Assembly: GCA_037139955.1 (NCBI GenBank)
Contig: JBAXFK010000001.1
Location: forward strand, 5,402 to 69,401
Origin: Rhodospirillales bacterium
GTDB lineage: Bacteria; Pseudomonadota; Alphaproteobacteria; Acetobacterales; Acetobacteraceae
Length of the DNA stretch: 64,000 nt
Direction: 5' to 3'
In this document: piece after piece, positions 1-64,000 of the stretch
Layout of the letters: every line of letters starts with the position of its first letter
Numbering within the stretch: position 1 is the first letter of the stretch
Program-made: the position numbers and the translations under genes
The notes under the pieces: generated by a model
Database searches by the model: none
The model's input: only the letters and a program-made list of their open reading frames with translations
Told to the model about the DNA's origin: nothing

Positions 1-1701
<1,701 letters not shown>

Positions 1702-1702
1702 G

Positions 1703-2464
1703 TTATCCGCTGGCACTCACTTCACCATTCAATCCGGCGGTCTCCCGCCCCGCGACCGCGATCGGTCCAATTCTCAATCCGGCCAGCCGCCCCGCTTCGA
1801 TTACGAGGGACTCACCCAGCTTTCCCGGTGCGATCGCGACATGCACCACGAAATCTCGTCCGAACAGCCGCCCCATCGCCGCACCGGGCAACGGGTCCAA
1901 CACGGGCATCGCGGACGAAACACCCGATAAAAACCGGGTCCTTTCCGCCATGCTGCCGTCCGATGCCTGCAACACCACACGGGCGCGGTCGGCCTTAAGC
2001 CATTCCCGCGCCTTCTCGAACCCAGCCATGGCCTGACCCGCGCGGCGTGCCAAACCTAACAACTCCGTAATCCGCCGGACCAGCGCTTCCTCAAGCACGG
2101 AAGCAAGGTTCGTAGGGACGGAAACCTGCCCACGCGCCGCTCTCGCGAACGCTCGCACGAGCTGCCGGTGACTATCCGCCTCGGAGCGACCGGGTTCTAA
2201 CACATCCCCGCGAGCACTCAACCATATTCCCCGGCCGGGCAGCCTTGCGGCTAGGTCGGGGACCACGGCATGATCCGGCCCGACAACAAACCGGATCATT
2301 TGCTCTTTCGGCAAACGATCGCGAGTCAGAATGCACCGTCGCAGCGGACCCGCTTCGAGATCGTCGTCGATCTCGTCGCTCTCGGAGGGTTCGAGCTCAG
2401 TCGTGGCCTGCCTCCTCCGCCAGTTCTTCGACCGGCTGCTCGCCGTCGTCGAACCAATGGGCAC
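1703..2464 (-). CDS. YlxR/DUF448-type RNA-binding protein with L7Ae-like C-terminal part (nusA-infB operon protein)
   Basis: 253-aa ORF with the [19 protein letters not shown] motif typical of YlxR. Its stop lies 1 nt before the infB ATG. The GTG start at 2464 would overlap nusA by 68 nt, so the true start is uncertain. Confidence 0.75.
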
Positions 2465-3941
2465 GCGCCGCCATGATTACCGCATTGGCGGTTTCTTCGT
2501 CCAACGCTTCGGCGCCCACGATTTCCTGCAACTCGTCGCCAGCCAGATCGGCCAAATCGTCTAGGGACTTCACACCCTTTTCGCCTAATTGCACCAGCAT
2601 CGACGGTGTGAAAATCTCGAACGACGCGACATCGTCGGTCACGCCGAGCGCGATCCGCTTGTCGCTGAGTTCGTTGTCGCGCTGCGTCAGGAACGCTTCG
2701 GCGCGACGGATCAGTTCCTCCGCGACGGAGTCGTCGAACCCTTCGATCGCGGCGACTTCCTCGATCGGGGTGTAGGCAAGTTCCTCGACCGTGTTGAAAC
2801 CTTCGGTCACCAACAAAGCAGCGATCACGTCGTCCACATCCAACGCTTCGACGAACAGACCGGAGCGACGACGGAATTCTTCCTGGCGACGCTCGGATTC
2901 CTCCGCTTCCGTCAGAATATCGATATCCCAGCGAGTCAACTGCGACGCCAAACGCACGTTCTGGCCGCGGCGACCGATGGCAAGCGACAATTGCTCGTCC
3001 GGCACCACAACTTCCACACGACCGGCTTCTTCGTCGAGCACGACCTTCGTCACCTCGGCCGGCGCCAATGCGTTCACCACGAATGTGGCAGCTTGCGGCG
3101 ACCAGGGGATGATGTCGATCTTCTCGCCCTGCAACTCGGCCACCACCGCTTGCACGCGCGACCCGCGCATACCGACGCAGGCGCCGACAGGGTCGATGGA
3201 GCTATCGCGGCTGATTACCGCCATCTTCGCACGGCTACCGGGATCGCGGGAAACCGCTTTGATCTCGATGATACCGTCGTAAATTTCCGGCACTTCCTGC
3301 GCGAACAGCTTAGCCAAAAAGCCGGGATGGGTACGGGACAGGAAGATTTGCGGGCCGCGCGGCTCTTCGCGCACGTCGTAAATATAGGCACGAACGCGAT
3401 CGCCGTTACGGAACGATTCCCGAGGGATCAACTCGTCGCGGCGCAACAGCGCCTCGGCTTTACCGAGTTCGACCATCAGATTGCCGTATTCGGTGCGCTT
3501 CACGACACCGTTGATGACCTCACCCACACGGTCCTTGAACTCGTCGTACTGCTTCTTACGCTCGTATTCTCGCACCCGCTGCACGATCACCTGCTTGGCG
3601 GTCTGCGCGGCGATACGGCCGAAATCGATGGGCGGCAACGGATCGACGATGTGATCGCCGAGCGATTTGTCCGGGAACAGCTTCATCGCGTCCCGCGTCG
3701 ACATCTGGGTTTCTTCGTTCTCGACCGCTTCCACGATCTCGGTCCACCGCGACAAGCGCACGTCGCCGGTCTTGCGATCGATGGTGGCGCGGATGTCTTT
3801 CTCGTGGCCGTACTTCGCTTTACCGGCCTTCTGGATGGCCTGTTCCATAGCTTCGAGCACTTCCTCGCGCTCGATATTTTTTTCCCGAGCGACCGCGTCG
3901 GCGACCAGCAGCAGTTCGGGGCGTGCGATGGCGGTATCCAT
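2397..3941 (-). CDS. nusA: transcription termination/antitermination factor NusA
   Basis: 514-aa ORF ([39 protein letters not shown]...) with an S1/KH region and an acidic C-terminal HhH repeat region. It lies between rimP and infB. Confidence 0.95.
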
Positions 3942-3951
3942 GGTCGGCCTC

Positions 3952-4476
3952 TTAGTTTGGCAACGGTGATTGAGTCGTAGCGTCGATCAAGGCGTCGGTC
4001 AGTACCAGCTTGGCGCGCCGAATGTCGGCAAGCGGCAAAGCCACTTCCTTGCCGTCGTCCAGCCGCAGACGGGCATGGGTCTCGTCGGCACCCATCACGA
4101 TGCCGGAGAAACGCTTGCGCCCATCGACCGGGAATTGCGTTTCCGCCCGCGCCAGATGGCCGGCGAAACGCACCCAATCCTTCGCCCGCGTTAGCGGCCG
4201 ATCGATCCCGGGCGAGCTGACTTCCAGCGTCCAGGGACCCGGCATCGGGTCGTCCACTTGCAGCATTGTGCTGACTTGGTAGCTGACGGTTTCACAGTCC
4301 TCGACAGCGATAGCGGCTCCGTCGGCGCGATCGATCATGATCTGCACCGTTGGGTTTTGGCGCCCGAGCACGGCAACGCGCACAACTTCGTACCCCATGA
4401 ATTCGAGGGTCGGACCGAAGATCGCGGTCAGCCGAGCTTCGAGGCTCGTATGGTTGGGTTCGGTGTCCAAAAACAA
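3952..4476 (-). CDS. rimP: ribosome maturation factor RimP
   Basis: 174-aa ORF immediately upstream of nusA, with an [12 protein letters not shown] motif. The start in the ORF track is TTG at 4476 and is uncertain. Confidence 0.85.
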
Positions 4477-4502
4477 AAAAAAGGCGGCCGGCGAAGGCCA
4501 CC
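4475..4502 (-). terminator. putative rho-independent terminator downstream of the SDR gene
   Basis: On the minus strand a GC hairpin (4483-4502, GGCC/GGCC core with a 6-nt loop) is followed by a T8 run (plus-strand A8 at 4475-4482). The T tract abuts or overlaps the candidate rimP TTG start. Confidence 0.4.
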
Positions 4503-4628
4503 CCCCTATAGCCAGCGGAGAATGAGTAGGATGCTTATGTAGCTTGGATAGGGGCGTGTTGCAAGGCGTCGTCGCAATCGTGCGGTTGCCCCATGCGCCG
4601 GATCGCTCCGACGCATGGGAGAAGCGCG

Positions 4629-5390
4629 TTAGCCGCCGCCGTTGATCGTCAGCACCGTGCCAGTCGTGTAACCCGACGCCGAGCTGGCGAGGAACGCCAC
4701 AGCGTTGCCGATTTCAGCCGGGAAAGCCGGGCGACCGAACGGCATCGAAGCCGACAACTCGCGCCAACGAGACTCATCGCCCCACTTCTCGTGCGCTTCG
4801 GCCTTGCGCAGCATGATCAGCCGGTCGGTTTCCACCGGGCCGGGGTTGATCGCCACCACCCGCAGACCGTCGGCCGGGGCGCCCTTGCCCAGCGCGCGGG
4901 TGAACGCCATCAACGCGGCATTGCCGGCCGCGCCCGCGATATAGCCGGTGGGGAAGCTTTCGCCCGCCGCGCCGATCACATTGATAATCACACCGGACTT
5001 GCGGGCCTTCATTTGCGCGTACACCACACGGCAGAAGGAGATGTAGCCGAACACCTTCAGATCCCACGCTTGGCGCCACCGCTCGTCGTCGATCGACGAC
5101 ACCGTGCCCGGCGGGATAGCGCCGGCATTGTTCACCAGGATGTCGATATCGCCCGCTTCGGCCGCGACTTTACGCACGGCAGCGTCGGACGAAAGATCCG
5201 CAGCGATGGTACGCACGTTCACCTGACGGGTGGCACGGATGCCGGCCGCCGCTTCGTCCAATAGCGCTTGGTCGCGCGCCACGAGGATGACGTTGCAGCC
5301 CTCGGCCGCCAGTACCTCGGCGGTGGCCCGCCCGATGCCCTTCGATCCGCCGGTGATCAGCGCCGTCTTGCCCGCGAGTTTTAGATCCAT
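4629..5390 (-). CDS. SDR family NAD(P)-dependent oxidoreductase
   Basis: 253-aa ORF with a TGGSKGIG Rossmann motif and an NNAG motif. Length is typical of a classical SDR. Confidence 0.85.
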
Positions 5391-5391
5391 G

Positions 5392-6135
5392 TCATGCAGC
5401 CTTTCTCAAGTTTCCAATACGCGCTCGGCACGCAGCGCCGAACGCTTCGAAGATCGCCACGCTCGCAGGAATTTCCGCGAAGCGCCATTCGGGGTGCCAT
5501 TGCAACCCCAACACGAAGCCGGGTGCGCCGGGATACGAAACGGCCTCGATCGTGCCGTCCTCCGCCAATGCGTCCACCACCAAGCCGGGAGCCGGGCGAT
5601 CGATACACTGGCCGTGTAGGGAGTTCACCACGATCTCGTGCGCACCCACGATGCGCGCAAGGTCCCCGGTGACGGCGACTTTATGCTTCGGTCCGTATTT
5701 TTGGTCCAGAGTCCCGTCGCCGCCGCGATGGTTCATCCGGCCCGGACGTTCGTGCACCCGTTGGATCAACGTGCCGCCGAGGGCAACGTTCAGCTCCTGG
5801 ATACCCCGGCAGATCGCCAGCACCGGAATGCCGCGCGCGACGGCGGCACGGATCAGCGGCAGCGTGGTCGAGTCGCGCTTCGGATCGTGCTTCTCGGGCG
5901 TTTCGCTGTCGCCGCCGTCGTAATGGTCGGGATGCACGTTGCTGGGGCTACCGGGCACCAGCAACCCGTCGATACGATCGAGCAGTTGCAACTGCGCCTC
6001 CCCCACCGGCGGGATCATGATCGGGATACCGCCGACCCCATTCATCACCGCTACCGCGTAGCGGGCCGGGGTCAGGTGCATTTCGCGCTCGTCGATAACG
6101 CGCGCGCAGGCGGGAATGCCGACGACCGGTGTCAT
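5392..6135 (-). CDS. class I glutamine amidotransferase, gamma-glutamyl-GABA hydrolase-like (peptidase C26)
   Basis: Contains the LAICRGIQELNVALGG nucleophile Cys motif and a GLQWHPEW His motif. Start set to the ATG at 6135 (MTPVVGIPAC...); the longer ORF to 6192 would overlap the MFS gene. Confidence 0.8.
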   Translation of the reverse strand: MTPVVGIPACARVIDEREMHLTPARYAVAVMNGVGGIPIMIPPVGEAQLQLLDRIDGLLVPGSPSNVHPDHYDGGDSETPEKHDPKRDSTTLPLIRAAVARGIPVLAICRGIQELNVALGGTLIQRVHERPGRMNHRGGDGTLDQKYGPKHKVAVTGDLARIVGAHEIVVNSLHGQCIDRPAPGLVVDALAEDGTIEAVSYPGAPGFVLGLQWHPEWRFAEIPASVAIFEAFGAACRARIGNLRKAA

Positions 6136-6163
6136 GCTGGGTCTGCTCCATTCGGTTGCAATA

Positions 6164-7363
6164 TTATGACCGGGGCCGCAGGCGATCCGCAATGACCGCG
6201 CCGAGAGTCCCCAGGAACATCAGCGCCGCCATCCCGCGCGGGCTGCCATCGGTCAGCAAGCCCACCAGCAAACCGCTGCTCGCGCCTAAAGAGAACTGGA
6301 ACAGCCCCATCAAAGCCGAGGCACTACCAGCATGCGCCCCGTGCCGCTGCAACGCCCCGACCGAGGCGTTGCCGTTGGCAAAGCCCTGGCAGCTCAGCAC
6401 CACCACCAGCGGGGCGACAATCAGCGGCAGTATATGCACGCCGGAGAATGCGAAAATCAGCAACGTCGAGGTGCCCGCCAGTGCTATGCGGGAGATGACA
6501 GTCAGCATGCGCGATAGCCCGACGCGGGGCAGCAAGCGGGCGTTGATCTGCGAGCCCGCGATCAAGCCGCAGCTGCACAGCCCGAAGATCGCCGCGAAGC
6601 CGGCCGGCGGCAGGCCGAACCCTTGAATGAATACCGGCGCCGATCCGGCCAAATAAGCGAACATGCAGAATCCGCTGCATCCGCCCATGGCGGCATGCGT
6701 GATAAACGTCCGCTCCCGCATAATCAGCGCGTAGCGATCGATCTGTGCTCGGAATCCAAGATGCACCCGCTTTTCCGGCGGTAAGGTCTCGGGCAGGACT
6801 TTCCACGCGAGGAAGCTACACACGGCCCCGTAACATGCCAAAATCGCGAAAATCACCCGCCAATGGGCGAAGCTGAGCACCAAGCTGCCGACAGTCGGTG
6901 CCAAAATCGGCGCCACGCCCATCACCAGCATCAACCGCGACATCATGACCGCAGCACTTTGCCCGGTCGCGAGATCGCGCACCATTGCCCGAGCGATCAC
7001 CATGCCGGAAGACGCGCCGAATGCCGCAACGAAGCGGAAAACCGCCAACAAACCCAAGCTCGGCGTCAGCGCACAGCCCAGCGTCGCAAGGGCGAAGATC
7101 GCAGTGCCCGTCATCAACGGCAGCCGCCGGCCGAAACGATCGGACAGCGTGCCTTGTGTGATCTGCCCGACCGCCAAGCCGGCAAACCAAGCCGCCAACG
7201 TCAATTGCGCGGTGCCGGGCGCGGTGCCGAACGTAGCCTCCACCGCCGGGAACGCGGGCAAATACATATCGGTGGCGGCCGGGCCGACAGCGATGAAGAA
7301 GCCGAGCAGGCGGGGCAGCCAAGCGGGTATCGGAGTGGATGTATGCGGGGACGACGAACTCAT
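6164..7363 (-). CDS. MFS transporter, Bcr/CflA drug-resistance subfamily
   Basis: 399-aa ORF that is hydrophobic throughout (about 12 TM segments). The N-terminal DMYLPAFP and LSDRFGRR motifs are typical of Bcr/CflA. Confidence 0.85.
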   Translation of the reverse strand: MSSSSPHTSTPIPAWLPRLLGFFIAVGPAATDMYLPAFPAVEATFGTAPGTAQLTLAAWFAGLAVGQITQGTLSDRFGRRLPLMTGTAIFALATLGCALTPSLGLLAVFRFVAAFGASSGMVIARAMVRDLATGQSAAVMMSRLMLVMGVAPILAPTVGSLVLSFAHWRVIFAILACYGAVCSFLAWKVLPETLPPEKRVHLGFRAQIDRYALIMRERTFITHAAMGGCSGFCMFAYLAGSAPVFIQGFGLPPAGFAAIFGLCSCGLIAGSQINARLLPRVGLSRMLTVISRIALAGTSTLLIFAFSGVHILPLIVAPLVVVLSCQGFANGNASVGALQRHGAHAGSASALMGLFQFSLGASSGLLVGLLTDGSPRGMAALMFLGTLGAVIADRLRPRS

Positions 7364-7501
7364 GATGCGGATGCCTGACCGAGAAAAGATATGTGGCCGA
7401 CTCCGCCCTTGTTCGCGCTACCATATCCTCGCATAGCAGTTTTTACGAGAGGGTTCGTTGACAAAGCCGCCGGTTGGCCGTAGTTCGCCGGCTCTGCGTG
7501 C

Positions 7502-7587
7502 GGAGGGGTGCCCGAGTGGCTAAAGGGGGCGGACTGTAAATCCGCTGGCGTACGCCTACGTTGGTTCGAATCCAACCCCCTCCACCA
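7502..7587 (+). tRNA. tRNA-Tyr (anticodon GTA), class II with long variable arm, CCA encoded
   Basis: Acceptor stem GGAGGGG/CCCCTCC, anticodon stem-loop GCGGA-CTGTAAA-TCCGC, long variable arm, T arm GTTGG-TTCGAAT-CCAAC, discriminator A plus CCA. Length 86 nt. Confidence 0.95.
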
Positions 7588-7598
7588 GACCTTCCCGG

Positions 7599-8063
7599 CT
7601 ACCGCGCGTCCCCATAACCCTCGGTCGGGTTCAGCGACGCACCCTCGGCTAGCAGGCCGACGCCCGGCACGTGGTTCAGTTCCAACCGTATGCCATCGGG
7701 GTCCTCGAACAGCACCGAATAATAGCCTGGCGCCCAGGCATTCTCATTCGGGCCGCGCACGATCGTCGCATTCATTTCCAGCAGCAGGGCCGCGCAACGG
7801 TCCACGTCGTCCCGTGTGCGGGCACGGATACATATGTGGTGCAATCCGACCCGAGCCTGGACGAAGCGCTCGGCTGCGTGGATGGGGTCGCAGGGTTCGA
7901 TGCCGATCGCGGTGCGGCCGCCGACCCAGTAGCAGAACTTATCGCCGTCGAAGACCGGCTTCATGCCCATGGCGGTGCACAGCCGCCCGTAGAAAGTGCG
8001 GGCAGCCTCGAATTGGCTCACGGTAAGGATAACGTGTGCCATGCCGTTTATATCGATATTCAA
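7599..8063 (-). CDS. VOC (glyoxalase/bleomycin resistance/dioxygenase) family protein
   Basis: 154-aa ORF with the patterns MAHVILTV..., GLHHICIRA and FEDPDGIRLEL typical of VOC folds. Confidence 0.7.
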   Translation of the reverse strand: MNIDINGMAHVILTVSQFEAARTFYGRLCTAMGMKPVFDGDKFCYWVGGRTAIGIEPCDPIHAAERFVQARVGLHHICIRARTRDDVDRCAALLLEMNATIVRGPNENAWAPGYYSVLFEDPDGIRLELNHVPGVGLLAEGASLNPTEGYGDAR

Positions 8064-8142
8064 CCCAAAGAACTCCTCTTGCCGTCGCGGCGGGAACGGA
8101 CGCAGTATCCGCTATTCCGCCCGAAAAACAGGAGAAGCCAAG

Positions 8143-8691
8143 ATGACCGAAAGAAGCAAAGGCAAAATCCGCCACTTCGCGTTCAGCGTGAAAGACCCGT
8201 GGGAAACTGCGGAATTCTACAAGGATGTCATGGGGTTGGAGGAAGTGTCCGAACTCGACGGACCGCTGGCCGAGGGTATTTTCCTGACCGACGGCGTGGT
8301 CAACCTCGCCTTGTTGCATTTCAAGGACGAAGAAGCGTCGCAGGGATTCGGCACCGAATATGTCGGCTTGCACCACATCGGCTTCTGGGTAGACGACGTG
8401 ATCCAGTCCTCGAAACAAGCGACCGAGGCCGGGGCGAAATGGATGATGGGCGACGTCAACAACCCGCATGGCTACGAAGTGAAGCACTGGGATCTGAGCG
8501 GGATCGTGTTCGACGTGGCCGAACACGGCTGGGCCGGCGCGCAGAAAAACCCTGGGGAGGCCGACAACCAAATCCACCCCAATCCGCACCGCCGCCTGCC
8601 GCAGTTCGACGAACGCCGGGACGCCGCGCAGAAAGCGCATCGAGCACGCAAGGCCGCACAGGCCCAGGTTCTGGCGCAAGCAGCGGAGTGA
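8143..8691 (+). CDS. VOC family protein with basic/Ala-rich C-terminal tail
   Basis: ATG at 8143 is preceded by GGAGAAG. The protein shows IRHFAFSVKDPWETAEFY and GLHHIGFWVDD motifs. It is divergent from the other VOC gene. Confidence 0.7.
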   Translation: MTERSKGKIRHFAFSVKDPWETAEFYKDVMGLEEVSELDGPLAEGIFLTDGVVNLALLHFKDEEASQGFGTEYVGLHHIGFWVDDVIQSSKQATEAGAKWMMGDVNNPHGYEVKHWDLSGIVFDVAEHGWAGAQKNPGEADNQIHPNPHRRLPQFDERRDAAQKAHRARKAAQAQVLAQAAE

Positions 8692-8741
8692 CCGACGGTC
8701 CCGATGGCGGGTGAAGGCCGGTCATCGCGCCGATGTTTGCG

Positions 8742-9428
8742 CTATCGTCCGATTCCGAAAATCCGGCCGATCCGGGCAAGGTAGGCTTTGATCACGACCC
8801 ACATGACGCTCCCCGCAGATATTGCCGGGGCGGATGCGGGCGGCGGTGGCATAGCAGGCCGAGCGGACGCGGTTGGGCGAACGTCCGGTGCGGGGACTGC
8901 CGGTGCATCTGCCTGCGGTTCCTGCGCAACGGGGGCTGGAGCGGGTTCGGCCACCGGCTCCTCGACCGGTTCGTCTTTGGAAAACTCCGCTGCGGCGCGT
9001 TTGGCGAAATCGGCCATGATCATGTTGGCGACCGCGATCCCGCCCGTACGAGCGAAATCGGCCAAAACGCCACCTAACTCCGCATCCGATACGACTTTCA
9101 CCAGCGTCGCGGGTTTTTCCGCAGCCGGATCGTCCCGTAGCGCGAACGACACTTTCACCCCGATGCGTGCAGCCCGCATGTCGGCGGCGCCGCGTCCGTG
9201 CACGGTGCCGGTCAGATTGTCGAAGTCGAAATTGACCGTGGCCTTACCGCTGAACTTAATTTTCTTGGGTCCGAACGACACGACCATGCCGCCCGGCCAG
9301 CTTCCGTCTTCGTTCTGCGCCTCCAACACCGCGCCTGGCATGCACGTCGTCATGCGCGGAACGTCGGCGAACCGGCGGATGACATCCGCCGGCTTGCCTG
9401 GAACGCTAAACTCGCCTTCGAAATGCAT
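8742..9428 (-). CDS. SRPBCC family protein, CoxG-like, with Pro/Ala linker and C-terminal hydrophobic anchor
   Basis: 228-aa ORF whose N-terminal ~150 aa resemble carbon monoxide dehydrogenase subunit G (MHFEGEFSVPGKPADV...KIKFSGKATV). It lies directly downstream of the TPP enzyme. Confidence 0.6.
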   Translation of the reverse strand: MHFEGEFSVPGKPADVIRRFADVPRMTTCMPGAVLEAQNEDGSWPGGMVVSFGPKKIKFSGKATVNFDFDNLTGTVHGRGAADMRAARIGVKVSFALRDDPAAEKPATLVKVVSDAELGGVLADFARTGGIAVANMIMADFAKRAAAEFSKDEPVEEPVAEPAPAPVAQEPQADAPAVPAPDVRPTASARPAMPPPPASAPAISAGSVMWVVIKAYLARIGRIFGIGR

Positions 9429-9434
9429 TTTCGA

Positions 9435-11105
9435 CTATGCCGGCTGACGCAGCAGCGGGGCGGTGCTGGGAATGCCGTGGTAGACTTTGGCATACGGATC
9501 GGTCGGGGTGGTGGACGATACCCTAGCGTCGATCAGGTATAGACCGCCCTTGGCGAGGCCGGTCGCAACCGCGCCGCCGATCTGCTCGACCGTATCCAGC
9601 TTCACCCCGTCGCCGCCGAACGCTTTGGCCAGTGCCACGAAGTCCGGCGATTCCCATTGCGCGAGTTTCTCGTTGAAGCCCTTGGCTGTCAGCTTATGCA
9701 CTTCCGCGCCGTAGCCTTCGTCGTTCCACACGACCAGGGTAATGTTCAGCTTCTCGCGGACGATGGTTTCCAGCTCCTGGATGTTAAACATCATGGAGCC
9801 ATCGCCCTCGATCGCGACATGCTGGCGGCCGGGATTACCGACCGATGTGCCGACCATGACGCCCAAGCCCTGCCCGACCGCGCCGAAATTATAGGAGAAC
9901 TGGATCTCCGACCCAGCCGGCAACGGCATGTACATCGCGATCCAAGAGAAGAAGTGCCCGGCGCCGCAGGTAACCAGCGCGCCCTTCGGGATCGCCGCAC
10001 CCAGCTTGTTTGCCAGCGGCCGCGGGTCCAGCCCATCGGTCGGCGGCGTAAACACATGGTCCGGCGCGTCCAGGATCGCTCGGGTATCGGGACTACGAAA
10101 GCCAGTCTTGCGGACCTGCCGCGCTTCCAGCGCCTCATTGATGGCAGCGATCGCCTTCTTTGCGTCGGCTTGCACGTAAAGGCCGGGAATGACCCCGATC
10201 TGATCCGGCATCGGGCGAATGTCGATACGCGCGACCTCGGCCGACGGATACATCAGCCCGCCTTCCGTCGTGTAGTAACCGAGTTCTGCGCCCACCCCGA
10301 GGACGAAATCCGCATCGGCGAGCAGGCGTTCGGCGGGTTCGGCGGCGAACGCACCGGAAATGCCGACGTTCCACTCATGGCCCGCGAAAAGGCCCTTGCC
10401 TTGCAACGACGTCGCCAGCAGCGCGCCGGTACGGTCGGCGAGCGCAATCATCTCGTCCCTGGCACCGGCCATAATGGCGCCGCGACCGCCCAGAATCACG
10501 GGACGTTCGGCGGCGATCAGCTTCTCGATCACTTCGGCCAGAATATCCGGCGCCGGGGTTTCCATACGCTTGGGCAGAAATTGCCAGGACGGGCGATAAT
10601 CGTAGTCCCAGTCGATCTCTTCTTCCTGCAAGCCCATCGGCAAGTTCAACAGAACCGGGCAACGATGCACGCGCGCGGCGTAAAACGCCTCAGCGATTTC
10701 TTCCGCCATGTTGTCGGCGGACGTGACGGTGTGGAAGCGGGTGTTGCAAGCCTCGGCGAAGCGCTTCTGATCCATCGACTGGGTGTTGTTTTTCGAGCCC
10801 GGTTGGATTTCGCCCGCGATCATCACGACCGGGGTCTTGCCGCGATAGGCCGCGATCATGGACGTGCCGCATTGGGTGATGCCGGGGCCGCAGGTGACCA
10901 TGCAGACGCCGACTTTGCCCGTGGTGCGCGCGTAACCGTCGGCCGCAGACACGGACATCGACTCATGCCGCAGCGAGTAGCCGCGCACTTTCGGGTCGCG
11001 GCAAATCGCGCCCCAGAGCCACATATTGCCGTCGCCCATCAAGCCGAAGAAATCCGTCACGCCTTCGGCGATCAGGGATTGCGCGATAGCCTCGTAGACC
11101 TTCAT
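9435..11105 (-). CDS. thiamine pyrophosphate-binding enzyme (acetolactate synthase-like family)
   Basis: Start set at the ATG at 11105 (MKVYEAIAQSLIAEGV...). It has the TPP motif IEGDGSMMFNIQELE...VVWNDEGYG and a three-domain length (556 aa). Confidence 0.85.
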   Translation of the reverse strand: MKVYEAIAQSLIAEGVTDFFGLMGDGNMWLWGAICRDPKVRGYSLRHESMSVSAADGYARTTGKVGVCMVTCGPGITQCGTSMIAAYRGKTPVVMIAGEIQPGSKNNTQSMDQKRFAEACNTRFHTVTSADNMAEEIAEAFYAARVHRCPVLLNLPMGLQEEEIDWDYDYRPSWQFLPKRMETPAPDILAEVIEKLIAAERPVILGGRGAIMAGARDEMIALADRTGALLATSLQGKGLFAGHEWNVGISGAFAAEPAERLLADADFVLGVGAELGYYTTEGGLMYPSAEVARIDIRPMPDQIGVIPGLYVQADAKKAIAAINEALEARQVRKTGFRSPDTRAILDAPDHVFTPPTDGLDPRPLANKLGAAIPKGALVTCGAGHFFSWIAMYMPLPAGSEIQFSYNFGAVGQGLGVMVGTSVGNPGRQHVAIEGDGSMMFNIQELETIVREKLNITLVVWNDEGYGAEVHKLTAKGFNEKLAQWESPDFVALAKAFGGDGVKLDTVEQIGGAVATGLAKGGLYLIDARVSSTTPTDPYAKVYHGIPSTAPLLRQPA

Positions 11106-11203
11106 GTTGGTTCGTCCCCCGGGGTGCGGTTGCGTTAGCCTGTCATCCCCTTGCCCGGCGTTCCGGTCAAGGGTCGGGCGTCGAGCGATCGCTTGTTTTG
11201 CCG

Positions 11204-12136
11204 CTATCCTTGTTCGTGCGCTTCGATATCCCGGCCGATCGCGAAAAGCTGTTCGCGAAACCATTTTGCGCCCGGTTCGGCATCGGATACGCCGCCCCAA
11301 AACAACTCGGAATTCCAAGGGGGCAATGCAACCGGGGGCGGCAAGACTCGCAAATCTCCGCCGATAATCAGCAGATCTGCGATCCGGCGGGGTAGATGCC
11401 CGATCATATCGGTACGCGCGACGATATGCGGCACCAGATGAAAATCCGACACCGTCGCCGCCACCCGCCGGCGTAGACCTTGCTTCGCCAGAACCTCATC
11501 CACGATGCCGCGATCATCCGCCGCCAGCGTGACCAACACGTGCGGGGCGGCGACATAGGCATCGAGCGATAGCGTGCCATCCGCGTTTAGCAGCGGATGG
11601 TCCTTTCGTACGACACATAAATATCCATCGGTATATAAAGGCCGTGAGCGTATCCGCTTCGGCACGTTACGAAACGATCCGATCAGCAGATCGATTTCGC
11701 CGCGATCGACGGAATCGAACGCATCCCGTTTATCCAAGGCGAAAATCCGCACATCGACATGCGGTGCCTTATCGCGCAGAATCTCTAGAAACCGAGGCAG
11801 CACCATCGTGGCGGGATGATCGCTGGTGGCGATACGATAGACCGCCCGCGCCCGCGCCGGATCGAACGATGTTTCAGAATCGAACACCTGCCGCACCCGG
11901 GCAAGCACATCGCTGACGGCGTGATTCAACGCCACCGCCTTATCGGTCGGACGCATCGACGCGCCGGGAACGCGGACCAGCAATTCATCCTTGAATGTCA
12001 GGCGCAATCGCCCGAGCGCCGCGCTCATGGCCGGCTGCCCAAGTCCAAGCCGCTGACCTGCTCGGGTAACATTGCGCTCACCGATCAGCGCTTCGAAGGC
12101 CACGAGAAGATTGAGGTCGATCGCCGCGAGATTCAT
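11204..12136 (-). CDS. LysR family transcriptional regulator
   Basis: 310-aa ORF with an N-terminal wHTH (MNLAAIDLNLLVAFEALIGERNVTRAGQRLGLGQPAMSAAL) and a substrate-binding domain. Confidence 0.9.
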   Translation of the reverse strand: MNLAAIDLNLLVAFEALIGERNVTRAGQRLGLGQPAMSAALGRLRLTFKDELLVRVPGASMRPTDKAVALNHAVSDVLARVRQVFDSETSFDPARARAVYRIATSDHPATMVLPRFLEILRDKAPHVDVRIFALDKRDAFDSVDRGEIDLLIGSFRNVPKRIRSRPLYTDGYLCVVRKDHPLLNADGTLSLDAYVAAPHVLVTLAADDRGIVDEVLAKQGLRRRVAATVSDFHLVPHIVARTDMIGHLPRRIADLLIIGGDLRVLPPPVALPPWNSELFWGGVSDAEPGAKWFREQLFAIGRDIEAHEQG

Positions 12137-12259
12137 AGACGCGCCTTATCATCGATTTTTACGATATACAGAATATCGATTATCGATTTCTACAATGTCA
12201 ACGCCCGTTCCATATTCCTTGCAGCGACGGCAATCGGCCGCCGAGCAGGAGTTCAGACC
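12137..12259. promoter_or_regulatory. divergent promoter/operator region between the LysR regulator and the DUF1127 gene
   Basis: AT-rich spacer with dyads ATCGATTTTTACGAT (12151-12165, T-N11-A-like) and ATCGATTATCGAT (12175-12187). Confidence 0.3.
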
Positions 12260-12469
12260 ATGTCAGCGACAACATTTTCGCACTGCGCGCCGTCCACGAG
12301 CTTGCGGTTCGGCGTGCCCCATTTCCTCGCGATCTGGGTGCAGCGCGTGCGGCAGCGGGCACAAGATCGGGATGCGCTTCAGTATATGTCCGATCGCGAT
12401 CTGATGGACATCAACGCCAGCCGGTACGAGGTCGTGCGCGAGATCGCGAAGCCGTTCTGGAGGGGTTGA
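12260..12469 (+). CDS. DUF1127 domain-containing small protein
   Basis: 69-aa internal ATG ORF. The C-terminal DALQYMSDRDLMDINASRYEV pattern is typical of DUF1127 (the LxDIG/LxDIN region). Confidence 0.6.
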   Translation: MSATTFSHCAPSTSLRFGVPHFLAIWVQRVRQRAQDRDALQYMSDRDLMDINASRYEVVREIAKPFWRG

Positions 12470-12524
12470 GCGCGCCGCGCCGTGCAATCCCGGGCATTGC
12501 CGGAACCGCACGGCACGAAGCGGG

Positions 12525-13436
12525 TTATTCTTTCAGGTTCAATTCGTCGCCGGCCAGCCGCTCGCACCATTTCGCCATTTCGGTGTGATCGGCGTTCGGC
12601 CCGAACATGGTTTCGGCCGACACCAGAATTTCCCGCACCAACGCGCTGAGCGGCGTCGCGGTGCCGGTTTCGCGGCCGATTTGCATGGCAATGGACAAGT
12701 CCTTCGCCAACAAACCCATCGTGAACCCGGCATCGAATTTCCGCGACAGCACGAATTGGCGGAATTTCTTCTGGGTAGAATTATTCATGCCAGTCGCGGC
12801 ATTCAGCACGTCCGTCATGACACCGGGGTCGAGGCCGAAGCGCTGGCCGACCAACAAAGCCTCGATCCCGATCAGGAATCCGCCGGTGCTGACCATGTTG
12901 TTTAGCGCCTTCACCGCCTGACCCGCACCGACATTGCCGGCGCGCAGGATGGACGTGCCCATAGCGGCGAGCACGGGTTTCATCCGCTCGATAACATCTT
13001 CGGGTCCGCCGACCATGATCGCCAATTGCCCGGTTTTGGCGCGCGGCACGCCGCCCGACACCGGGGCGTCGATCATGATGCCCCCCATCGCCGCGACCTG
13101 TTCGGCCAGACGTTGGGTGTGCGAGGGAACCCCCGAGCTCATGTCGATCACGATAGTGCCGGGTTTCATGCCGGCGAAGATATTGTCGTCGCCACCGGAC
13201 AGCACGCGCTCGACGATCGCGCTAGTCGGCAGCATAGTCACGACAACATCGGACCCGCCGGCCAGTTCCTTCAAAGTATCGGGTGCGAAACCGCCGATTT
13301 GTTGCACGAAATTATTGGCGACCTCGCGCTTGGCGTCGGCGATATTGACGGTGAAGCCGGCTTTCACGAGGCAGGCGGCCATCGGCCAGCCCATATTGCC
13401 CACGCCGACGAAGCCGACGGTCGGTCGATCGGTCAT
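12525..13436 (-). CDS. NAD(P)-dependent oxidoreductase, 3-hydroxyisobutyrate dehydrogenase family
   Basis: Start at the ATG at 13436 (MTDRPTVGFVGVGNMGWPMA Rossmann motif). 303 aa. Confidence 0.85.
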   Translation of the reverse strand: MTDRPTVGFVGVGNMGWPMAACLVKAGFTVNIADAKREVANNFVQQIGGFAPDTLKELAGGSDVVVTMLPTSAIVERVLSGGDDNIFAGMKPGTIVIDMSSGVPSHTQRLAEQVAAMGGIMIDAPVSGGVPRAKTGQLAIMVGGPEDVIERMKPVLAAMGTSILRAGNVGAGQAVKALNNMVSTGGFLIGIEALLVGQRFGLDPGVMTDVLNAATGMNNSTQKKFRQFVLSRKFDAGFTMGLLAKDLSIAMQIGRETGTATPLSALVREILVSAETMFGPNADHTEMAKWCERLAGDELNLKE

Positions 13437-13441
13437 ATGTT

Positions 13442-13858
13442 TCAGTCCTTCTTCGTCGCGTCGGCTTCCTTGAAGACCTCGGTGGCGATCTTGAACGCCT
13501 CCAAAGCGGCGGGAATGCCGCAATAGGCTCCGACCTGGATCAGCACTTCCTTGATTTCGTCCCGGCTCACGCCGTTGGTCAGCGCCGCCCGCAGATGTAG
13601 CCGCAACTCGGCGCCACGATTCAGGGCGGAGAGCATACCGAGGTTGATAATGCTGCGGGTTTTGCGGTCCAGACCGGGGCGGGTCCAAGCCATACCCCAG
13701 GCAATTTCGGTCGTCATCTGCTGGAACACGGCGTTGAAATCGTCGGCCCGCGCAAGGGAGCCATCGACATAATCGCCGCCCAGAACGTCGCGGCGGACTT
13801 CGAGGCCCTTTTTGAACAATTCGCTTTGGTATTCGGGGCGGTTGGGAACGTCGACCAT
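13442..13858 (-). CDS. carboxymuconolactone decarboxylase (CMD) family protein
   Basis: 138-aa ORF starting at the ATG at 13858. The R(K)TRSIINLGMLSALNR...EIKEVLIQVGAYCGIPAA pattern is typical of PcaC-like CMD proteins. Confidence 0.75.
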   Translation of the reverse strand: MVDVPNRPEYQSELFKKGLEVRRDVLGGDYVDGSLARADDFNAVFQQMTTEIAWGMAWTRPGLDRKTRSIINLGMLSALNRGAELRLHLRAALTNGVSRDEIKEVLIQVGAYCGIPAALEAFKIATEVFKEADATKKD

Positions 13859-14092
13859 GGGGGCCTCCTGCAATGCGATAGGGGCGTGCAGACTAATCCC
13901 GGTCCGCCATGAGCGAAACCCCGTTAGGCGAACACTCGGTCCAAGCCGATTTAGGCATCCGGTGCCAGCAAGGGGCGCAGAACCCCATCCCCGATCGTCG
14001 TCCACGATACGCTCCTTCTCGCACCCGAACCGGCATTGCCATCGAAGCCGCCACGCGGTTTACTCAGAGCCGAGCGAACGGAGGAAACAGCC

Positions 14093-14887
14093 ATGGAACC
14101 CACCTACGAAGTGCTGGCGCTGCGCTATGCGCTTATGAACGACCGCAAACACTTCCAAAATTTCATCGTCCCGGTGGATGACCACGCCTCCCCCGACCCG
14201 ATGGATTTTCTGCTGTTCGCCATCCGAGGCAATGGCCGCACGATCGTCATGGACACCGGTTTCAGCCCCGAATCCGGCGCTCGGCGTGGGCGGGAAATAC
14301 TGCGCACCCCAGCGCAGGCGTTGCTCGACGCCGGGATCGATCCAGCCACCGCGACCGATGTCGTGCTAACCCACATGCACTGGGATCACGCCGGCGGCAT
14401 GGAGTATTTCCCGAAAGCGACATTCCACGTCCAGGCCTCGGAAATGAGCTACTGTACAGGCGCCTGTATGTGCGAGCCGTTCCTGCGTCGCCCCTACGAT
14501 GTGGAGGACGTGCGCGCCGCGATCGATGCGCTGTATACCGAACGGCTAAAAATCTACGACGGCACCCAGGAGATCGCGCCGGGGATCACGCTGCATCTGA
14601 TCGGCGGGCACTCCGGCGGCATCCAATCGATCCGGGTGCCGACCAAGCGCGGCTGGGTGGTGCTGGCCGGCGACGCCACGCATTACTGGCGCAACATTCG
14701 CCTGCGGAATCCGTTCCCGGTTGTGTTCGATGTCGGCCGCATGTTGAAGGGGTTCGAGATTATCAACGGCCTCGCCGACGGCCCGAACCACGTTATTCCA
14801 GGGCACGATCCGATGATTCTCAAAACATTTCCCACATTGAACGGAAACAAGGAAATCGTGCGACTGGATTTGCCGCCCATCGGCTAG
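14093..14887 (+). CDS. MBL-fold metallo-hydrolase (N-acyl-homoserine-lactonase-like)
   Basis: ATG at 14093 follows GGAGGAAACAGCC. The protein carries a THMHWDHAGG (HxHxDH) zinc motif. 264 aa. Confidence 0.75.
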   Translation: MEPTYEVLALRYALMNDRKHFQNFIVPVDDHASPDPMDFLLFAIRGNGRTIVMDTGFSPESGARRGREILRTPAQALLDAGIDPATATDVVLTHMHWDHAGGMEYFPKATFHVQASEMSYCTGACMCEPFLRRPYDVEDVRAAIDALYTERLKIYDGTQEIAPGITLHLIGGHSGGIQSIRVPTKRGWVVLAGDATHYWRNIRLRNPFPVVFDVGRMLKGFEIINGLADGPNHVIPGHDPMILKTFPTLNGNKEIVRLDLPPIG

Positions 14888-15193
14888 GTGCAACGCTGCC
14901 GACGAAGCCAAGCCATCGCCGGCAGTGTCCGCAAGATTCGAACCGGGGTACCCGGATCCTGCGGTTGCCGAGCATGCCTATTATCGCAAATATATACGCA
15001 TATCGAAATAAACTGCCAAATACGATAGGCTCCAACACACATCGGTCTGCGCATAATCCGTTGCTATGTACCAAAAATCCATGCATTGTGAAACGCGCAA
15101 CCCCGTACTGATCGCCGCCCTCGGACGATCGCACAGGAGCGAACTGGGAGTAAAAAGCCATGGCATCGATAACCGAGACAATGTCCAAGCCTG

Positions 15194-15910
15194 TTGCGGC
15201 AGAGACATAACGATATGCTCAGCAACGACCTTCTTACGACATTCCGGCCGAGCGAATACACTGCCGCACTGCTAAGGACGGTGGAATGTGCCACCGCATG
15301 CCGCGCATTCGAAAAGGCAATCGAAATAGGTGTTGGGAACGGCATCGTTCTCGGTGCCATCGGGTCGGCAAATGTTGACCGTTTGTGGGGAATCGATATC
15401 GAACCGGACGCACTTCGCGCGACTGCCGACCTGCTGACGACCGTAGGCTATCATGCTCGGGCGACACTGGCGCTGAGCGACGTCTGGAGCAACGTCCCAG
15501 ACGACGATTTCGACCTAATCGCTACCAATCTACCGCATTACCCGCTATCGCTGCCGTCGAAATCGGATCGATTGCCGACATGGAGCGGCGGTGGCCGAAC
15601 CCTGATAGACCGGTTCTTACGGGGGCTGCCAGATAAGATGCGTTCGGACGGATGTGCGTACATGACTCATCTGGACCTTATCGGACTGGACGAGACCATG
15701 GACCTGATTCGAACCCTCGGGTTAGAAGCGCATAGCGTGTTCGTCTGGTCGGTATGCGAACATCGAGAGCACATCGATGCTTTGTTCCCGCCTGGTACTT
15801 CGCGTTGCGTTCCGACGACACTGCGGCGATACGGGGCGTACGATTTCGTCGATTCGCGCGTTCTGGAGATCGGCTGGTCCGGCCATTCGCCAGTCATGGG
15901 AAGGGTATGA
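15194..15910 (+). CDS. class I SAM-dependent methyltransferase (HemK/PrmC-like small-domain type)
   Basis: Has the EIGVGNGIV motif I and a DLIATNLPHYP motif resembling the (N/D)PPY motif IV. Its stop overlaps the next gene's start (ATGA). The start may instead be the internal ATG at 15215. Confidence 0.65.
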   Translation: MRQRHNDMLSNDLLTTFRPSEYTAALLRTVECATACRAFEKAIEIGVGNGIVLGAIGSANVDRLWGIDIEPDALRATADLLTTVGYHARATLALSDVWSNVPDDDFDLIATNLPHYPLSLPSKSDRLPTWSGGGRTLIDRFLRGLPDKMRSDGCAYMTHLDLIGLDETMDLIRTLGLEAHSVFVWSVCEHREHIDALFPPGTSRCVPTTLRRYGAYDFVDSRVLEIGWSGHSPVMGRV

Positions 15911-17559
15911 TGCGTATCCGGGTATTGAGTGCCGTTCTAACCATCCTGTGTCTCGCCGTCGCTTGCGCGCTGCCGAGCCGATCGGCGTGGGCAGATGCGA
16001 CAAAAGATCGAATCGCCGCGATCCTGCAAGATACGCGGCAACGCGGTTGCGCCGCGCCGAACGACCTTCTCGCGACAGTGCTTTGCGCCGGAAAAATCCG
16101 CATCGGCGTGCGCGCGAACTACCCCGGATTCGGATACCTGGAAAACGGGCACTACAGCGGTTTCGAGATCGATCTCGCGAACCGCATCGCCGAACGCCTG
16201 AACGTCGTCCCGCAACTGGCCACTGTTACCCCCGCGAATCGTATCTTGAAGGTGGTCGCGGGCGATGTCGATATCGCCGTCGCCACCATGACCCATACGG
16301 TCACGCGCGACGAGCAGATACGTTTTGTGCGCCCCCATTACTTCGGAAGCCACACGTCGATTATGGGACCTAGGCGGCTCGCGCTCGACGGTCTTCAAGG
16401 GTTGGCGGGGCGATCCGTCTGCGTTCCCGTCGGTGCGGCTTCGAACCTTATCATGAGCAAAGCGGGTGCTCGGCTCATGCTTTACGACTCGCCGCAAGCA
16501 CTGATCGATGCGCTCCGCTTCGGCACTTGCAGTCTCGCCGCCCACGACAATACGCTGTGGGCGGCATCGATCGCGGATGAACGCTTCGCGCAACGGTTCG
16601 AAGAAAAGGTAGCATTGACCGACTTCGGTTGGGGTATCGGATTACGCAAAGACAGAAGCAACGATATGGAGCATCTGCTTAGCCTGATCGTCGTCGATTT
16701 GTACCGATCCGGAGAGATGACCGACCTGCTATCGAAATACACGCTGCCCCGAAGCTTCGTCGCCGCGCAGAACGCTTTATGGTCGCAGCCGGCGTGTTCG
16801 ACGCCAAGCGGCGATCCCGCAGAATCTTGTATGTTGGCAGCTTATTCCGATGTGGATGCCCCCACCTCGTTCGCATCGCAAGTGAAACACATCGAACTCT
16901 GGGCAAAGGAGCGACTGGGGCTAACAGTCAGTTTTCCCATGCTGACCGGCCAGGTGAATTTCGAGATGTTCATCGAAGGTATCTTGAACACGCTTGTGTT
17001 GGTGGTAGGGGCGATATTCGCAACACTGTTTTTCGCTATTTTCTTCCAAGCCGGCATTCGCCGCGGTTCGATCGTATTTGGCGTCGCCGCAAAATTGGTC
17101 GCTGCTTTTTTTCGATCCAGTCCAGTCATCCTGCTGATGTTGCTTGGATATTATCTAGCGTCCTCGGTCACGAATTATGGAACCGGCGTCGCGCTTTGCA
17201 CAGCCGTGTTGGCGATCGGCCTGACAAATGGATGTTTCGCCGGTGTCGCGATCGCCGACGCGGCTGCCAGTATGGACGACGGGACGGGCACCCAATCGCA
17301 GCCGCTTGTCGCCGTCCTACATCGCGCTCGGACACAAATTACCGCGTTCATGGTCAATGCCGCACGGGCCAGCGCCGTGGCCGCCTTCATCGGCACGCCG
17401 GAACTGCTCAACACGCTGAACGACGTTGCGTCGGTATCGTCGGAACGCACGACGACGTTCGCCATCCTGTTGCTTATCTACATGGCCATCATTTGGGCAG
17501 TCGCACGCTTGAGCGGATTGCTGGGTCTGCTCCTGACCCGGCAAGGAGCGGTATCATGA
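15907..17559 (+). CDS. fused family-3 solute-binding domain + ABC-type permease domain (amino-acid-transporter-like), copy 1
   Basis: Signal peptide MMRIRVLSAVLTILCLAVACALPSRSAWA, followed by a PBPb-like domain (IRIGVRANYPGFGY...GFEIDLA...) and a C-terminal ~200-aa polytopic domain with a degenerate EAA loop. Confidence 0.75.
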   Translation: MMRIRVLSAVLTILCLAVACALPSRSAWADATKDRIAAILQDTRQRGCAAPNDLLATVLCAGKIRIGVRANYPGFGYLENGHYSGFEIDLANRIAERLNVVPQLATVTPANRILKVVAGDVDIAVATMTHTVTRDEQIRFVRPHYFGSHTSIMGPRRLALDGLQGLAGRSVCVPVGAASNLIMSKAGARLMLYDSPQALIDALRFGTCSLAAHDNTLWAASIADERFAQRFEEKVALTDFGWGIGLRKDRSNDMEHLLSLIVVDLYRSGEMTDLLSKYTLPRSFVAAQNALWSQPACSTPSGDPAESCMLAAYSDVDAPTSFASQVKHIELWAKERLGLTVSFPMLTGQVNFEMFIEGILNTLVLVVGAIFATLFFAIFFQAGIRRGSIVFGVAAKLVAAFFRSSPVILLMLLGYYLASSVTNYGTGVALCTAVLAIGLTNGCFAGVAIADAAASMDDGTGTQSQPLVAVLHRARTQITAFMVNAARASAVAAFIGTPELLNTLNDVASVSSERTTTFAILLLIYMAIIWAVARLSGLLGLLLTRQGAVS

Positions 17560-18170
17560 GCTTCCTCCCGCCCAGTTTCATCGAAGATTTTTTACGGGGC
17601 TTCGTCACCAATCTCTGGGTCGGAGGGGCGTCCCTGCTACTTGGACTTGCGGTGGGCGGTTTGTTGGCTTGGCTACGGTTTGTCGGCGGCATATTCGGAC
17701 GCATCGCCACCGCCGCAACGTCCCTGTTCAATGCCACCCCGACATTCGTTGCAATGTTCGTACTGTTGAACCTGCTGCCCCGCAGCATCGTCATCGCGGA
17801 TTACTCGGCAACCGTTCCCATGGCGACTTTCGTCATCCTCTCGCTAGGGATATACGCCGCATCGAATATTTCCAATGGTCTATTGGATACTTTGCGATAC
17901 CTCCGAGAGGGTTCGGTTCGCGCGGCAATGCTATTTATTCCGAATACTACGCGGGTGTTCGTTGTTCTCGTTCTCGCCTCGTCGACCGGCGCGGCAATCG
18001 GTGTGCCCGAAGCCGTCACGGTGACTTTGCGCCATGCCGAGCTTCTGCCGGATATCCAAAGCCGGATTATGCTGGTCGGTCTGGCGCTGGTCATGTTCAT
18101 GTTGCTCGTACAAGCGCTCGAAGCCGTTGTCCGAACAGCGAGCGGGTGGCTCGTTCGCCGCCGGTCATAG
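17556..18170 (+). CDS. ABC-type permease-like membrane protein (204 aa), copy 1
   Basis: ATGA overlap with the upstream gene. The protein is polytopic, with the AIGVPEAVTVTL segment resembling the HisM/GlnP family. The EAA motif is divergent. Confidence 0.7.
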   Translation: MSFLPPSFIEDFLRGFVTNLWVGGASLLLGLAVGGLLAWLRFVGGIFGRIATAATSLFNATPTFVAMFVLLNLLPRSIVIADYSATVPMATFVILSLGIYAASNISNGLLDTLRYLREGSVRAAMLFIPNTTRVFVVLVLASSTGAAIGVPEAVTVTLRHAELLPDIQSRIMLVGLALVMFMLLVQALEAVVRTASGWLVRRRS

Positions 18171-18374
18171 GCCGTCGGACCGCAGCGCAGCGCACGGATT
18201 TGCGAAAACATGGAATGAAAGGTGCGGCTACTCGATGTTGCTTCCCCGTGAAATCGTGCGGATAGCCAGCGCGCAGGCACCCAATTCGGCGCGCTTGCGA
18301 TGCGGCAACGGGCCGTCCGGATCGCTCGGTTCCGAAGCAGCGCTGCCATGAATTTGCTCCCATCCGGGTTCATT

Positions 18375-18637
18375 ACGGATGTGCGTACATGACTCATCTG
18401 GACCTTATCGGACTGGACGAGACCATGGACCTGATTCGAACCCTCGGGTTAGAAGCGCATAGCGTGTTCGTCTGGTCGGTATGCGAACATCGAGAGCACA
18501 TCGATGCTTTGTTCCCGCCTGGTACTTCGCGTTGCGTTCCGACGACACTGCGGCGATACGGGGCGTACGATTTCGTCGATTCGCGCGTTCTGGAGATCGG
18601 CTGGTCCGGCCATTCGCCAGTCATGGGAAGGGTATGA
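18375..18637 (+). pseudogene. 3' fragment of the methyltransferase gene created by the tandem duplication
   Basis: Identical to 15648-15910 (last 87 codons). It has no N-terminal SAM-binding part and is out of frame with the 9-codon stub upstream. Confidence 0.85.
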
Positions 18638-20286
18638 TGCGTATCCGGGTATTGAGTGCCGTTCTAACCATCCTGTGTCTCGCCGTCGCTTGCGCGCTGC
18701 CGAGCCGATCGGCGTGGGCAGATGCGACAAAAGATCGAATCGCCGCGATCCTGCAAGATACGCGGCAACGCGGTTGCGCCGCGCCGAACGACCTTCTCGC
18801 GACAGTGCTTTGCGCCGGAAAAATCCGCATCGGCGTGCGCGCGAACTACCCCGGATTCGGATACCTGGAAAACGGGCACTACAGCGGTTTCGAGATCGAT
18901 CTCGCGAACCGCATCGCCGAACGCCTGAACGTCGTCCCGCAACTGGCCACTGTTACCCCCGCGAATCGTATCTTGAAGGTGGTCGCGGGCGATGTCGATA
19001 TCGCCGTCGCCACCATGACCCATACGGTCACGCGCGACGAGCAGATACGTTTTGTGCGCCCCCATTACTTCGGAAGCCACACGTCGATTATGGGACCTAG
19101 GCGGCTCGCGCTCGACGGTCTTCAAGGGTTGGCGGGGCGATCCGTCTGCGTTCCCGTCGGTGCGGCTTCGAACCTTATCATGAGCAAAGCGGGTGCTCGG
19201 CTCATGCTTTACGACTCGCCGCAAGCACTGATCGATGCGCTCCGCTTCGGCACTTGCAGTCTCGCCGCCCACGACAATACGCTGTGGGCGGCATCGATCG
19301 CGGATGAACGCTTCGCGCAACGGTTCGAAGAAAAGGTAGCATTGACCGACTTCGGTTGGGGTATCGGATTACGCAAAGACAGAAGCAACGATATGGAGCA
19401 TCTGCTTAGCCTGATCGTCGTCGATTTGTACCGATCCGGAGAGATGACCGACCTGCTATCGAAATACACGCTGCCCCGAAGCTTCGTCGCCGCGCAGAAC
19501 GCTTTATGGTCGCAGCCGGCGTGTTCGACGCCAAGCGGCGATCCCGCAGAATCTTGTATGTTGGCAGCTTATTCCGATGTGGATGCCCCCACCTCGTTCG
19601 CATCGCAAGTGAAACACATCGAACTCTGGGCAAAGGAGCGACTGGGGCTAACAGTCAGTTTTCCCATGCTGACCGGCCAGGTGAATTTCGAGATGTTCAT
19701 CGAAGGTATCTTGAACACGCTTGTGTTGGTGGTAGGGGCGATATTCGCAACACTGTTTTTCGCTATTTTCTTCCAAGCCGGCATTCGCCGCGGTTCGATC
19801 GTATTTGGCGTCGCCGCAAAATTGGTCGCTGCTTTTTTTCGATCCAGTCCAGTCATCCTGCTGATGTTGCTTGGATATTATCTAGCGTCCTCGGTCACGA
19901 ATTATGGAACCGGCGTCGCGCTTTGCACAGCCGTGTTGGCGATCGGCCTGACAAATGGATGTTTCGCCGGTGTCGCGATCGCCGACGCGGCTGCCAGTAT
20001 GGACGACGGGACGGGCACCCAATCGCAGCCGCTTGTCGCCGTCCTACATCGCGCTCGGACACAAATTACCGCGTTCATGGTCAATGCCGCACGGGCCAGC
20101 GCCGTGGCCGCCTTCATCGGCACGCCGGAACTGCTCAACACGCTGAACGACGTTGCGTCGGTATCGTCGGAACGCACGACGACGTTCGCCATCCTGTTGC
20201 TTATCTACATGGCCATCATTTGGGCAGTCGCACGCTTGAGCGGATTGCTGGGTCTGCTCCTGACCCGGCAAGGAGCGGTATCATGA
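18634..20286 (+). CDS. fused solute-binding + permease protein, copy 2
   Basis: Identical translation to 15907-17559. Confidence 0.75.
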   Translation: MMRIRVLSAVLTILCLAVACALPSRSAWADATKDRIAAILQDTRQRGCAAPNDLLATVLCAGKIRIGVRANYPGFGYLENGHYSGFEIDLANRIAERLNVVPQLATVTPANRILKVVAGDVDIAVATMTHTVTRDEQIRFVRPHYFGSHTSIMGPRRLALDGLQGLAGRSVCVPVGAASNLIMSKAGARLMLYDSPQALIDALRFGTCSLAAHDNTLWAASIADERFAQRFEEKVALTDFGWGIGLRKDRSNDMEHLLSLIVVDLYRSGEMTDLLSKYTLPRSFVAAQNALWSQPACSTPSGDPAESCMLAAYSDVDAPTSFASQVKHIELWAKERLGLTVSFPMLTGQVNFEMFIEGILNTLVLVVGAIFATLFFAIFFQAGIRRGSIVFGVAAKLVAAFFRSSPVILLMLLGYYLASSVTNYGTGVALCTAVLAIGLTNGCFAGVAIADAAASMDDGTGTQSQPLVAVLHRARTQITAFMVNAARASAVAAFIGTPELLNTLNDVASVSSERTTTFAILLLIYMAIIWAVARLSGLLGLLLTRQGAVS

Positions 20287-20897
20287 GCTTCCTCCCGCCC
20301 AGTTTCATCGAAGATTTTTTACGGGGCTTCGTCACCAATCTCTGGGTCGGAGGGGCGTCCCTGCTACTTGGACTTGCGGTGGGCGGTTTGTTGGCTTGGC
20401 TACGGTTTGTCGGCGGCATATTCGGACGCATCGCCACCGCCGCAACGTCCCTGTTCAATGCCACCCCGACATTCGTTGCAATGTTCGTACTGTTGAACCT
20501 GCTGCCCCGCAGCATCGTCATCGCGGATTACTCGGCAACCGTTCCCATGGCGACTTTCGTCATCCTCTCGCTAGGGATATACGCCGCATCGAATATTTCC
20601 AATGGTCTATTGGATACTTTGCGATACCTCCGAGAGGGTTCGGTTCGCGCGGCAATGCTATTTATTCCGAATACTACGCGGGTGTTCGTTGTTCTCGTTC
20701 TCGCCTCGTCGACCGGCGCGGCAATCGGTGTGCCCGAAGCCGTCACGGTGACTTTGCGCCATGCCGAGCTTCTGCCGGATATCCAAAGCCGGATTATGCT
20801 GGTCGGTCTGGCGCTGGTCATGTTCATGTTGCTCGTACAAGCGCTCGAAGCCGTTGTCCGAACAGCGAGCGGGTGGCTCGTTCGCCGCCGGTCATAG
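20283..20897 (+). CDS. ABC-type permease-like membrane protein, copy 2
   Basis: Identical translation to 17556-18170. Confidence 0.7.
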   Translation: MSFLPPSFIEDFLRGFVTNLWVGGASLLLGLAVGGLLAWLRFVGGIFGRIATAATSLFNATPTFVAMFVLLNLLPRSIVIADYSATVPMATFVILSLGIYAASNISNGLLDTLRYLREGSVRAAMLFIPNTTRVFVVLVLASSTGAAIGVPEAVTVTLRHAELLPDIQSRIMLVGLALVMFMLLVQALEAVVRTASGWLVRRRS

Positions 20898-21074
20898 GCC
20901 GTCGGACCGCAGCGCAGCGCACGGATTTGCGAAAACATGGAATGAAAGGTGCGGCTACTCGATGTTGCTTCCCCGTGAAATCGTGCGGATAGCCAGCGCG
21001 CAGGCACCCAATTCGGCGCGCTTGCGATGCGGCAACGGGCCGTCCGGATCGCTCGGTTCCGAAGCAGCGCTGCC

Positions 21075-23000
21075 ATGAATTTGCTCCCATCCGGGTTCAT
21101 TGGCGATTTCCTATCCGGATTTATCGTCAACATCTGGATTGCCACGGCCGCGCTGTCGGTCGGGCTGACGGCTGGCGGAATCCTCGCTTGTTTAAAGCAC
21201 TGCGGAGGCGTCATGGGACGCTGCGCGGCGGCAGCGGCGTCCCTATGCGATACGGTACCGACATATATCGCGATGTTCGTGCTGCTGCACTTGCTCACCT
21301 CGTGGCAAACGGCGATGGCCTCCCCCACGACCTGTGCGATCCTAGCACTGGCAATTTTTAGCACCGCCAATAGTTACGGCACTCTGGTCAAAGCAATCCG
21401 TTTCTATCGGGACGGCGCTAACGGCGACGTACTGCGCTGCTTCCCCGATACCGCCCGACTATTCGTCGTGCTCCTGCTCGGCTCCACGTTCGGTGCGGCG
21501 ATAGGAGTCCCGGAGGCGGTTACCGCGACACTGCGATATGCCGACCTGCTGCCAGATGTGCATGGCAGGATCGTACTCGTGATCGTCGCGCTGGCACTGT
21601 TCATGCTGATCGTGCAGGCCATCGAAGCACTCCTTAGAATCGCCAATACGCTGTTGTTCGCGATCGTATTGCCATCCGTCGCGACCGAGGAGGCAGACGA
21701 CCCGGCCGGGCAAAATTGGCGTATCGATATCGAGTCCCACTTAAGGTTTATGACGAACCACCGGATGCTCTTCGGTATTGCCGTCGGGATCGGTATCGTA
21801 TTGATATTCGGCGCCCCCACACCGCCCCGCACGGTCGCCATCGCCACGGGGGCAACCGGCGGCTCGTGGTCCGCCGTGGCGGAGAAATACCGCCCGATCT
21901 TCGCGGCACAGGGGATCGAACTGCGATCCGTCCCGTTCGAGAACACAGCAAGCATTCCAACCGCGGTCAGCCTCGACGACAGTATTGTTTCGTTGGGCTT
22001 CGCGATCACCGAAATTCGTCCGAGCGACGCCGAAAATCTCCGAATTTTAGGGGCGATCGAATACCAGCCGCTATTCGTGTTTTATCGCAAGGCGCTGGGC
22101 AGGGACTGGACCGCCGAAAACCTGCGTGGCCGCACCATCGCCCTGCCGCCGACAGGCAGTGCCACAGTCGCATTGGCCGTTCCCGTGCTCAATGCCCTGG
22201 GCATCGACGCATCGAACACCAAGATATCCTACATGCCGCTGGCCGATCAGGTCGTCGCGATCCAAGCGGGTACGGTCGATGCAATCGCCGCCGTACTACG
22301 CGACGACAACCCGATCGTGCGCGAACTGATGCAGCGCGAAGACCTTCAACTCGTCGATTTCCCGCAGGCCTACGCGATTTCGCTCAAATTTCCGCAACTT
22401 CGACCGGTTAAGCTGGCGCGCGATGTTATCGATATGGCCAAGCATATTCCGGCGCGGGAAATTTCGTTGGTGGCCGGCACATCGTATGTCGTGGCAAACA
22501 AATCGCTCCATCCCGCGATCGCCTGGACGATGCTACGCGCCATGGCTGCGGTGCATGGACCGGCGACCCTGGTCAGCGCGGAGCGCGAATTCCCGGCGTT
22601 GCGTCATTCCAAGGTAGAGATCGACCCCCGCGCGGCGGAATATTATACGTCGGGCATACCTTGGGGATACCGCCAATTACCGCTGCAATGGGCGAGCACC
22701 GTCGAGTATTACTTGGCGATCGTTCTCCCATTGGCATTGTTGTTGCCGATCTATCGATGGTTAGGCCTTCCCGATATTCCCGATTTGCTCAATATGTTGC
22801 GTTTGACAATCTGGTACCGCGCGCTCCAGCAAATCGAAAGCGACATCGAGAAAAACGGCCAATGGACACGATCGCATCATACGACCTTCAATGTCATCCG
22901 ACAGTCCGTCCTACGACCGGACGGATCGTCGCGCGTGAAAGATCTTATCGCGAAGATGCAGCACAGTCGTACGCCGCCGCCGCCGGATAAGGCCGATTGA
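21075..23000 (+). CDS. fusion of a permease-like domain (paralog of the 204-aa permease) with a membrane-anchored TAXI-family (COG2358-like) solute-receptor domain
   Basis: The N-terminus MNLLPSGFIGDFLSGFIVNIW... parallels MSFLPPSFIEDFLRGFVTNLW... of the upstream gene. The middle region shows IATGATGGSWSAVAEKY and GRTIALPPTGSATV, which are TAXI-like motifs. The C-terminal TM segment plus the WYRALQQIE helix is typical of anchored TAXI proteins. Confidence 0.6.
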   Translation: MNLLPSGFIGDFLSGFIVNIWIATAALSVGLTAGGILACLKHCGGVMGRCAAAAASLCDTVPTYIAMFVLLHLLTSWQTAMASPTTCAILALAIFSTANSYGTLVKAIRFYRDGANGDVLRCFPDTARLFVVLLLGSTFGAAIGVPEAVTATLRYADLLPDVHGRIVLVIVALALFMLIVQAIEALLRIANTLLFAIVLPSVATEEADDPAGQNWRIDIESHLRFMTNHRMLFGIAVGIGIVLIFGAPTPPRTVAIATGATGGSWSAVAEKYRPIFAAQGIELRSVPFENTASIPTAVSLDDSIVSLGFAITEIRPSDAENLRILGAIEYQPLFVFYRKALGRDWTAENLRGRTIALPPTGSATVALAVPVLNALGIDASNTKISYMPLADQVVAIQAGTVDAIAAVLRDDNPIVRELMQREDLQLVDFPQAYAISLKFPQLRPVKLARDVIDMAKHIPAREISLVAGTSYVVANKSLHPAIAWTMLRAMAAVHGPATLVSAEREFPALRHSKVEIDPRAAEYYTSGIPWGYRQLPLQWASTVEYYLAIVLPLALLLPIYRWLGLPDIPDLLNMLRLTIWYRALQQIESDIEKNGQWTRSHHTTFNVIRQSVLRPDGSSRVKDLIAKMQHSRTPPPPDKAD

Positions 23001-23016
23001 GAGCCGCGCAACCGCT

Positions 23017-23658
23017 ATGCCCCCTGTCCCCACCCGAGCCTGGGTGCGTTTGCCGTCGGGTCACCGGCTGGATTTGCTCGACCCAACGCCGTTCGACTGG
23101 ACAGATGAGGACCTAGCCCTCGGCCTCGCGCGCACCTATCGCTGGGGCGGGCATTCCGCGTGGCCATTGCCGCTGTCGGTCGCACAGCACTCGCTGCTGG
23201 TGCTTGCCCTACGCCGTCAGTCTAGCCCCACCGGCCTGTCCGACGCCGCCGCGCGCCGCGAATTGCTGCACGATGCCGATGAGGGTTTGTTGGGTTTCGA
23301 CCCGATCTCACCGCTGAAACCCTTCCTCGGACCCGGCTATGCCGCCCTGGCCGCCCGGCTGCAATCGGCGATCGCGACCCGCTACACCGTCCCGCCTTGG
23401 ACGCCGGAGGACAAGAAGGCCCACAAGCGCGCCGACCGAATCGCGGCTGCATCCGAAGCTATCCATGTCGTGGGCTGGACGCGGGACGAAGTGCGCAAGA
23501 CCCTACGCATCGTCGACCGTCCGGTGGACACCGATCCTCTCGCGACCCGGTTATCCGTCGCACCGTGGGAGCCTTGGCCGGCCGCCCGCGCCGCCGAGGA
23601 ATTTTTGCGCATGCTCCGACGTCTCACCGCCGACCGGCCGCCCACCGCAAGCCCATGA
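23017..23658 (+). CDS. HD-domain phosphohydrolase (YfbR-like)
   Basis: 213-aa ORF with SVAQHSLLV ... LLHDADEG (the H...HD metal motif). Confidence 0.6.
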   Translation: MPPVPTRAWVRLPSGHRLDLLDPTPFDWTDEDLALGLARTYRWGGHSAWPLPLSVAQHSLLVLALRRQSSPTGLSDAAARRELLHDADEGLLGFDPISPLKPFLGPGYAALAARLQSAIATRYTVPPWTPEDKKAHKRADRIAAASEAIHVVGWTRDEVRKTLRIVDRPVDTDPLATRLSVAPWEPWPAARAAEEFLRMLRRLTADRPPTASP

Positions 23659-25883
23659 GCAAGCCCATGGGCAAGCCCGTGCGGATCGCCCTCGCACTGC
23701 TTCGCGCGGTCGCTGGCCTGCTATTGTTGGCGGTTGCCGGAATCGTATGGGCGCTGTGCGCCACCTTGCCATCCAGCCGCGAAACCGCGCGCATTCCCGG
23801 CCTATCCGCGCCGGTCGGCATTACGATCGACGCCGATGGCATACCCCGCATCCGAGCGGCGAACGAGCGCGATGGCGCAGCCGCGTTGGGGTTCGTGCAT
23901 GCGCGCGATCGCATGTTTCAAATGGAGCTGATGCGCCGCGCCGCTGCGGGCCGGCTGTCGGAACTGGCGGGTCCGTCGACGCTGTGGGTGGATCGAACGA
24001 TGCGCACCCTCGGTTTGGCGCGCGCCGCGCTCGCCGATTACGCGGCCCTGCCGGACGACACCAAGTCCGTGTTGGAAGCGTATGCCAACGGCGTGAACGC
24101 CTGGATCGCCGCGCACGGCCGCTTCGCCGCCCCCGAATTTCTGCCGCTCGGCGCCCCGGAGCCATGGCAGCCCTCGGATAGCCTGCTGTGGGCGAAAACC
24201 ATGGGGCTGTATTTGTCGGGCAATTGGCGAGCGGAATTGTCGCGACTGTCGCTGCAAGGACGGTTGCCGCAGGATAGGATCGACGAATTATGGCGATCCG
24301 ATCCACCCCGGCAGCGCGCCGACGGATCGACGGACCCGGACCTCGCCGCCGCCGCAGGCCGGCTGGCGGCGGTGCTGCCCACCTTCTCCGGCCCCTGGAC
24401 ACAGCCGGACTCCGCATCGAACGAGTGGGCCGTCGATGGCGCCCACAGCGCGACCGGGGCGCCGATCCTAGCTGGGGACCCGCACCTGGCATTCGGATTT
24501 CCCGGCGTCTGGTATCTCGCGCGGATCGACACGCCAAATTCGACGCTTGCCGGCGCCACCGCACCGGGGGTGCCGTTCCTGGTCATCGGGCGCAACCGAC
24601 ACATTGCCTGGACTTTCACCACCACCGACGCCGATGTGCAGGATATTTTCATCGAAGCGGCGGACGCGCCATCGACCCAGCGGGTGGAACGCATCGCCGT
24701 GCGCGGCCAGCCCGACGAGACCCTCATCGTTCGCGAAAGCCGGCATGGGCCGATCGTCGGCGATATCGTCGGTGTGCGGGACAAAACCCTCGCGGTGTCC
24801 ATGGCCAATCTACAGCCCGGCGATACCGCTGCCAGCGGCCTACTGGCGCTAAACCGAGCGGCCTCGGTGCGGGAGGCTGGGGCGACGGCAGCGGTTATCG
24901 CGTCCCCTGTGCAGAACCTGATGGTGGCGGATCGGGACACGATCGGGCAGTTCACCACCGGCCGCATTCCCATCCGCCAAGCCGGCGACGGATCGATGCC
25001 GATCCCAGGAAATGGCGCGTACGACTGGATCGGCTGGGCATCCGGCTCGGCATTGCCGCACTATGTCGCTCCAGCCGAGGGGCGGCTGGTCAACGCCAAC
25101 GAGCGTATCGCGCCACCCGATTTTCCGGTCTTCCTCGGACGAGATTGGTACACCGACTGGCGCGCCCGCCGGATCGTCACGCTGCTGGATGCGCTACCGA
25201 AGCCCTCGCCGACCGATTTCGCCCGGATGCAGAGCGATGCGGACAGCAGTTTCGCCGTGCAAATCCTACCTATTCTGCGCGCGGCGGCGCCCGACGCGAA
25301 AATCTTCGACGGCTGGAACGGTACGATGACGCTGGATGCGCCGCAGCCGCTGGTGTTCAACACGTGGCTGCGCGCATTTCACCGGCTGATCCTGCAACGG
25401 GCCGGGCTCGACCGACACGTCGGCGGGCCGATGGCAGATTTCGTGGGCTTCGTTCTCTCGCCCGCCGGGGCGCATTGGTGCGGCGGCGACTGCGCGCCCG
25501 CGATCCGGCAAGCGCTGGAAACCGCGACAGACCGCCGTCCGTGGGGGGAAGCCCATCCCGCCGTTTTCGCCCACCCGACGTTCCGCAGCATACCGCTGTT
25601 AGGCGACCTCACCACCCAATCCATCCCCAGCCCCGGCGACGACACCACCGTCGGACGCGGATCCCCGAACGCCGATATGCAAAGCGTGCATGGGGCGAGC
25701 TACCGGGGAGTGTACGATCTTGCCGACCTAGACCGGAGCCTGTTCATGCTCGCGCCCGGGCAATCCGGAAACCCGCTAGCCGCCCATGCCGGAGATTTGC
25801 TGCGGCGCTGGCGCGACGGTGCTACGCTGACGCTCGGTCGCGATCCGGCGACCGTCGCGGAAAGCATCGAGCTGATCCCATGA
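23655..25883 (+). CDS. penicillin acylase / acyl-homoserine-lactone acylase family Ntn-hydrolase
   Basis: ATG at 23655 (ATGA overlap with the HD gene). It has an N-terminal TM/signal segment and the GPWTQPDSASNEWAV motif with the Ser nucleophile (SNxW). 742 aa. Confidence 0.85.
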   Translation: MSKPMGKPVRIALALLRAVAGLLLLAVAGIVWALCATLPSSRETARIPGLSAPVGITIDADGIPRIRAANERDGAAALGFVHARDRMFQMELMRRAAAGRLSELAGPSTLWVDRTMRTLGLARAALADYAALPDDTKSVLEAYANGVNAWIAAHGRFAAPEFLPLGAPEPWQPSDSLLWAKTMGLYLSGNWRAELSRLSLQGRLPQDRIDELWRSDPPRQRADGSTDPDLAAAAGRLAAVLPTFSGPWTQPDSASNEWAVDGAHSATGAPILAGDPHLAFGFPGVWYLARIDTPNSTLAGATAPGVPFLVIGRNRHIAWTFTTTDADVQDIFIEAADAPSTQRVERIAVRGQPDETLIVRESRHGPIVGDIVGVRDKTLAVSMANLQPGDTAASGLLALNRAASVREAGATAAVIASPVQNLMVADRDTIGQFTTGRIPIRQAGDGSMPIPGNGAYDWIGWASGSALPHYVAPAEGRLVNANERIAPPDFPVFLGRDWYTDWRARRIVTLLDALPKPSPTDFARMQSDADSSFAVQILPILRAAAPDAKIFDGWNGTMTLDAPQPLVFNTWLRAFHRLILQRAGLDRHVGGPMADFVGFVLSPAGAHWCGGDCAPAIRQALETATDRRPWGEAHPAVFAHPTFRSIPLLGDLTTQSIPSPGDDTTVGRGSPNADMQSVHGASYRGVYDLADLDRSLFMLAPGQSGNPLAAHAGDLLRRWRDGATLTLGRDPATVAESIELIP

Positions 25884-26326
25884 CCTCCGATCGAGACGAT
25901 TATCTTACGGCCGGCGTTATGTTCGGCCGTTGCGTGGCATTTCTCGTCGATGCCATCGCGATTGCCGTGCTGTGGGTGCTGCTTGCCTGGGTGCTGGGGC
26001 TGTTCGGCATTCTCACTCTCGGCCTGGGCTTTGGGTTGTGGCCGCTGCTGGCTTGGCTGCCTTTCGCTTACCATTTGCTCTCGCTCTATGGGTCCAACCA
26101 CGCCACGCTCGGTCAGCGCACCATGGGGCTGACGGTGCGGCGCAACGACGATCTGGGACCGCCGACCTTGGTACAGGCCGCCGTCTCGACCGTGTTGTTC
26201 TACATTTCGCTGGGCTTCTCCGGCGTACCGTTCGTCATCGCGCTGTTCACGATCCGCCATCGGACACCGCACGACATGCTCAGCGGCCTCGTGGTGGTAC
26301 GACGCAAGGCACTCTGGATCGCGTGA
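25880..26326 (+). CDS. RDD family membrane protein
   Basis: 148 aa, with ATGA overlap with the acylase. It has three hydrophobic segments and the RDD-type pattern (DRDDY..., ...GQRTMGLTV..., HDMLSGLVVV). Confidence 0.6.
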   Translation: MTSDRDDYLTAGVMFGRCVAFLVDAIAIAVLWVLLAWVLGLFGILTLGLGFGLWPLLAWLPFAYHLLSLYGSNHATLGQRTMGLTVRRNDDLGPPTLVQAAVSTVLFYISLGFSGVPFVIALFTIRHRTPHDMLSGLVVVRRKALWIA

Positions 26327-26395
26327 TCGATTAACCGCGAACTGTACCTGTCTTCGCGCCGCAAATCGGCGTAAGGTAGCGTCCGAACAAACTAG

Positions 26396-27055
26396 GTGGA
26401 CAAATTCGTGGCTGCGATTCCGATCACAACGGCGATGGTGAACGCGGCCCTCGGGGCGACAGCGGCACAACCTCTGCCCGAGGACGCGATCACGTTCGAA
26501 ACCGGCGATCTGGTCGTCTACCCCGCCCACGGCGTCGGCAAAGTCGATCGCGTGGGCATGGAGGAGATGGCCGGCCACAAGCTGCACCTGATCCAAATCT
26601 CCTTCGAGGAAAACCGCATGACCCTGCGCGTTCCCGTCGCGCAAGCACGCGCCACCGGGCTGCGCAAGATCGGCACGCCGGCGGCCATGAGCGAGGTGCT
26701 GACCATCCTGTCCGGCCGATCCCGCGTCAGCCGCATGATCTGGGCCAAGCGCGGCCAGGAATACCTGGCGAAAATCAATTCCGGCGACCTCAAGCAACTG
26801 GCCGAAGTCGTGCGCGACCTCCGCGGCACCGGCGACGGATCGGGCACCAGCTATTCGCAGCGCAACCTGTTCGAACTGGGCATCGACCGCCTGGCCGGTG
26901 AGTTCGCTGCCGCATCCGGCATCGATAAACCCGCCGCGATGGAACGCCTAACCGCCACGCTACAAACCGCCCGCTCGGCCGATACATCCCGCGTAGAAAA
27001 AGCCGCTGCCTCGGCAGCAGCAGCGGCGGCCGCCGAGGCCGACGCGGCAGCTTGA
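26396..27055 (+). CDS. carD: CarD/CdnL family RNA-polymerase-binding transcription factor with Ala-rich tail
   Basis: Shows the CarD signature FETGDLVVYPAHGVGKVDRV...RMTLRVPV...SRMIWAKRGQEY. The GTG start at 26396 is uncertain. Confidence 0.85.
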   Translation: MDKFVAAIPITTAMVNAALGATAAQPLPEDAITFETGDLVVYPAHGVGKVDRVGMEEMAGHKLHLIQISFEENRMTLRVPVAQARATGLRKIGTPAAMSEVLTILSGRSRVSRMIWAKRGQEYLAKINSGDLKQLAEVVRDLRGTGDGSGTSYSQRNLFELGIDRLAGEFAAASGIDKPAAMERLTATLQTARSADTSRVEKAAASAAAAAAAEADAAA

Positions 27056-27084
27056 TACCGGAGGCTTGGAAGGATCGAGCACCG

Positions 27085-29700
27085 CTACGGCCTGCCGACG
27101 AACCGCGCACGCCAAACGGCTGCGCGGGCCTCGGCCTGAGACTTTTCTTCGTCGTTCAATTGCGCCAAGGCGTTCTCTAGATTGACCTGGGCACGACGCT
27201 TCTCGGCCTCGGCCGGGATGCGCTCCACCGCCAGGATCAGCCAGCACGCGGCCTCGACGAAATCGTAGGTGCCATCGACACCGGACAGGATCGAATAGCC
27301 CAACGAATTGAGCGCCGCGCCCTCCCCCTGCTCGGCGGCTTTACGCAGCCAAGCCAGCATATCCGTCTCATCGGCCGGCACACCTTGGCCCAGGCGGTAG
27401 GCCACCGACATCATGTATTGCGCGGCGGCGTTGCCGCTTTCCGCTGCTTTGCGAAAATGCCGCACCGCCTCCGTCTGGTCTTGTTTCTGACCCGCTTTGC
27501 CGTCCCAAAGGATGGAGCCGAGCATATATTCTGCGGTTGGATGACCGTGGGTGGCGGCACGCGTGTACCAAACGATCGCTTCGGCCCCGTCTTGCGCGCC
27601 GCCGAGACCTTCTAGCAGCATCGCGCCGAGGTTGATTTGCGCGTCCGGGTATTCCTGCGCCGCAGCCAACCGGTACCAGCGCACCGCCTCCGCATCGTCG
27701 TGCGGCACATCGGCCTCCCCGGTTTGTGCGGCGTAACCCATACGATACTGGGCCACCGCCAACCCCTTATCGGCCGCTCGGCGCCAAAGGGCCAACGCCG
27801 CGTTGGGGTCGCGGGCCGTCCCGCGACCGTTTTCCGTGAAACGTGCCAGTTCGACCAGCGCGGCCGGCATGCCGGCATCCGCCGCGCGGCTATAGAAGAC
27901 AAAGGCCTGCCCGTCATCCCTAGACAGCCCAAGCGCCCCATCGCGATACGCGTCGCCCAGCCGTTTGGAGGCCGGCGACCAAGCTTTATCGGATGCTTTG
28001 CGGTACCAGGATTCAGCTTCGGCGCCGCCGTCGGGCCGCGCCTCGGCGAGGACGCCCATCATATATTGCGCCCCTGGGTGCCCGAAATTCGCGGCAGGGC
28101 CGTACCAGCCAGCGGCCTGGGCATCGTCGCGGACGTGCCCGTACAAGCCGAGATGGGCAATGTCGCCCATGCGCACCTGTGCATCGAGCAGCCCGGCGTT
28201 AGCGGCGAGCCGATACCAAACCGTGGCCTCCACCCCGTCTTGCGACAGACCCTGCCCGGATTCGTAGGCACGCGCCAAACCCAGCCAGCCGGTGGCTTCG
28301 TGCAGTCCCGCCGCCGCGCGATACCAACGCACAGCCTCCGCTACGTCTTTCTTGCCGGCCCAACCGAGTAAATACCCGTCGCCGAGCAACGAGGCCGCCG
28401 CACCGTTCTTGAGTTCCACGGCCTGCCGCAGCAACGCCACGGCTTTGCTATCGTCCTGCGCGACCCAGATTCCGAAACGATATAGACGCCCGAGTTGCCC
28501 GATCGCGAGGCCGTTGTCTTGCGCCGCCGCTTCCTCGAACAATGCGACCGCACGGGATTGGTCTTTGCCAATGCCGTCGCCGTTCAGCAGCAACATGCCC
28601 AGGGCATAGCGAGCGACGGCCAGTTGCTGGGTGCGGTAGGTGCCGCGCTCGTCCATCCGCAGCCAGGATTCGAGTCGCGCGCGACTGAGCGCTTTTTCGA
28701 ACCAGCGGGCGGCTTCGTCGTGGTTACGGCCGGGGCCGGGAAAGCCGTTGTAATAGGCTTGGCCGAGGGACACGGCGGCCAACATGTGCCCCGCATCCCC
28801 GGCGCGCAGCAGCCAGTTCCAGGCTTCGATTCGATCGCGCGCGACGCCGCGGCCCTGCTGATACGCATCCGCCAGCATCGCCAAGGCTTCTGGGTCGAAG
28901 CGCTCGGCGGCGCGTTTCAGCCATGCGACGGATTCATCGGGATTGGGCGCAACGCCCCAGCCATCGCGGTAGGCCACGCCGAGCAGGCGTTGGGCGATCG
29001 GGTCCTCTCGCTGCGCGGCGCTGAGAAGCAGAGCGACGCTTTGCGCTGGCTCCTTCGGCACGCCGGAGCCGCGCTGATACAGCAGCGCCAACCGCACTTC
29101 CCCAGCCGCGAGCCCGAGGTCTGCCGCGCGGCGGTACCAAATGGCCGCCTCCGCCGGGTCTTTCGGCGTGCCGACGCCGAATTCCAGCAAGGTGCCCATA
29201 TTGGCCAAAGCCCAACGGTCGTTCTGGTCTGCGGCTTTGCGCACCCATTCGATGGCTTGGTCGGGGTCGCGCTCCACCCCCTCGCCCCAGGCGTAGAGCA
29301 TGCCCAGGGAGGATTGTGCCTCGGCATCCCCCGCCTCGGCAGCACGTCGTAACAGCGGCGCTGCACGGGATGGATCGCGCTGGGCGCCGGGCAGGCGCAG
29401 TAACAGCAGACCGAACTCGCGTCGCGCAGCATCGGAGCCAAGGTCCATGGCGCGCGTGAGCCAGCGAAAAGCTTCGTCGGTGTTGACCGACAGTGTGCCG
29501 CCGCGTGCGTACATCTGCCCAAGTTCGGCGGCCGCGTCGGCATCCCCATCGGTTGCTTTGGTGAACAAAGCTCGCAAATCGGACCGGGTGTAAACACGGC
29601 GCGGGGGGAACGACGGACTATCGACGTTCGGCACCGCGACGACGGTCATGGGAGCGTCCGGCGGCGGAGAGAACTCCGGCGCAAGGGCCATCAGTACCAA
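27085..29700 (-). CDS. Sel1-repeat (SLR/TPR-like) protein, 871 aa
   Basis: Many tandem ~36-aa repeats of the form A..WYR.AA..G...AQ..LG..Y..G.GV..D. A hydrophobic N-terminus suggests export. The start codon is uncertain (TTG in the track; the signal-like sequence extends upstream). Confidence 0.85.
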   Translation of the reverse strand: MVLMALAPEFSPPPDAPMTVVAVPNVDSPSFPPRRVYTRSDLRALFTKATDGDADAAAELGQMYARGGTLSVNTDEAFRWLTRAMDLGSDAARREFGLLLLRLPGAQRDPSRAAPLLRRAAEAGDAEAQSSLGMLYAWGEGVERDPDQAIEWVRKAADQNDRWALANMGTLLEFGVGTPKDPAEAAIWYRRAADLGLAAGEVRLALLYQRGSGVPKEPAQSVALLLSAAQREDPIAQRLLGVAYRDGWGVAPNPDESVAWLKRAAERFDPEALAMLADAYQQGRGVARDRIEAWNWLLRAGDAGHMLAAVSLGQAYYNGFPGPGRNHDEAARWFEKALSRARLESWLRMDERGTYRTQQLAVARYALGMLLLNGDGIGKDQSRAVALFEEAAAQDNGLAIGQLGRLYRFGIWVAQDDSKAVALLRQAVELKNGAAASLLGDGYLLGWAGKKDVAEAVRWYRAAAGLHEATGWLGLARAYESGQGLSQDGVEATVWYRLAANAGLLDAQVRMGDIAHLGLYGHVRDDAQAAGWYGPAANFGHPGAQYMMGVLAEARPDGGAEAESWYRKASDKAWSPASKRLGDAYRDGALGLSRDDGQAFVFYSRAADAGMPAALVELARFTENGRGTARDPNAALALWRRAADKGLAVAQYRMGYAAQTGEADVPHDDAEAVRWYRLAAAQEYPDAQINLGAMLLEGLGGAQDGAEAIVWYTRAATHGHPTAEYMLGSILWDGKAGQKQDQTEAVRHFRKAAESGNAAAQYMMSVAYRLGQGVPADETDMLAWLRKAAEQGEGAALNSLGYSILSGVDGTYDFVEAACWLILAVERIPAEAEKRRAQVNLENALAQLNDEEKSQAEARAAVWRARFVGRP

Positions 29701-29733
29701 AGAGGCAGCGAGCAGGGCGGCGATACGAATGGG

Positions 29734-30549
29734 TCAGGCGTCCGGTGCGGTGGTCATGGCATGCAACATACCGCAGATCGCCACCATTTTGGGGAGCACA
29801 TCGCCGATAAAAGGCGCAATCGCCTCACGCGCTCCCGGCGGTGAAGGACCGGCGGCCGTGCCGATGCCGGCAGCGGTCGCACGCGCCTGCCGGGCAGTGT
29901 CGGCAATGGCAGCATGCAACGCGCGGGAGGCCTGCATGGGCGCGAGGGCGGACCACACCAGCCCCCAATACGGCGGCCAGTAAGATAGATGGCGGTACAT
30001 GCTGGCGAGGATGGGGGCCGCTGCGTCGGTACCGAAAAGGTTCAGTCGCACAACCAGGGCTGCGACATGCGAGGGCATAGCATCGAGCGAGGGAAGCGGG
30101 GGAAGCGAGATGGTGGGGTTTTGCTCTCGACCGCCGGCTCCCGCCCTCGGGGGGAGCGGTGAAATACCGTCCGCAGATGCCGACACGGCCGTTAGCGCTA
30201 TCAACGCCATGCTGTTGGTGTGGTCGTAAGCCGCCAACACGGCTCGGACGGAGGCCAGCGCGTCGGGTGCAAGGCCGAACGATGCGAAGACTTCGGGCGG
30301 GACGGATGGCAATATCGGCAAGGTAAGACCGGCGCGAAACGTCTGCGCCGCGCCCGCGACAGTGCCATCGACATAAAGCGGCCGGATGGCGCGCCACGCC
30401 CAGGGCAGCGCGTCCGGGATCGTCGCCAAATGCCGCCAGATCAAATTCACCACCCCCACGCCGTACACCGCGCGGATGTCGGCGAAGATGGCGGCGGTTT
30501 CCCCGGTGGCCTCGGCTTCCGCGACCGCCGGGATGGGATCGCCGGCCAT
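29734..30549 (-). CDS. DehI (halocarboxylic acid dehalogenase I)-family-like protein
   Basis: FADIRAVYGVGVVNLIWRHLATIPDALPWAWRA and VLAAYDHTNSMALIALTAV match my recollection of conserved DehI N-terminal blocks. The ATG directly abuts the GGT stop codon. Confidence 0.55.
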   Translation of the reverse strand: MAGDPIPAVAEAEATGETAAIFADIRAVYGVGVVNLIWRHLATIPDALPWAWRAIRPLYVDGTVAGAAQTFRAGLTLPILPSVPPEVFASFGLAPDALASVRAVLAAYDHTNSMALIALTAVSASADGISPLPPRAGAGGREQNPTISLPPLPSLDAMPSHVAALVVRLNLFGTDAAAPILASMYRHLSYWPPYWGLVWSALAPMQASRALHAAIADTARQARATAAGIGTAAGPSPPGAREAIAPFIGDVLPKMVAICGMLHAMTTAPDA

Positions 30550-32124
30550 TCAGACTTGCGCCACCGCCGCAGACCAGGGGCTGGCTGCGTCCGAAATGCC
30601 GGTGCGGCTACCGTCGGCGTGCAGCAGGATCATGTTCGGGCAAGCGAAATTGATAGGCATGACGCCGTGCTCCACAATCTCGGTCGGTCCGTCGGCCTCC
30701 AGCGCGGCGATAACGTCCGGCGGCAGACGGATGTCGGCCGAGCAGCCATCCGGGCCGGACACGTCGATGCGCGGGTGGTGGGCGGCTTCGTCGGGGGTCA
30801 TGCCGAAATCGGCGACGAACATCGTAACCTGCGCCACCGAGGCCAAGATGCGCCGCCCGCCGGACGCACCGACCGCCAGCCAGGGGCGATCCCCGTCATT
30901 GAGAACGATCGGCGACATATTGGTCAGCGGGCGCTTGCCCGGCGCGATCGCGTTCAAGGAGTTGGGGTTCGGGTCGAACCACATAACCCCGTTATTCATC
31001 AGTACCCCGCAGCCCGGCAGGACCACCCGGCTGCCCATCGACGACAGCAACGTGGTGGTCATGGTGACGACCGTGCCCTCGGCGTCGCATACGGTGAGGT
31101 GCGTGGTGCAGGTCTCCGCCGCCAACGGATCGGCATCGCCCAACCCAGCCAGACGCTCGGCGTAAGCATCTTTCATCGCACGGGAGAAAGCGGCGTACCA
31201 CGCAGCGTCCGGAGATTTGCCGAAGGGCGCGGACTTCATCCGGTCCAGCACCCGAATCATGGTCGGTGCTGCGGTCAGGCCGCCGGTCAATTGCAAGGTG
31301 CGACCGCGCCATTGGTATTCGGTCGCGGGGAAGACGCGGGACTGGCAGTTGTTCAGGTCGGCGGCGTTCAGAACCCCGCCCAGCGCCTTCACGTCGGCAA
31401 CCAGCGTGCGGGCGACATCGCCGCGATAGAAATCGTCCAGCCCGGCGTGGCTGAGCCGCTCCAGCGTCGCCGCCAGATTGCCCTGCTGGAGAAAACCCGG
31501 CGTGCCCTGATACGGCGCGACCGGCGGCAGCCCGCCGGGCAAATAGATGCGGGCACTCTCGTCGTACAGCTTCAACACCGAAGCCGAGGAGGCGATTTTC
31601 AGCGTCGTGTACCAATCCTGCGGCAGACCGCGCTTCGCCAGGGCCAAGGCCGGCGCCATGATCTCGGCGATCGGCAGCTTGCCCCATTGCTTCAGCATCC
31701 GATCGTAGCCCGCCAAAGCGGACGGAATAGCAAAGGATAGGGGGCCGTGGATGTTGGCATCGCCCTCGACCTCGGGCCAAGCGAACAAATCGTTTTTCAT
31801 CCGCCCGGTCAGCTTGAACACGGACGGATTCAGCCCTCTGGGCGCCACCGGTCCGAAATCCACTACGTCGGCCTTGGGCTGCCCGGCCCGATGCACCAAC
31901 GCAAAGCCGATCCCGCCAAGACCCGAATTCCAGGGTTCGGCGGACGACAGCGCCAGCGCAGTGCCGACCGCAGCGTCGATCGCATTGCCGCCGGCATCGA
32001 GAATGGCAACCCCAGCCTCGGCGGCGGCTTTGACCTGCGACACGACCATGCCGCGCTTGCCGGTGGCGGATGCCTTGGACAGGGACCAATGCTGGGTGAC
32101 GTGGGGTGCGGGGGTGTAGGACAT
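30550..32124 (-). CDS. ggt: gamma-glutamyltransferase family protein
   Basis: Contains the autoprocessing/nucleophile site ETCTTHLTVCDAEGTVVTMTTTL and GASGGRRI. Start set to the ATG at 32124, which has GGAAG upstream; a TTG alternative lies at 32151. Confidence 0.9.
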   Translation of the reverse strand: MSYTPAPHVTQHWSLSKASATGKRGMVVSQVKAAAEAGVAILDAGGNAIDAAVGTALALSSAEPWNSGLGGIGFALVHRAGQPKADVVDFGPVAPRGLNPSVFKLTGRMKNDLFAWPEVEGDANIHGPLSFAIPSALAGYDRMLKQWGKLPIAEIMAPALALAKRGLPQDWYTTLKIASSASVLKLYDESARIYLPGGLPPVAPYQGTPGFLQQGNLAATLERLSHAGLDDFYRGDVARTLVADVKALGGVLNAADLNNCQSRVFPATEYQWRGRTLQLTGGLTAAPTMIRVLDRMKSAPFGKSPDAAWYAAFSRAMKDAYAERLAGLGDADPLAAETCTTHLTVCDAEGTVVTMTTTLLSSMGSRVVLPGCGVLMNNGVMWFDPNPNSLNAIAPGKRPLTNMSPIVLNDGDRPWLAVGASGGRRILASVAQVTMFVADFGMTPDEAAHHPRIDVSGPDGCSADIRLPPDVIAALEADGPTEIVEHGVMPINFACPNMILLHADGSRTGISDAASPWSAAVAQV

Positions 32125-32190
32125 GGTTGCAGCTTCCAATGGGTTGCCCAATGGTCGGACGGGTTTGGGTTTCAGGCAAGATAGCCCCGG

Positions 32191-32640
32191 TTACCCGCCC
32201 TTGCGCAAAGGGCGGGTAAAGCGGGACCCAGCCTCGATAAAACCGGTAGCGCGGCAGAAAGCGGACACGCTGAAATCGTCGGCCGCGACGGAGAATTCCA
32301 ACGCTCCGCAGCCGGCGACCCGCGCCGCCTGGGACGCTGCTTTAAGCAACATGCGGCCGATGCCGCGACGGCGGCTATCCGGCCCCACAAATAGGGTCAC
32401 GATTTGTGCCGTCGGTCGATCCGCGCCCAGAGTCGGAAACCAATGGAGCACCACCAAGCCGCTCGGCGGTCCCCACTCGACCGCGATCGAAGCCGCGCCG
32501 GCCGAGCGGTGGATGGCATCGAGACGCTCCGCCAAGACACGCGGCGGGATATCGTGCCCGGCCATAGCGAGCAGTTCCGACACGCCCAGTGCCTCCGCGC
32601 CGGTAGCGGCGCGAATTTCCATGCCGAACCGGTTTTTCAA
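32191..32640 (-). CDS. GNAT family N-acetyltransferase
   Basis: 149 aa with the acetyl-CoA motif VGPDSRRRGIGRMLL. Confidence 0.7.
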   Translation of the reverse strand: MKNRFGMEIRAATGAEALGVSELLAMAGHDIPPRVLAERLDAIHRSAGAASIAVEWGPPSGLVVLHWFPTLGADRPTAQIVTLFVGPDSRRRGIGRMLLKAASQAARVAGCGALEFSVAADDFSVSAFCRATGFIEAGSRFTRPLRKGG

Positions 32641-32655
32641 ATTCCCGATCCGAAA

Positions 32656-33285
32656 TCAATACAGCGTCTTCTTCAGCCGCTCGGGATATTCCCGGTCGTA
32701 TTGTTCCCCACCGACTTTACCGGCGCTGATATCGGCGAGCATCGTCCCTGTGCTGGGCAGCGATTTGCGGGAAATTTGCTTGTCCGGATTCCACAATTCC
32801 GAACGCACCAGCGCCTTGGGGCATTGGAAGTAAACCCGCTCGGCGGTGACCACGATCACGCTCCGCGGCAGGGTTCCACGAAACGGAAACCGCTCCAGTA
32901 AAGCGGGATCGACGGACACGACGGCGGTGCCGTTGACACGCAAGGTTTCGCCGACGCCGGGAATCAGAAACAGCAGCGTCACCCTAGGGTCGTGAATGAT
33001 ATTGCGAAGGCTGTCGGCGCGGTTGTTGCCGCGCCGATCGGGGATCGCCAGCGTCTTATCGTCCAGCACATGCACGAACCCCGCAGGATCGCCGCGCGGG
33101 GACACATCCAACCCGCCCGGTCCGCTGGTGCCAAGCACGACGAACGGCGAGGCCTCGATCATTCCCCGATAATGCGGATGAATATAATCGATTTCCTTCG
33201 CGATCGCGCCCGGCGAAATTTCCCCGTACAGCGCGTTCAGCGTCGCCTCGTCGCGGATAAGATGGTCCGGCGCGAGCATGTCCAT
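32656..33285 (-). CDS. pyridoxamine 5'-phosphate oxidase (PPOX)-type FMN-binding family protein
   Basis: 209 aa. The LGTSGPGGLDVSPRGDPAGFV...IPDRRGNNRADSLRNI pattern is typical of MSMEG_1061-like PPOX flavoproteins. Confidence 0.65.
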   Translation of the reverse strand: MDMLAPDHLIRDEATLNALYGEISPGAIAKEIDYIHPHYRGMIEASPFVVLGTSGPGGLDVSPRGDPAGFVHVLDDKTLAIPDRRGNNRADSLRNIIHDPRVTLLFLIPGVGETLRVNGTAVVSVDPALLERFPFRGTLPRSVIVVTAERVYFQCPKALVRSELWNPDKQISRKSLPSTGTMLADISAGKVGGEQYDREYPERLKKTLY

Positions 33286-33288
33286 GGC

Positions 33289-34302
33289 TCAGTTCCCCTG
33301 GGTTCGGCCGCCCCGTTTTTGTGCGGGATGGACCGTCTTGCCGATAATATCCGCATCCAGCCCGATCACGTGGGCGGATGACCCGACGATCAGCGGGTCG
33401 GGACTGCCGACAATATGCCGATCCTTCGTGGCGTAAGGCAATGACGCGAGGAAATGCTGCATGCAGTTCAATCGAGCACGCTTTTTGTCGTCGGATTTGA
33501 CGATGGTCCAAGGGGCGTCGGCGGTGTCGGTATGGAAGAACATCGCCTCCTTCGCCTCGGTGTATTGGTCCCACTTATCCAACGACGCGCGATCGATCGG
33601 CGACAATTTCCACTGCTTCAACGGATCGGTTTCGCGTTCGGTAAAGCGGCGGCGCTGTTCCTCCTGACTGACGGAAAACCAGTATTTGAACAGCCGAATG
33701 CCGGAGCGGACGAGCATCCGTTCCAGATCCGGGCATTGGCGCATGAATTCCAAATATTCGGGCGGGCTGCAAAACCCCATCACCCGTTCCACCCCGGCTC
33801 GGTTGTACCAAGAACGATCGAACAGCACGATTTCCCCGGCGGCAGGCAAGGTTGTAATGTAGCGCTGGAAAAACCACTGAGTCCGCTCGCGATCGGTGGG
33901 CTTCTGCAAGGCCACGACCCTCGGGGTGCGGGGGTTCGTATGCTCCATGAAACGCTTGATGGTGCCGCCCTTGCCGGCGGCGTCCCGACCCTCGAACAGA
34001 ATGACGACGCGCTCGCCGGTTTCTTCCACCCAACGCTGCGCTTTCAATAATTCCCGTTGCAAATCGAGCATATGCGCCTCGTACGGCGCGGCGCGCATTC
34101 GGGATTGGTAAGGATATTCGCCGGTTTCGAACAACCGCCGAATCGCCGCCGGATCGTGACGAAGCTGCGCGATAGACTGTACCGGCGTTGCCCGAGGTAC
34201 CGCCGGCTCGGCAGGCTGCATGTCGGTTTCCGGTGACTGGGTATCGCTATCTTTTACCATCGTCGTTGGCCTTACTGTTGCAATGTCGGCAACTGAGCAC
34301 AC
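33289..34302 (-). CDS. ppk2: polyphosphate kinase 2
   Basis: Contains VILFEGRDAAGKGGTIKR (Walker A) and IVLFDRSWYNRAGVERVMGF. The GTG start overlaps the rraA-like stop (TAGTG). An alternative ATG lies at 34260. Confidence 0.9.
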   Translation of the reverse strand: MCSVADIATVRPTTMVKDSDTQSPETDMQPAEPAVPRATPVQSIAQLRHDPAAIRRLFETGEYPYQSRMRAAPYEAHMLDLQRELLKAQRWVEETGERVVILFEGRDAAGKGGTIKRFMEHTNPRTPRVVALQKPTDRERTQWFFQRYITTLPAAGEIVLFDRSWYNRAGVERVMGFCSPPEYLEFMRQCPDLERMLVRSGIRLFKYWFSVSQEEQRRRFTERETDPLKQWKLSPIDRASLDKWDQYTEAKEAMFFHTDTADAPWTIVKSDDKKRARLNCMQHFLASLPYATKDRHIVGSPDPLIVGSSAHVIGLDADIIGKTVHPAQKRGGRTQGN

Positions 34303-34985
34303 TATGTAAAGATGGTTGCCGTTGCAATGACCTTGGCCGGGCCGTCCAGCATGGTAGCGCCGGCACGCACCAAAGCCTCGGTCCGAGCCTCGGCGGCACG
34401 CACTTGTTCCAGGCGGTCCAGCACGATTTCCAATTGCTCGAACGGCACCACGACCACCCCGTCGGCATCGCCCACGATCACGTCGCCGGACCGCACATAT
34501 ACATCGCCCAAGGTGACGGGCGCGCCCACGACTCCAGGCCCGTTCAGCGCGGGAGAATTCGGTTGAATGCCGCGACAGAACACCGGAAGGCCGGTGGCGA
34601 TAATCCCGGCCTTATCGCGCGCCAGCCCGTCGGTGACGAAGGCCGCCACGCCCTTGTTCTTCATGACCCCTGCGGCGAGGTCGCCGAACACCGCCGTTTT
34701 CGTGAACGCGTCATTGGCCAGAACGATCACGTCGCCCGCCTGCGCCTCGTGCACCGCGCCGAACATCGCGGCGATGTCGGCGGGATAGGCAAACGCGGTC
34801 AAGGCGGGGCCGGCGAACACCGCGTTGGATGGGTCCAGCGGTTTGACGGTGTAGTCGAGTGCCCCCCGTCCCGCCATCGCGTCGCATAGATGGGATGTCT
34901 GGGCGCCGCGAAACCGGGCGACCAGAGCCGGGTCGGGACGACGGTGGCCGCGATGGATGGTCAGGATCGGGGGATTGCCGAGCAT
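34302..34985 (-). CDS. RraA family protein (RNase E regulator / HMG-CHA aldolase-like)
   Basis: 227 aa with the blocks GDVIVLANDAF...AVFGDLAAGVMKNKGVAAFVTDGLARD and GDVIVGDADGVVVVP, which are typical of RraA. Confidence 0.75.
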   Translation of the reverse strand: MLGNPPILTIHRGHRRPDPALVARFRGAQTSHLCDAMAGRGALDYTVKPLDPSNAVFAGPALTAFAYPADIAAMFGAVHEAQAGDVIVLANDAFTKTAVFGDLAAGVMKNKGVAAFVTDGLARDKAGIIATGLPVFCRGIQPNSPALNGPGVVGAPVTLGDVYVRSGDVIVGDADGVVVVPFEQLEIVLDRLEQVRAAEARTEALVRAGATMLDGPAKVIATATIFT

Positions 34986-35079
34986 GGGGGACGTCCTCTG
35001 TGTTATTGTCTTGCCGGGTTATTGTCTTGCCGGAGGTTATCGCATGGGATTCCTAGAAGTCGTTACCCCCGCCGAGATG
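34909..35079 (+). repeat. 171-bp direct repeat, copy A (rraA-like 5' end + intergenic region + 5' end of the small membrane-protein gene)
   Basis: Read as identical to 37090-37260 (offset 2181). Mirror copies lie at 49152-49322 and 46971-47141. Confidence 0.9.
35002..35040 (+). repeat. 16-bp tandem direct repeat GTTATTGTCTTGCCGG x2 plus a partial third copy, in the divergent promoter region
   Basis: Units at 35002-35017 and 35018-35033, then AGGTTAT. The same element occurs at 37183-37221 and, mirrored, at 49191-49229 and 47010-47048. Confidence 0.85.
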
Positions 35080-35227
35080 GAGGCCGGACACGCTGACGCT
35101 GTCCGTGATGATCGACACCGGGCTTATTCCACCTATGCGGCCTTACGCATTGCCGATCCAGATGATCGCGGCGACGAATTATATCCTTTTAAATCTTTGG
35201 GTTCCCGGTCTATTTCACGGCATTCTG

Positions 35228-35512
35228 TTAAAGGCAACGCAGGAGTTTTTCTTCCGGCGCGCCAATCTCGAACGCGGCGGCAAGGTCTTGCGGCACGAAG
35301 GGCATGCCGATCAGGCGGTACGGTCGGATCCCTTGTTGCTTCAGACGCTTCCAGGTGGAAAGCAGATCGCGCAGGGTCGCGTAACTATAGGCTTTGGACG
35401 CTAGGCCCAAGGTGGACTCGGTCGGTGCCTGCAGGCCGGGAACGGGGATCAATGCCAATCGGTGATGCTCGTCGTCGTAGGTCAGGAAGCACACACGCGC
35501 GTCCTCAAGCAT
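35228..35512 (-). pseudogene. fragment of a VOC/extradiol-dioxygenase-like gene
   Basis: CFLTYDDEHHRLALIPVPGL...YATLRDLLSTWKRLKQQGIRP resembles the central part of a VOC family known to me. The flanking parts are missing or frame-shifted. Local GC is lower. Confidence 0.4.
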
Positions 35513-36077
35513 GGTGCGGTCGAGAGCGGATGGCGGGCATTATGGCATCCATGCCGGATCTCCTGATGGTGGATAGACACATGCGGCACTAGCAGTCGCA
35601 GAAGCAATATTTCGCTTCATGCGATGAGCGGGTGGCGACGGCAGTGGATGCGGTGATCGTCGCGCGGATGTCGTCGGGACGAGGAACTGCATGCAAGACG
35701 AACCAATCGTACAACAGACCCAATATGCTTTGCACCCGACCAGAACCGCATCTCCCAAAATCTCCACTTCCATCGGAATTATAATTTGCATAGGTGGCCC
35801 GACATCCTTTACAATCGTAACATTGCCGAGGATGATCGATGGCTACCATTGGACGAGCAATGAATCTAACCGGCCGACTGGGCGAGCTTGGCCGCTATGG
35901 GGCCAAGGTGAGCGTTTTCCTCGCAAGTGTTGCGACTGTTGTTGTTGCCCTACGAGATATAATTGAAGGGGCGCCTGTTGCATGTCGTATTTGGTCGGGC
36001 CTCCCGTGGTGCCCTACACCAATGCCGGATCCATTAGACGCTTACTTGAAAATTCTCGTCAACTAGGAGGGACTAAA

Positions 36078-36614
36078 ATGTCGCGAACTAGCCTTGTCAT
36101 CGCATCGCTTGCAGCTTTATTCGTTGTGACGCCGCATGTCACCAAAGCCGAGTGCCCTTCACCTTTTCCGGACCCCCCCACGAAGGCCCACCTTCAAGGC
36201 TGCTTGGGCGATATCGCAGAACTTCGCAAAGCTGTTGCCGAGTTGAGACGGTCCCCACCTGCCGTGATCCCATCGGGTGCAGTCATGGCATTCCTACGAA
36301 CTGACCCGAGTAGAATCTGCCCGCAAGGTTGGGCGCCGCTCACGGAAGCAGCTGGCAGATTTGTTATTGGCGCGGGAGGCACTTTCCAAGCGTCTACACC
36401 CGCAACCATAGTGACGGGAGGGCAGGCGGGCGTATCGCTGTCGGTCACCGTTAACGTTGCTGCAGACGGTCGTCACGGCAGCGACGTTCAGTGGGGTAGC
36501 ACGCCATGGGGTCCCGGCCCCAACCCGGCTGCCGGTGGTCAAACCGCCGCTGGAAAATCGTCCGAGCTTCCATTGCCACCGTATATTGTTCTGGATTATT
36601 GCAAAAAGCAATAA
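36078..36614 (+). CDS. small secreted protein with a phage-tail-collar-like C-terminal region
   Basis: GGAGGGACTAAAATG RBS and start. Signal peptide MSRTSLVIASLAALFVVTPHVTKA. CPQGWAPLTEAAGRFVIGAGG and the terminal LPPYIVLDYCKK resemble P-x-GW...GRF/V and PPY(L/I)xLNY of tail-collar (MdpB-like) domains. Confidence 0.5.
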   Translation: MSRTSLVIASLAALFVVTPHVTKAECPSPFPDPPTKAHLQGCLGDIAELRKAVAELRRSPPAVIPSGAVMAFLRTDPSRICPQGWAPLTEAAGRFVIGAGGTFQASTPATIVTGGQAGVSLSVTVNVAADGRHGSDVQWGSTPWGPGPNPAAGGQTAAGKSSELPLPPYIVLDYCKKQ

Positions 36615-36806
36615 TCCACATGGCAAATGCGAGCAGATGAGCCGAGCGGCCTACTCTCGACATCCATCTCCGTTTCACCGTGGCATTCGCCGTTTGAGGG
36701 GTTCGTGCTAGGCGGCAGTTCCGACGTCACTGCATCGGCTAGACTACGCGGCCGCCGTTTAAGTGAAGCTGAACCGCTGGTTGAACGATTAAGCTCATTT
36801 TTCCAG

Positions 36807-37078
36807 TCACCGATCCTCCCGCCGAGCACCGTTGAACAGGCCGTTGACCGTCATGGTAACGTTCTTGACGTAGGGGCGCCAGGAAGTACCCGCGTGGGTG
36901 TATAAGATAATCGAGCGAGCACCATCGTCAATCAGTTTGTATTCGATCTAAAAAAGCAGTTACTGATGCTTGACAGTTCGCTTTCCAGCGACTGGGCTTC
37001 AAAAAATTTGTGGACCTCGGCGTTGAGGTAACCGTCGCTGTTCAGCGACCCATTGCATTTATAGGCTAGGTCGAGCAT
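36807..37078 (-). pseudogene. frame-shifted C-terminal fragment of a family-5 (peptide/nickel type) ABC solute-binding protein gene
   Basis: Two adjacent minus-strand frames read ...GYLNAEVHKFFEAQSLESEL... and KLIDDGARSIILYTHAGTSWRPYVKNVTMTVNGLF. Together they resemble the C-terminal end of DppA/OppA-like SBPs. There is no N-terminal part. Confidence 0.35.
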
Positions 37079-37089
37079 CGGGTCTGCGT

Positions 37090-37260
37090 CGAAACCGGGC
37101 GACCAGAGCCGGGTCGGGACGACGGTGGCCGCGATGGATGGTCAGGATCGGGGGATTGCCGAGCATGGGGGACGTCCTCTGTGTTATTGTCTTGCCGGGT
37201 TATTGTCTTGCCGGAGGTTATCGCATGGGATTCCTAGAAGTCGTTACCCCCGCCGAGATG
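37090..37260 (+). repeat. 171-bp direct repeat, copy B
   Basis: Identical to 34909-35079. Here the rraA-like 5' fragment is truncated at 37090 and the small membrane-protein gene continues intact. Confidence 0.9.
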
Positions 37261-37422
37261 ACGGCTGGCCACGCACTCGGTCTTGCGACGATGGTGGTTC
37301 TGATATTCGTCGGCCACATCCCGCCGTTGCGGCCCTACGCGACGCGCATCCGCAGAGTGGCAGCGGGGTGCTATCTGGCCGGTGTGGCTGGATTTGTCCT
37401 GTATTTCGCGATGTTTCGTTAG
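37225..37422 (+). CDS. small two-TM membrane protein (65 aa), hypothetical
   Basis: GGAGG lies 7 nt upstream of the ATG. The protein MGFLEVVTPAEMTAGHALGLATMVVLIFVGHIPPLRPYATRIRRVAAGCYLAGVAGFVLYFAMFR has two hydrophobic helices. A diverged, frame-shifted homolog (IPPMRPYA...) follows repeat copy A. Confidence 0.45.
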   Translation: MGFLEVVTPAEMTAGHALGLATMVVLIFVGHIPPLRPYATRIRRVAAGCYLAGVAGFVLYFAMFR

Positions 37423-37533
37423 GGGCGCGAGCGTTCCTCTGCCCGCGCGACACCCTTCTTCAATGCGCAAGCTAGCCCTTAGTTGCCATTACCATCGGCA
37501 CTATGAGGGTTGCAGCCACACGGAACGCCCTCG

Positions 37534-38328
37534 TCAAACCGTCAGAAAATCCAGCACCGCCGCGTTGAACCGTGTCGGGTCTTCATTGCTCAAATCGTGC
37601 GTTGTGCCGGGGATGACGACGCGGCGGACGTCCGGGATCGCCCGCACCAGCGCTTCGACATTGGCAACGAAGGACGGCGGGGTGTCGCCGCCATTCACCA
37701 GCAGGGTGCGCGCCTGGATCGCCCGCGCGGCAGCCAGCGAGTACGGTTTCCGGTTCTCGTGCGCTTGCCCGAGCATGGAACGGGCGTTTTCGCGATGGTG
37801 TTGGCGGGGGGCATCGGGCCAGCGGTCCCAGACCCCGGGACCGTAGACGCGATCGACGAACTGCCGCATCCCGTCATCGATGCGCCCGGCCCCGATCTCC
37901 GCCGCCACGGCGTTGAAGCCCGCGACCTGACTGCCCGCTGCGATTGAACCGCCCAGCGTCGTGTCGCAATCGCCGCCGGGTTCGGACAGCACCAGTTCTT
38001 CCACCAGTTCGGGGTGTTCGCTGGCCACTCGGAACGAAATATGCCCGCCCCGCGAATGGCCCAACAACCGCGCGCGACCGCCGACCGCCTGGATGAACCC
38101 GGCAACGTCGGCGGTATGACGAGCAATGGTGAAATCCTGCCCGTCCCATACCGTCGGCCAACAGCCGAGCATGCTGAGCGCGTAGACACGATAGCGCGCC
38201 GCGAAGGCGTCCATCTGCGGCGCCCAATAGCGCTGGTCGAGTAACGTTCCATGCACCAACACCAAAGGCGGACCGTTGCCGGCCTCGGCGTAGTGGATCG
38301 GCCTGCCGTCGATGTCGATGCTGGGCAT
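37534..38328 (-). CDS. alpha/beta fold hydrolase
   Basis: 264 aa with the nucleophile elbow LLGHSRGGH and an HG-type oxyanion region LVLVHGTLLD. Confidence 0.8.
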   Translation of the reverse strand: MPSIDIDGRPIHYAEAGNGPPLVLVHGTLLDQRYWAPQMDAFAARYRVYALSMLGCWPTVWDGQDFTIARHTADVAGFIQAVGGRARLLGHSRGGHISFRVASEHPELVEELVLSEPGGDCDTTLGGSIAAGSQVAGFNAVAAEIGAGRIDDGMRQFVDRVYGPGVWDRWPDAPRQHHRENARSMLGQAHENRKPYSLAAARAIQARTLLVNGGDTPPSFVANVEALVRAIPDVRRVVIPGTTHDLSNEDPTRFNAAVLDFLTV

Positions 38329-38331
38329 GAA

Positions 38332-39102
38332 TTAGCGTCCCTTGAAGTTGGGTTGACGCTTTTCCTTAAACGCAGCGACGCCTTCGCGATGATCCTCGGA
38401 CTGGCCGAGTTGCGGTTGGACGAAATGCTCGACGTCGAGAAATTCTTCGTAGGTGCCGTTCGCCATGTTGAACATTTTTTTCGCCATGCCGAAGGCGAAG
38501 GTGGGACCGGCAGCAAGATCGGCGGCGAGTTCGTCCGTCGCGGCCTCCAATTCGGCATCCGGCACGACTTTGTTGACCAGACCGAGCGCGAGGGCCTCCT
38601 GGGCGTCCACGAAACGACCGGTGAACACCAGTTCTTTGGCTTTGGCCATGCCGATGCGCTTGGTCAGATACCAAATCGCACCACCGTCCGGCGCAAGGCC
38701 GATGCGGCGGAAGATTTGCGAAAACCGCGCGGTTTCCGAGGCGATCACCATGTCGCAACCCATAGCGATGCTCCAACCGATTCCGACAGTCGGGCCGCGT
38801 ACCGACGCGATGACCGGCTTTTCGATGGAATGCAGCACCCGCATGTAGGAATGCGAGCCTGCGGCCAGCTTTTCCCGCTCCCCGCGCAAATCCTTGCGCT
38901 CCATCCCGCCGACGTCGGCACCGGTACAGAAGGCACGGCCCTCCCCGGTGACGACAATAGCGCGGACAGCCTCGTTGAAGCGGAGTTCGGAAAAATGCTC
39001 CCGAAGCTGCTGACGCATCTCCCACGTCAGCGCATTCAGCCGCTCGGGGCGGTTCAGCACGACTTTGGCGACGGCGCCTTCGATACGTAGGTCGACGGGC
39101 AT
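38332..39102 (-). CDS. enoyl-CoA hydratase/isomerase (crotonase) family protein
   Basis: Start at the ATG at 39102 (MPVDLRIEGAVAKVVLNRPERLNAL). Contains FCTGADV and the G-loop region and the AFKEKRQPNFKG tail. Confidence 0.85.
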   Translation of the reverse strand: MPVDLRIEGAVAKVVLNRPERLNALTWEMRQQLREHFSELRFNEAVRAIVVTGEGRAFCTGADVGGMERKDLRGEREKLAAGSHSYMRVLHSIEKPVIASVRGPTVGIGWSIAMGCDMVIASETARFSQIFRRIGLAPDGGAIWYLTKRIGMAKAKELVFTGRFVDAQEALALGLVNKVVPDAELEAATDELAADLAAGPTFAFGMAKKMFNMANGTYEEFLDVEHFVQPQLGQSEDHREGVAAFKEKRQPNFKGR

Positions 39103-39260
39103 GGGCGTTCCTCCTGTTGCGCATATCCAAGCGGGTCGGGGGGCGCGGGGCAAGAGTGGGCGCGGGCCGCCATACGAGGCTGCGTTAGACGTCATCCAGG
39201 CCCGCCGAACGGTCGCACCGGCGGGCGCCAAAACGACACCGCGACGGACCGTAGCAGCCA

Positions 39261-39308
39261 CAAAAGACAGGTCCGCTGCTCGTGCTCAACCGGGCAAGAG
39301 CAGCGGAC
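39261..39308 (-). terminator. rho-independent terminator after the PEP-CTERM gene
   Basis: Perfect 11-bp stem GTCCGCTGCTC/GAGCAGCGGAC (39271-39281 and 39298-39308) with a 16-nt loop, followed on the minus strand by CTGTCTTTTGTGG. Confidence 0.7.
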
Positions 39309-39313
39309 GCATG

Positions 39314-40048
39314 TCAGACCGAGACCGCAGTCGGCGGAGAGAACAGGAAACGTGCCCGTTTCAGACCGAGACCGATGAGCCCGCAGGCGAGCAGCGCGAG
39401 CGATGACGGCTCCGGAGCCGGGGCCGGCGGGCCGGACGAACTCAGACTCAGTTGGTTGATGGCGAAATTACCGCAACTGGAACCGCACGAGACCATAGTA
39501 TAAACCACCTTGGTGATTTCGGCATATTGATCGGTCACGCCCAGATAGATCGCAGCATTGTCCACGTTGTTCGTGGTTGTACCGGATTCGGTATAGCTGC
39601 CAAGCAACGTCGTTCCGTTATAGACGTCCATCTGCGCGGTAAATGTCCCGGTGGAGCCGAGAAGCGTATAGTTCAAGCCGATTTGCGAGCCAATGCGCGA
39701 GAGCGGCGTATCGAAATTCAGAGTGATCGGTCCATTGTTACCGCCCGTCCACAGCAGGTAGTCGCCGGACCCGAAATTACCGTGCCAAGTCGATCCTTCG
39801 CCACGAATTTGGCCGGTGCCGGAGCCAAGCAGGACCGTTCCATGGATAAGCCCTGGGATCGGTCCGCTAGTTCCGAACGCCACGCCGGACGAGAAGGAAG
39901 TGACGGGTGTCCCGATCCAGTTCCAGTTAACAGTGTTCGTCGTCGTCGGGCGGATCGTCTCGATTGTCGGCGTTGCAACGGCCGGGGCGATACTGGCGGC
40001 AACCAAGCAGAGTATGATTGCAATTACGAAATAACTTCTCAGGTTCAT
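39314..40048 (-). CDS. PEP-CTERM sorting-domain secreted protein
   Basis: Signal peptide MNLRSYFVIAIILCLVAASIAPAVA. The C-terminal PAPEPSSLALLACGLIGLGLKRARF is the PEP motif plus a TM segment plus a basic cluster. Confidence 0.75.
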   Translation of the reverse strand: MNLRSYFVIAIILCLVAASIAPAVATPTIETIRPTTTNTVNWNWIGTPVTSFSSGVAFGTSGPIPGLIHGTVLLGSGTGQIRGEGSTWHGNFGSGDYLLWTGGNNGPITLNFDTPLSRIGSQIGLNYTLLGSTGTFTAQMDVYNGTTLLGSYTESGTTTNNVDNAAIYLGVTDQYAEITKVVYTMVSCGSSCGNFAINQLSLSSSGPPAPAPEPSSLALLACGLIGLGLKRARFLFSPPTAVSV

Positions 40049-40338
40049 GCTGCGTCCTCCTCGCGCGGGCGGCAAAAGTGCCTCCGCAGCGGCACGGTAA
40101 ACGCAAAGATTTTTTCACACAATCGCCTCGATCGATATTCCGCAACAATCCCGTTGCCCTGCTTCACCGCGTTCGGCCTACACTATATTGCTTTCGAGTT
40201 GCGGTATTCGATGTCCAGCAATACCGGCGCCTTCGCTCACCGCGCCAGTCAGTGCGCGATCGAACCATCGCGGACCAACCCCCTTCCCCGCCGGACGCCA
40301 TTCCGGCACGCTGCCGACAACACCAAGGAGTCCGTTCC

Positions 40339-41124
40339 ATGCCCCTAACCCAAAACACCACCAAGCGCCGCATGGCCGCCGGCCAGATGGGCCTCGGTTT
40401 CGGTGTGCATCATCTGCGCACTGTCGCCACCCCTGTCCTTGCCAAGGCCACCGGCCACGACTGGATCTTCATCGATACCGAGCACGGGGCGTTCTCGGTG
40501 CAGGAGACGACGCAGCTGTGTATTGCTGCACTGCCCACCGGCGTCACCCCGATCGTGCGCGTGTGCGCCGGCGCCATCGACGAGGCCACCCGCGCCCTCG
40601 ACAACGGGGCGCTCGGCATCGTCGTGCCGCATGTCGATACCGCAGCCGAGGCCAAACGCATCGCCGCTGCCTTCCGCTATCCGCCGCAAGGCACCCGGTC
40701 CTGGGGCGGACCGCCGGCCGTGTATGGCTACAAAGCGCCGGCTACCATCGAGGCGCAGGCCGCGATCAACGCCGAAATCCTGACTGTGGTCATGCTCGAA
40801 AGCCCGCTGGCCATTGCCAATGCCGACGAAATTGCGGCGGTGGACGGGATCGACGTGCTGTTCATCGGCACCTCCGACCTGACTGCGGAACTCGGCATTT
40901 CCGGCCAGATGGGCCATCCCAAGGTGATCGACGCCTACCGAAAAGTGGGCGAAGCCTGCAAAAAGCACGGCAAAGTATTGGGCATGGGTGGCGTCTACGA
41001 CGAAGAAAACGCGCGCCGCTACGTCCAGATGGGCGCCCGCTTCATTCTTTCGGGTTCGGATCATAGCTATGTCGTCGCGGGCGCCGACAACCGCGCGGCG
41101 TTCTTCAACAACCTCGTCGGATAG
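40339..41124 (+). CDS. HpcH/HpaI family aldolase
   Basis: 261 aa. The blocks DWIFIDTEHG, GIVVPHVDTAAEA, RYPPQGTRS, VMLESP and DVLFIGTSDL are typical of the 2-keto-3-deoxy-acid aldolase family. Confidence 0.8.
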   Translation: MPLTQNTTKRRMAAGQMGLGFGVHHLRTVATPVLAKATGHDWIFIDTEHGAFSVQETTQLCIAALPTGVTPIVRVCAGAIDEATRALDNGALGIVVPHVDTAAEAKRIAAAFRYPPQGTRSWGGPPAVYGYKAPATIEAQAAINAEILTVVMLESPLAIANADEIAAVDGIDVLFIGTSDLTAELGISGQMGHPKVIDAYRKVGEACKKHGKVLGMGGVYDEENARRYVQMGARFILSGSDHSYVVAGADNRAAFFNNLVG

Positions 41125-41127
41125 TCG

Positions 41128-42115
41128 ATGCATTTCGACCCGAGGCTCTGGGCACTCACCCAGGGGCAGCGCGGCAAAATGGCCTGGGGCGTTGTCCTTG
41201 GCCTGCTCGCCTTGCTGGCCGGCATCGCCCGCTTTGCCTTCCTCGGGCGCTTTATCGCGCTGGTGTTCCAGCAGCGGCCGGCGGCGGAACTGGCACCGCC
41301 GCTCCTGGCCGCCGCCGCCGCGATCCTGATACGGGCTTGGCTGGATCACGCACGCACGCTGACGGCGCATCGATCGGCGTCGGCAATCCAGATCGACCTG
41401 CGCGGCCGCCTATACGACAAAATCCTGGCGCTCGGTCCAGCTTGGTTCGGTGCCGAACGGACCGGCGGCGTCATGCTGTCGATGGTCGACGGGGTGGAGC
41501 AACTCCAGACGTTCTTTGGCCAATACATTCCGCAGTTGACCATCGCCGCCTTCGCCCCGATCGCGATTTTCGCGTTCGTCGCGTGGTGGGATTTGCCGGT
41601 CGCCACCGTCATGCTGGCCGCGGCCCTATTCACCCTCATCCTGCCGATGACCGTCAACCGCCGATCCGCCCTAGCCTCCCGCGCGCGGCAGCGGGCGTTC
41701 AAAAGTTTCGGGGAGGAGTTTTTGGACGCCGTCCAAGGCCTGCCCACCTTGAAAGCCTTCGGCCAGAGCGGGTCTTATGGCGCCATGCTGGGCGCCAAAG
41801 CGCGGGCGCTGTCGGATTCCACCTTCTGGGTCCTGGCGATCAGCGTGATGACGCGCGGGCTGACCGACCTCGGCACTGCTTTGGGCGCGGCGGCAGCGCT
41901 GGTCTACGGCGCCTACCGGGTGAACGCGGGCGACATGAGCCTGGAGGCGCTGCTGATCGTCCTCATGGCCGGCACCGAGATTTTCCGCCCGTTGCGCGAT
42001 TTGCGCGGCGTTCTGCACGCCGGGCTGAACGGCGAGTCCGCCGCCGCCGGCATTCGCGCGCTGCTGGATACCCCCGTCGCCGCACCGTCCGGCAACAAGG
42101 CACCGGTAACCACGG
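41128..42115 (+). pseudogene. ABC exporter (CydD/CydC-like type I transmembrane domain), truncated at the palindrome axis with no nucleotide-binding domain
   Basis: A six-helix TMD pattern runs up to ...LLDTPVAAPSGNKAPVTTAV. At 42116 the sequence becomes its own reverse complement, so the listed 396-aa ORF is chimeric. Confidence 0.7.
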
Positions 42116-43103
42116 CCGTGGTTACCGGTGCCTTGTTGCCGGACGGTGCGGCGACGGGGGTATCCAGCAGCGCGCGAATGCCGGCGGCGGCGGACTCGCC
42201 GTTCAGCCCGGCGTGCAGAACGCCGCGCAAATCGCGCAACGGGCGGAAAATCTCGGTGCCGGCCATGAGGACGATCAGCAGCGCCTCCAGGCTCATGTCG
42301 CCCGCGTTCACCCGGTAGGCGCCGTAGACCAGCGCTGCCGCCGCGCCCAAAGCAGTGCCGAGGTCGGTCAGCCCGCGCGTCATCACGCTGATCGCCAGGA
42401 CCCAGAAGGTGGAATCCGACAGCGCCCGCGCTTTGGCGCCCAGCATGGCGCCATAAGACCCGCTCTGGCCGAAGGCTTTCAAGGTGGGCAGGCCTTGGAC
42501 GGCGTCCAAAAACTCCTCCCCGAAACTTTTGAACGCCCGCTGCCGCGCGCGGGAGGCTAGGGCGGATCGGCGGTTGACGGTCATCGGCAGGATGAGGGTG
42601 AATAGGGCCGCGGCCAGCATGACGGTGGCGACCGGCAAATCCCACCACGCGACGAACGCGAAAATCGCGATCGGGGCGAAGGCGGCGATGGTCAACTGCG
42701 GAATGTATTGGCCAAAGAACGTCTGGAGTTGCTCCACCCCGTCGACCATCGACAGCATGACGCCGCCGGTCCGTTCGGCACCGAACCAAGCTGGACCGAG
42801 CGCCAGGATTTTGTCGTATAGGCGGCCGCGCAGGTCGATCTGGATTGCCGACGCCGATCGATGCGCCGTCAGCGTGCGTGCGTGATCCAGCCAAGCCCGT
42901 ATCAGGATCGCGGCGGCGGCGGCCAGGAGCGGCGGTGCCAGTTCCGCCGCCGGCCGCTGCTGGAACACCAGCGCGATAAAGCGCCCGAGGAAGGCAAAGC
43001 GGGCGATGCCGGCCAGCAAGGCGAGCAGGCCAAGGACAACGCCCCAGGCCATTTTGCCGCGCTGCCCCTGGGTGAGTGCCCAGAGCCTCGGGTCGAAATG
43101 CAT
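42116..43103 (-). pseudogene. mirror copy of the truncated ABC exporter TMD
   Basis: Mirror of 41128-42115. Confidence 0.7.
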
Positions 43104-43106
43104 CGA

Positions 43107-43892
43107 CTATCCGACGAGGTTGTTGAAGAACGCCGCGCGGTTGTCGGCGCCCGCGACGACATAGCTATGATCCGAACCCGAAAGAATGAAGCGGGCGCCC
43201 ATCTGGACGTAGCGGCGCGCGTTTTCTTCGTCGTAGACGCCACCCATGCCCAATACTTTGCCGTGCTTTTTGCAGGCTTCGCCCACTTTTCGGTAGGCGT
43301 CGATCACCTTGGGATGGCCCATCTGGCCGGAAATGCCGAGTTCCGCAGTCAGGTCGGAGGTGCCGATGAACAGCACGTCGATCCCGTCCACCGCCGCAAT
43401 TTCGTCGGCATTGGCAATGGCCAGCGGGCTTTCGAGCATGACCACAGTCAGGATTTCGGCGTTGATCGCGGCCTGCGCCTCGATGGTAGCCGGCGCTTTG
43501 TAGCCATACACGGCCGGCGGTCCGCCCCAGGACCGGGTGCCTTGCGGCGGATAGCGGAAGGCAGCGGCGATGCGTTTGGCCTCGGCTGCGGTATCGACAT
43601 GCGGCACGACGATGCCGAGCGCCCCGTTGTCGAGGGCGCGGGTGGCCTCGTCGATGGCGCCGGCGCACACGCGCACGATCGGGGTGACGCCGGTGGGCAG
43701 TGCAGCAATACACAGCTGCGTCGTCTCCTGCACCGAGAACGCCCCGTGCTCGGTATCGATGAAGATCCAGTCGTGGCCGGTGGCCTTGGCAAGGACAGGG
43801 GTGGCGACAGTGCGCAGATGATGCACACCGAAACCGAGGCCCATCTGGCCGGCGGCCATGCGGCGCTTGGTGGTGTTTTGGGTTAGGGGCAT
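43107..43892 (-). CDS. HpcH/HpaI family aldolase (mirror copy)
   Basis: Mirror of 40339-41124, identical translation. Confidence 0.75.
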   Translation of the reverse strand: MPLTQNTTKRRMAAGQMGLGFGVHHLRTVATPVLAKATGHDWIFIDTEHGAFSVQETTQLCIAALPTGVTPIVRVCAGAIDEATRALDNGALGIVVPHVDTAAEAKRIAAAFRYPPQGTRSWGGPPAVYGYKAPATIEAQAAINAEILTVVMLESPLAIANADEIAAVDGIDVLFIGTSDLTAELGISGQMGHPKVIDAYRKVGEACKKHGKVLGMGGVYDEENARRYVQMGARFILSGSDHSYVVAGADNRAAFFNNLVG

Positions 43893-44182
43893 GGAACGGA
43901 CTCCTTGGTGTTGTCGGCAGCGTGCCGGAATGGCGTCCGGCGGGGAAGGGGGTTGGTCCGCGATGGTTCGATCGCGCACTGACTGGCGCGGTGAGCGAAG
44001 GCGCCGGTATTGCTGGACATCGAATACCGCAACTCGAAAGCAATATAGTGTAGGCCGAACGCGGTGAAGCAGGGCAACGGGATTGTTGCGGAATATCGAT
44101 CGAGGCGATTGTGTGAAAAAATCTTTGCGTTTACCGTGCCGCTGCGGAGGCACTTTTGCCGCCCGCGCGAGGAGGACGCAGC

Positions 44183-44917
44183 ATGAACCTGAGAAGTTAT
44201 TTCGTAATTGCAATCATACTCTGCTTGGTTGCCGCCAGTATCGCCCCGGCCGTTGCAACGCCGACAATCGAGACGATCCGCCCGACGACGACGAACACTG
44301 TTAACTGGAACTGGATCGGGACACCCGTCACTTCCTTCTCGTCCGGCGTGGCGTTCGGAACTAGCGGACCGATCCCAGGGCTTATCCATGGAACGGTCCT
44401 GCTTGGCTCCGGCACCGGCCAAATTCGTGGCGAAGGATCGACTTGGCACGGTAATTTCGGGTCCGGCGACTACCTGCTGTGGACGGGCGGTAACAATGGA
44501 CCGATCACTCTGAATTTCGATACGCCGCTCTCGCGCATTGGCTCGCAAATCGGCTTGAACTATACGCTTCTCGGCTCCACCGGGACATTTACCGCGCAGA
44601 TGGACGTCTATAACGGAACGACGTTGCTTGGCAGCTATACCGAATCCGGTACAACCACGAACAACGTGGACAATGCTGCGATCTATCTGGGCGTGACCGA
44701 TCAATATGCCGAAATCACCAAGGTGGTTTATACTATGGTCTCGTGCGGTTCCAGTTGCGGTAATTTCGCCATCAACCAACTGAGTCTGAGTTCGTCCGGC
44801 CCGCCGGCCCCGGCTCCGGAGCCGTCATCGCTCGCGCTGCTCGCCTGCGGGCTCATCGGTCTCGGTCTGAAACGGGCACGTTTCCTGTTCTCTCCGCCGA
44901 CTGCGGTCTCGGTCTGA
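44183..44917 (+). CDS. PEP-CTERM sorting-domain protein (mirror copy)
   Basis: Mirror of 39314-40048. Confidence 0.7.
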   Translation: MNLRSYFVIAIILCLVAASIAPAVATPTIETIRPTTTNTVNWNWIGTPVTSFSSGVAFGTSGPIPGLIHGTVLLGSGTGQIRGEGSTWHGNFGSGDYLLWTGGNNGPITLNFDTPLSRIGSQIGLNYTLLGSTGTFTAQMDVYNGTTLLGSYTESGTTTNNVDNAAIYLGVTDQYAEITKVVYTMVSCGSSCGNFAINQLSLSSSGPPAPAPEPSSLALLACGLIGLGLKRARFLFSPPTAVSV

Positions 44918-44922
44918 CATGC

Positions 44923-44970
44923 GTCCGCTGCTCTTGCCCGGTTGAGCACGAGCAGCGGACCTGTCTTTTG
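44923..44970 (+). terminator. rho-independent terminator (mirror copy)
   Basis: Mirror of 39261-39308. Confidence 0.65.
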
Positions 44971-45128
44971 TGGCTGCTACGGTCCGTCGCGGTGTCGTTT
45001 TGGCGCCCGCCGGTGCGACCGTTCGGCGGGCCTGGATGACGTCTAACGCAGCCTCGTATGGCGGCCCGCGCCCACTCTTGCCCCGCGCCCCCCGACCCGC
45101 TTGGATATGCGCAACAGGAGGAACGCCC

Positions 45129-45899
45129 ATGCCCGTCGACCTACGTATCGAAGGCGCCGTCGCCAAAGTCGTGCTGAACCGCCCCGAGCGGCTGAATGCG
45201 CTGACGTGGGAGATGCGTCAGCAGCTTCGGGAGCATTTTTCCGAACTCCGCTTCAACGAGGCTGTCCGCGCTATTGTCGTCACCGGGGAGGGCCGTGCCT
45301 TCTGTACCGGTGCCGACGTCGGCGGGATGGAGCGCAAGGATTTGCGCGGGGAGCGGGAAAAGCTGGCCGCAGGCTCGCATTCCTACATGCGGGTGCTGCA
45401 TTCCATCGAAAAGCCGGTCATCGCGTCGGTACGCGGCCCGACTGTCGGAATCGGTTGGAGCATCGCTATGGGTTGCGACATGGTGATCGCCTCGGAAACC
45501 GCGCGGTTTTCGCAAATCTTCCGCCGCATCGGCCTTGCGCCGGACGGTGGTGCGATTTGGTATCTGACCAAGCGCATCGGCATGGCCAAAGCCAAAGAAC
45601 TGGTGTTCACCGGTCGTTTCGTGGACGCCCAGGAGGCCCTCGCGCTCGGTCTGGTCAACAAAGTCGTGCCGGATGCCGAATTGGAGGCCGCGACGGACGA
45701 ACTCGCCGCCGATCTTGCTGCCGGTCCCACCTTCGCCTTCGGCATGGCGAAAAAAATGTTCAACATGGCGAACGGCACCTACGAAGAATTTCTCGACGTC
45801 GAGCATTTCGTCCAACCGCAACTCGGCCAGTCCGAGGATCATCGCGAAGGCGTCGCTGCGTTTAAGGAAAAGCGTCAACCCAACTTCAAGGGACGCTAA
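45129..45899 (+). CDS. enoyl-CoA hydratase/isomerase family protein (mirror copy)
   Basis: Mirror of 38332-39102. Confidence 0.8.
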   Translation: MPVDLRIEGAVAKVVLNRPERLNALTWEMRQQLREHFSELRFNEAVRAIVVTGEGRAFCTGADVGGMERKDLRGEREKLAAGSHSYMRVLHSIEKPVIASVRGPTVGIGWSIAMGCDMVIASETARFSQIFRRIGLAPDGGAIWYLTKRIGMAKAKELVFTGRFVDAQEALALGLVNKVVPDAELEAATDELAADLAAGPTFAFGMAKKMFNMANGTYEEFLDVEHFVQPQLGQSEDHREGVAAFKEKRQPNFKGR

Positions 45900-45902
45900 T
45901 TC

Positions 45903-46697
45903 ATGCCCAGCATCGACATCGACGGCAGGCCGATCCACTACGCCGAGGCCGGCAACGGTCCGCCTTTGGTGTTGGTGCATGGAACGTTACTCGACCAGCG
46001 CTATTGGGCGCCGCAGATGGACGCCTTCGCGGCGCGCTATCGTGTCTACGCGCTCAGCATGCTCGGCTGTTGGCCGACGGTATGGGACGGGCAGGATTTC
46101 ACCATTGCTCGTCATACCGCCGACGTTGCCGGGTTCATCCAGGCGGTCGGCGGTCGCGCGCGGTTGTTGGGCCATTCGCGGGGCGGGCATATTTCGTTCC
46201 GAGTGGCCAGCGAACACCCCGAACTGGTGGAAGAACTGGTGCTGTCCGAACCCGGCGGCGATTGCGACACGACGCTGGGCGGTTCAATCGCAGCGGGCAG
46301 TCAGGTCGCGGGCTTCAACGCCGTGGCGGCGGAGATCGGGGCCGGGCGCATCGATGACGGGATGCGGCAGTTCGTCGATCGCGTCTACGGTCCCGGGGTC
46401 TGGGACCGCTGGCCCGATGCCCCCCGCCAACACCATCGCGAAAACGCCCGTTCCATGCTCGGGCAAGCGCACGAGAACCGGAAACCGTACTCGCTGGCTG
46501 CCGCGCGGGCGATCCAGGCGCGCACCCTGCTGGTGAATGGCGGCGACACCCCGCCGTCCTTCGTTGCCAATGTCGAAGCGCTGGTGCGGGCGATCCCGGA
46601 CGTCCGCCGCGTCGTCATCCCCGGCACAACGCACGATTTGAGCAATGAAGACCCGACACGGTTCAACGCGGCGGTGCTGGATTTTCTGACGGTTTGA
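45903..46697 (+). CDS. alpha/beta fold hydrolase (mirror copy)
   Basis: Mirror of 37534-38328. Confidence 0.75.
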   Translation: MPSIDIDGRPIHYAEAGNGPPLVLVHGTLLDQRYWAPQMDAFAARYRVYALSMLGCWPTVWDGQDFTIARHTADVAGFIQAVGGRARLLGHSRGGHISFRVASEHPELVEELVLSEPGGDCDTTLGGSIAAGSQVAGFNAVAAEIGAGRIDDGMRQFVDRVYGPGVWDRWPDAPRQHHRENARSMLGQAHENRKPYSLAAARAIQARTLLVNGGDTPPSFVANVEALVRAIPDVRRVVIPGTTHDLSNEDPTRFNAAVLDFLTV

Positions 46698-46808
46698 CGA
46701 GGGCGTTCCGTGTGGCTGCAACCCTCATAGTGCCGATGGTAATGGCAACTAAGGGCTAGCTTGCGCATTGAAGAAGGGTGTCGCGCGGGCAGAGGAACGC
46801 TCGCGCCC

Positions 46809-47006
46809 CTAACGAAACATCGCGAAATACAGGACAAATCCAGCCACACCGGCCAGATAGCACCCCGCTGCCACTCTGCGGATGCGCGTCGCGTAGGGCC
46901 GCAACGGCGGGATGTGGCCGACGAATATCAGAACCACCATCGTCGCAAGACCGAGTGCGTGGCCAGCCGTCATCTCGGCGGGGGTAACGACTTCTAGGAA
47001 TCCCAT
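46809..47006 (-). CDS. small two-TM membrane protein (mirror copy)
   Basis: Mirror of 37225-37422. Confidence 0.4.
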   Translation of the reverse strand: MGFLEVVTPAEMTAGHALGLATMVVLIFVGHIPPLRPYATRIRRVAAGCYLAGVAGFVLYFAMFR

Positions 47007-47152
47007 GCGATAACCTCCGGCAAGACAATAACCCGGCAAGACAATAACACAGAGGACGTCCCCCATGCTCGGCAATCCCCCGATCCTGACCATCCATCGC
47101 GGCCACCGTCGTCCCGACCCGGCTCTGGTCGCCCGGTTTCGACGCAGACCCG

Positions 47153-47424
47153 ATGCTCGACCTAGCCTATAAATGCAATGGGTCGCTGAACAGCGACGGT
47201 TACCTCAACGCCGAGGTCCACAAATTTTTTGAAGCCCAGTCGCTGGAAAGCGAACTGTCAAGCATCAGTAACTGCTTTTTTAGATCGAATACAAACTGAT
47301 TGACGATGGTGCTCGCTCGATTATCTTATACACCCACGCGGGTACTTCCTGGCGCCCCTACGTCAAGAACGTTACCATGACGGTCAACGGCCTGTTCAAC
47401 GGTGCTCGGCGGGAGGATCGGTGA
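47153..47424 (+). pseudogene. family-5 SBP C-terminal fragment (mirror copy)
   Basis: Mirror of 36807-37078. The frameshift was read directly around 47291-47299. Confidence 0.35.
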
Positions 47425-47616
47425 CTGGAAAAATGAGCTTAATCGTTCAACCAGCGGTTCAGCTTCACTTAAACGGCGGCCGCGTAGTCTAGCCGATGCA
47501 GTGACGTCGGAACTGCCGCCTAGCACGAACCCCTCAAACGGCGAATGCCACGGTGAAACGGAGATGGATGTCGAGAGTAGGCCGCTCGGCTCATCTGCTC
47601 GCATTTGCCATGTGGA

Positions 47617-48153
47617 TTATTGCTTTTTGCAATAATCCAGAACAATATACGGTGGCAATGGAAGCTCGGACGATTTTCCAGCGGCGGTTTGACCACCGGC
47701 AGCCGGGTTGGGGCCGGGACCCCATGGCGTGCTACCCCACTGAACGTCGCTGCCGTGACGACCGTCTGCAGCAACGTTAACGGTGACCGACAGCGATACG
47801 CCCGCCTGCCCTCCCGTCACTATGGTTGCGGGTGTAGACGCTTGGAAAGTGCCTCCCGCGCCAATAACAAATCTGCCAGCTGCTTCCGTGAGCGGCGCCC
47901 AACCTTGCGGGCAGATTCTACTCGGGTCAGTTCGTAGGAATGCCATGACTGCACCCGATGGGATCACGGCAGGTGGGGACCGTCTCAACTCGGCAACAGC
48001 TTTGCGAAGTTCTGCGATATCGCCCAAGCAGCCTTGAAGGTGGGCCTTCGTGGGGGGGTCCGGAAAAGGTGAAGGGCACTCGGCTTTGGTGACATGCGGC
48101 GTCACAACGAATAAAGCTGCAAGCGATGCGATGACAAGGCTAGTTCGCGACAT
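47617..48153 (-). CDS. secreted tail-collar-like protein (mirror copy)
   Basis: Mirror of 36078-36614. Confidence 0.45.
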   Translation of the reverse strand: MSRTSLVIASLAALFVVTPHVTKAECPSPFPDPPTKAHLQGCLGDIAELRKAVAELRRSPPAVIPSGAVMAFLRTDPSRICPQGWAPLTEAAGRFVIGAGGTFQASTPATIVTGGQAGVSLSVTVNVAADGRHGSDVQWGSTPWGPGPNPAAGGQTAAGKSSELPLPPYIVLDYCKKQ

Positions 48154-48718
48154 TTTAGTCCCTCCTAGTTGACGAGAATTTTCAAGTAAGCGTCTAATGG
48201 ATCCGGCATTGGTGTAGGGCACCACGGGAGGCCCGACCAAATACGACATGCAACAGGCGCCCCTTCAATTATATCTCGTAGGGCAACAACAACAGTCGCA
48301 ACACTTGCGAGGAAAACGCTCACCTTGGCCCCATAGCGGCCAAGCTCGCCCAGTCGGCCGGTTAGATTCATTGCTCGTCCAATGGTAGCCATCGATCATC
48401 CTCGGCAATGTTACGATTGTAAAGGATGTCGGGCCACCTATGCAAATTATAATTCCGATGGAAGTGGAGATTTTGGGAGATGCGGTTCTGGTCGGGTGCA
48501 AAGCATATTGGGTCTGTTGTACGATTGGTTCGTCTTGCATGCAGTTCCTCGTCCCGACGACATCCGCGCGACGATCACCGCATCCACTGCCGTCGCCACC
48601 CGCTCATCGCATGAAGCGAAATATTGCTTCTGCGACTGCTAGTGCCGCATGTGTCTATCCACCATCAGGAGATCCGGCATGGATGCCATAATGCCCGCCA
48701 TCCGCTCTCGACCGCACC

Positions 48719-49003
48719 ATGCTTGAGGACGCGCGTGTGTGCTTCCTGACCTACGACGACGAGCATCACCGATTGGCATTGATCCCCGTTCCCGGCCTGC
48801 AGGCACCGACCGAGTCCACCTTGGGCCTAGCGTCCAAAGCCTATAGTTACGCGACCCTGCGCGATCTGCTTTCCACCTGGAAGCGTCTGAAGCAACAAGG
48901 GATCCGACCGTACCGCCTGATCGGCATGCCCTTCGTGCCGCAAGACCTTGCCGCCGCGTTCGAGATTGGCGCGCCGGAAGAAAAACTCCTGCGTTGCCTT
49001 TAA
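48719..49003 (+). pseudogene. VOC/extradiol-dioxygenase-like fragment (mirror copy)
   Basis: Mirror of 35228-35512. Confidence 0.35.
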
Positions 49004-49245
49004 CAGAATGCCGTGAAATAGACCGGGAACCCAAAGATTTAAAAGGATATAATTCGTCGCCGCGATCATCTGGATCGGCAATGCGTAAGGCCGCATAGGT
49101 GGAATAAGCCCGGTGTCGATCATCACGGACAGCGTCAGCGTGTCCGGCCTCCATCTCGGCGGGGGTAACGACTTCTAGGAATCCCATGCGATAACCTCCG
49201 GCAAGACAATAACCCGGCAAGACAATAACACAGAGGACGTCCCCC

Positions 49246-49929
49246 ATGCTCGGCAATCCCCCGATCCTGACCATCCATCGCGGCCACCGTCGTCCCGACC
49301 CGGCTCTGGTCGCCCGGTTTCGCGGCGCCCAGACATCCCATCTATGCGACGCGATGGCGGGACGGGGGGCACTCGACTACACCGTCAAACCGCTGGACCC
49401 ATCCAACGCGGTGTTCGCCGGCCCCGCCTTGACCGCGTTTGCCTATCCCGCCGACATCGCCGCGATGTTCGGCGCGGTGCACGAGGCGCAGGCGGGCGAC
49501 GTGATCGTTCTGGCCAATGACGCGTTCACGAAAACGGCGGTGTTCGGCGACCTCGCCGCAGGGGTCATGAAGAACAAGGGCGTGGCGGCCTTCGTCACCG
49601 ACGGGCTGGCGCGCGATAAGGCCGGGATTATCGCCACCGGCCTTCCGGTGTTCTGTCGCGGCATTCAACCGAATTCTCCCGCGCTGAACGGGCCTGGAGT
49701 CGTGGGCGCGCCCGTCACCTTGGGCGATGTATATGTGCGGTCCGGCGACGTGATCGTGGGCGATGCCGACGGGGTGGTCGTGGTGCCGTTCGAGCAATTG
49801 GAAATCGTGCTGGACCGCCTGGAACAAGTGCGTGCCGCCGAGGCTCGGACCGAGGCTTTGGTGCGTGCCGGCGCTACCATGCTGGACGGCCCGGCCAAGG
49901 TCATTGCAACGGCAACCATCTTTACATAG
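49246..49929 (+). CDS. RraA family protein (mirror copy)
   Basis: Mirror of 34302-34985. Confidence 0.7.
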   Translation: MLGNPPILTIHRGHRRPDPALVARFRGAQTSHLCDAMAGRGALDYTVKPLDPSNAVFAGPALTAFAYPADIAAMFGAVHEAQAGDVIVLANDAFTKTAVFGDLAAGVMKNKGVAAFVTDGLARDKAGIIATGLPVFCRGIQPNSPALNGPGVVGAPVTLGDVYVRSGDVIVGDADGVVVVPFEQLEIVLDRLEQVRAAEARTEALVRAGATMLDGPAKVIATATIFT

Positions 49930-50942
49930 TGTGCTCAGTTGCCGACATTGCAACAGTAAGGCCAACGACGATGGTAAAAGATAGCGATACCCAGTCACCG
50001 GAAACCGACATGCAGCCTGCCGAGCCGGCGGTACCTCGGGCAACGCCGGTACAGTCTATCGCGCAGCTTCGTCACGATCCGGCGGCGATTCGGCGGTTGT
50101 TCGAAACCGGCGAATATCCTTACCAATCCCGAATGCGCGCCGCGCCGTACGAGGCGCATATGCTCGATTTGCAACGGGAATTATTGAAAGCGCAGCGTTG
50201 GGTGGAAGAAACCGGCGAGCGCGTCGTCATTCTGTTCGAGGGTCGGGACGCCGCCGGCAAGGGCGGCACCATCAAGCGTTTCATGGAGCATACGAACCCC
50301 CGCACCCCGAGGGTCGTGGCCTTGCAGAAGCCCACCGATCGCGAGCGGACTCAGTGGTTTTTCCAGCGCTACATTACAACCTTGCCTGCCGCCGGGGAAA
50401 TCGTGCTGTTCGATCGTTCTTGGTACAACCGAGCCGGGGTGGAACGGGTGATGGGGTTTTGCAGCCCGCCCGAATATTTGGAATTCATGCGCCAATGCCC
50501 GGATCTGGAACGGATGCTCGTCCGCTCCGGCATTCGGCTGTTCAAATACTGGTTTTCCGTCAGTCAGGAGGAACAGCGCCGCCGCTTTACCGAACGCGAA
50601 ACCGATCCGTTGAAGCAGTGGAAATTGTCGCCGATCGATCGCGCGTCGTTGGATAAGTGGGACCAATACACCGAGGCGAAGGAGGCGATGTTCTTCCATA
50701 CCGACACCGCCGACGCCCCTTGGACCATCGTCAAATCCGACGACAAAAAGCGTGCTCGATTGAACTGCATGCAGCATTTCCTCGCGTCATTGCCTTACGC
50801 CACGAAGGATCGGCATATTGTCGGCAGTCCCGACCCGCTGATCGTCGGGTCATCCGCCCACGTGATCGGGCTGGATGCGGATATTATCGGCAAGACGGTC
50901 CATCCCGCACAAAAACGGGGCGGCCGAACCCAGGGGAACTGA
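49929..50942 (+). CDS. ppk2: polyphosphate kinase 2 (mirror copy)
   Basis: Mirror of 33289-34302. Confidence 0.85.
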   Translation: MCSVADIATVRPTTMVKDSDTQSPETDMQPAEPAVPRATPVQSIAQLRHDPAAIRRLFETGEYPYQSRMRAAPYEAHMLDLQRELLKAQRWVEETGERVVILFEGRDAAGKGGTIKRFMEHTNPRTPRVVALQKPTDRERTQWFFQRYITTLPAAGEIVLFDRSWYNRAGVERVMGFCSPPEYLEFMRQCPDLERMLVRSGIRLFKYWFSVSQEEQRRRFTERETDPLKQWKLSPIDRASLDKWDQYTEAKEAMFFHTDTADAPWTIVKSDDKKRARLNCMQHFLASLPYATKDRHIVGSPDPLIVGSSAHVIGLDADIIGKTVHPAQKRGGRTQGN

Positions 50943-50945
50943 GCC

Positions 50946-51575
50946 ATGGACATGCTCGCGCCGGACCATCTTATCCGCGACGAGGCGACGCTGAACGCGC
51001 TGTACGGGGAAATTTCGCCGGGCGCGATCGCGAAGGAAATCGATTATATTCATCCGCATTATCGGGGAATGATCGAGGCCTCGCCGTTCGTCGTGCTTGG
51101 CACCAGCGGACCGGGCGGGTTGGATGTGTCCCCGCGCGGCGATCCTGCGGGGTTCGTGCATGTGCTGGACGATAAGACGCTGGCGATCCCCGATCGGCGC
51201 GGCAACAACCGCGCCGACAGCCTTCGCAATATCATTCACGACCCTAGGGTGACGCTGCTGTTTCTGATTCCCGGCGTCGGCGAAACCTTGCGTGTCAACG
51301 GCACCGCCGTCGTGTCCGTCGATCCCGCTTTACTGGAGCGGTTTCCGTTTCGTGGAACCCTGCCGCGGAGCGTGATCGTGGTCACCGCCGAGCGGGTTTA
51401 CTTCCAATGCCCCAAGGCGCTGGTGCGTTCGGAATTGTGGAATCCGGACAAGCAAATTTCCCGCAAATCGCTGCCCAGCACAGGGACGATGCTCGCCGAT
51501 ATCAGCGCCGGTAAAGTCGGTGGGGAACAATACGACCGGGAATATCCCGAGCGGCTGAAGAAGACGCTGTATTGA
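50946..51575 (+). CDS. PPOX-type FMN-binding family protein (mirror copy)
   Basis: Mirror of 32656-33285. Confidence 0.6.
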   Translation: MDMLAPDHLIRDEATLNALYGEISPGAIAKEIDYIHPHYRGMIEASPFVVLGTSGPGGLDVSPRGDPAGFVHVLDDKTLAIPDRRGNNRADSLRNIIHDPRVTLLFLIPGVGETLRVNGTAVVSVDPALLERFPFRGTLPRSVIVVTAERVYFQCPKALVRSELWNPDKQISRKSLPSTGTMLADISAGKVGGEQYDREYPERLKKTLY

Positions 51576-51590
51576 TTTCGGATCGGGAAT

Positions 51591-52040
51591 TTGAAAAACC
51601 GGTTCGGCATGGAAATTCGCGCCGCTACCGGCGCGGAGGCACTGGGCGTGTCGGAACTGCTCGCTATGGCCGGGCACGATATCCCGCCGCGTGTCTTGGC
51701 GGAGCGTCTCGATGCCATCCACCGCTCGGCCGGCGCGGCTTCGATCGCGGTCGAGTGGGGACCGCCGAGCGGCTTGGTGGTGCTCCATTGGTTTCCGACT
51801 CTGGGCGCGGATCGACCGACGGCACAAATCGTGACCCTATTTGTGGGGCCGGATAGCCGCCGTCGCGGCATCGGCCGCATGTTGCTTAAAGCAGCGTCCC
51901 AGGCGGCGCGGGTCGCCGGCTGCGGAGCGTTGGAATTCTCCGTCGCGGCCGACGATTTCAGCGTGTCCGCTTTCTGCCGCGCTACCGGTTTTATCGAGGC
52001 TGGGTCCCGCTTTACCCGCCCTTTGCGCAAGGGCGGGTAA
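51591..52040 (+). CDS. GNAT family N-acetyltransferase (mirror copy)
   Basis: Mirror of 32191-32640. Confidence 0.65.
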   Translation: MKNRFGMEIRAATGAEALGVSELLAMAGHDIPPRVLAERLDAIHRSAGAASIAVEWGPPSGLVVLHWFPTLGADRPTAQIVTLFVGPDSRRRGIGRMLLKAASQAARVAGCGALEFSVAADDFSVSAFCRATGFIEAGSRFTRPLRKGG

Positions 52041-52106
52041 CCGGGGCTATCTTGCCTGAAACCCAAACCCGTCCGACCATTGGGCAACCCATTGGAAGCT
52101 GCAACC

Positions 52107-53681
52107 ATGTCCTACACCCCCGCACCCCACGTCACCCAGCATTGGTCCCTGTCCAAGGCATCCGCCACCGGCAAGCGCGGCATGGTCGTGTCGCAGGTCA
52201 AAGCCGCCGCCGAGGCTGGGGTTGCCATTCTCGATGCCGGCGGCAATGCGATCGACGCTGCGGTCGGCACTGCGCTGGCGCTGTCGTCCGCCGAACCCTG
52301 GAATTCGGGTCTTGGCGGGATCGGCTTTGCGTTGGTGCATCGGGCCGGGCAGCCCAAGGCCGACGTAGTGGATTTCGGACCGGTGGCGCCCAGAGGGCTG
52401 AATCCGTCCGTGTTCAAGCTGACCGGGCGGATGAAAAACGATTTGTTCGCTTGGCCCGAGGTCGAGGGCGATGCCAACATCCACGGCCCCCTATCCTTTG
52501 CTATTCCGTCCGCTTTGGCGGGCTACGATCGGATGCTGAAGCAATGGGGCAAGCTGCCGATCGCCGAGATCATGGCGCCGGCCTTGGCCCTGGCGAAGCG
52601 CGGTCTGCCGCAGGATTGGTACACGACGCTGAAAATCGCCTCCTCGGCTTCGGTGTTGAAGCTGTACGACGAGAGTGCCCGCATCTATTTGCCCGGCGGG
52701 CTGCCGCCGGTCGCGCCGTATCAGGGCACGCCGGGTTTTCTCCAGCAGGGCAATCTGGCGGCGACGCTGGAGCGGCTCAGCCACGCCGGGCTGGACGATT
52801 TCTATCGCGGCGATGTCGCCCGCACGCTGGTTGCCGACGTGAAGGCGCTGGGCGGGGTTCTGAACGCCGCCGACCTGAACAACTGCCAGTCCCGCGTCTT
52901 CCCCGCGACCGAATACCAATGGCGCGGTCGCACCTTGCAATTGACCGGCGGCCTGACCGCAGCACCGACCATGATTCGGGTGCTGGACCGGATGAAGTCC
53001 GCGCCCTTCGGCAAATCTCCGGACGCTGCGTGGTACGCCGCTTTCTCCCGTGCGATGAAAGATGCTTACGCCGAGCGTCTGGCTGGGTTGGGCGATGCCG
53101 ATCCGTTGGCGGCGGAGACCTGCACCACGCACCTCACCGTATGCGACGCCGAGGGCACGGTCGTCACCATGACCACCACGTTGCTGTCGTCGATGGGCAG
53201 CCGGGTGGTCCTGCCGGGCTGCGGGGTACTGATGAATAACGGGGTTATGTGGTTCGACCCGAACCCCAACTCCTTGAACGCGATCGCGCCGGGCAAGCGC
53301 CCGCTGACCAATATGTCGCCGATCGTTCTCAATGACGGGGATCGCCCCTGGCTGGCGGTCGGTGCGTCCGGCGGGCGGCGCATCTTGGCCTCGGTGGCGC
53401 AGGTTACGATGTTCGTCGCCGATTTCGGCATGACCCCCGACGAAGCCGCCCACCACCCGCGCATCGACGTGTCCGGCCCGGATGGCTGCTCGGCCGACAT
53501 CCGTCTGCCGCCGGACGTTATCGCCGCGCTGGAGGCCGACGGACCGACCGAGATTGTGGAGCACGGCGTCATGCCTATCAATTTCGCTTGCCCGAACATG
53601 ATCCTGCTGCACGCCGACGGTAGCCGCACCGGCATTTCGGACGCAGCCAGCCCCTGGTCTGCGGCGGTGGCGCAAGTCTGA
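52107..53681 (+). CDS. ggt: gamma-glutamyltransferase family protein (mirror copy)
   Basis: Mirror of 30550-32124. Confidence 0.85.
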   Translation: MSYTPAPHVTQHWSLSKASATGKRGMVVSQVKAAAEAGVAILDAGGNAIDAAVGTALALSSAEPWNSGLGGIGFALVHRAGQPKADVVDFGPVAPRGLNPSVFKLTGRMKNDLFAWPEVEGDANIHGPLSFAIPSALAGYDRMLKQWGKLPIAEIMAPALALAKRGLPQDWYTTLKIASSASVLKLYDESARIYLPGGLPPVAPYQGTPGFLQQGNLAATLERLSHAGLDDFYRGDVARTLVADVKALGGVLNAADLNNCQSRVFPATEYQWRGRTLQLTGGLTAAPTMIRVLDRMKSAPFGKSPDAAWYAAFSRAMKDAYAERLAGLGDADPLAAETCTTHLTVCDAEGTVVTMTTTLLSSMGSRVVLPGCGVLMNNGVMWFDPNPNSLNAIAPGKRPLTNMSPIVLNDGDRPWLAVGASGGRRILASVAQVTMFVADFGMTPDEAAHHPRIDVSGPDGCSADIRLPPDVIAALEADGPTEIVEHGVMPINFACPNMILLHADGSRTGISDAASPWSAAVAQV

Positions 53682-54497
53682 ATGGCCGGCGATCCCATCC
53701 CGGCGGTCGCGGAAGCCGAGGCCACCGGGGAAACCGCCGCCATCTTCGCCGACATCCGCGCGGTGTACGGCGTGGGGGTGGTGAATTTGATCTGGCGGCA
53801 TTTGGCGACGATCCCGGACGCGCTGCCCTGGGCGTGGCGCGCCATCCGGCCGCTTTATGTCGATGGCACTGTCGCGGGCGCGGCGCAGACGTTTCGCGCC
53901 GGTCTTACCTTGCCGATATTGCCATCCGTCCCGCCCGAAGTCTTCGCATCGTTCGGCCTTGCACCCGACGCGCTGGCCTCCGTCCGAGCCGTGTTGGCGG
54001 CTTACGACCACACCAACAGCATGGCGTTGATAGCGCTAACGGCCGTGTCGGCATCTGCGGACGGTATTTCACCGCTCCCCCCGAGGGCGGGAGCCGGCGG
54101 TCGAGAGCAAAACCCCACCATCTCGCTTCCCCCGCTTCCCTCGCTCGATGCTATGCCCTCGCATGTCGCAGCCCTGGTTGTGCGACTGAACCTTTTCGGT
54201 ACCGACGCAGCGGCCCCCATCCTCGCCAGCATGTACCGCCATCTATCTTACTGGCCGCCGTATTGGGGGCTGGTGTGGTCCGCCCTCGCGCCCATGCAGG
54301 CCTCCCGCGCGTTGCATGCTGCCATTGCCGACACTGCCCGGCAGGCGCGTGCGACCGCTGCCGGCATCGGCACGGCCGCCGGTCCTTCACCGCCGGGAGC
54401 GCGTGAGGCGATTGCGCCTTTTATCGGCGATGTGCTCCCCAAAATGGTGGCGATCTGCGGTATGTTGCATGCCATGACCACCGCACCGGACGCCTGA
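53682..54497 (+). CDS. DehI-family-like protein (mirror copy)
   Basis: Mirror of 29734-30549. Confidence 0.5.
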   Translation: MAGDPIPAVAEAEATGETAAIFADIRAVYGVGVVNLIWRHLATIPDALPWAWRAIRPLYVDGTVAGAAQTFRAGLTLPILPSVPPEVFASFGLAPDALASVRAVLAAYDHTNSMALIALTAVSASADGISPLPPRAGAGGREQNPTISLPPLPSLDAMPSHVAALVVRLNLFGTDAAAPILASMYRHLSYWPPYWGLVWSALAPMQASRALHAAIADTARQARATAAGIGTAAGPSPPGAREAIAPFIGDVLPKMVAICGMLHAMTTAPDA

Positions 54498-54530
54498 CCC
54501 ATTCGTATCGCCGCCCTGCTCGCTGCCTCT

Positions 54531-57146
54531 TTGGTACTGATGGCCCTTGCGCCGGAGTTCTCTCCGCCGCCGGACGCTCCCATGACCGTCGTCGCGGTGC
54601 CGAACGTCGATAGTCCGTCGTTCCCCCCGCGCCGTGTTTACACCCGGTCCGATTTGCGAGCTTTGTTCACCAAAGCAACCGATGGGGATGCCGACGCGGC
54701 CGCCGAACTTGGGCAGATGTACGCACGCGGCGGCACACTGTCGGTCAACACCGACGAAGCTTTTCGCTGGCTCACGCGCGCCATGGACCTTGGCTCCGAT
54801 GCTGCGCGACGCGAGTTCGGTCTGCTGTTACTGCGCCTGCCCGGCGCCCAGCGCGATCCATCCCGTGCAGCGCCGCTGTTACGACGTGCTGCCGAGGCGG
54901 GGGATGCCGAGGCACAATCCTCCCTGGGCATGCTCTACGCCTGGGGCGAGGGGGTGGAGCGCGACCCCGACCAAGCCATCGAATGGGTGCGCAAAGCCGC
55001 AGACCAGAACGACCGTTGGGCTTTGGCCAATATGGGCACCTTGCTGGAATTCGGCGTCGGCACGCCGAAAGACCCGGCGGAGGCGGCCATTTGGTACCGC
55101 CGCGCGGCAGACCTCGGGCTCGCGGCTGGGGAAGTGCGGTTGGCGCTGCTGTATCAGCGCGGCTCCGGCGTGCCGAAGGAGCCAGCGCAAAGCGTCGCTC
55201 TGCTTCTCAGCGCCGCGCAGCGAGAGGACCCGATCGCCCAACGCCTGCTCGGCGTGGCCTACCGCGATGGCTGGGGCGTTGCGCCCAATCCCGATGAATC
55301 CGTCGCATGGCTGAAACGCGCCGCCGAGCGCTTCGACCCAGAAGCCTTGGCGATGCTGGCGGATGCGTATCAGCAGGGCCGCGGCGTCGCGCGCGATCGA
55401 ATCGAAGCCTGGAACTGGCTGCTGCGCGCCGGGGATGCGGGGCACATGTTGGCCGCCGTGTCCCTCGGCCAAGCCTATTACAACGGCTTTCCCGGCCCCG
55501 GCCGTAACCACGACGAAGCCGCCCGCTGGTTCGAAAAAGCGCTCAGTCGCGCGCGACTCGAATCCTGGCTGCGGATGGACGAGCGCGGCACCTACCGCAC
55601 CCAGCAACTGGCCGTCGCTCGCTATGCCCTGGGCATGTTGCTGCTGAACGGCGACGGCATTGGCAAAGACCAATCCCGTGCGGTCGCATTGTTCGAGGAA
55701 GCGGCGGCGCAAGACAACGGCCTCGCGATCGGGCAACTCGGGCGTCTATATCGTTTCGGAATCTGGGTCGCGCAGGACGATAGCAAAGCCGTGGCGTTGC
55801 TGCGGCAGGCCGTGGAACTCAAGAACGGTGCGGCGGCCTCGTTGCTCGGCGACGGGTATTTACTCGGTTGGGCCGGCAAGAAAGACGTAGCGGAGGCTGT
55901 GCGTTGGTATCGCGCGGCGGCGGGACTGCACGAAGCCACCGGCTGGCTGGGTTTGGCGCGTGCCTACGAATCCGGGCAGGGTCTGTCGCAAGACGGGGTG
56001 GAGGCCACGGTTTGGTATCGGCTCGCCGCTAACGCCGGGCTGCTCGATGCACAGGTGCGCATGGGCGACATTGCCCATCTCGGCTTGTACGGGCACGTCC
56101 GCGACGATGCCCAGGCCGCTGGCTGGTACGGCCCTGCCGCGAATTTCGGGCACCCAGGGGCGCAATATATGATGGGCGTCCTCGCCGAGGCGCGGCCCGA
56201 CGGCGGCGCCGAAGCTGAATCCTGGTACCGCAAAGCATCCGATAAAGCTTGGTCGCCGGCCTCCAAACGGCTGGGCGACGCGTATCGCGATGGGGCGCTT
56301 GGGCTGTCTAGGGATGACGGGCAGGCCTTTGTCTTCTATAGCCGCGCGGCGGATGCCGGCATGCCGGCCGCGCTGGTCGAACTGGCACGTTTCACGGAAA
56401 ACGGTCGCGGGACGGCCCGCGACCCCAACGCGGCGTTGGCCCTTTGGCGCCGAGCGGCCGATAAGGGGTTGGCGGTGGCCCAGTATCGTATGGGTTACGC
56501 CGCACAAACCGGGGAGGCCGATGTGCCGCACGACGATGCGGAGGCGGTGCGCTGGTACCGGTTGGCTGCGGCGCAGGAATACCCGGACGCGCAAATCAAC
56601 CTCGGCGCGATGCTGCTAGAAGGTCTCGGCGGCGCGCAAGACGGGGCCGAAGCGATCGTTTGGTACACGCGTGCCGCCACCCACGGTCATCCAACCGCAG
56701 AATATATGCTCGGCTCCATCCTTTGGGACGGCAAAGCGGGTCAGAAACAAGACCAGACGGAGGCGGTGCGGCATTTTCGCAAAGCAGCGGAAAGCGGCAA
56801 CGCCGCCGCGCAATACATGATGTCGGTGGCCTACCGCCTGGGCCAAGGTGTGCCGGCCGATGAGACGGATATGCTGGCTTGGCTGCGTAAAGCCGCCGAG
56901 CAGGGGGAGGGCGCGGCGCTCAATTCGTTGGGCTATTCGATCCTGTCCGGTGTCGATGGCACCTACGATTTCGTCGAGGCCGCGTGCTGGCTGATCCTGG
57001 CGGTGGAGCGCATCCCGGCCGAGGCCGAGAAGCGTCGTGCCCAGGTCAATCTAGAGAACGCCTTGGCGCAATTGAACGACGAAGAAAAGTCTCAGGCCGA
57101 GGCCCGCGCAGCCGTTTGGCGTGCGCGGTTCGTCGGCAGGCCGTAG
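54531..57146 (+). CDS. Sel1-repeat protein, 871 aa (mirror copy)
   Basis: Mirror of 27085-29700. Confidence 0.8.
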   Translation: MVLMALAPEFSPPPDAPMTVVAVPNVDSPSFPPRRVYTRSDLRALFTKATDGDADAAAELGQMYARGGTLSVNTDEAFRWLTRAMDLGSDAARREFGLLLLRLPGAQRDPSRAAPLLRRAAEAGDAEAQSSLGMLYAWGEGVERDPDQAIEWVRKAADQNDRWALANMGTLLEFGVGTPKDPAEAAIWYRRAADLGLAAGEVRLALLYQRGSGVPKEPAQSVALLLSAAQREDPIAQRLLGVAYRDGWGVAPNPDESVAWLKRAAERFDPEALAMLADAYQQGRGVARDRIEAWNWLLRAGDAGHMLAAVSLGQAYYNGFPGPGRNHDEAARWFEKALSRARLESWLRMDERGTYRTQQLAVARYALGMLLLNGDGIGKDQSRAVALFEEAAAQDNGLAIGQLGRLYRFGIWVAQDDSKAVALLRQAVELKNGAAASLLGDGYLLGWAGKKDVAEAVRWYRAAAGLHEATGWLGLARAYESGQGLSQDGVEATVWYRLAANAGLLDAQVRMGDIAHLGLYGHVRDDAQAAGWYGPAANFGHPGAQYMMGVLAEARPDGGAEAESWYRKASDKAWSPASKRLGDAYRDGALGLSRDDGQAFVFYSRAADAGMPAALVELARFTENGRGTARDPNAALALWRRAADKGLAVAQYRMGYAAQTGEADVPHDDAEAVRWYRLAAAQEYPDAQINLGAMLLEGLGGAQDGAEAIVWYTRAATHGHPTAEYMLGSILWDGKAGQKQDQTEAVRHFRKAAESGNAAAQYMMSVAYRLGQGVPADETDMLAWLRKAAEQGEGAALNSLGYSILSGVDGTYDFVEAACWLILAVERIPAEAEKRRAQVNLENALAQLNDEEKSQAEARAAVWRARFVGRP

Positions 57147-57175
57147 CGGTGCTCGATCCTTCCAAGCCTCCGGTA

Positions 57176-57835
57176 TCAAGCTGCCGCGTCGGCCTCGGCG
57201 GCCGCCGCTGCTGCTGCCGAGGCAGCGGCTTTTTCTACGCGGGATGTATCGGCCGAGCGGGCGGTTTGTAGCGTGGCGGTTAGGCGTTCCATCGCGGCGG
57301 GTTTATCGATGCCGGATGCGGCAGCGAACTCACCGGCCAGGCGGTCGATGCCCAGTTCGAACAGGTTGCGCTGCGAATAGCTGGTGCCCGATCCGTCGCC
57401 GGTGCCGCGGAGGTCGCGCACGACTTCGGCCAGTTGCTTGAGGTCGCCGGAATTGATTTTCGCCAGGTATTCCTGGCCGCGCTTGGCCCAGATCATGCGG
57501 CTGACGCGGGATCGGCCGGACAGGATGGTCAGCACCTCGCTCATGGCCGCCGGCGTGCCGATCTTGCGCAGCCCGGTGGCGCGTGCTTGCGCGACGGGAA
57601 CGCGCAGGGTCATGCGGTTTTCCTCGAAGGAGATTTGGATCAGGTGCAGCTTGTGGCCGGCCATCTCCTCCATGCCCACGCGATCGACTTTGCCGACGCC
57701 GTGGGCGGGGTAGACGACCAGATCGCCGGTTTCGAACGTGATCGCGTCCTCGGGCAGAGGTTGTGCCGCTGTCGCCCCGAGGGCCGCGTTCACCATCGCC
57801 GTTGTGATCGGAATCGCAGCCACGAATTTGTCCAC
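57176..57835 (-). CDS. carD: CarD/CdnL family transcription factor (mirror copy)
   Basis: Mirror of 26396-27055. Confidence 0.8.
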   Translation of the reverse strand: MDKFVAAIPITTAMVNAALGATAAQPLPEDAITFETGDLVVYPAHGVGKVDRVGMEEMAGHKLHLIQISFEENRMTLRVPVAQARATGLRKIGTPAAMSEVLTILSGRSRVSRMIWAKRGQEYLAKINSGDLKQLAEVVRDLRGTGDGSGTSYSQRNLFELGIDRLAGEFAAASGIDKPAAMERLTATLQTARSADTSRVEKAAASAAAAAAAEADAAA

Positions 57836-57904
57836 CTAGTTTGTTCGGACGCTACCTTACGCCGATTTGCGGCGCGAAGACAGGTACAGTTCGCGGTTAA
57901 TCGA

Positions 57905-58351
57905 TCACGCGATCCAGAGTGCCTTGCGTCGTACCACCACGAGGCCGCTGAGCATGTCGTGCGGTGTCCGATGGCGGATCGTGAACAGCGCGATGACGAA
58001 CGGTACGCCGGAGAAGCCCAGCGAAATGTAGAACAACACGGTCGAGACGGCGGCCTGTACCAAGGTCGGCGGTCCCAGATCGTCGTTGCGCCGCACCGTC
58101 AGCCCCATGGTGCGCTGACCGAGCGTGGCGTGGTTGGACCCATAGAGCGAGAGCAAATGGTAAGCGAAAGGCAGCCAAGCCAGCAGCGGCCACAACCCAA
58201 AGCCCAGGCCGAGAGTGAGAATGCCGAACAGCCCCAGCACCCAGGCAAGCAGCACCCACAGCACGGCAATCGCGATGGCATCGACGAGAAATGCCACGCA
58301 ACGGCCGAACATAACGCCGGCCGTAAGATAATCGTCTCGATCGGAGGTCAT
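57905..58351 (-). CDS. RDD family membrane protein (mirror copy)
   Basis: Mirror of 25880-26326. Confidence 0.55.
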   Translation of the reverse strand: MTSDRDDYLTAGVMFGRCVAFLVDAIAIAVLWVLLAWVLGLFGILTLGLGFGLWPLLAWLPFAYHLLSLYGSNHATLGQRTMGLTVRRNDDLGPPTLVQAAVSTVLFYISLGFSGVPFVIALFTIRHRTPHDMLSGLVVVRRKALWIA

Positions 58352-60576
58352 GGGATCAGCTCGATGCTTTCCGCGACGGTCGCCGGATCGCGACCGAGCG
58401 TCAGCGTAGCACCGTCGCGCCAGCGCCGCAGCAAATCTCCGGCATGGGCGGCTAGCGGGTTTCCGGATTGCCCGGGCGCGAGCATGAACAGGCTCCGGTC
58501 TAGGTCGGCAAGATCGTACACTCCCCGGTAGCTCGCCCCATGCACGCTTTGCATATCGGCGTTCGGGGATCCGCGTCCGACGGTGGTGTCGTCGCCGGGG
58601 CTGGGGATGGATTGGGTGGTGAGGTCGCCTAACAGCGGTATGCTGCGGAACGTCGGGTGGGCGAAAACGGCGGGATGGGCTTCCCCCCACGGACGGCGGT
58701 CTGTCGCGGTTTCCAGCGCTTGCCGGATCGCGGGCGCGCAGTCGCCGCCGCACCAATGCGCCCCGGCGGGCGAGAGAACGAAGCCCACGAAATCTGCCAT
58801 CGGCCCGCCGACGTGTCGGTCGAGCCCGGCCCGTTGCAGGATCAGCCGGTGAAATGCGCGCAGCCACGTGTTGAACACCAGCGGCTGCGGCGCATCCAGC
58901 GTCATCGTACCGTTCCAGCCGTCGAAGATTTTCGCGTCGGGCGCCGCCGCGCGCAGAATAGGTAGGATTTGCACGGCGAAACTGCTGTCCGCATCGCTCT
59001 GCATCCGGGCGAAATCGGTCGGCGAGGGCTTCGGTAGCGCATCCAGCAGCGTGACGATCCGGCGGGCGCGCCAGTCGGTGTACCAATCTCGTCCGAGGAA
59101 GACCGGAAAATCGGGTGGCGCGATACGCTCGTTGGCGTTGACCAGCCGCCCCTCGGCTGGAGCGACATAGTGCGGCAATGCCGAGCCGGATGCCCAGCCG
59201 ATCCAGTCGTACGCGCCATTTCCTGGGATCGGCATCGATCCGTCGCCGGCTTGGCGGATGGGAATGCGGCCGGTGGTGAACTGCCCGATCGTGTCCCGAT
59301 CCGCCACCATCAGGTTCTGCACAGGGGACGCGATAACCGCTGCCGTCGCCCCAGCCTCCCGCACCGAGGCCGCTCGGTTTAGCGCCAGTAGGCCGCTGGC
59401 AGCGGTATCGCCGGGCTGTAGATTGGCCATGGACACCGCGAGGGTTTTGTCCCGCACACCGACGATATCGCCGACGATCGGCCCATGCCGGCTTTCGCGA
59501 ACGATGAGGGTCTCGTCGGGCTGGCCGCGCACGGCGATGCGTTCCACCCGCTGGGTCGATGGCGCGTCCGCCGCTTCGATGAAAATATCCTGCACATCGG
59601 CGTCGGTGGTGGTGAAAGTCCAGGCAATGTGTCGGTTGCGCCCGATGACCAGGAACGGCACCCCCGGTGCGGTGGCGCCGGCAAGCGTCGAATTTGGCGT
59701 GTCGATCCGCGCGAGATACCAGACGCCGGGAAATCCGAATGCCAGGTGCGGGTCCCCAGCTAGGATCGGCGCCCCGGTCGCGCTGTGGGCGCCATCGACG
59801 GCCCACTCGTTCGATGCGGAGTCCGGCTGTGTCCAGGGGCCGGAGAAGGTGGGCAGCACCGCCGCCAGCCGGCCTGCGGCGGCGGCGAGGTCCGGGTCCG
59901 TCGATCCGTCGGCGCGCTGCCGGGGTGGATCGGATCGCCATAATTCGTCGATCCTATCCTGCGGCAACCGTCCTTGCAGCGACAGTCGCGACAATTCCGC
60001 TCGCCAATTGCCCGACAAATACAGCCCCATGGTTTTCGCCCACAGCAGGCTATCCGAGGGCTGCCATGGCTCCGGGGCGCCGAGCGGCAGAAATTCGGGG
60101 GCGGCGAAGCGGCCGTGCGCGGCGATCCAGGCGTTCACGCCGTTGGCATACGCTTCCAACACGGACTTGGTGTCGTCCGGCAGGGCCGCGTAATCGGCGA
60201 GCGCGGCGCGCGCCAAACCGAGGGTGCGCATCGTTCGATCCACCCACAGCGTCGACGGACCCGCCAGTTCCGACAGCCGGCCCGCAGCGGCGCGGCGCAT
60301 CAGCTCCATTTGAAACATGCGATCGCGCGCATGCACGAACCCCAACGCGGCTGCGCCATCGCGCTCGTTCGCCGCTCGGATGCGGGGTATGCCATCGGCG
60401 TCGATCGTAATGCCGACCGGCGCGGATAGGCCGGGAATGCGCGCGGTTTCGCGGCTGGATGGCAAGGTGGCGCACAGCGCCCATACGATTCCGGCAACCG
60501 CCAACAATAGCAGGCCAGCGACCGCGCGAAGCAGTGCGAGGGCGATCCGCACGGGCTTGCCCATGGGCTTGCTCAT
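58348..60576 (-). CDS. penicillin/AHL acylase family Ntn-hydrolase (mirror copy)
   Basis: Mirror of 23655-25883. Confidence 0.8.
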   Translation of the reverse strand: MSKPMGKPVRIALALLRAVAGLLLLAVAGIVWALCATLPSSRETARIPGLSAPVGITIDADGIPRIRAANERDGAAALGFVHARDRMFQMELMRRAAAGRLSELAGPSTLWVDRTMRTLGLARAALADYAALPDDTKSVLEAYANGVNAWIAAHGRFAAPEFLPLGAPEPWQPSDSLLWAKTMGLYLSGNWRAELSRLSLQGRLPQDRIDELWRSDPPRQRADGSTDPDLAAAAGRLAAVLPTFSGPWTQPDSASNEWAVDGAHSATGAPILAGDPHLAFGFPGVWYLARIDTPNSTLAGATAPGVPFLVIGRNRHIAWTFTTTDADVQDIFIEAADAPSTQRVERIAVRGQPDETLIVRESRHGPIVGDIVGVRDKTLAVSMANLQPGDTAASGLLALNRAASVREAGATAAVIASPVQNLMVADRDTIGQFTTGRIPIRQAGDGSMPIPGNGAYDWIGWASGSALPHYVAPAEGRLVNANERIAPPDFPVFLGRDWYTDWRARRIVTLLDALPKPSPTDFARMQSDADSSFAVQILPILRAAAPDAKIFDGWNGTMTLDAPQPLVFNTWLRAFHRLILQRAGLDRHVGGPMADFVGFVLSPAGAHWCGGDCAPAIRQALETATDRRPWGEAHPAVFAHPTFRSIPLLGDLTTQSIPSPGDDTTVGRGSPNADMQSVHGASYRGVYDLADLDRSLFMLAPGQSGNPLAAHAGDLLRRWRDGATLTLGRDPATVAESIELIP

Positions 60577-61214
60577 GGGCTTGCGGTGGGCGGCCGGTCG
60601 GCGGTGAGACGTCGGAGCATGCGCAAAAATTCCTCGGCGGCGCGGGCGGCCGGCCAAGGCTCCCACGGTGCGACGGATAACCGGGTCGCGAGAGGATCGG
60701 TGTCCACCGGACGGTCGACGATGCGTAGGGTCTTGCGCACTTCGTCCCGCGTCCAGCCCACGACATGGATAGCTTCGGATGCAGCCGCGATTCGGTCGGC
60801 GCGCTTGTGGGCCTTCTTGTCCTCCGGCGTCCAAGGCGGGACGGTGTAGCGGGTCGCGATCGCCGATTGCAGCCGGGCGGCCAGGGCGGCATAGCCGGGT
60901 CCGAGGAAGGGTTTCAGCGGTGAGATCGGGTCGAAACCCAACAAACCCTCATCGGCATCGTGCAGCAATTCGCGGCGCGCGGCGGCGTCGGACAGGCCGG
61001 TGGGGCTAGACTGACGGCGTAGGGCAAGCACCAGCAGCGAGTGCTGTGCGACCGACAGCGGCAATGGCCACGCGGAATGCCCGCCCCAGCGATAGGTGCG
61101 CGCGAGGCCGAGGGCTAGGTCCTCATCTGTCCAGTCGAACGGCGTTGGGTCGAGCAAATCCAGCCGGTGACCCGACGGCAAACGCACCCAGGCTCGGGTG
61201 GGGACAGGGGGCAT
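60573..61214 (-). CDS. HD-domain phosphohydrolase (mirror copy)
   Basis: Mirror of 23017-23658. Confidence 0.55.
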   Translation of the reverse strand: MPPVPTRAWVRLPSGHRLDLLDPTPFDWTDEDLALGLARTYRWGGHSAWPLPLSVAQHSLLVLALRRQSSPTGLSDAAARRELLHDADEGLLGFDPISPLKPFLGPGYAALAARLQSAIATRYTVPPWTPEDKKAHKRADRIAAASEAIHVVGWTRDEVRKTLRIVDRPVDTDPLATRLSVAPWEPWPAARAAEEFLRMLRRLTADRPPTASP

Positions 61215-61230
61215 AGCGGTTGCGCGGCTC

Positions 61231-63156
61231 TCAATCGGCCTTATCCGGCGGCGGCGGCGTACGACTGTGCTGCATCTTCGCGATAAGATCTTTCACGCGC
61301 GACGATCCGTCCGGTCGTAGGACGGACTGTCGGATGACATTGAAGGTCGTATGATGCGATCGTGTCCATTGGCCGTTTTTCTCGATGTCGCTTTCGATTT
61401 GCTGGAGCGCGCGGTACCAGATTGTCAAACGCAACATATTGAGCAAATCGGGAATATCGGGAAGGCCTAACCATCGATAGATCGGCAACAACAATGCCAA
61501 TGGGAGAACGATCGCCAAGTAATACTCGACGGTGCTCGCCCATTGCAGCGGTAATTGGCGGTATCCCCAAGGTATGCCCGACGTATAATATTCCGCCGCG
61601 CGGGGGTCGATCTCTACCTTGGAATGACGCAACGCCGGGAATTCGCGCTCCGCGCTGACCAGGGTCGCCGGTCCATGCACCGCAGCCATGGCGCGTAGCA
61701 TCGTCCAGGCGATCGCGGGATGGAGCGATTTGTTTGCCACGACATACGATGTGCCGGCCACCAACGAAATTTCCCGCGCCGGAATATGCTTGGCCATATC
61801 GATAACATCGCGCGCCAGCTTAACCGGTCGAAGTTGCGGAAATTTGAGCGAAATCGCGTAGGCCTGCGGGAAATCGACGAGTTGAAGGTCTTCGCGCTGC
61901 ATCAGTTCGCGCACGATCGGGTTGTCGTCGCGTAGTACGGCGGCGATTGCATCGACCGTACCCGCTTGGATCGCGACGACCTGATCGGCCAGCGGCATGT
62001 AGGATATCTTGGTGTTCGATGCGTCGATGCCCAGGGCATTGAGCACGGGAACGGCCAATGCGACTGTGGCACTGCCTGTCGGCGGCAGGGCGATGGTGCG
62101 GCCACGCAGGTTTTCGGCGGTCCAGTCCCTGCCCAGCGCCTTGCGATAAAACACGAATAGCGGCTGGTATTCGATCGCCCCTAAAATTCGGAGATTTTCG
62201 GCGTCGCTCGGACGAATTTCGGTGATCGCGAAGCCCAACGAAACAATACTGTCGTCGAGGCTGACCGCGGTTGGAATGCTTGCTGTGTTCTCGAACGGGA
62301 CGGATCGCAGTTCGATCCCCTGTGCCGCGAAGATCGGGCGGTATTTCTCCGCCACGGCGGACCACGAGCCGCCGGTTGCCCCCGTGGCGATGGCGACCGT
62401 GCGGGGCGGTGTGGGGGCGCCGAATATCAATACGATACCGATCCCGACGGCAATACCGAAGAGCATCCGGTGGTTCGTCATAAACCTTAAGTGGGACTCG
62501 ATATCGATACGCCAATTTTGCCCGGCCGGGTCGTCTGCCTCCTCGGTCGCGACGGATGGCAATACGATCGCGAACAACAGCGTATTGGCGATTCTAAGGA
62601 GTGCTTCGATGGCCTGCACGATCAGCATGAACAGTGCCAGCGCGACGATCACGAGTACGATCCTGCCATGCACATCTGGCAGCAGGTCGGCATATCGCAG
62701 TGTCGCGGTAACCGCCTCCGGGACTCCTATCGCCGCACCGAACGTGGAGCCGAGCAGGAGCACGACGAATAGTCGGGCGGTATCGGGGAAGCAGCGCAGT
62801 ACGTCGCCGTTAGCGCCGTCCCGATAGAAACGGATTGCTTTGACCAGAGTGCCGTAACTATTGGCGGTGCTAAAAATTGCCAGTGCTAGGATCGCACAGG
62901 TCGTGGGGGAGGCCATCGCCGTTTGCCACGAGGTGAGCAAGTGCAGCAGCACGAACATCGCGATATATGTCGGTACCGTATCGCATAGGGACGCCGCTGC
63001 CGCCGCGCAGCGTCCCATGACGCCTCCGCAGTGCTTTAAACAAGCGAGGATTCCGCCAGCCGTCAGCCCGACCGACAGCGCGGCCGTGGCAATCCAGATG
63101 TTGACGATAAATCCGGATAGGAAATCGCCAATGAACCCGGATGGGAGCAAATTCAT
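61231..63156 (-). CDS. permease-like + TAXI-like fusion protein (mirror copy)
   Basis: Mirror of 21075-23000. Confidence 0.55.
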   Translation of the reverse strand: MNLLPSGFIGDFLSGFIVNIWIATAALSVGLTAGGILACLKHCGGVMGRCAAAAASLCDTVPTYIAMFVLLHLLTSWQTAMASPTTCAILALAIFSTANSYGTLVKAIRFYRDGANGDVLRCFPDTARLFVVLLLGSTFGAAIGVPEAVTATLRYADLLPDVHGRIVLVIVALALFMLIVQAIEALLRIANTLLFAIVLPSVATEEADDPAGQNWRIDIESHLRFMTNHRMLFGIAVGIGIVLIFGAPTPPRTVAIATGATGGSWSAVAEKYRPIFAAQGIELRSVPFENTASIPTAVSLDDSIVSLGFAITEIRPSDAENLRILGAIEYQPLFVFYRKALGRDWTAENLRGRTIALPPTGSATVALAVPVLNALGIDASNTKISYMPLADQVVAIQAGTVDAIAAVLRDDNPIVRELMQREDLQLVDFPQAYAISLKFPQLRPVKLARDVIDMAKHIPAREISLVAGTSYVVANKSLHPAIAWTMLRAMAAVHGPATLVSAEREFPALRHSKVEIDPRAAEYYTSGIPWGYRQLPLQWASTVEYYLAIVLPLALLLPIYRWLGLPDIPDLLNMLRLTIWYRALQQIESDIEKNGQWTRSHHTTFNVIRQSVLRPDGSSRVKDLIAKMQHSRTPPPPDKAD

Positions 63157-63333
63157 GGCAGCGCTGCTTCGGAACCGAGCGATCCGGACGGCCCGTTGCC
63201 GCATCGCAAGCGCGCCGAATTGGGTGCCTGCGCGCTGGCTATCCGCACGATTTCACGGGGAAGCAACATCGAGTAGCCGCACCTTTCATTCCATGTTTTC
63301 GCAAATCCGTGCGCTGCGCTGCGGTCCGACGGC

Positions 63334-63948
63334 CTATGACCGGCGGCGAACGAGCCACCCGCTCGCTGTTCGGACAACGGCTTCGAGCGCTTGTACGAGC
63401 AACATGAACATGACCAGCGCCAGACCGACCAGCATAATCCGGCTTTGGATATCCGGCAGAAGCTCGGCATGGCGCAAAGTCACCGTGACGGCTTCGGGCA
63501 CACCGATTGCCGCGCCGGTCGACGAGGCGAGAACGAGAACAACGAACACCCGCGTAGTATTCGGAATAAATAGCATTGCCGCGCGAACCGAACCCTCTCG
63601 GAGGTATCGCAAAGTATCCAATAGACCATTGGAAATATTCGATGCGGCGTATATCCCTAGCGAGAGGATGACGAAAGTCGCCATGGGAACGGTTGCCGAG
63701 TAATCCGCGATGACGATGCTGCGGGGCAGCAGGTTCAACAGTACGAACATTGCAACGAATGTCGGGGTGGCATTGAACAGGGACGTTGCGGCGGTGGCGA
63801 TGCGTCCGAATATGCCGCCGACAAACCGTAGCCAAGCCAACAAACCGCCCACCGCAAGTCCAAGTAGCAGGGACGCCCCTCCGACCCAGAGATTGGTGAC
63901 GAAGCCCCGTAAAAAATCTTCGATGAAACTGGGCGGGAGGAAGCTCAT
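63334..63948 (-). CDS. ABC-type permease-like membrane protein (mirror copy)
   Basis: Mirror of 20283-20897. Listed in the ORF track with identical translation. Confidence 0.65.
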   Translation of the reverse strand: MSFLPPSFIEDFLRGFVTNLWVGGASLLLGLAVGGLLAWLRFVGGIFGRIATAATSLFNATPTFVAMFVLLNLLPRSIVIADYSATVPMATFVILSLGIYAASNISNGLLDTLRYLREGSVRAAMLFIPNTTRVFVVLVLASSTGAAIGVPEAVTVTLRHAELLPDIQSRIMLVGLALVMFMLLVQALEAVVRTASGWLVRRRS

Positions 63949-64000
63949 GATACCGCTCCTTGCCGGGTCAGGAGCAGACCCAGCAATCCGCTCAAGCGTG
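63945..64000 (-). CDS. 3' end of the fused SBP + permease gene (mirror copy, 5' part beyond the window)
   Basis: Mirror of 20231-20286. Confidence 0.6.
   Translation of the reverse strand, partial: RLSGLLGLLLTRQGAVS

Follow-up and report, generated by a model that had tools for sequence, protein, structure and literature searches.

The question raised by this locus is whether a giant palindrome in a chromosomal contig reflects the genome of the organism or the manner in which the contig was built. The window that we analysed, a stretch of 64,000 nucleotides, ends in 43.8 kb made up of a 21.9-kb Acetobacteraceae chromosomal stretch followed directly by its own exact reverse complement. Base-by-base pairing of the two arms about the axis (Table 1) gave 0 mismatches in 21,885 pairs, that is, 100% identity of one arm to the reverse complement of the other. 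Read directly, the sequence runs ...CACCGGTAACCACGG up to the turning point and CCGTGGTTACCGGTG... immediately beyond it, with no spacer between. The window holds no ambiguous bases (0 N), and positions 1-42115 contain no further inverted repeat of 40 nt or longer. A perfect inverted repeat of 21.9 kb cannot be a product of chance. The sequence-only reading of this DNA had described a spacer-less perfect palindrome with undiverged arms and with open reading frames mirrored on the opposite strand, and that description holds in each particular. The frames 27085-29700(-) and 54531-57146(+) translate identically, as do 21027-23000(+) and 61231-63204(-), and positions 63961-64000 are the exact reverse complement of 20231-20270, with the right arm limited only by the window edge. 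The genes of the left arm are ordinary chromosomal ones (penicillin amidase, CarD, a Sel1-repeat protein, gamma-glutamyltranspeptidase, PPK2, an RraA-like protein, enoyl-CoA hydratase, and HpcH aldolase), and the arm is syntenic with the relative L089 to approximately position 27065.

Table 1. Coordinates of the repeats, the axis, and the affected reading frames in the 64,000-nt window.
Feature	Position	Strand	Basis or remark
2,727-bp unit, exactly two tandem copies	15648..21101 (15648-18374, 18375-21101)	+	Exact period-2727 match over 2,727 bases
Left arm	20231..42115	+	Native context: continuous with unique flank 1-20230
Native 5' part (codons 1-329) of fused CydD/CydC-type ABC exporter gene	41128..42114	+	Pfam, NCBIfam, orthologue identity
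396-aa fusion ORF	41128..42318	+	329 native codons, then 67 codons of antisense read-through
Twin of 396-aa fusion ORF	41913-43103	-	Mirror copy
Fold-back junction (axis)	42115..42116	.	Spacer absent; adapter remnant absent at or near junction
Right arm, mirror copy	42116..64000	-	Ends at window end; length given is a minimum
Mirror copy of truncated exporter fragment	42117..43103	-	tblastn of L003 orthologue

The palindrome is part of the deposited contig and was not made by the cutting of the window, because the 396-aa reading frame that crosses the axis is already present in a public protein collection. This frame is identical to the public protein P0001, which is found on one 95,032-bp contig and forms a singleton cluster in the collection. 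After the residues ...APSGNKAPVTT it is unlike the orthologues, in which the nucleotide-binding domain starts with ...PSIAFEDVGFAYPGG..., and past the axis the frame yields antisense-derived residues that are unrelated to this conserved start.

The gene cut by the axis encodes a fused CydD/CydC-type ABC exporter; the cut follows codon 329 and lies between the coding regions of the first transmembrane domain (TMD) and the first nucleotide-binding domain (NBD). The truncated exporter carries a Pfam ABC_membrane match at residues 22-280, matches positions 2-315/529 of the NCBIfam CydD profile, and is 90% identical to residues 1-324 of a 1,186-aa orthologue (L003:7109-10669). These residues are the only part of the orthologue present in the window, where they occur twice and mirrored; a tblastn search with the L003 orthologue returned a match at 43103-42132 with a score equal to that of the left copy. 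Residues 325-1186, which comprise two NBDs and the second TMD, were not found anywhere in the 64 kb. Intact orthologues in relatives are about 1,183-1,186 aa in length with the order TMD-NBD-TMD-NBD, and the HpcH aldolase gene precedes the exporter gene in all relatives fetched. The junction is not a natural boundary, as the gene in relatives runs approximately 860 codons further and none of these codons is present in the window. The earlier claim that the axis cuts an ABC exporter gene is therefore confirmed, with the cut placed at codon 329 of approximately 1,186, and the continuation into a nucleotide-binding domain that had been expected is seen in the intact orthologues.

Relatives compared across the axis follow the same pattern. 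Eight of them align on the plus strand as far as window positions 42077-42103, that is, to 12-38 bp before the axis. From 42128-42154 onward the same eight align once more to the same locus segment in reversed orientation, and the sequence that follows downstream in their own genomes has no match in the window. The closest relatives near the axis share approximately 80%–84% DNA identity, with alignments that end at this same distance of 12-38 bp from it. The closest relative of the ABC gene is P0002/L090 (88% protein identity), and that of the HpcH gene is P0121/L081 (92% identity). The species-representative genome collection contains relatives at no more than 90% amino-acid identity, and the exact 26-mer ending at the axis has no match in metagenome or viral contig collections. 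For two proteins of the window, exact-sequence look-ups likewise gave no record. Comparison with P0002/L090 and P0121/L081 settles the architecture of the exporter gene, but not whether there is a natural dyad at the axis; any fold-back generates a dyad at its own axis.

The flanks belong to the core chromosome (rimP-nusA-ylxR and a tRNA-Tyr gene). This tRNA-Tyr gene, at 7502-7587, is the only RNA gene, and no structured RNA or tRNA lies at the axis. Domains were screened in 40 ORFs of positions 1-42115 by Pfam, ten of them also by NCBIfam; none of the 40 encodes a telomere resolvase/protelomerase, a transposase, or an integrase, and no telomere-like sequence or motif was found. In the absence of such domains from the ORFs tested, a mobile-element or telomere origin was rejected for the window. 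A plasmid origin was likewise rejected, since the 8 kb beside the axis gave only weak matches (65%–71% identity) to ABC transporter genes when compared with PLSDB. A blastn-short search of the whole window with ONT, SMRTbell, and Illumina adapter sequences returned only chance matches of 8-11 bases. No adapter or low-complexity remnant separates the two halves, such a remnant being an optional feature of technical fold-backs that is seen in a minority of cases. Among published fold-back reads, a gap longer than 11 bp separates the halves in fewer than half (PMC12870357), and a remnant-free junction is thus compatible with a technical origin.

The same contig contains a perfect tandem duplication. 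Its junction shows no microhomology, and the last 871 bp of the repeat lie inside the mirrored zone. The 2,727-bp unit is present as a single copy in L088 (approximately 95% nucleotide identity) and in the syntenic L089, both seen in short-read contigs, in which perfect tandem repeats are often collapsed. Resolution of the repeat into two copies makes a long-read assembly more likely in the present case, and we infer that a long-read platform was used and that no more than one or a few reads support the fold-back junction at 42115|42116. Together, the mirror and the perfect 2.7-kb tandem duplication render the 95-kb contig structurally unreliable from approximately 15.6 kb of the window onward.

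We propose that the mirror is a technical fold-back, produced by an unsplit template/complement long read or by a strand switch of the assembler, and not a feature of the organism's genome; judged from the sequence, we would give this reading a probability of roughly 0.85. It is favored because the arms are identical at 21,885 positions, spacer-less, and free of N, and because the axis truncates a conserved exporter gene whose remainder is missing from the window. It is also favored because the context is that of a core chromosome with no resolvase, protelomerase, transposase, or integrase in 40 ORFs, and because a perfect two-copy 2,727-bp tandem that is single in relatives occurs on the same contig. 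During contig building, a chromosomal strand may have been joined at position 42115 to its own complementary strand. The likeliest source would be a long read that ran through a template and on into its complement, whether an unsplit nanopore read or a PacBio read whose hairpin adapter had been missed; whole-genome amplification, by way of an inverted chimera, and strand switching within the assembler would be less likely sources. Once such a junction had entered the assembly graph, the path would return along the same locus in the opposite orientation, and both arms would then be built and polished from the same reads. The 100% identity, the zero spacer, and the turn at an arbitrary intragenic point would follow from this common origin of the two arms. 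The Breakinator definition of a fold-back requires the second half to lie at the same locus on the opposite strand, with breakpoints within 200 bp (PMC12870357); here the breakpoints coincide, with an offset of 0 and 21,885 of 21,885 bases complementary. Fold-back reads account for approximately 0.55%–0.6% of ONT genomic-DNA reads (Heinz, Meyerson & Li 2026, PMC12870357). A fold-back chimera was also the preferred explanation of the sequence-only reading, and it is supported here as the reading that agrees best with the sequence evidence and with published artefact rates.

It is unlikely that the mirror is instead a real, very recent fold-back inverted duplication carried by some or all cells of the population. 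Along this pathway, a double-strand break inside the ABC exporter gene would be resected, the end would fold back to form a hairpin cap, and replication of the cap would generate a large inverted duplication centered on the break. The perfect arms and the arbitrary intragenic axis are exactly what the hairpin-cap pathway predicts, and the nearby perfect tandem duplication could indicate a lineage that is actively rearranging or amplifying. However, priming at a short natural inverted repeat would normally be expected to leave the hairpin with an asymmetric central loop, and none is present here. Bacterial SbcCD attacks long perfect palindromes, and the established knowledge of SbcCD and palindrome inviability leads one to expect instability in a spacer-less palindrome that measures 43.8 kb or more. 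A real duplication would also have to dominate a natural population to reach the consensus contig, and technical fold-backs are far commoner (PMC12870357). Such large inverted duplications of the chromosome are on record for E. coli, but they were seen only in cells that lacked SbcCD and RecA, where they formed at a 246-bp palindrome already in place (Darmon et al. 2010, PMC3315005). The sequence left by a real fold-back duplication of very recent origin would be exactly identical to that of a technical fold-back. It seems to us very unlikely that a real spacer-less inverted duplication, 43.8 kb or longer, arose by replication of a hairpin-capped break in the cydDC-like gene and has been tolerated, throughout or in much of a wild Acetobacteraceae population, until it was sequenced. 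If true, this would point to weak or absent SbcCD-type palindrome surveillance or to a newly made hairpin-ended chromosome arm, and it would stand as a rare example from nature of a bacterial chromosome in which a giant perfect palindrome has survived.

The turn might also have arisen, without any chimeric molecule, in the graph of a short-read or hybrid assembler, if a de Bruijn or string-graph path switched to its own reverse complement where it met a low-coverage dead end or a short natural palindrome. Such an event would give the same spacer-less mirror, and a 6-bp self-complementary word, ACCGGT, lies 6 bp from the axis. However, a de Bruijn hairpin turn needs a natural palindrome of approximately k-1 bases, which is implausible in coding sequence that is colinear with its orthologues, and the resolution of the perfect 2.7-kb tandem as exactly two copies is impossible for short-read graphs; we regard this origin as highly improbable. 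Least probable among the explanations weighed here is that long reads ran round a covalently closed hairpin telomere at the end of a linear replicon, which the assembler would report as a terminal inverse duplication in the manner known for the chromosomes and plasmids of Borrelia. In nanopore assemblies, real hairpin telomeres do appear as perfect terminal inverse duplications 5-18 kb in length, and a hairpin tip yields a spacer-less perfect axis. However, codon 329 of a conserved gene of approximately 1,186 aa is no natural replicon end, and with orthologous coding homology ending just 12-38 bp short of the axis, a resolvase target site could not be accommodated. The missing telomere resolvase among the 40 ORFs screened (1-42115) and the core-chromosome locus also speak against a telomere, and we know of no hairpin-ended replicon described in Acetobacteraceae. 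The sequence-only reading had named a closed hairpin end as a less likely alternative; this alternative is weakened by conserved coding sequence that extends to within 12 bp of that axis.

As biology, the mirror most likely means nothing. Its consequences for use of the assembly are more tangible, as it doubles the apparent gene content of approximately 22 kb, and possibly of more past the window. If technical, it has also generated a fake 396-aa protein in two copies, public by now as P0001, and it hides the true downstream part of the CydDC-type exporter gene. Genome bins that include the contig would show inflated estimates of duplication and contamination.

Several known systems produce comparable structures. 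The hairpin telomeres of the Borrelia ResT, Agrobacterium TelA, and phage N15 TelN type share with the present locus a perfect inverse duplication in long-read assembly, but they differ from it in that our axis is intragenic, lacks a telomere motif, lies in the core chromosome, and is accompanied by no resolvase among the ORFs tested. Chimeras from amplification usually join at microhomology slightly off the turning point, which leaves an offset or spacer, whereas the offset here is zero. In its structure the mirror does resemble the artificial palindromic long reads that arise by strand switching during whole-genome (multiple displacement) amplification, as documented in the Pacasus report (10.1101/173872). 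The nearest real biological counterpart is the large inverted chromosomal duplication formed via a hairpin-capped end in E. coli (PMC3315005), although the palindrome in that case was interrupted and SbcCD and RecA had been lost, whereas the center here is uninterrupted. False direct duplications supported by no long read have been documented in long-read metagenome assemblies, with metaMDBG and metaFlye among the assemblers examined for unsupported repeats (10.1101/2025.04.22.649783). These resemble our case as large perfect contig repeats without a natural counterpart in relatives; that study deals mainly with direct repeats and short, fully repetitive contigs, whereas we describe an inverted 43.8-kb mirror in a 95-kb chromosomal contig. 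With regard to long-read fold-back artefacts (PMC12870357), the present structure differs in that it lies in a finished contig, has arms of at least 21.9 kb, and is base-perfect in both arms, which needs consensus building or polishing from shared reads. Nevertheless, it has in common with these artefacts a near-perfect palindrome, little or no sequence between the halves, and an arbitrary genomic position.

The right-hand part of the window, from 20231 onward, reads as a mirror image of itself. When each base k positions left of 42115|42116 was paired with the base k positions to its right, for all k, 20231-42115 and 42116-64000 were complementary at 21,885/21,885 pairs, with 0 mismatches, no ambiguous bases among the pairs and no spacer at the axis (...GGCACCGGTAACCACGG|CCGTGGTTACCGGTGCC...). 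The perfect, spacer-less palindrome claimed in the sequence-only reading is thus correct as written, and the two ORF pairs quoted there have identical translations. The end of the right arm is, as also claimed, set only by the window edge, because the final 40 bases are the reverse complement of 20231-20270. No other inverted repeats of at least 40 nt occur within 1-42115, and chance cannot be the source of the palindrome. A 396-aa ORF crossing the axis is identical in sequence to a public protein, P0001, which lies on a single public contig of 95,032 bp and forms a singleton cluster in the public protein collection. Since the identical protein is found on the deposited contig, the mirror was not made by cutting the window.

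The axis lies in a gene for a fused CydD/CydC-type ABC exporter. Residues 22-280 of the axis-crossing ORF match Pfam ABC_membrane, and the ORF covers positions 2-315 of 529 in the NCBIfam CydD profile. An HpcH/HpaI aldolase gene is followed by the exporter gene in all relatives fetched, and the intact exporter (L003, L082 and L083) has 1,183-1,186 aa arranged as TMD-NBD-TMD-NBD, alternating transmembrane and nucleotide-binding domains. In a tblastn search of the whole window with the 1,186-aa orthologue, residues 1-324 were found twice, at 41128-42099(+) and 43103-42132(-), and residues 325-1186 were absent. In nucleotide alignments, eight relatives match the window as far as 42077-42103, and from 42128-42154 onward it is the same segment of each relative, reversed, that aligns. 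The window protein runs to ...APSGNKAPVTT and continues with residues derived from antisense, whereas all intact orthologues carry an eight-residue variable linker and then PSIAFEDVGFAYPGG..., the start of the NBD. Taken together, these three lines of evidence show that the mirror turns at an arbitrary position within a conserved gene, roughly eight codons ahead of the first NBD. In several short-read contigs of relatives the exporter is split or shortened (see the table), which could reflect frameshift errors in those assemblies, or else the fused gene may really be decaying or splitting.

Coordinates of features in the window and of broken exporter genes in relatives (positions in relatives are those of their own loci)
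Feature	Position	Strand	Length	Content
Axis-crossing fusion ORF	41128-42318	+	396 aa	first 329 codons are the first TMD of the ABC exporter
Second axis-made fusion ORF	41913-43103		396 aa	
Tandem repeat, whole	15648-21101			exactly two copies
Tandem repeat, copy 1	15648-18374		2,727 bp	
Tandem repeat, copy 2	18375-21101		2,727 bp	exact repeat of copy 1
Transporter cluster	15000-23000			
Cluster member			550 aa	solute-binding domain fused to membrane domain
Cluster member			204 aa	permease-like protein
Cluster member			657 aa	permease-like N-terminus joined to TAXI/NMT1-like binding domain
Direct repeat, copy 1	34909-35079		171 bp	
Direct repeat, copy 2	37090-37260		171 bp	identical to copy 1, divergent beyond
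ORF between direct repeats	34957-35592			no Pfam or NCBIfam match
ORF between direct repeats	35982-36614			no Pfam or NCBIfam match
ORF at left edge	127-1998	+	623 aa	no family match
cydDC-like gene, L004	9959-13548		422+774 aa	split or short (~1,186 aa if whole)
cydDC-like gene, L081	2048-4138		696 aa	split or short
cydDC-like gene, L085	2082-5524		752+396 aa	split or short
cydDC-like gene, L090	2166-4231		407+282 aa	split or short

A tandem repeat whose last part lies inside the mirrored zone has a blunt junction with no microhomology. Its unit comprises the 3'-terminal part of a methyltransferase-like gene, genes for a solute-binding protein-permease fusion and for a small permease, and nine codons from the start of the gene that follows. 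The unit is single-copy in L088 (~95% nucleotide identity) and in the syntenic L089; this appears suggestive, not decisive, since both are short-read contigs, in which perfect tandem repeats tend to collapse. The repeat may be either a genuine duplication of very recent date or a false one made by the assembler. One contig carries, within 27 kb, two large structural repeats free of divergence, and relatives lack the tandem repeat and keep intact the gene truncated by the mirror. An unreliable assembly accounts for this pattern more readily than two separate rearrangements, each of very recent date.

We consider the palindrome a technical fold-back, with a probability of about 0.85, which supports the fold-back chimera preferred in the sequence-only reading. 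Fold-backs make up 0.55-0.6% of ONT genomic-DNA reads, their halves lying on opposite strands of the same locus; a gap of more than 11 bp separates the halves in under half of these reads, and the trimming tools in common use let them through (PMC12870357). Whole-genome amplification also yields palindromic chimeras (10.1101/173872), and duplications backed by no read are documented for long-read metagenome assemblers (10.1101/2025.04.22.649783). If a fold-back junction entered the assembly graph, the path would return along the same locus and the same reads would then build and polish both arms, leaving 21.9 kb identical to the base. We infer the sequencing platform and the count of junction-supporting reads; two resolved copies of a perfect 2.7-kb tandem repeat suggest that long reads were used for the assembly. 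No sequencing-adapter remnants were found anywhere in the window, where comparison with ONT, SMRTbell and Illumina adapter sequences gave chance 8-11-mers only. The palindrome is most likely not genuine, and its biological interest is low. In practice it matters as a warning: we recommend discarding the window from ~42116 onward, treating the tandem repeat as suspect and dismissing the 396-aa fusion protein as spurious.

The locus is chromosomal. Its G+C content is 57-68%, and the left part carries rimP-nusA-ylxR, tRNA-Tyr and a series of unremarkable genes for metabolism and transport; no structured RNA was found near the axis. The closest relatives of the examined genes are metagenome-assembled Acetobacteraceae from lake, peat and soil, with at most ~90% protein identity for the axis gene; L088, an ENA contig, is 95% identical in nucleotide sequence across the 15-23 kb region, and L089 keeps the window gene order from ~6.2 to 27 kb. 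A plasmid origin was rejected, the plasmid search giving only weak matches to ABC transporter genes. The 623-aa ORF lies downstream of ylxR/nusA, in the position at which an opposite-strand infB would be expected; it is probably spurious, an antisense ORF arising in high-GC DNA, and the reading frame of infB would leave the window at the left edge. The unusual transporter cluster, conserved in L088 and L089, falls to 0.575-0.60 G+C against 0.62-0.68 in its flanks and may have been horizontally acquired. The 171-bp direct repeat takes in the 5' end of an RraA-like gene together with the sequence upstream of it, and between the two copies lie 2 kb with a lower G+C (0.56); this region (34909-37274) may be a small insertion or local duplication.

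Spacer-less palindromes of at least 43.8 kb are, by established knowledge, expected to be unstable, which argues against a real, very recent fold-back duplication, in which replication of a hairpin-capped break gives an inverted duplication. Such an event predicts a sequence identical to that seen, but where short inverted repeats prime a hairpin, an asymmetric loop is expected at the centre, and none is present here. In E. coli, moreover, such products were confined to the site of an already present 246-bp palindrome and to cells lacking SbcCD and RecA (PMC3315005), and we regard this origin as unlikely. A strand switch purely at graph level, another form of artefact, is highly improbable, as it needs a long natural palindrome, of which the colinear orthologue alignment shows no sign.

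Read-through of a hairpin telomere is hardly credible. No telomere resolvase, transposase, integrase or recombinase was matched among 40 ORFs screened in 1-42115, and conserved coding sequence reaches almost to the axis, leaving no possible resolvase site there. Hairpin telomeres do produce terminal inverse duplications of 5-18 kb in Borrelia nanopore assemblies. In the window, a conserved gene at a core-chromosome locus is cut short at the axis.
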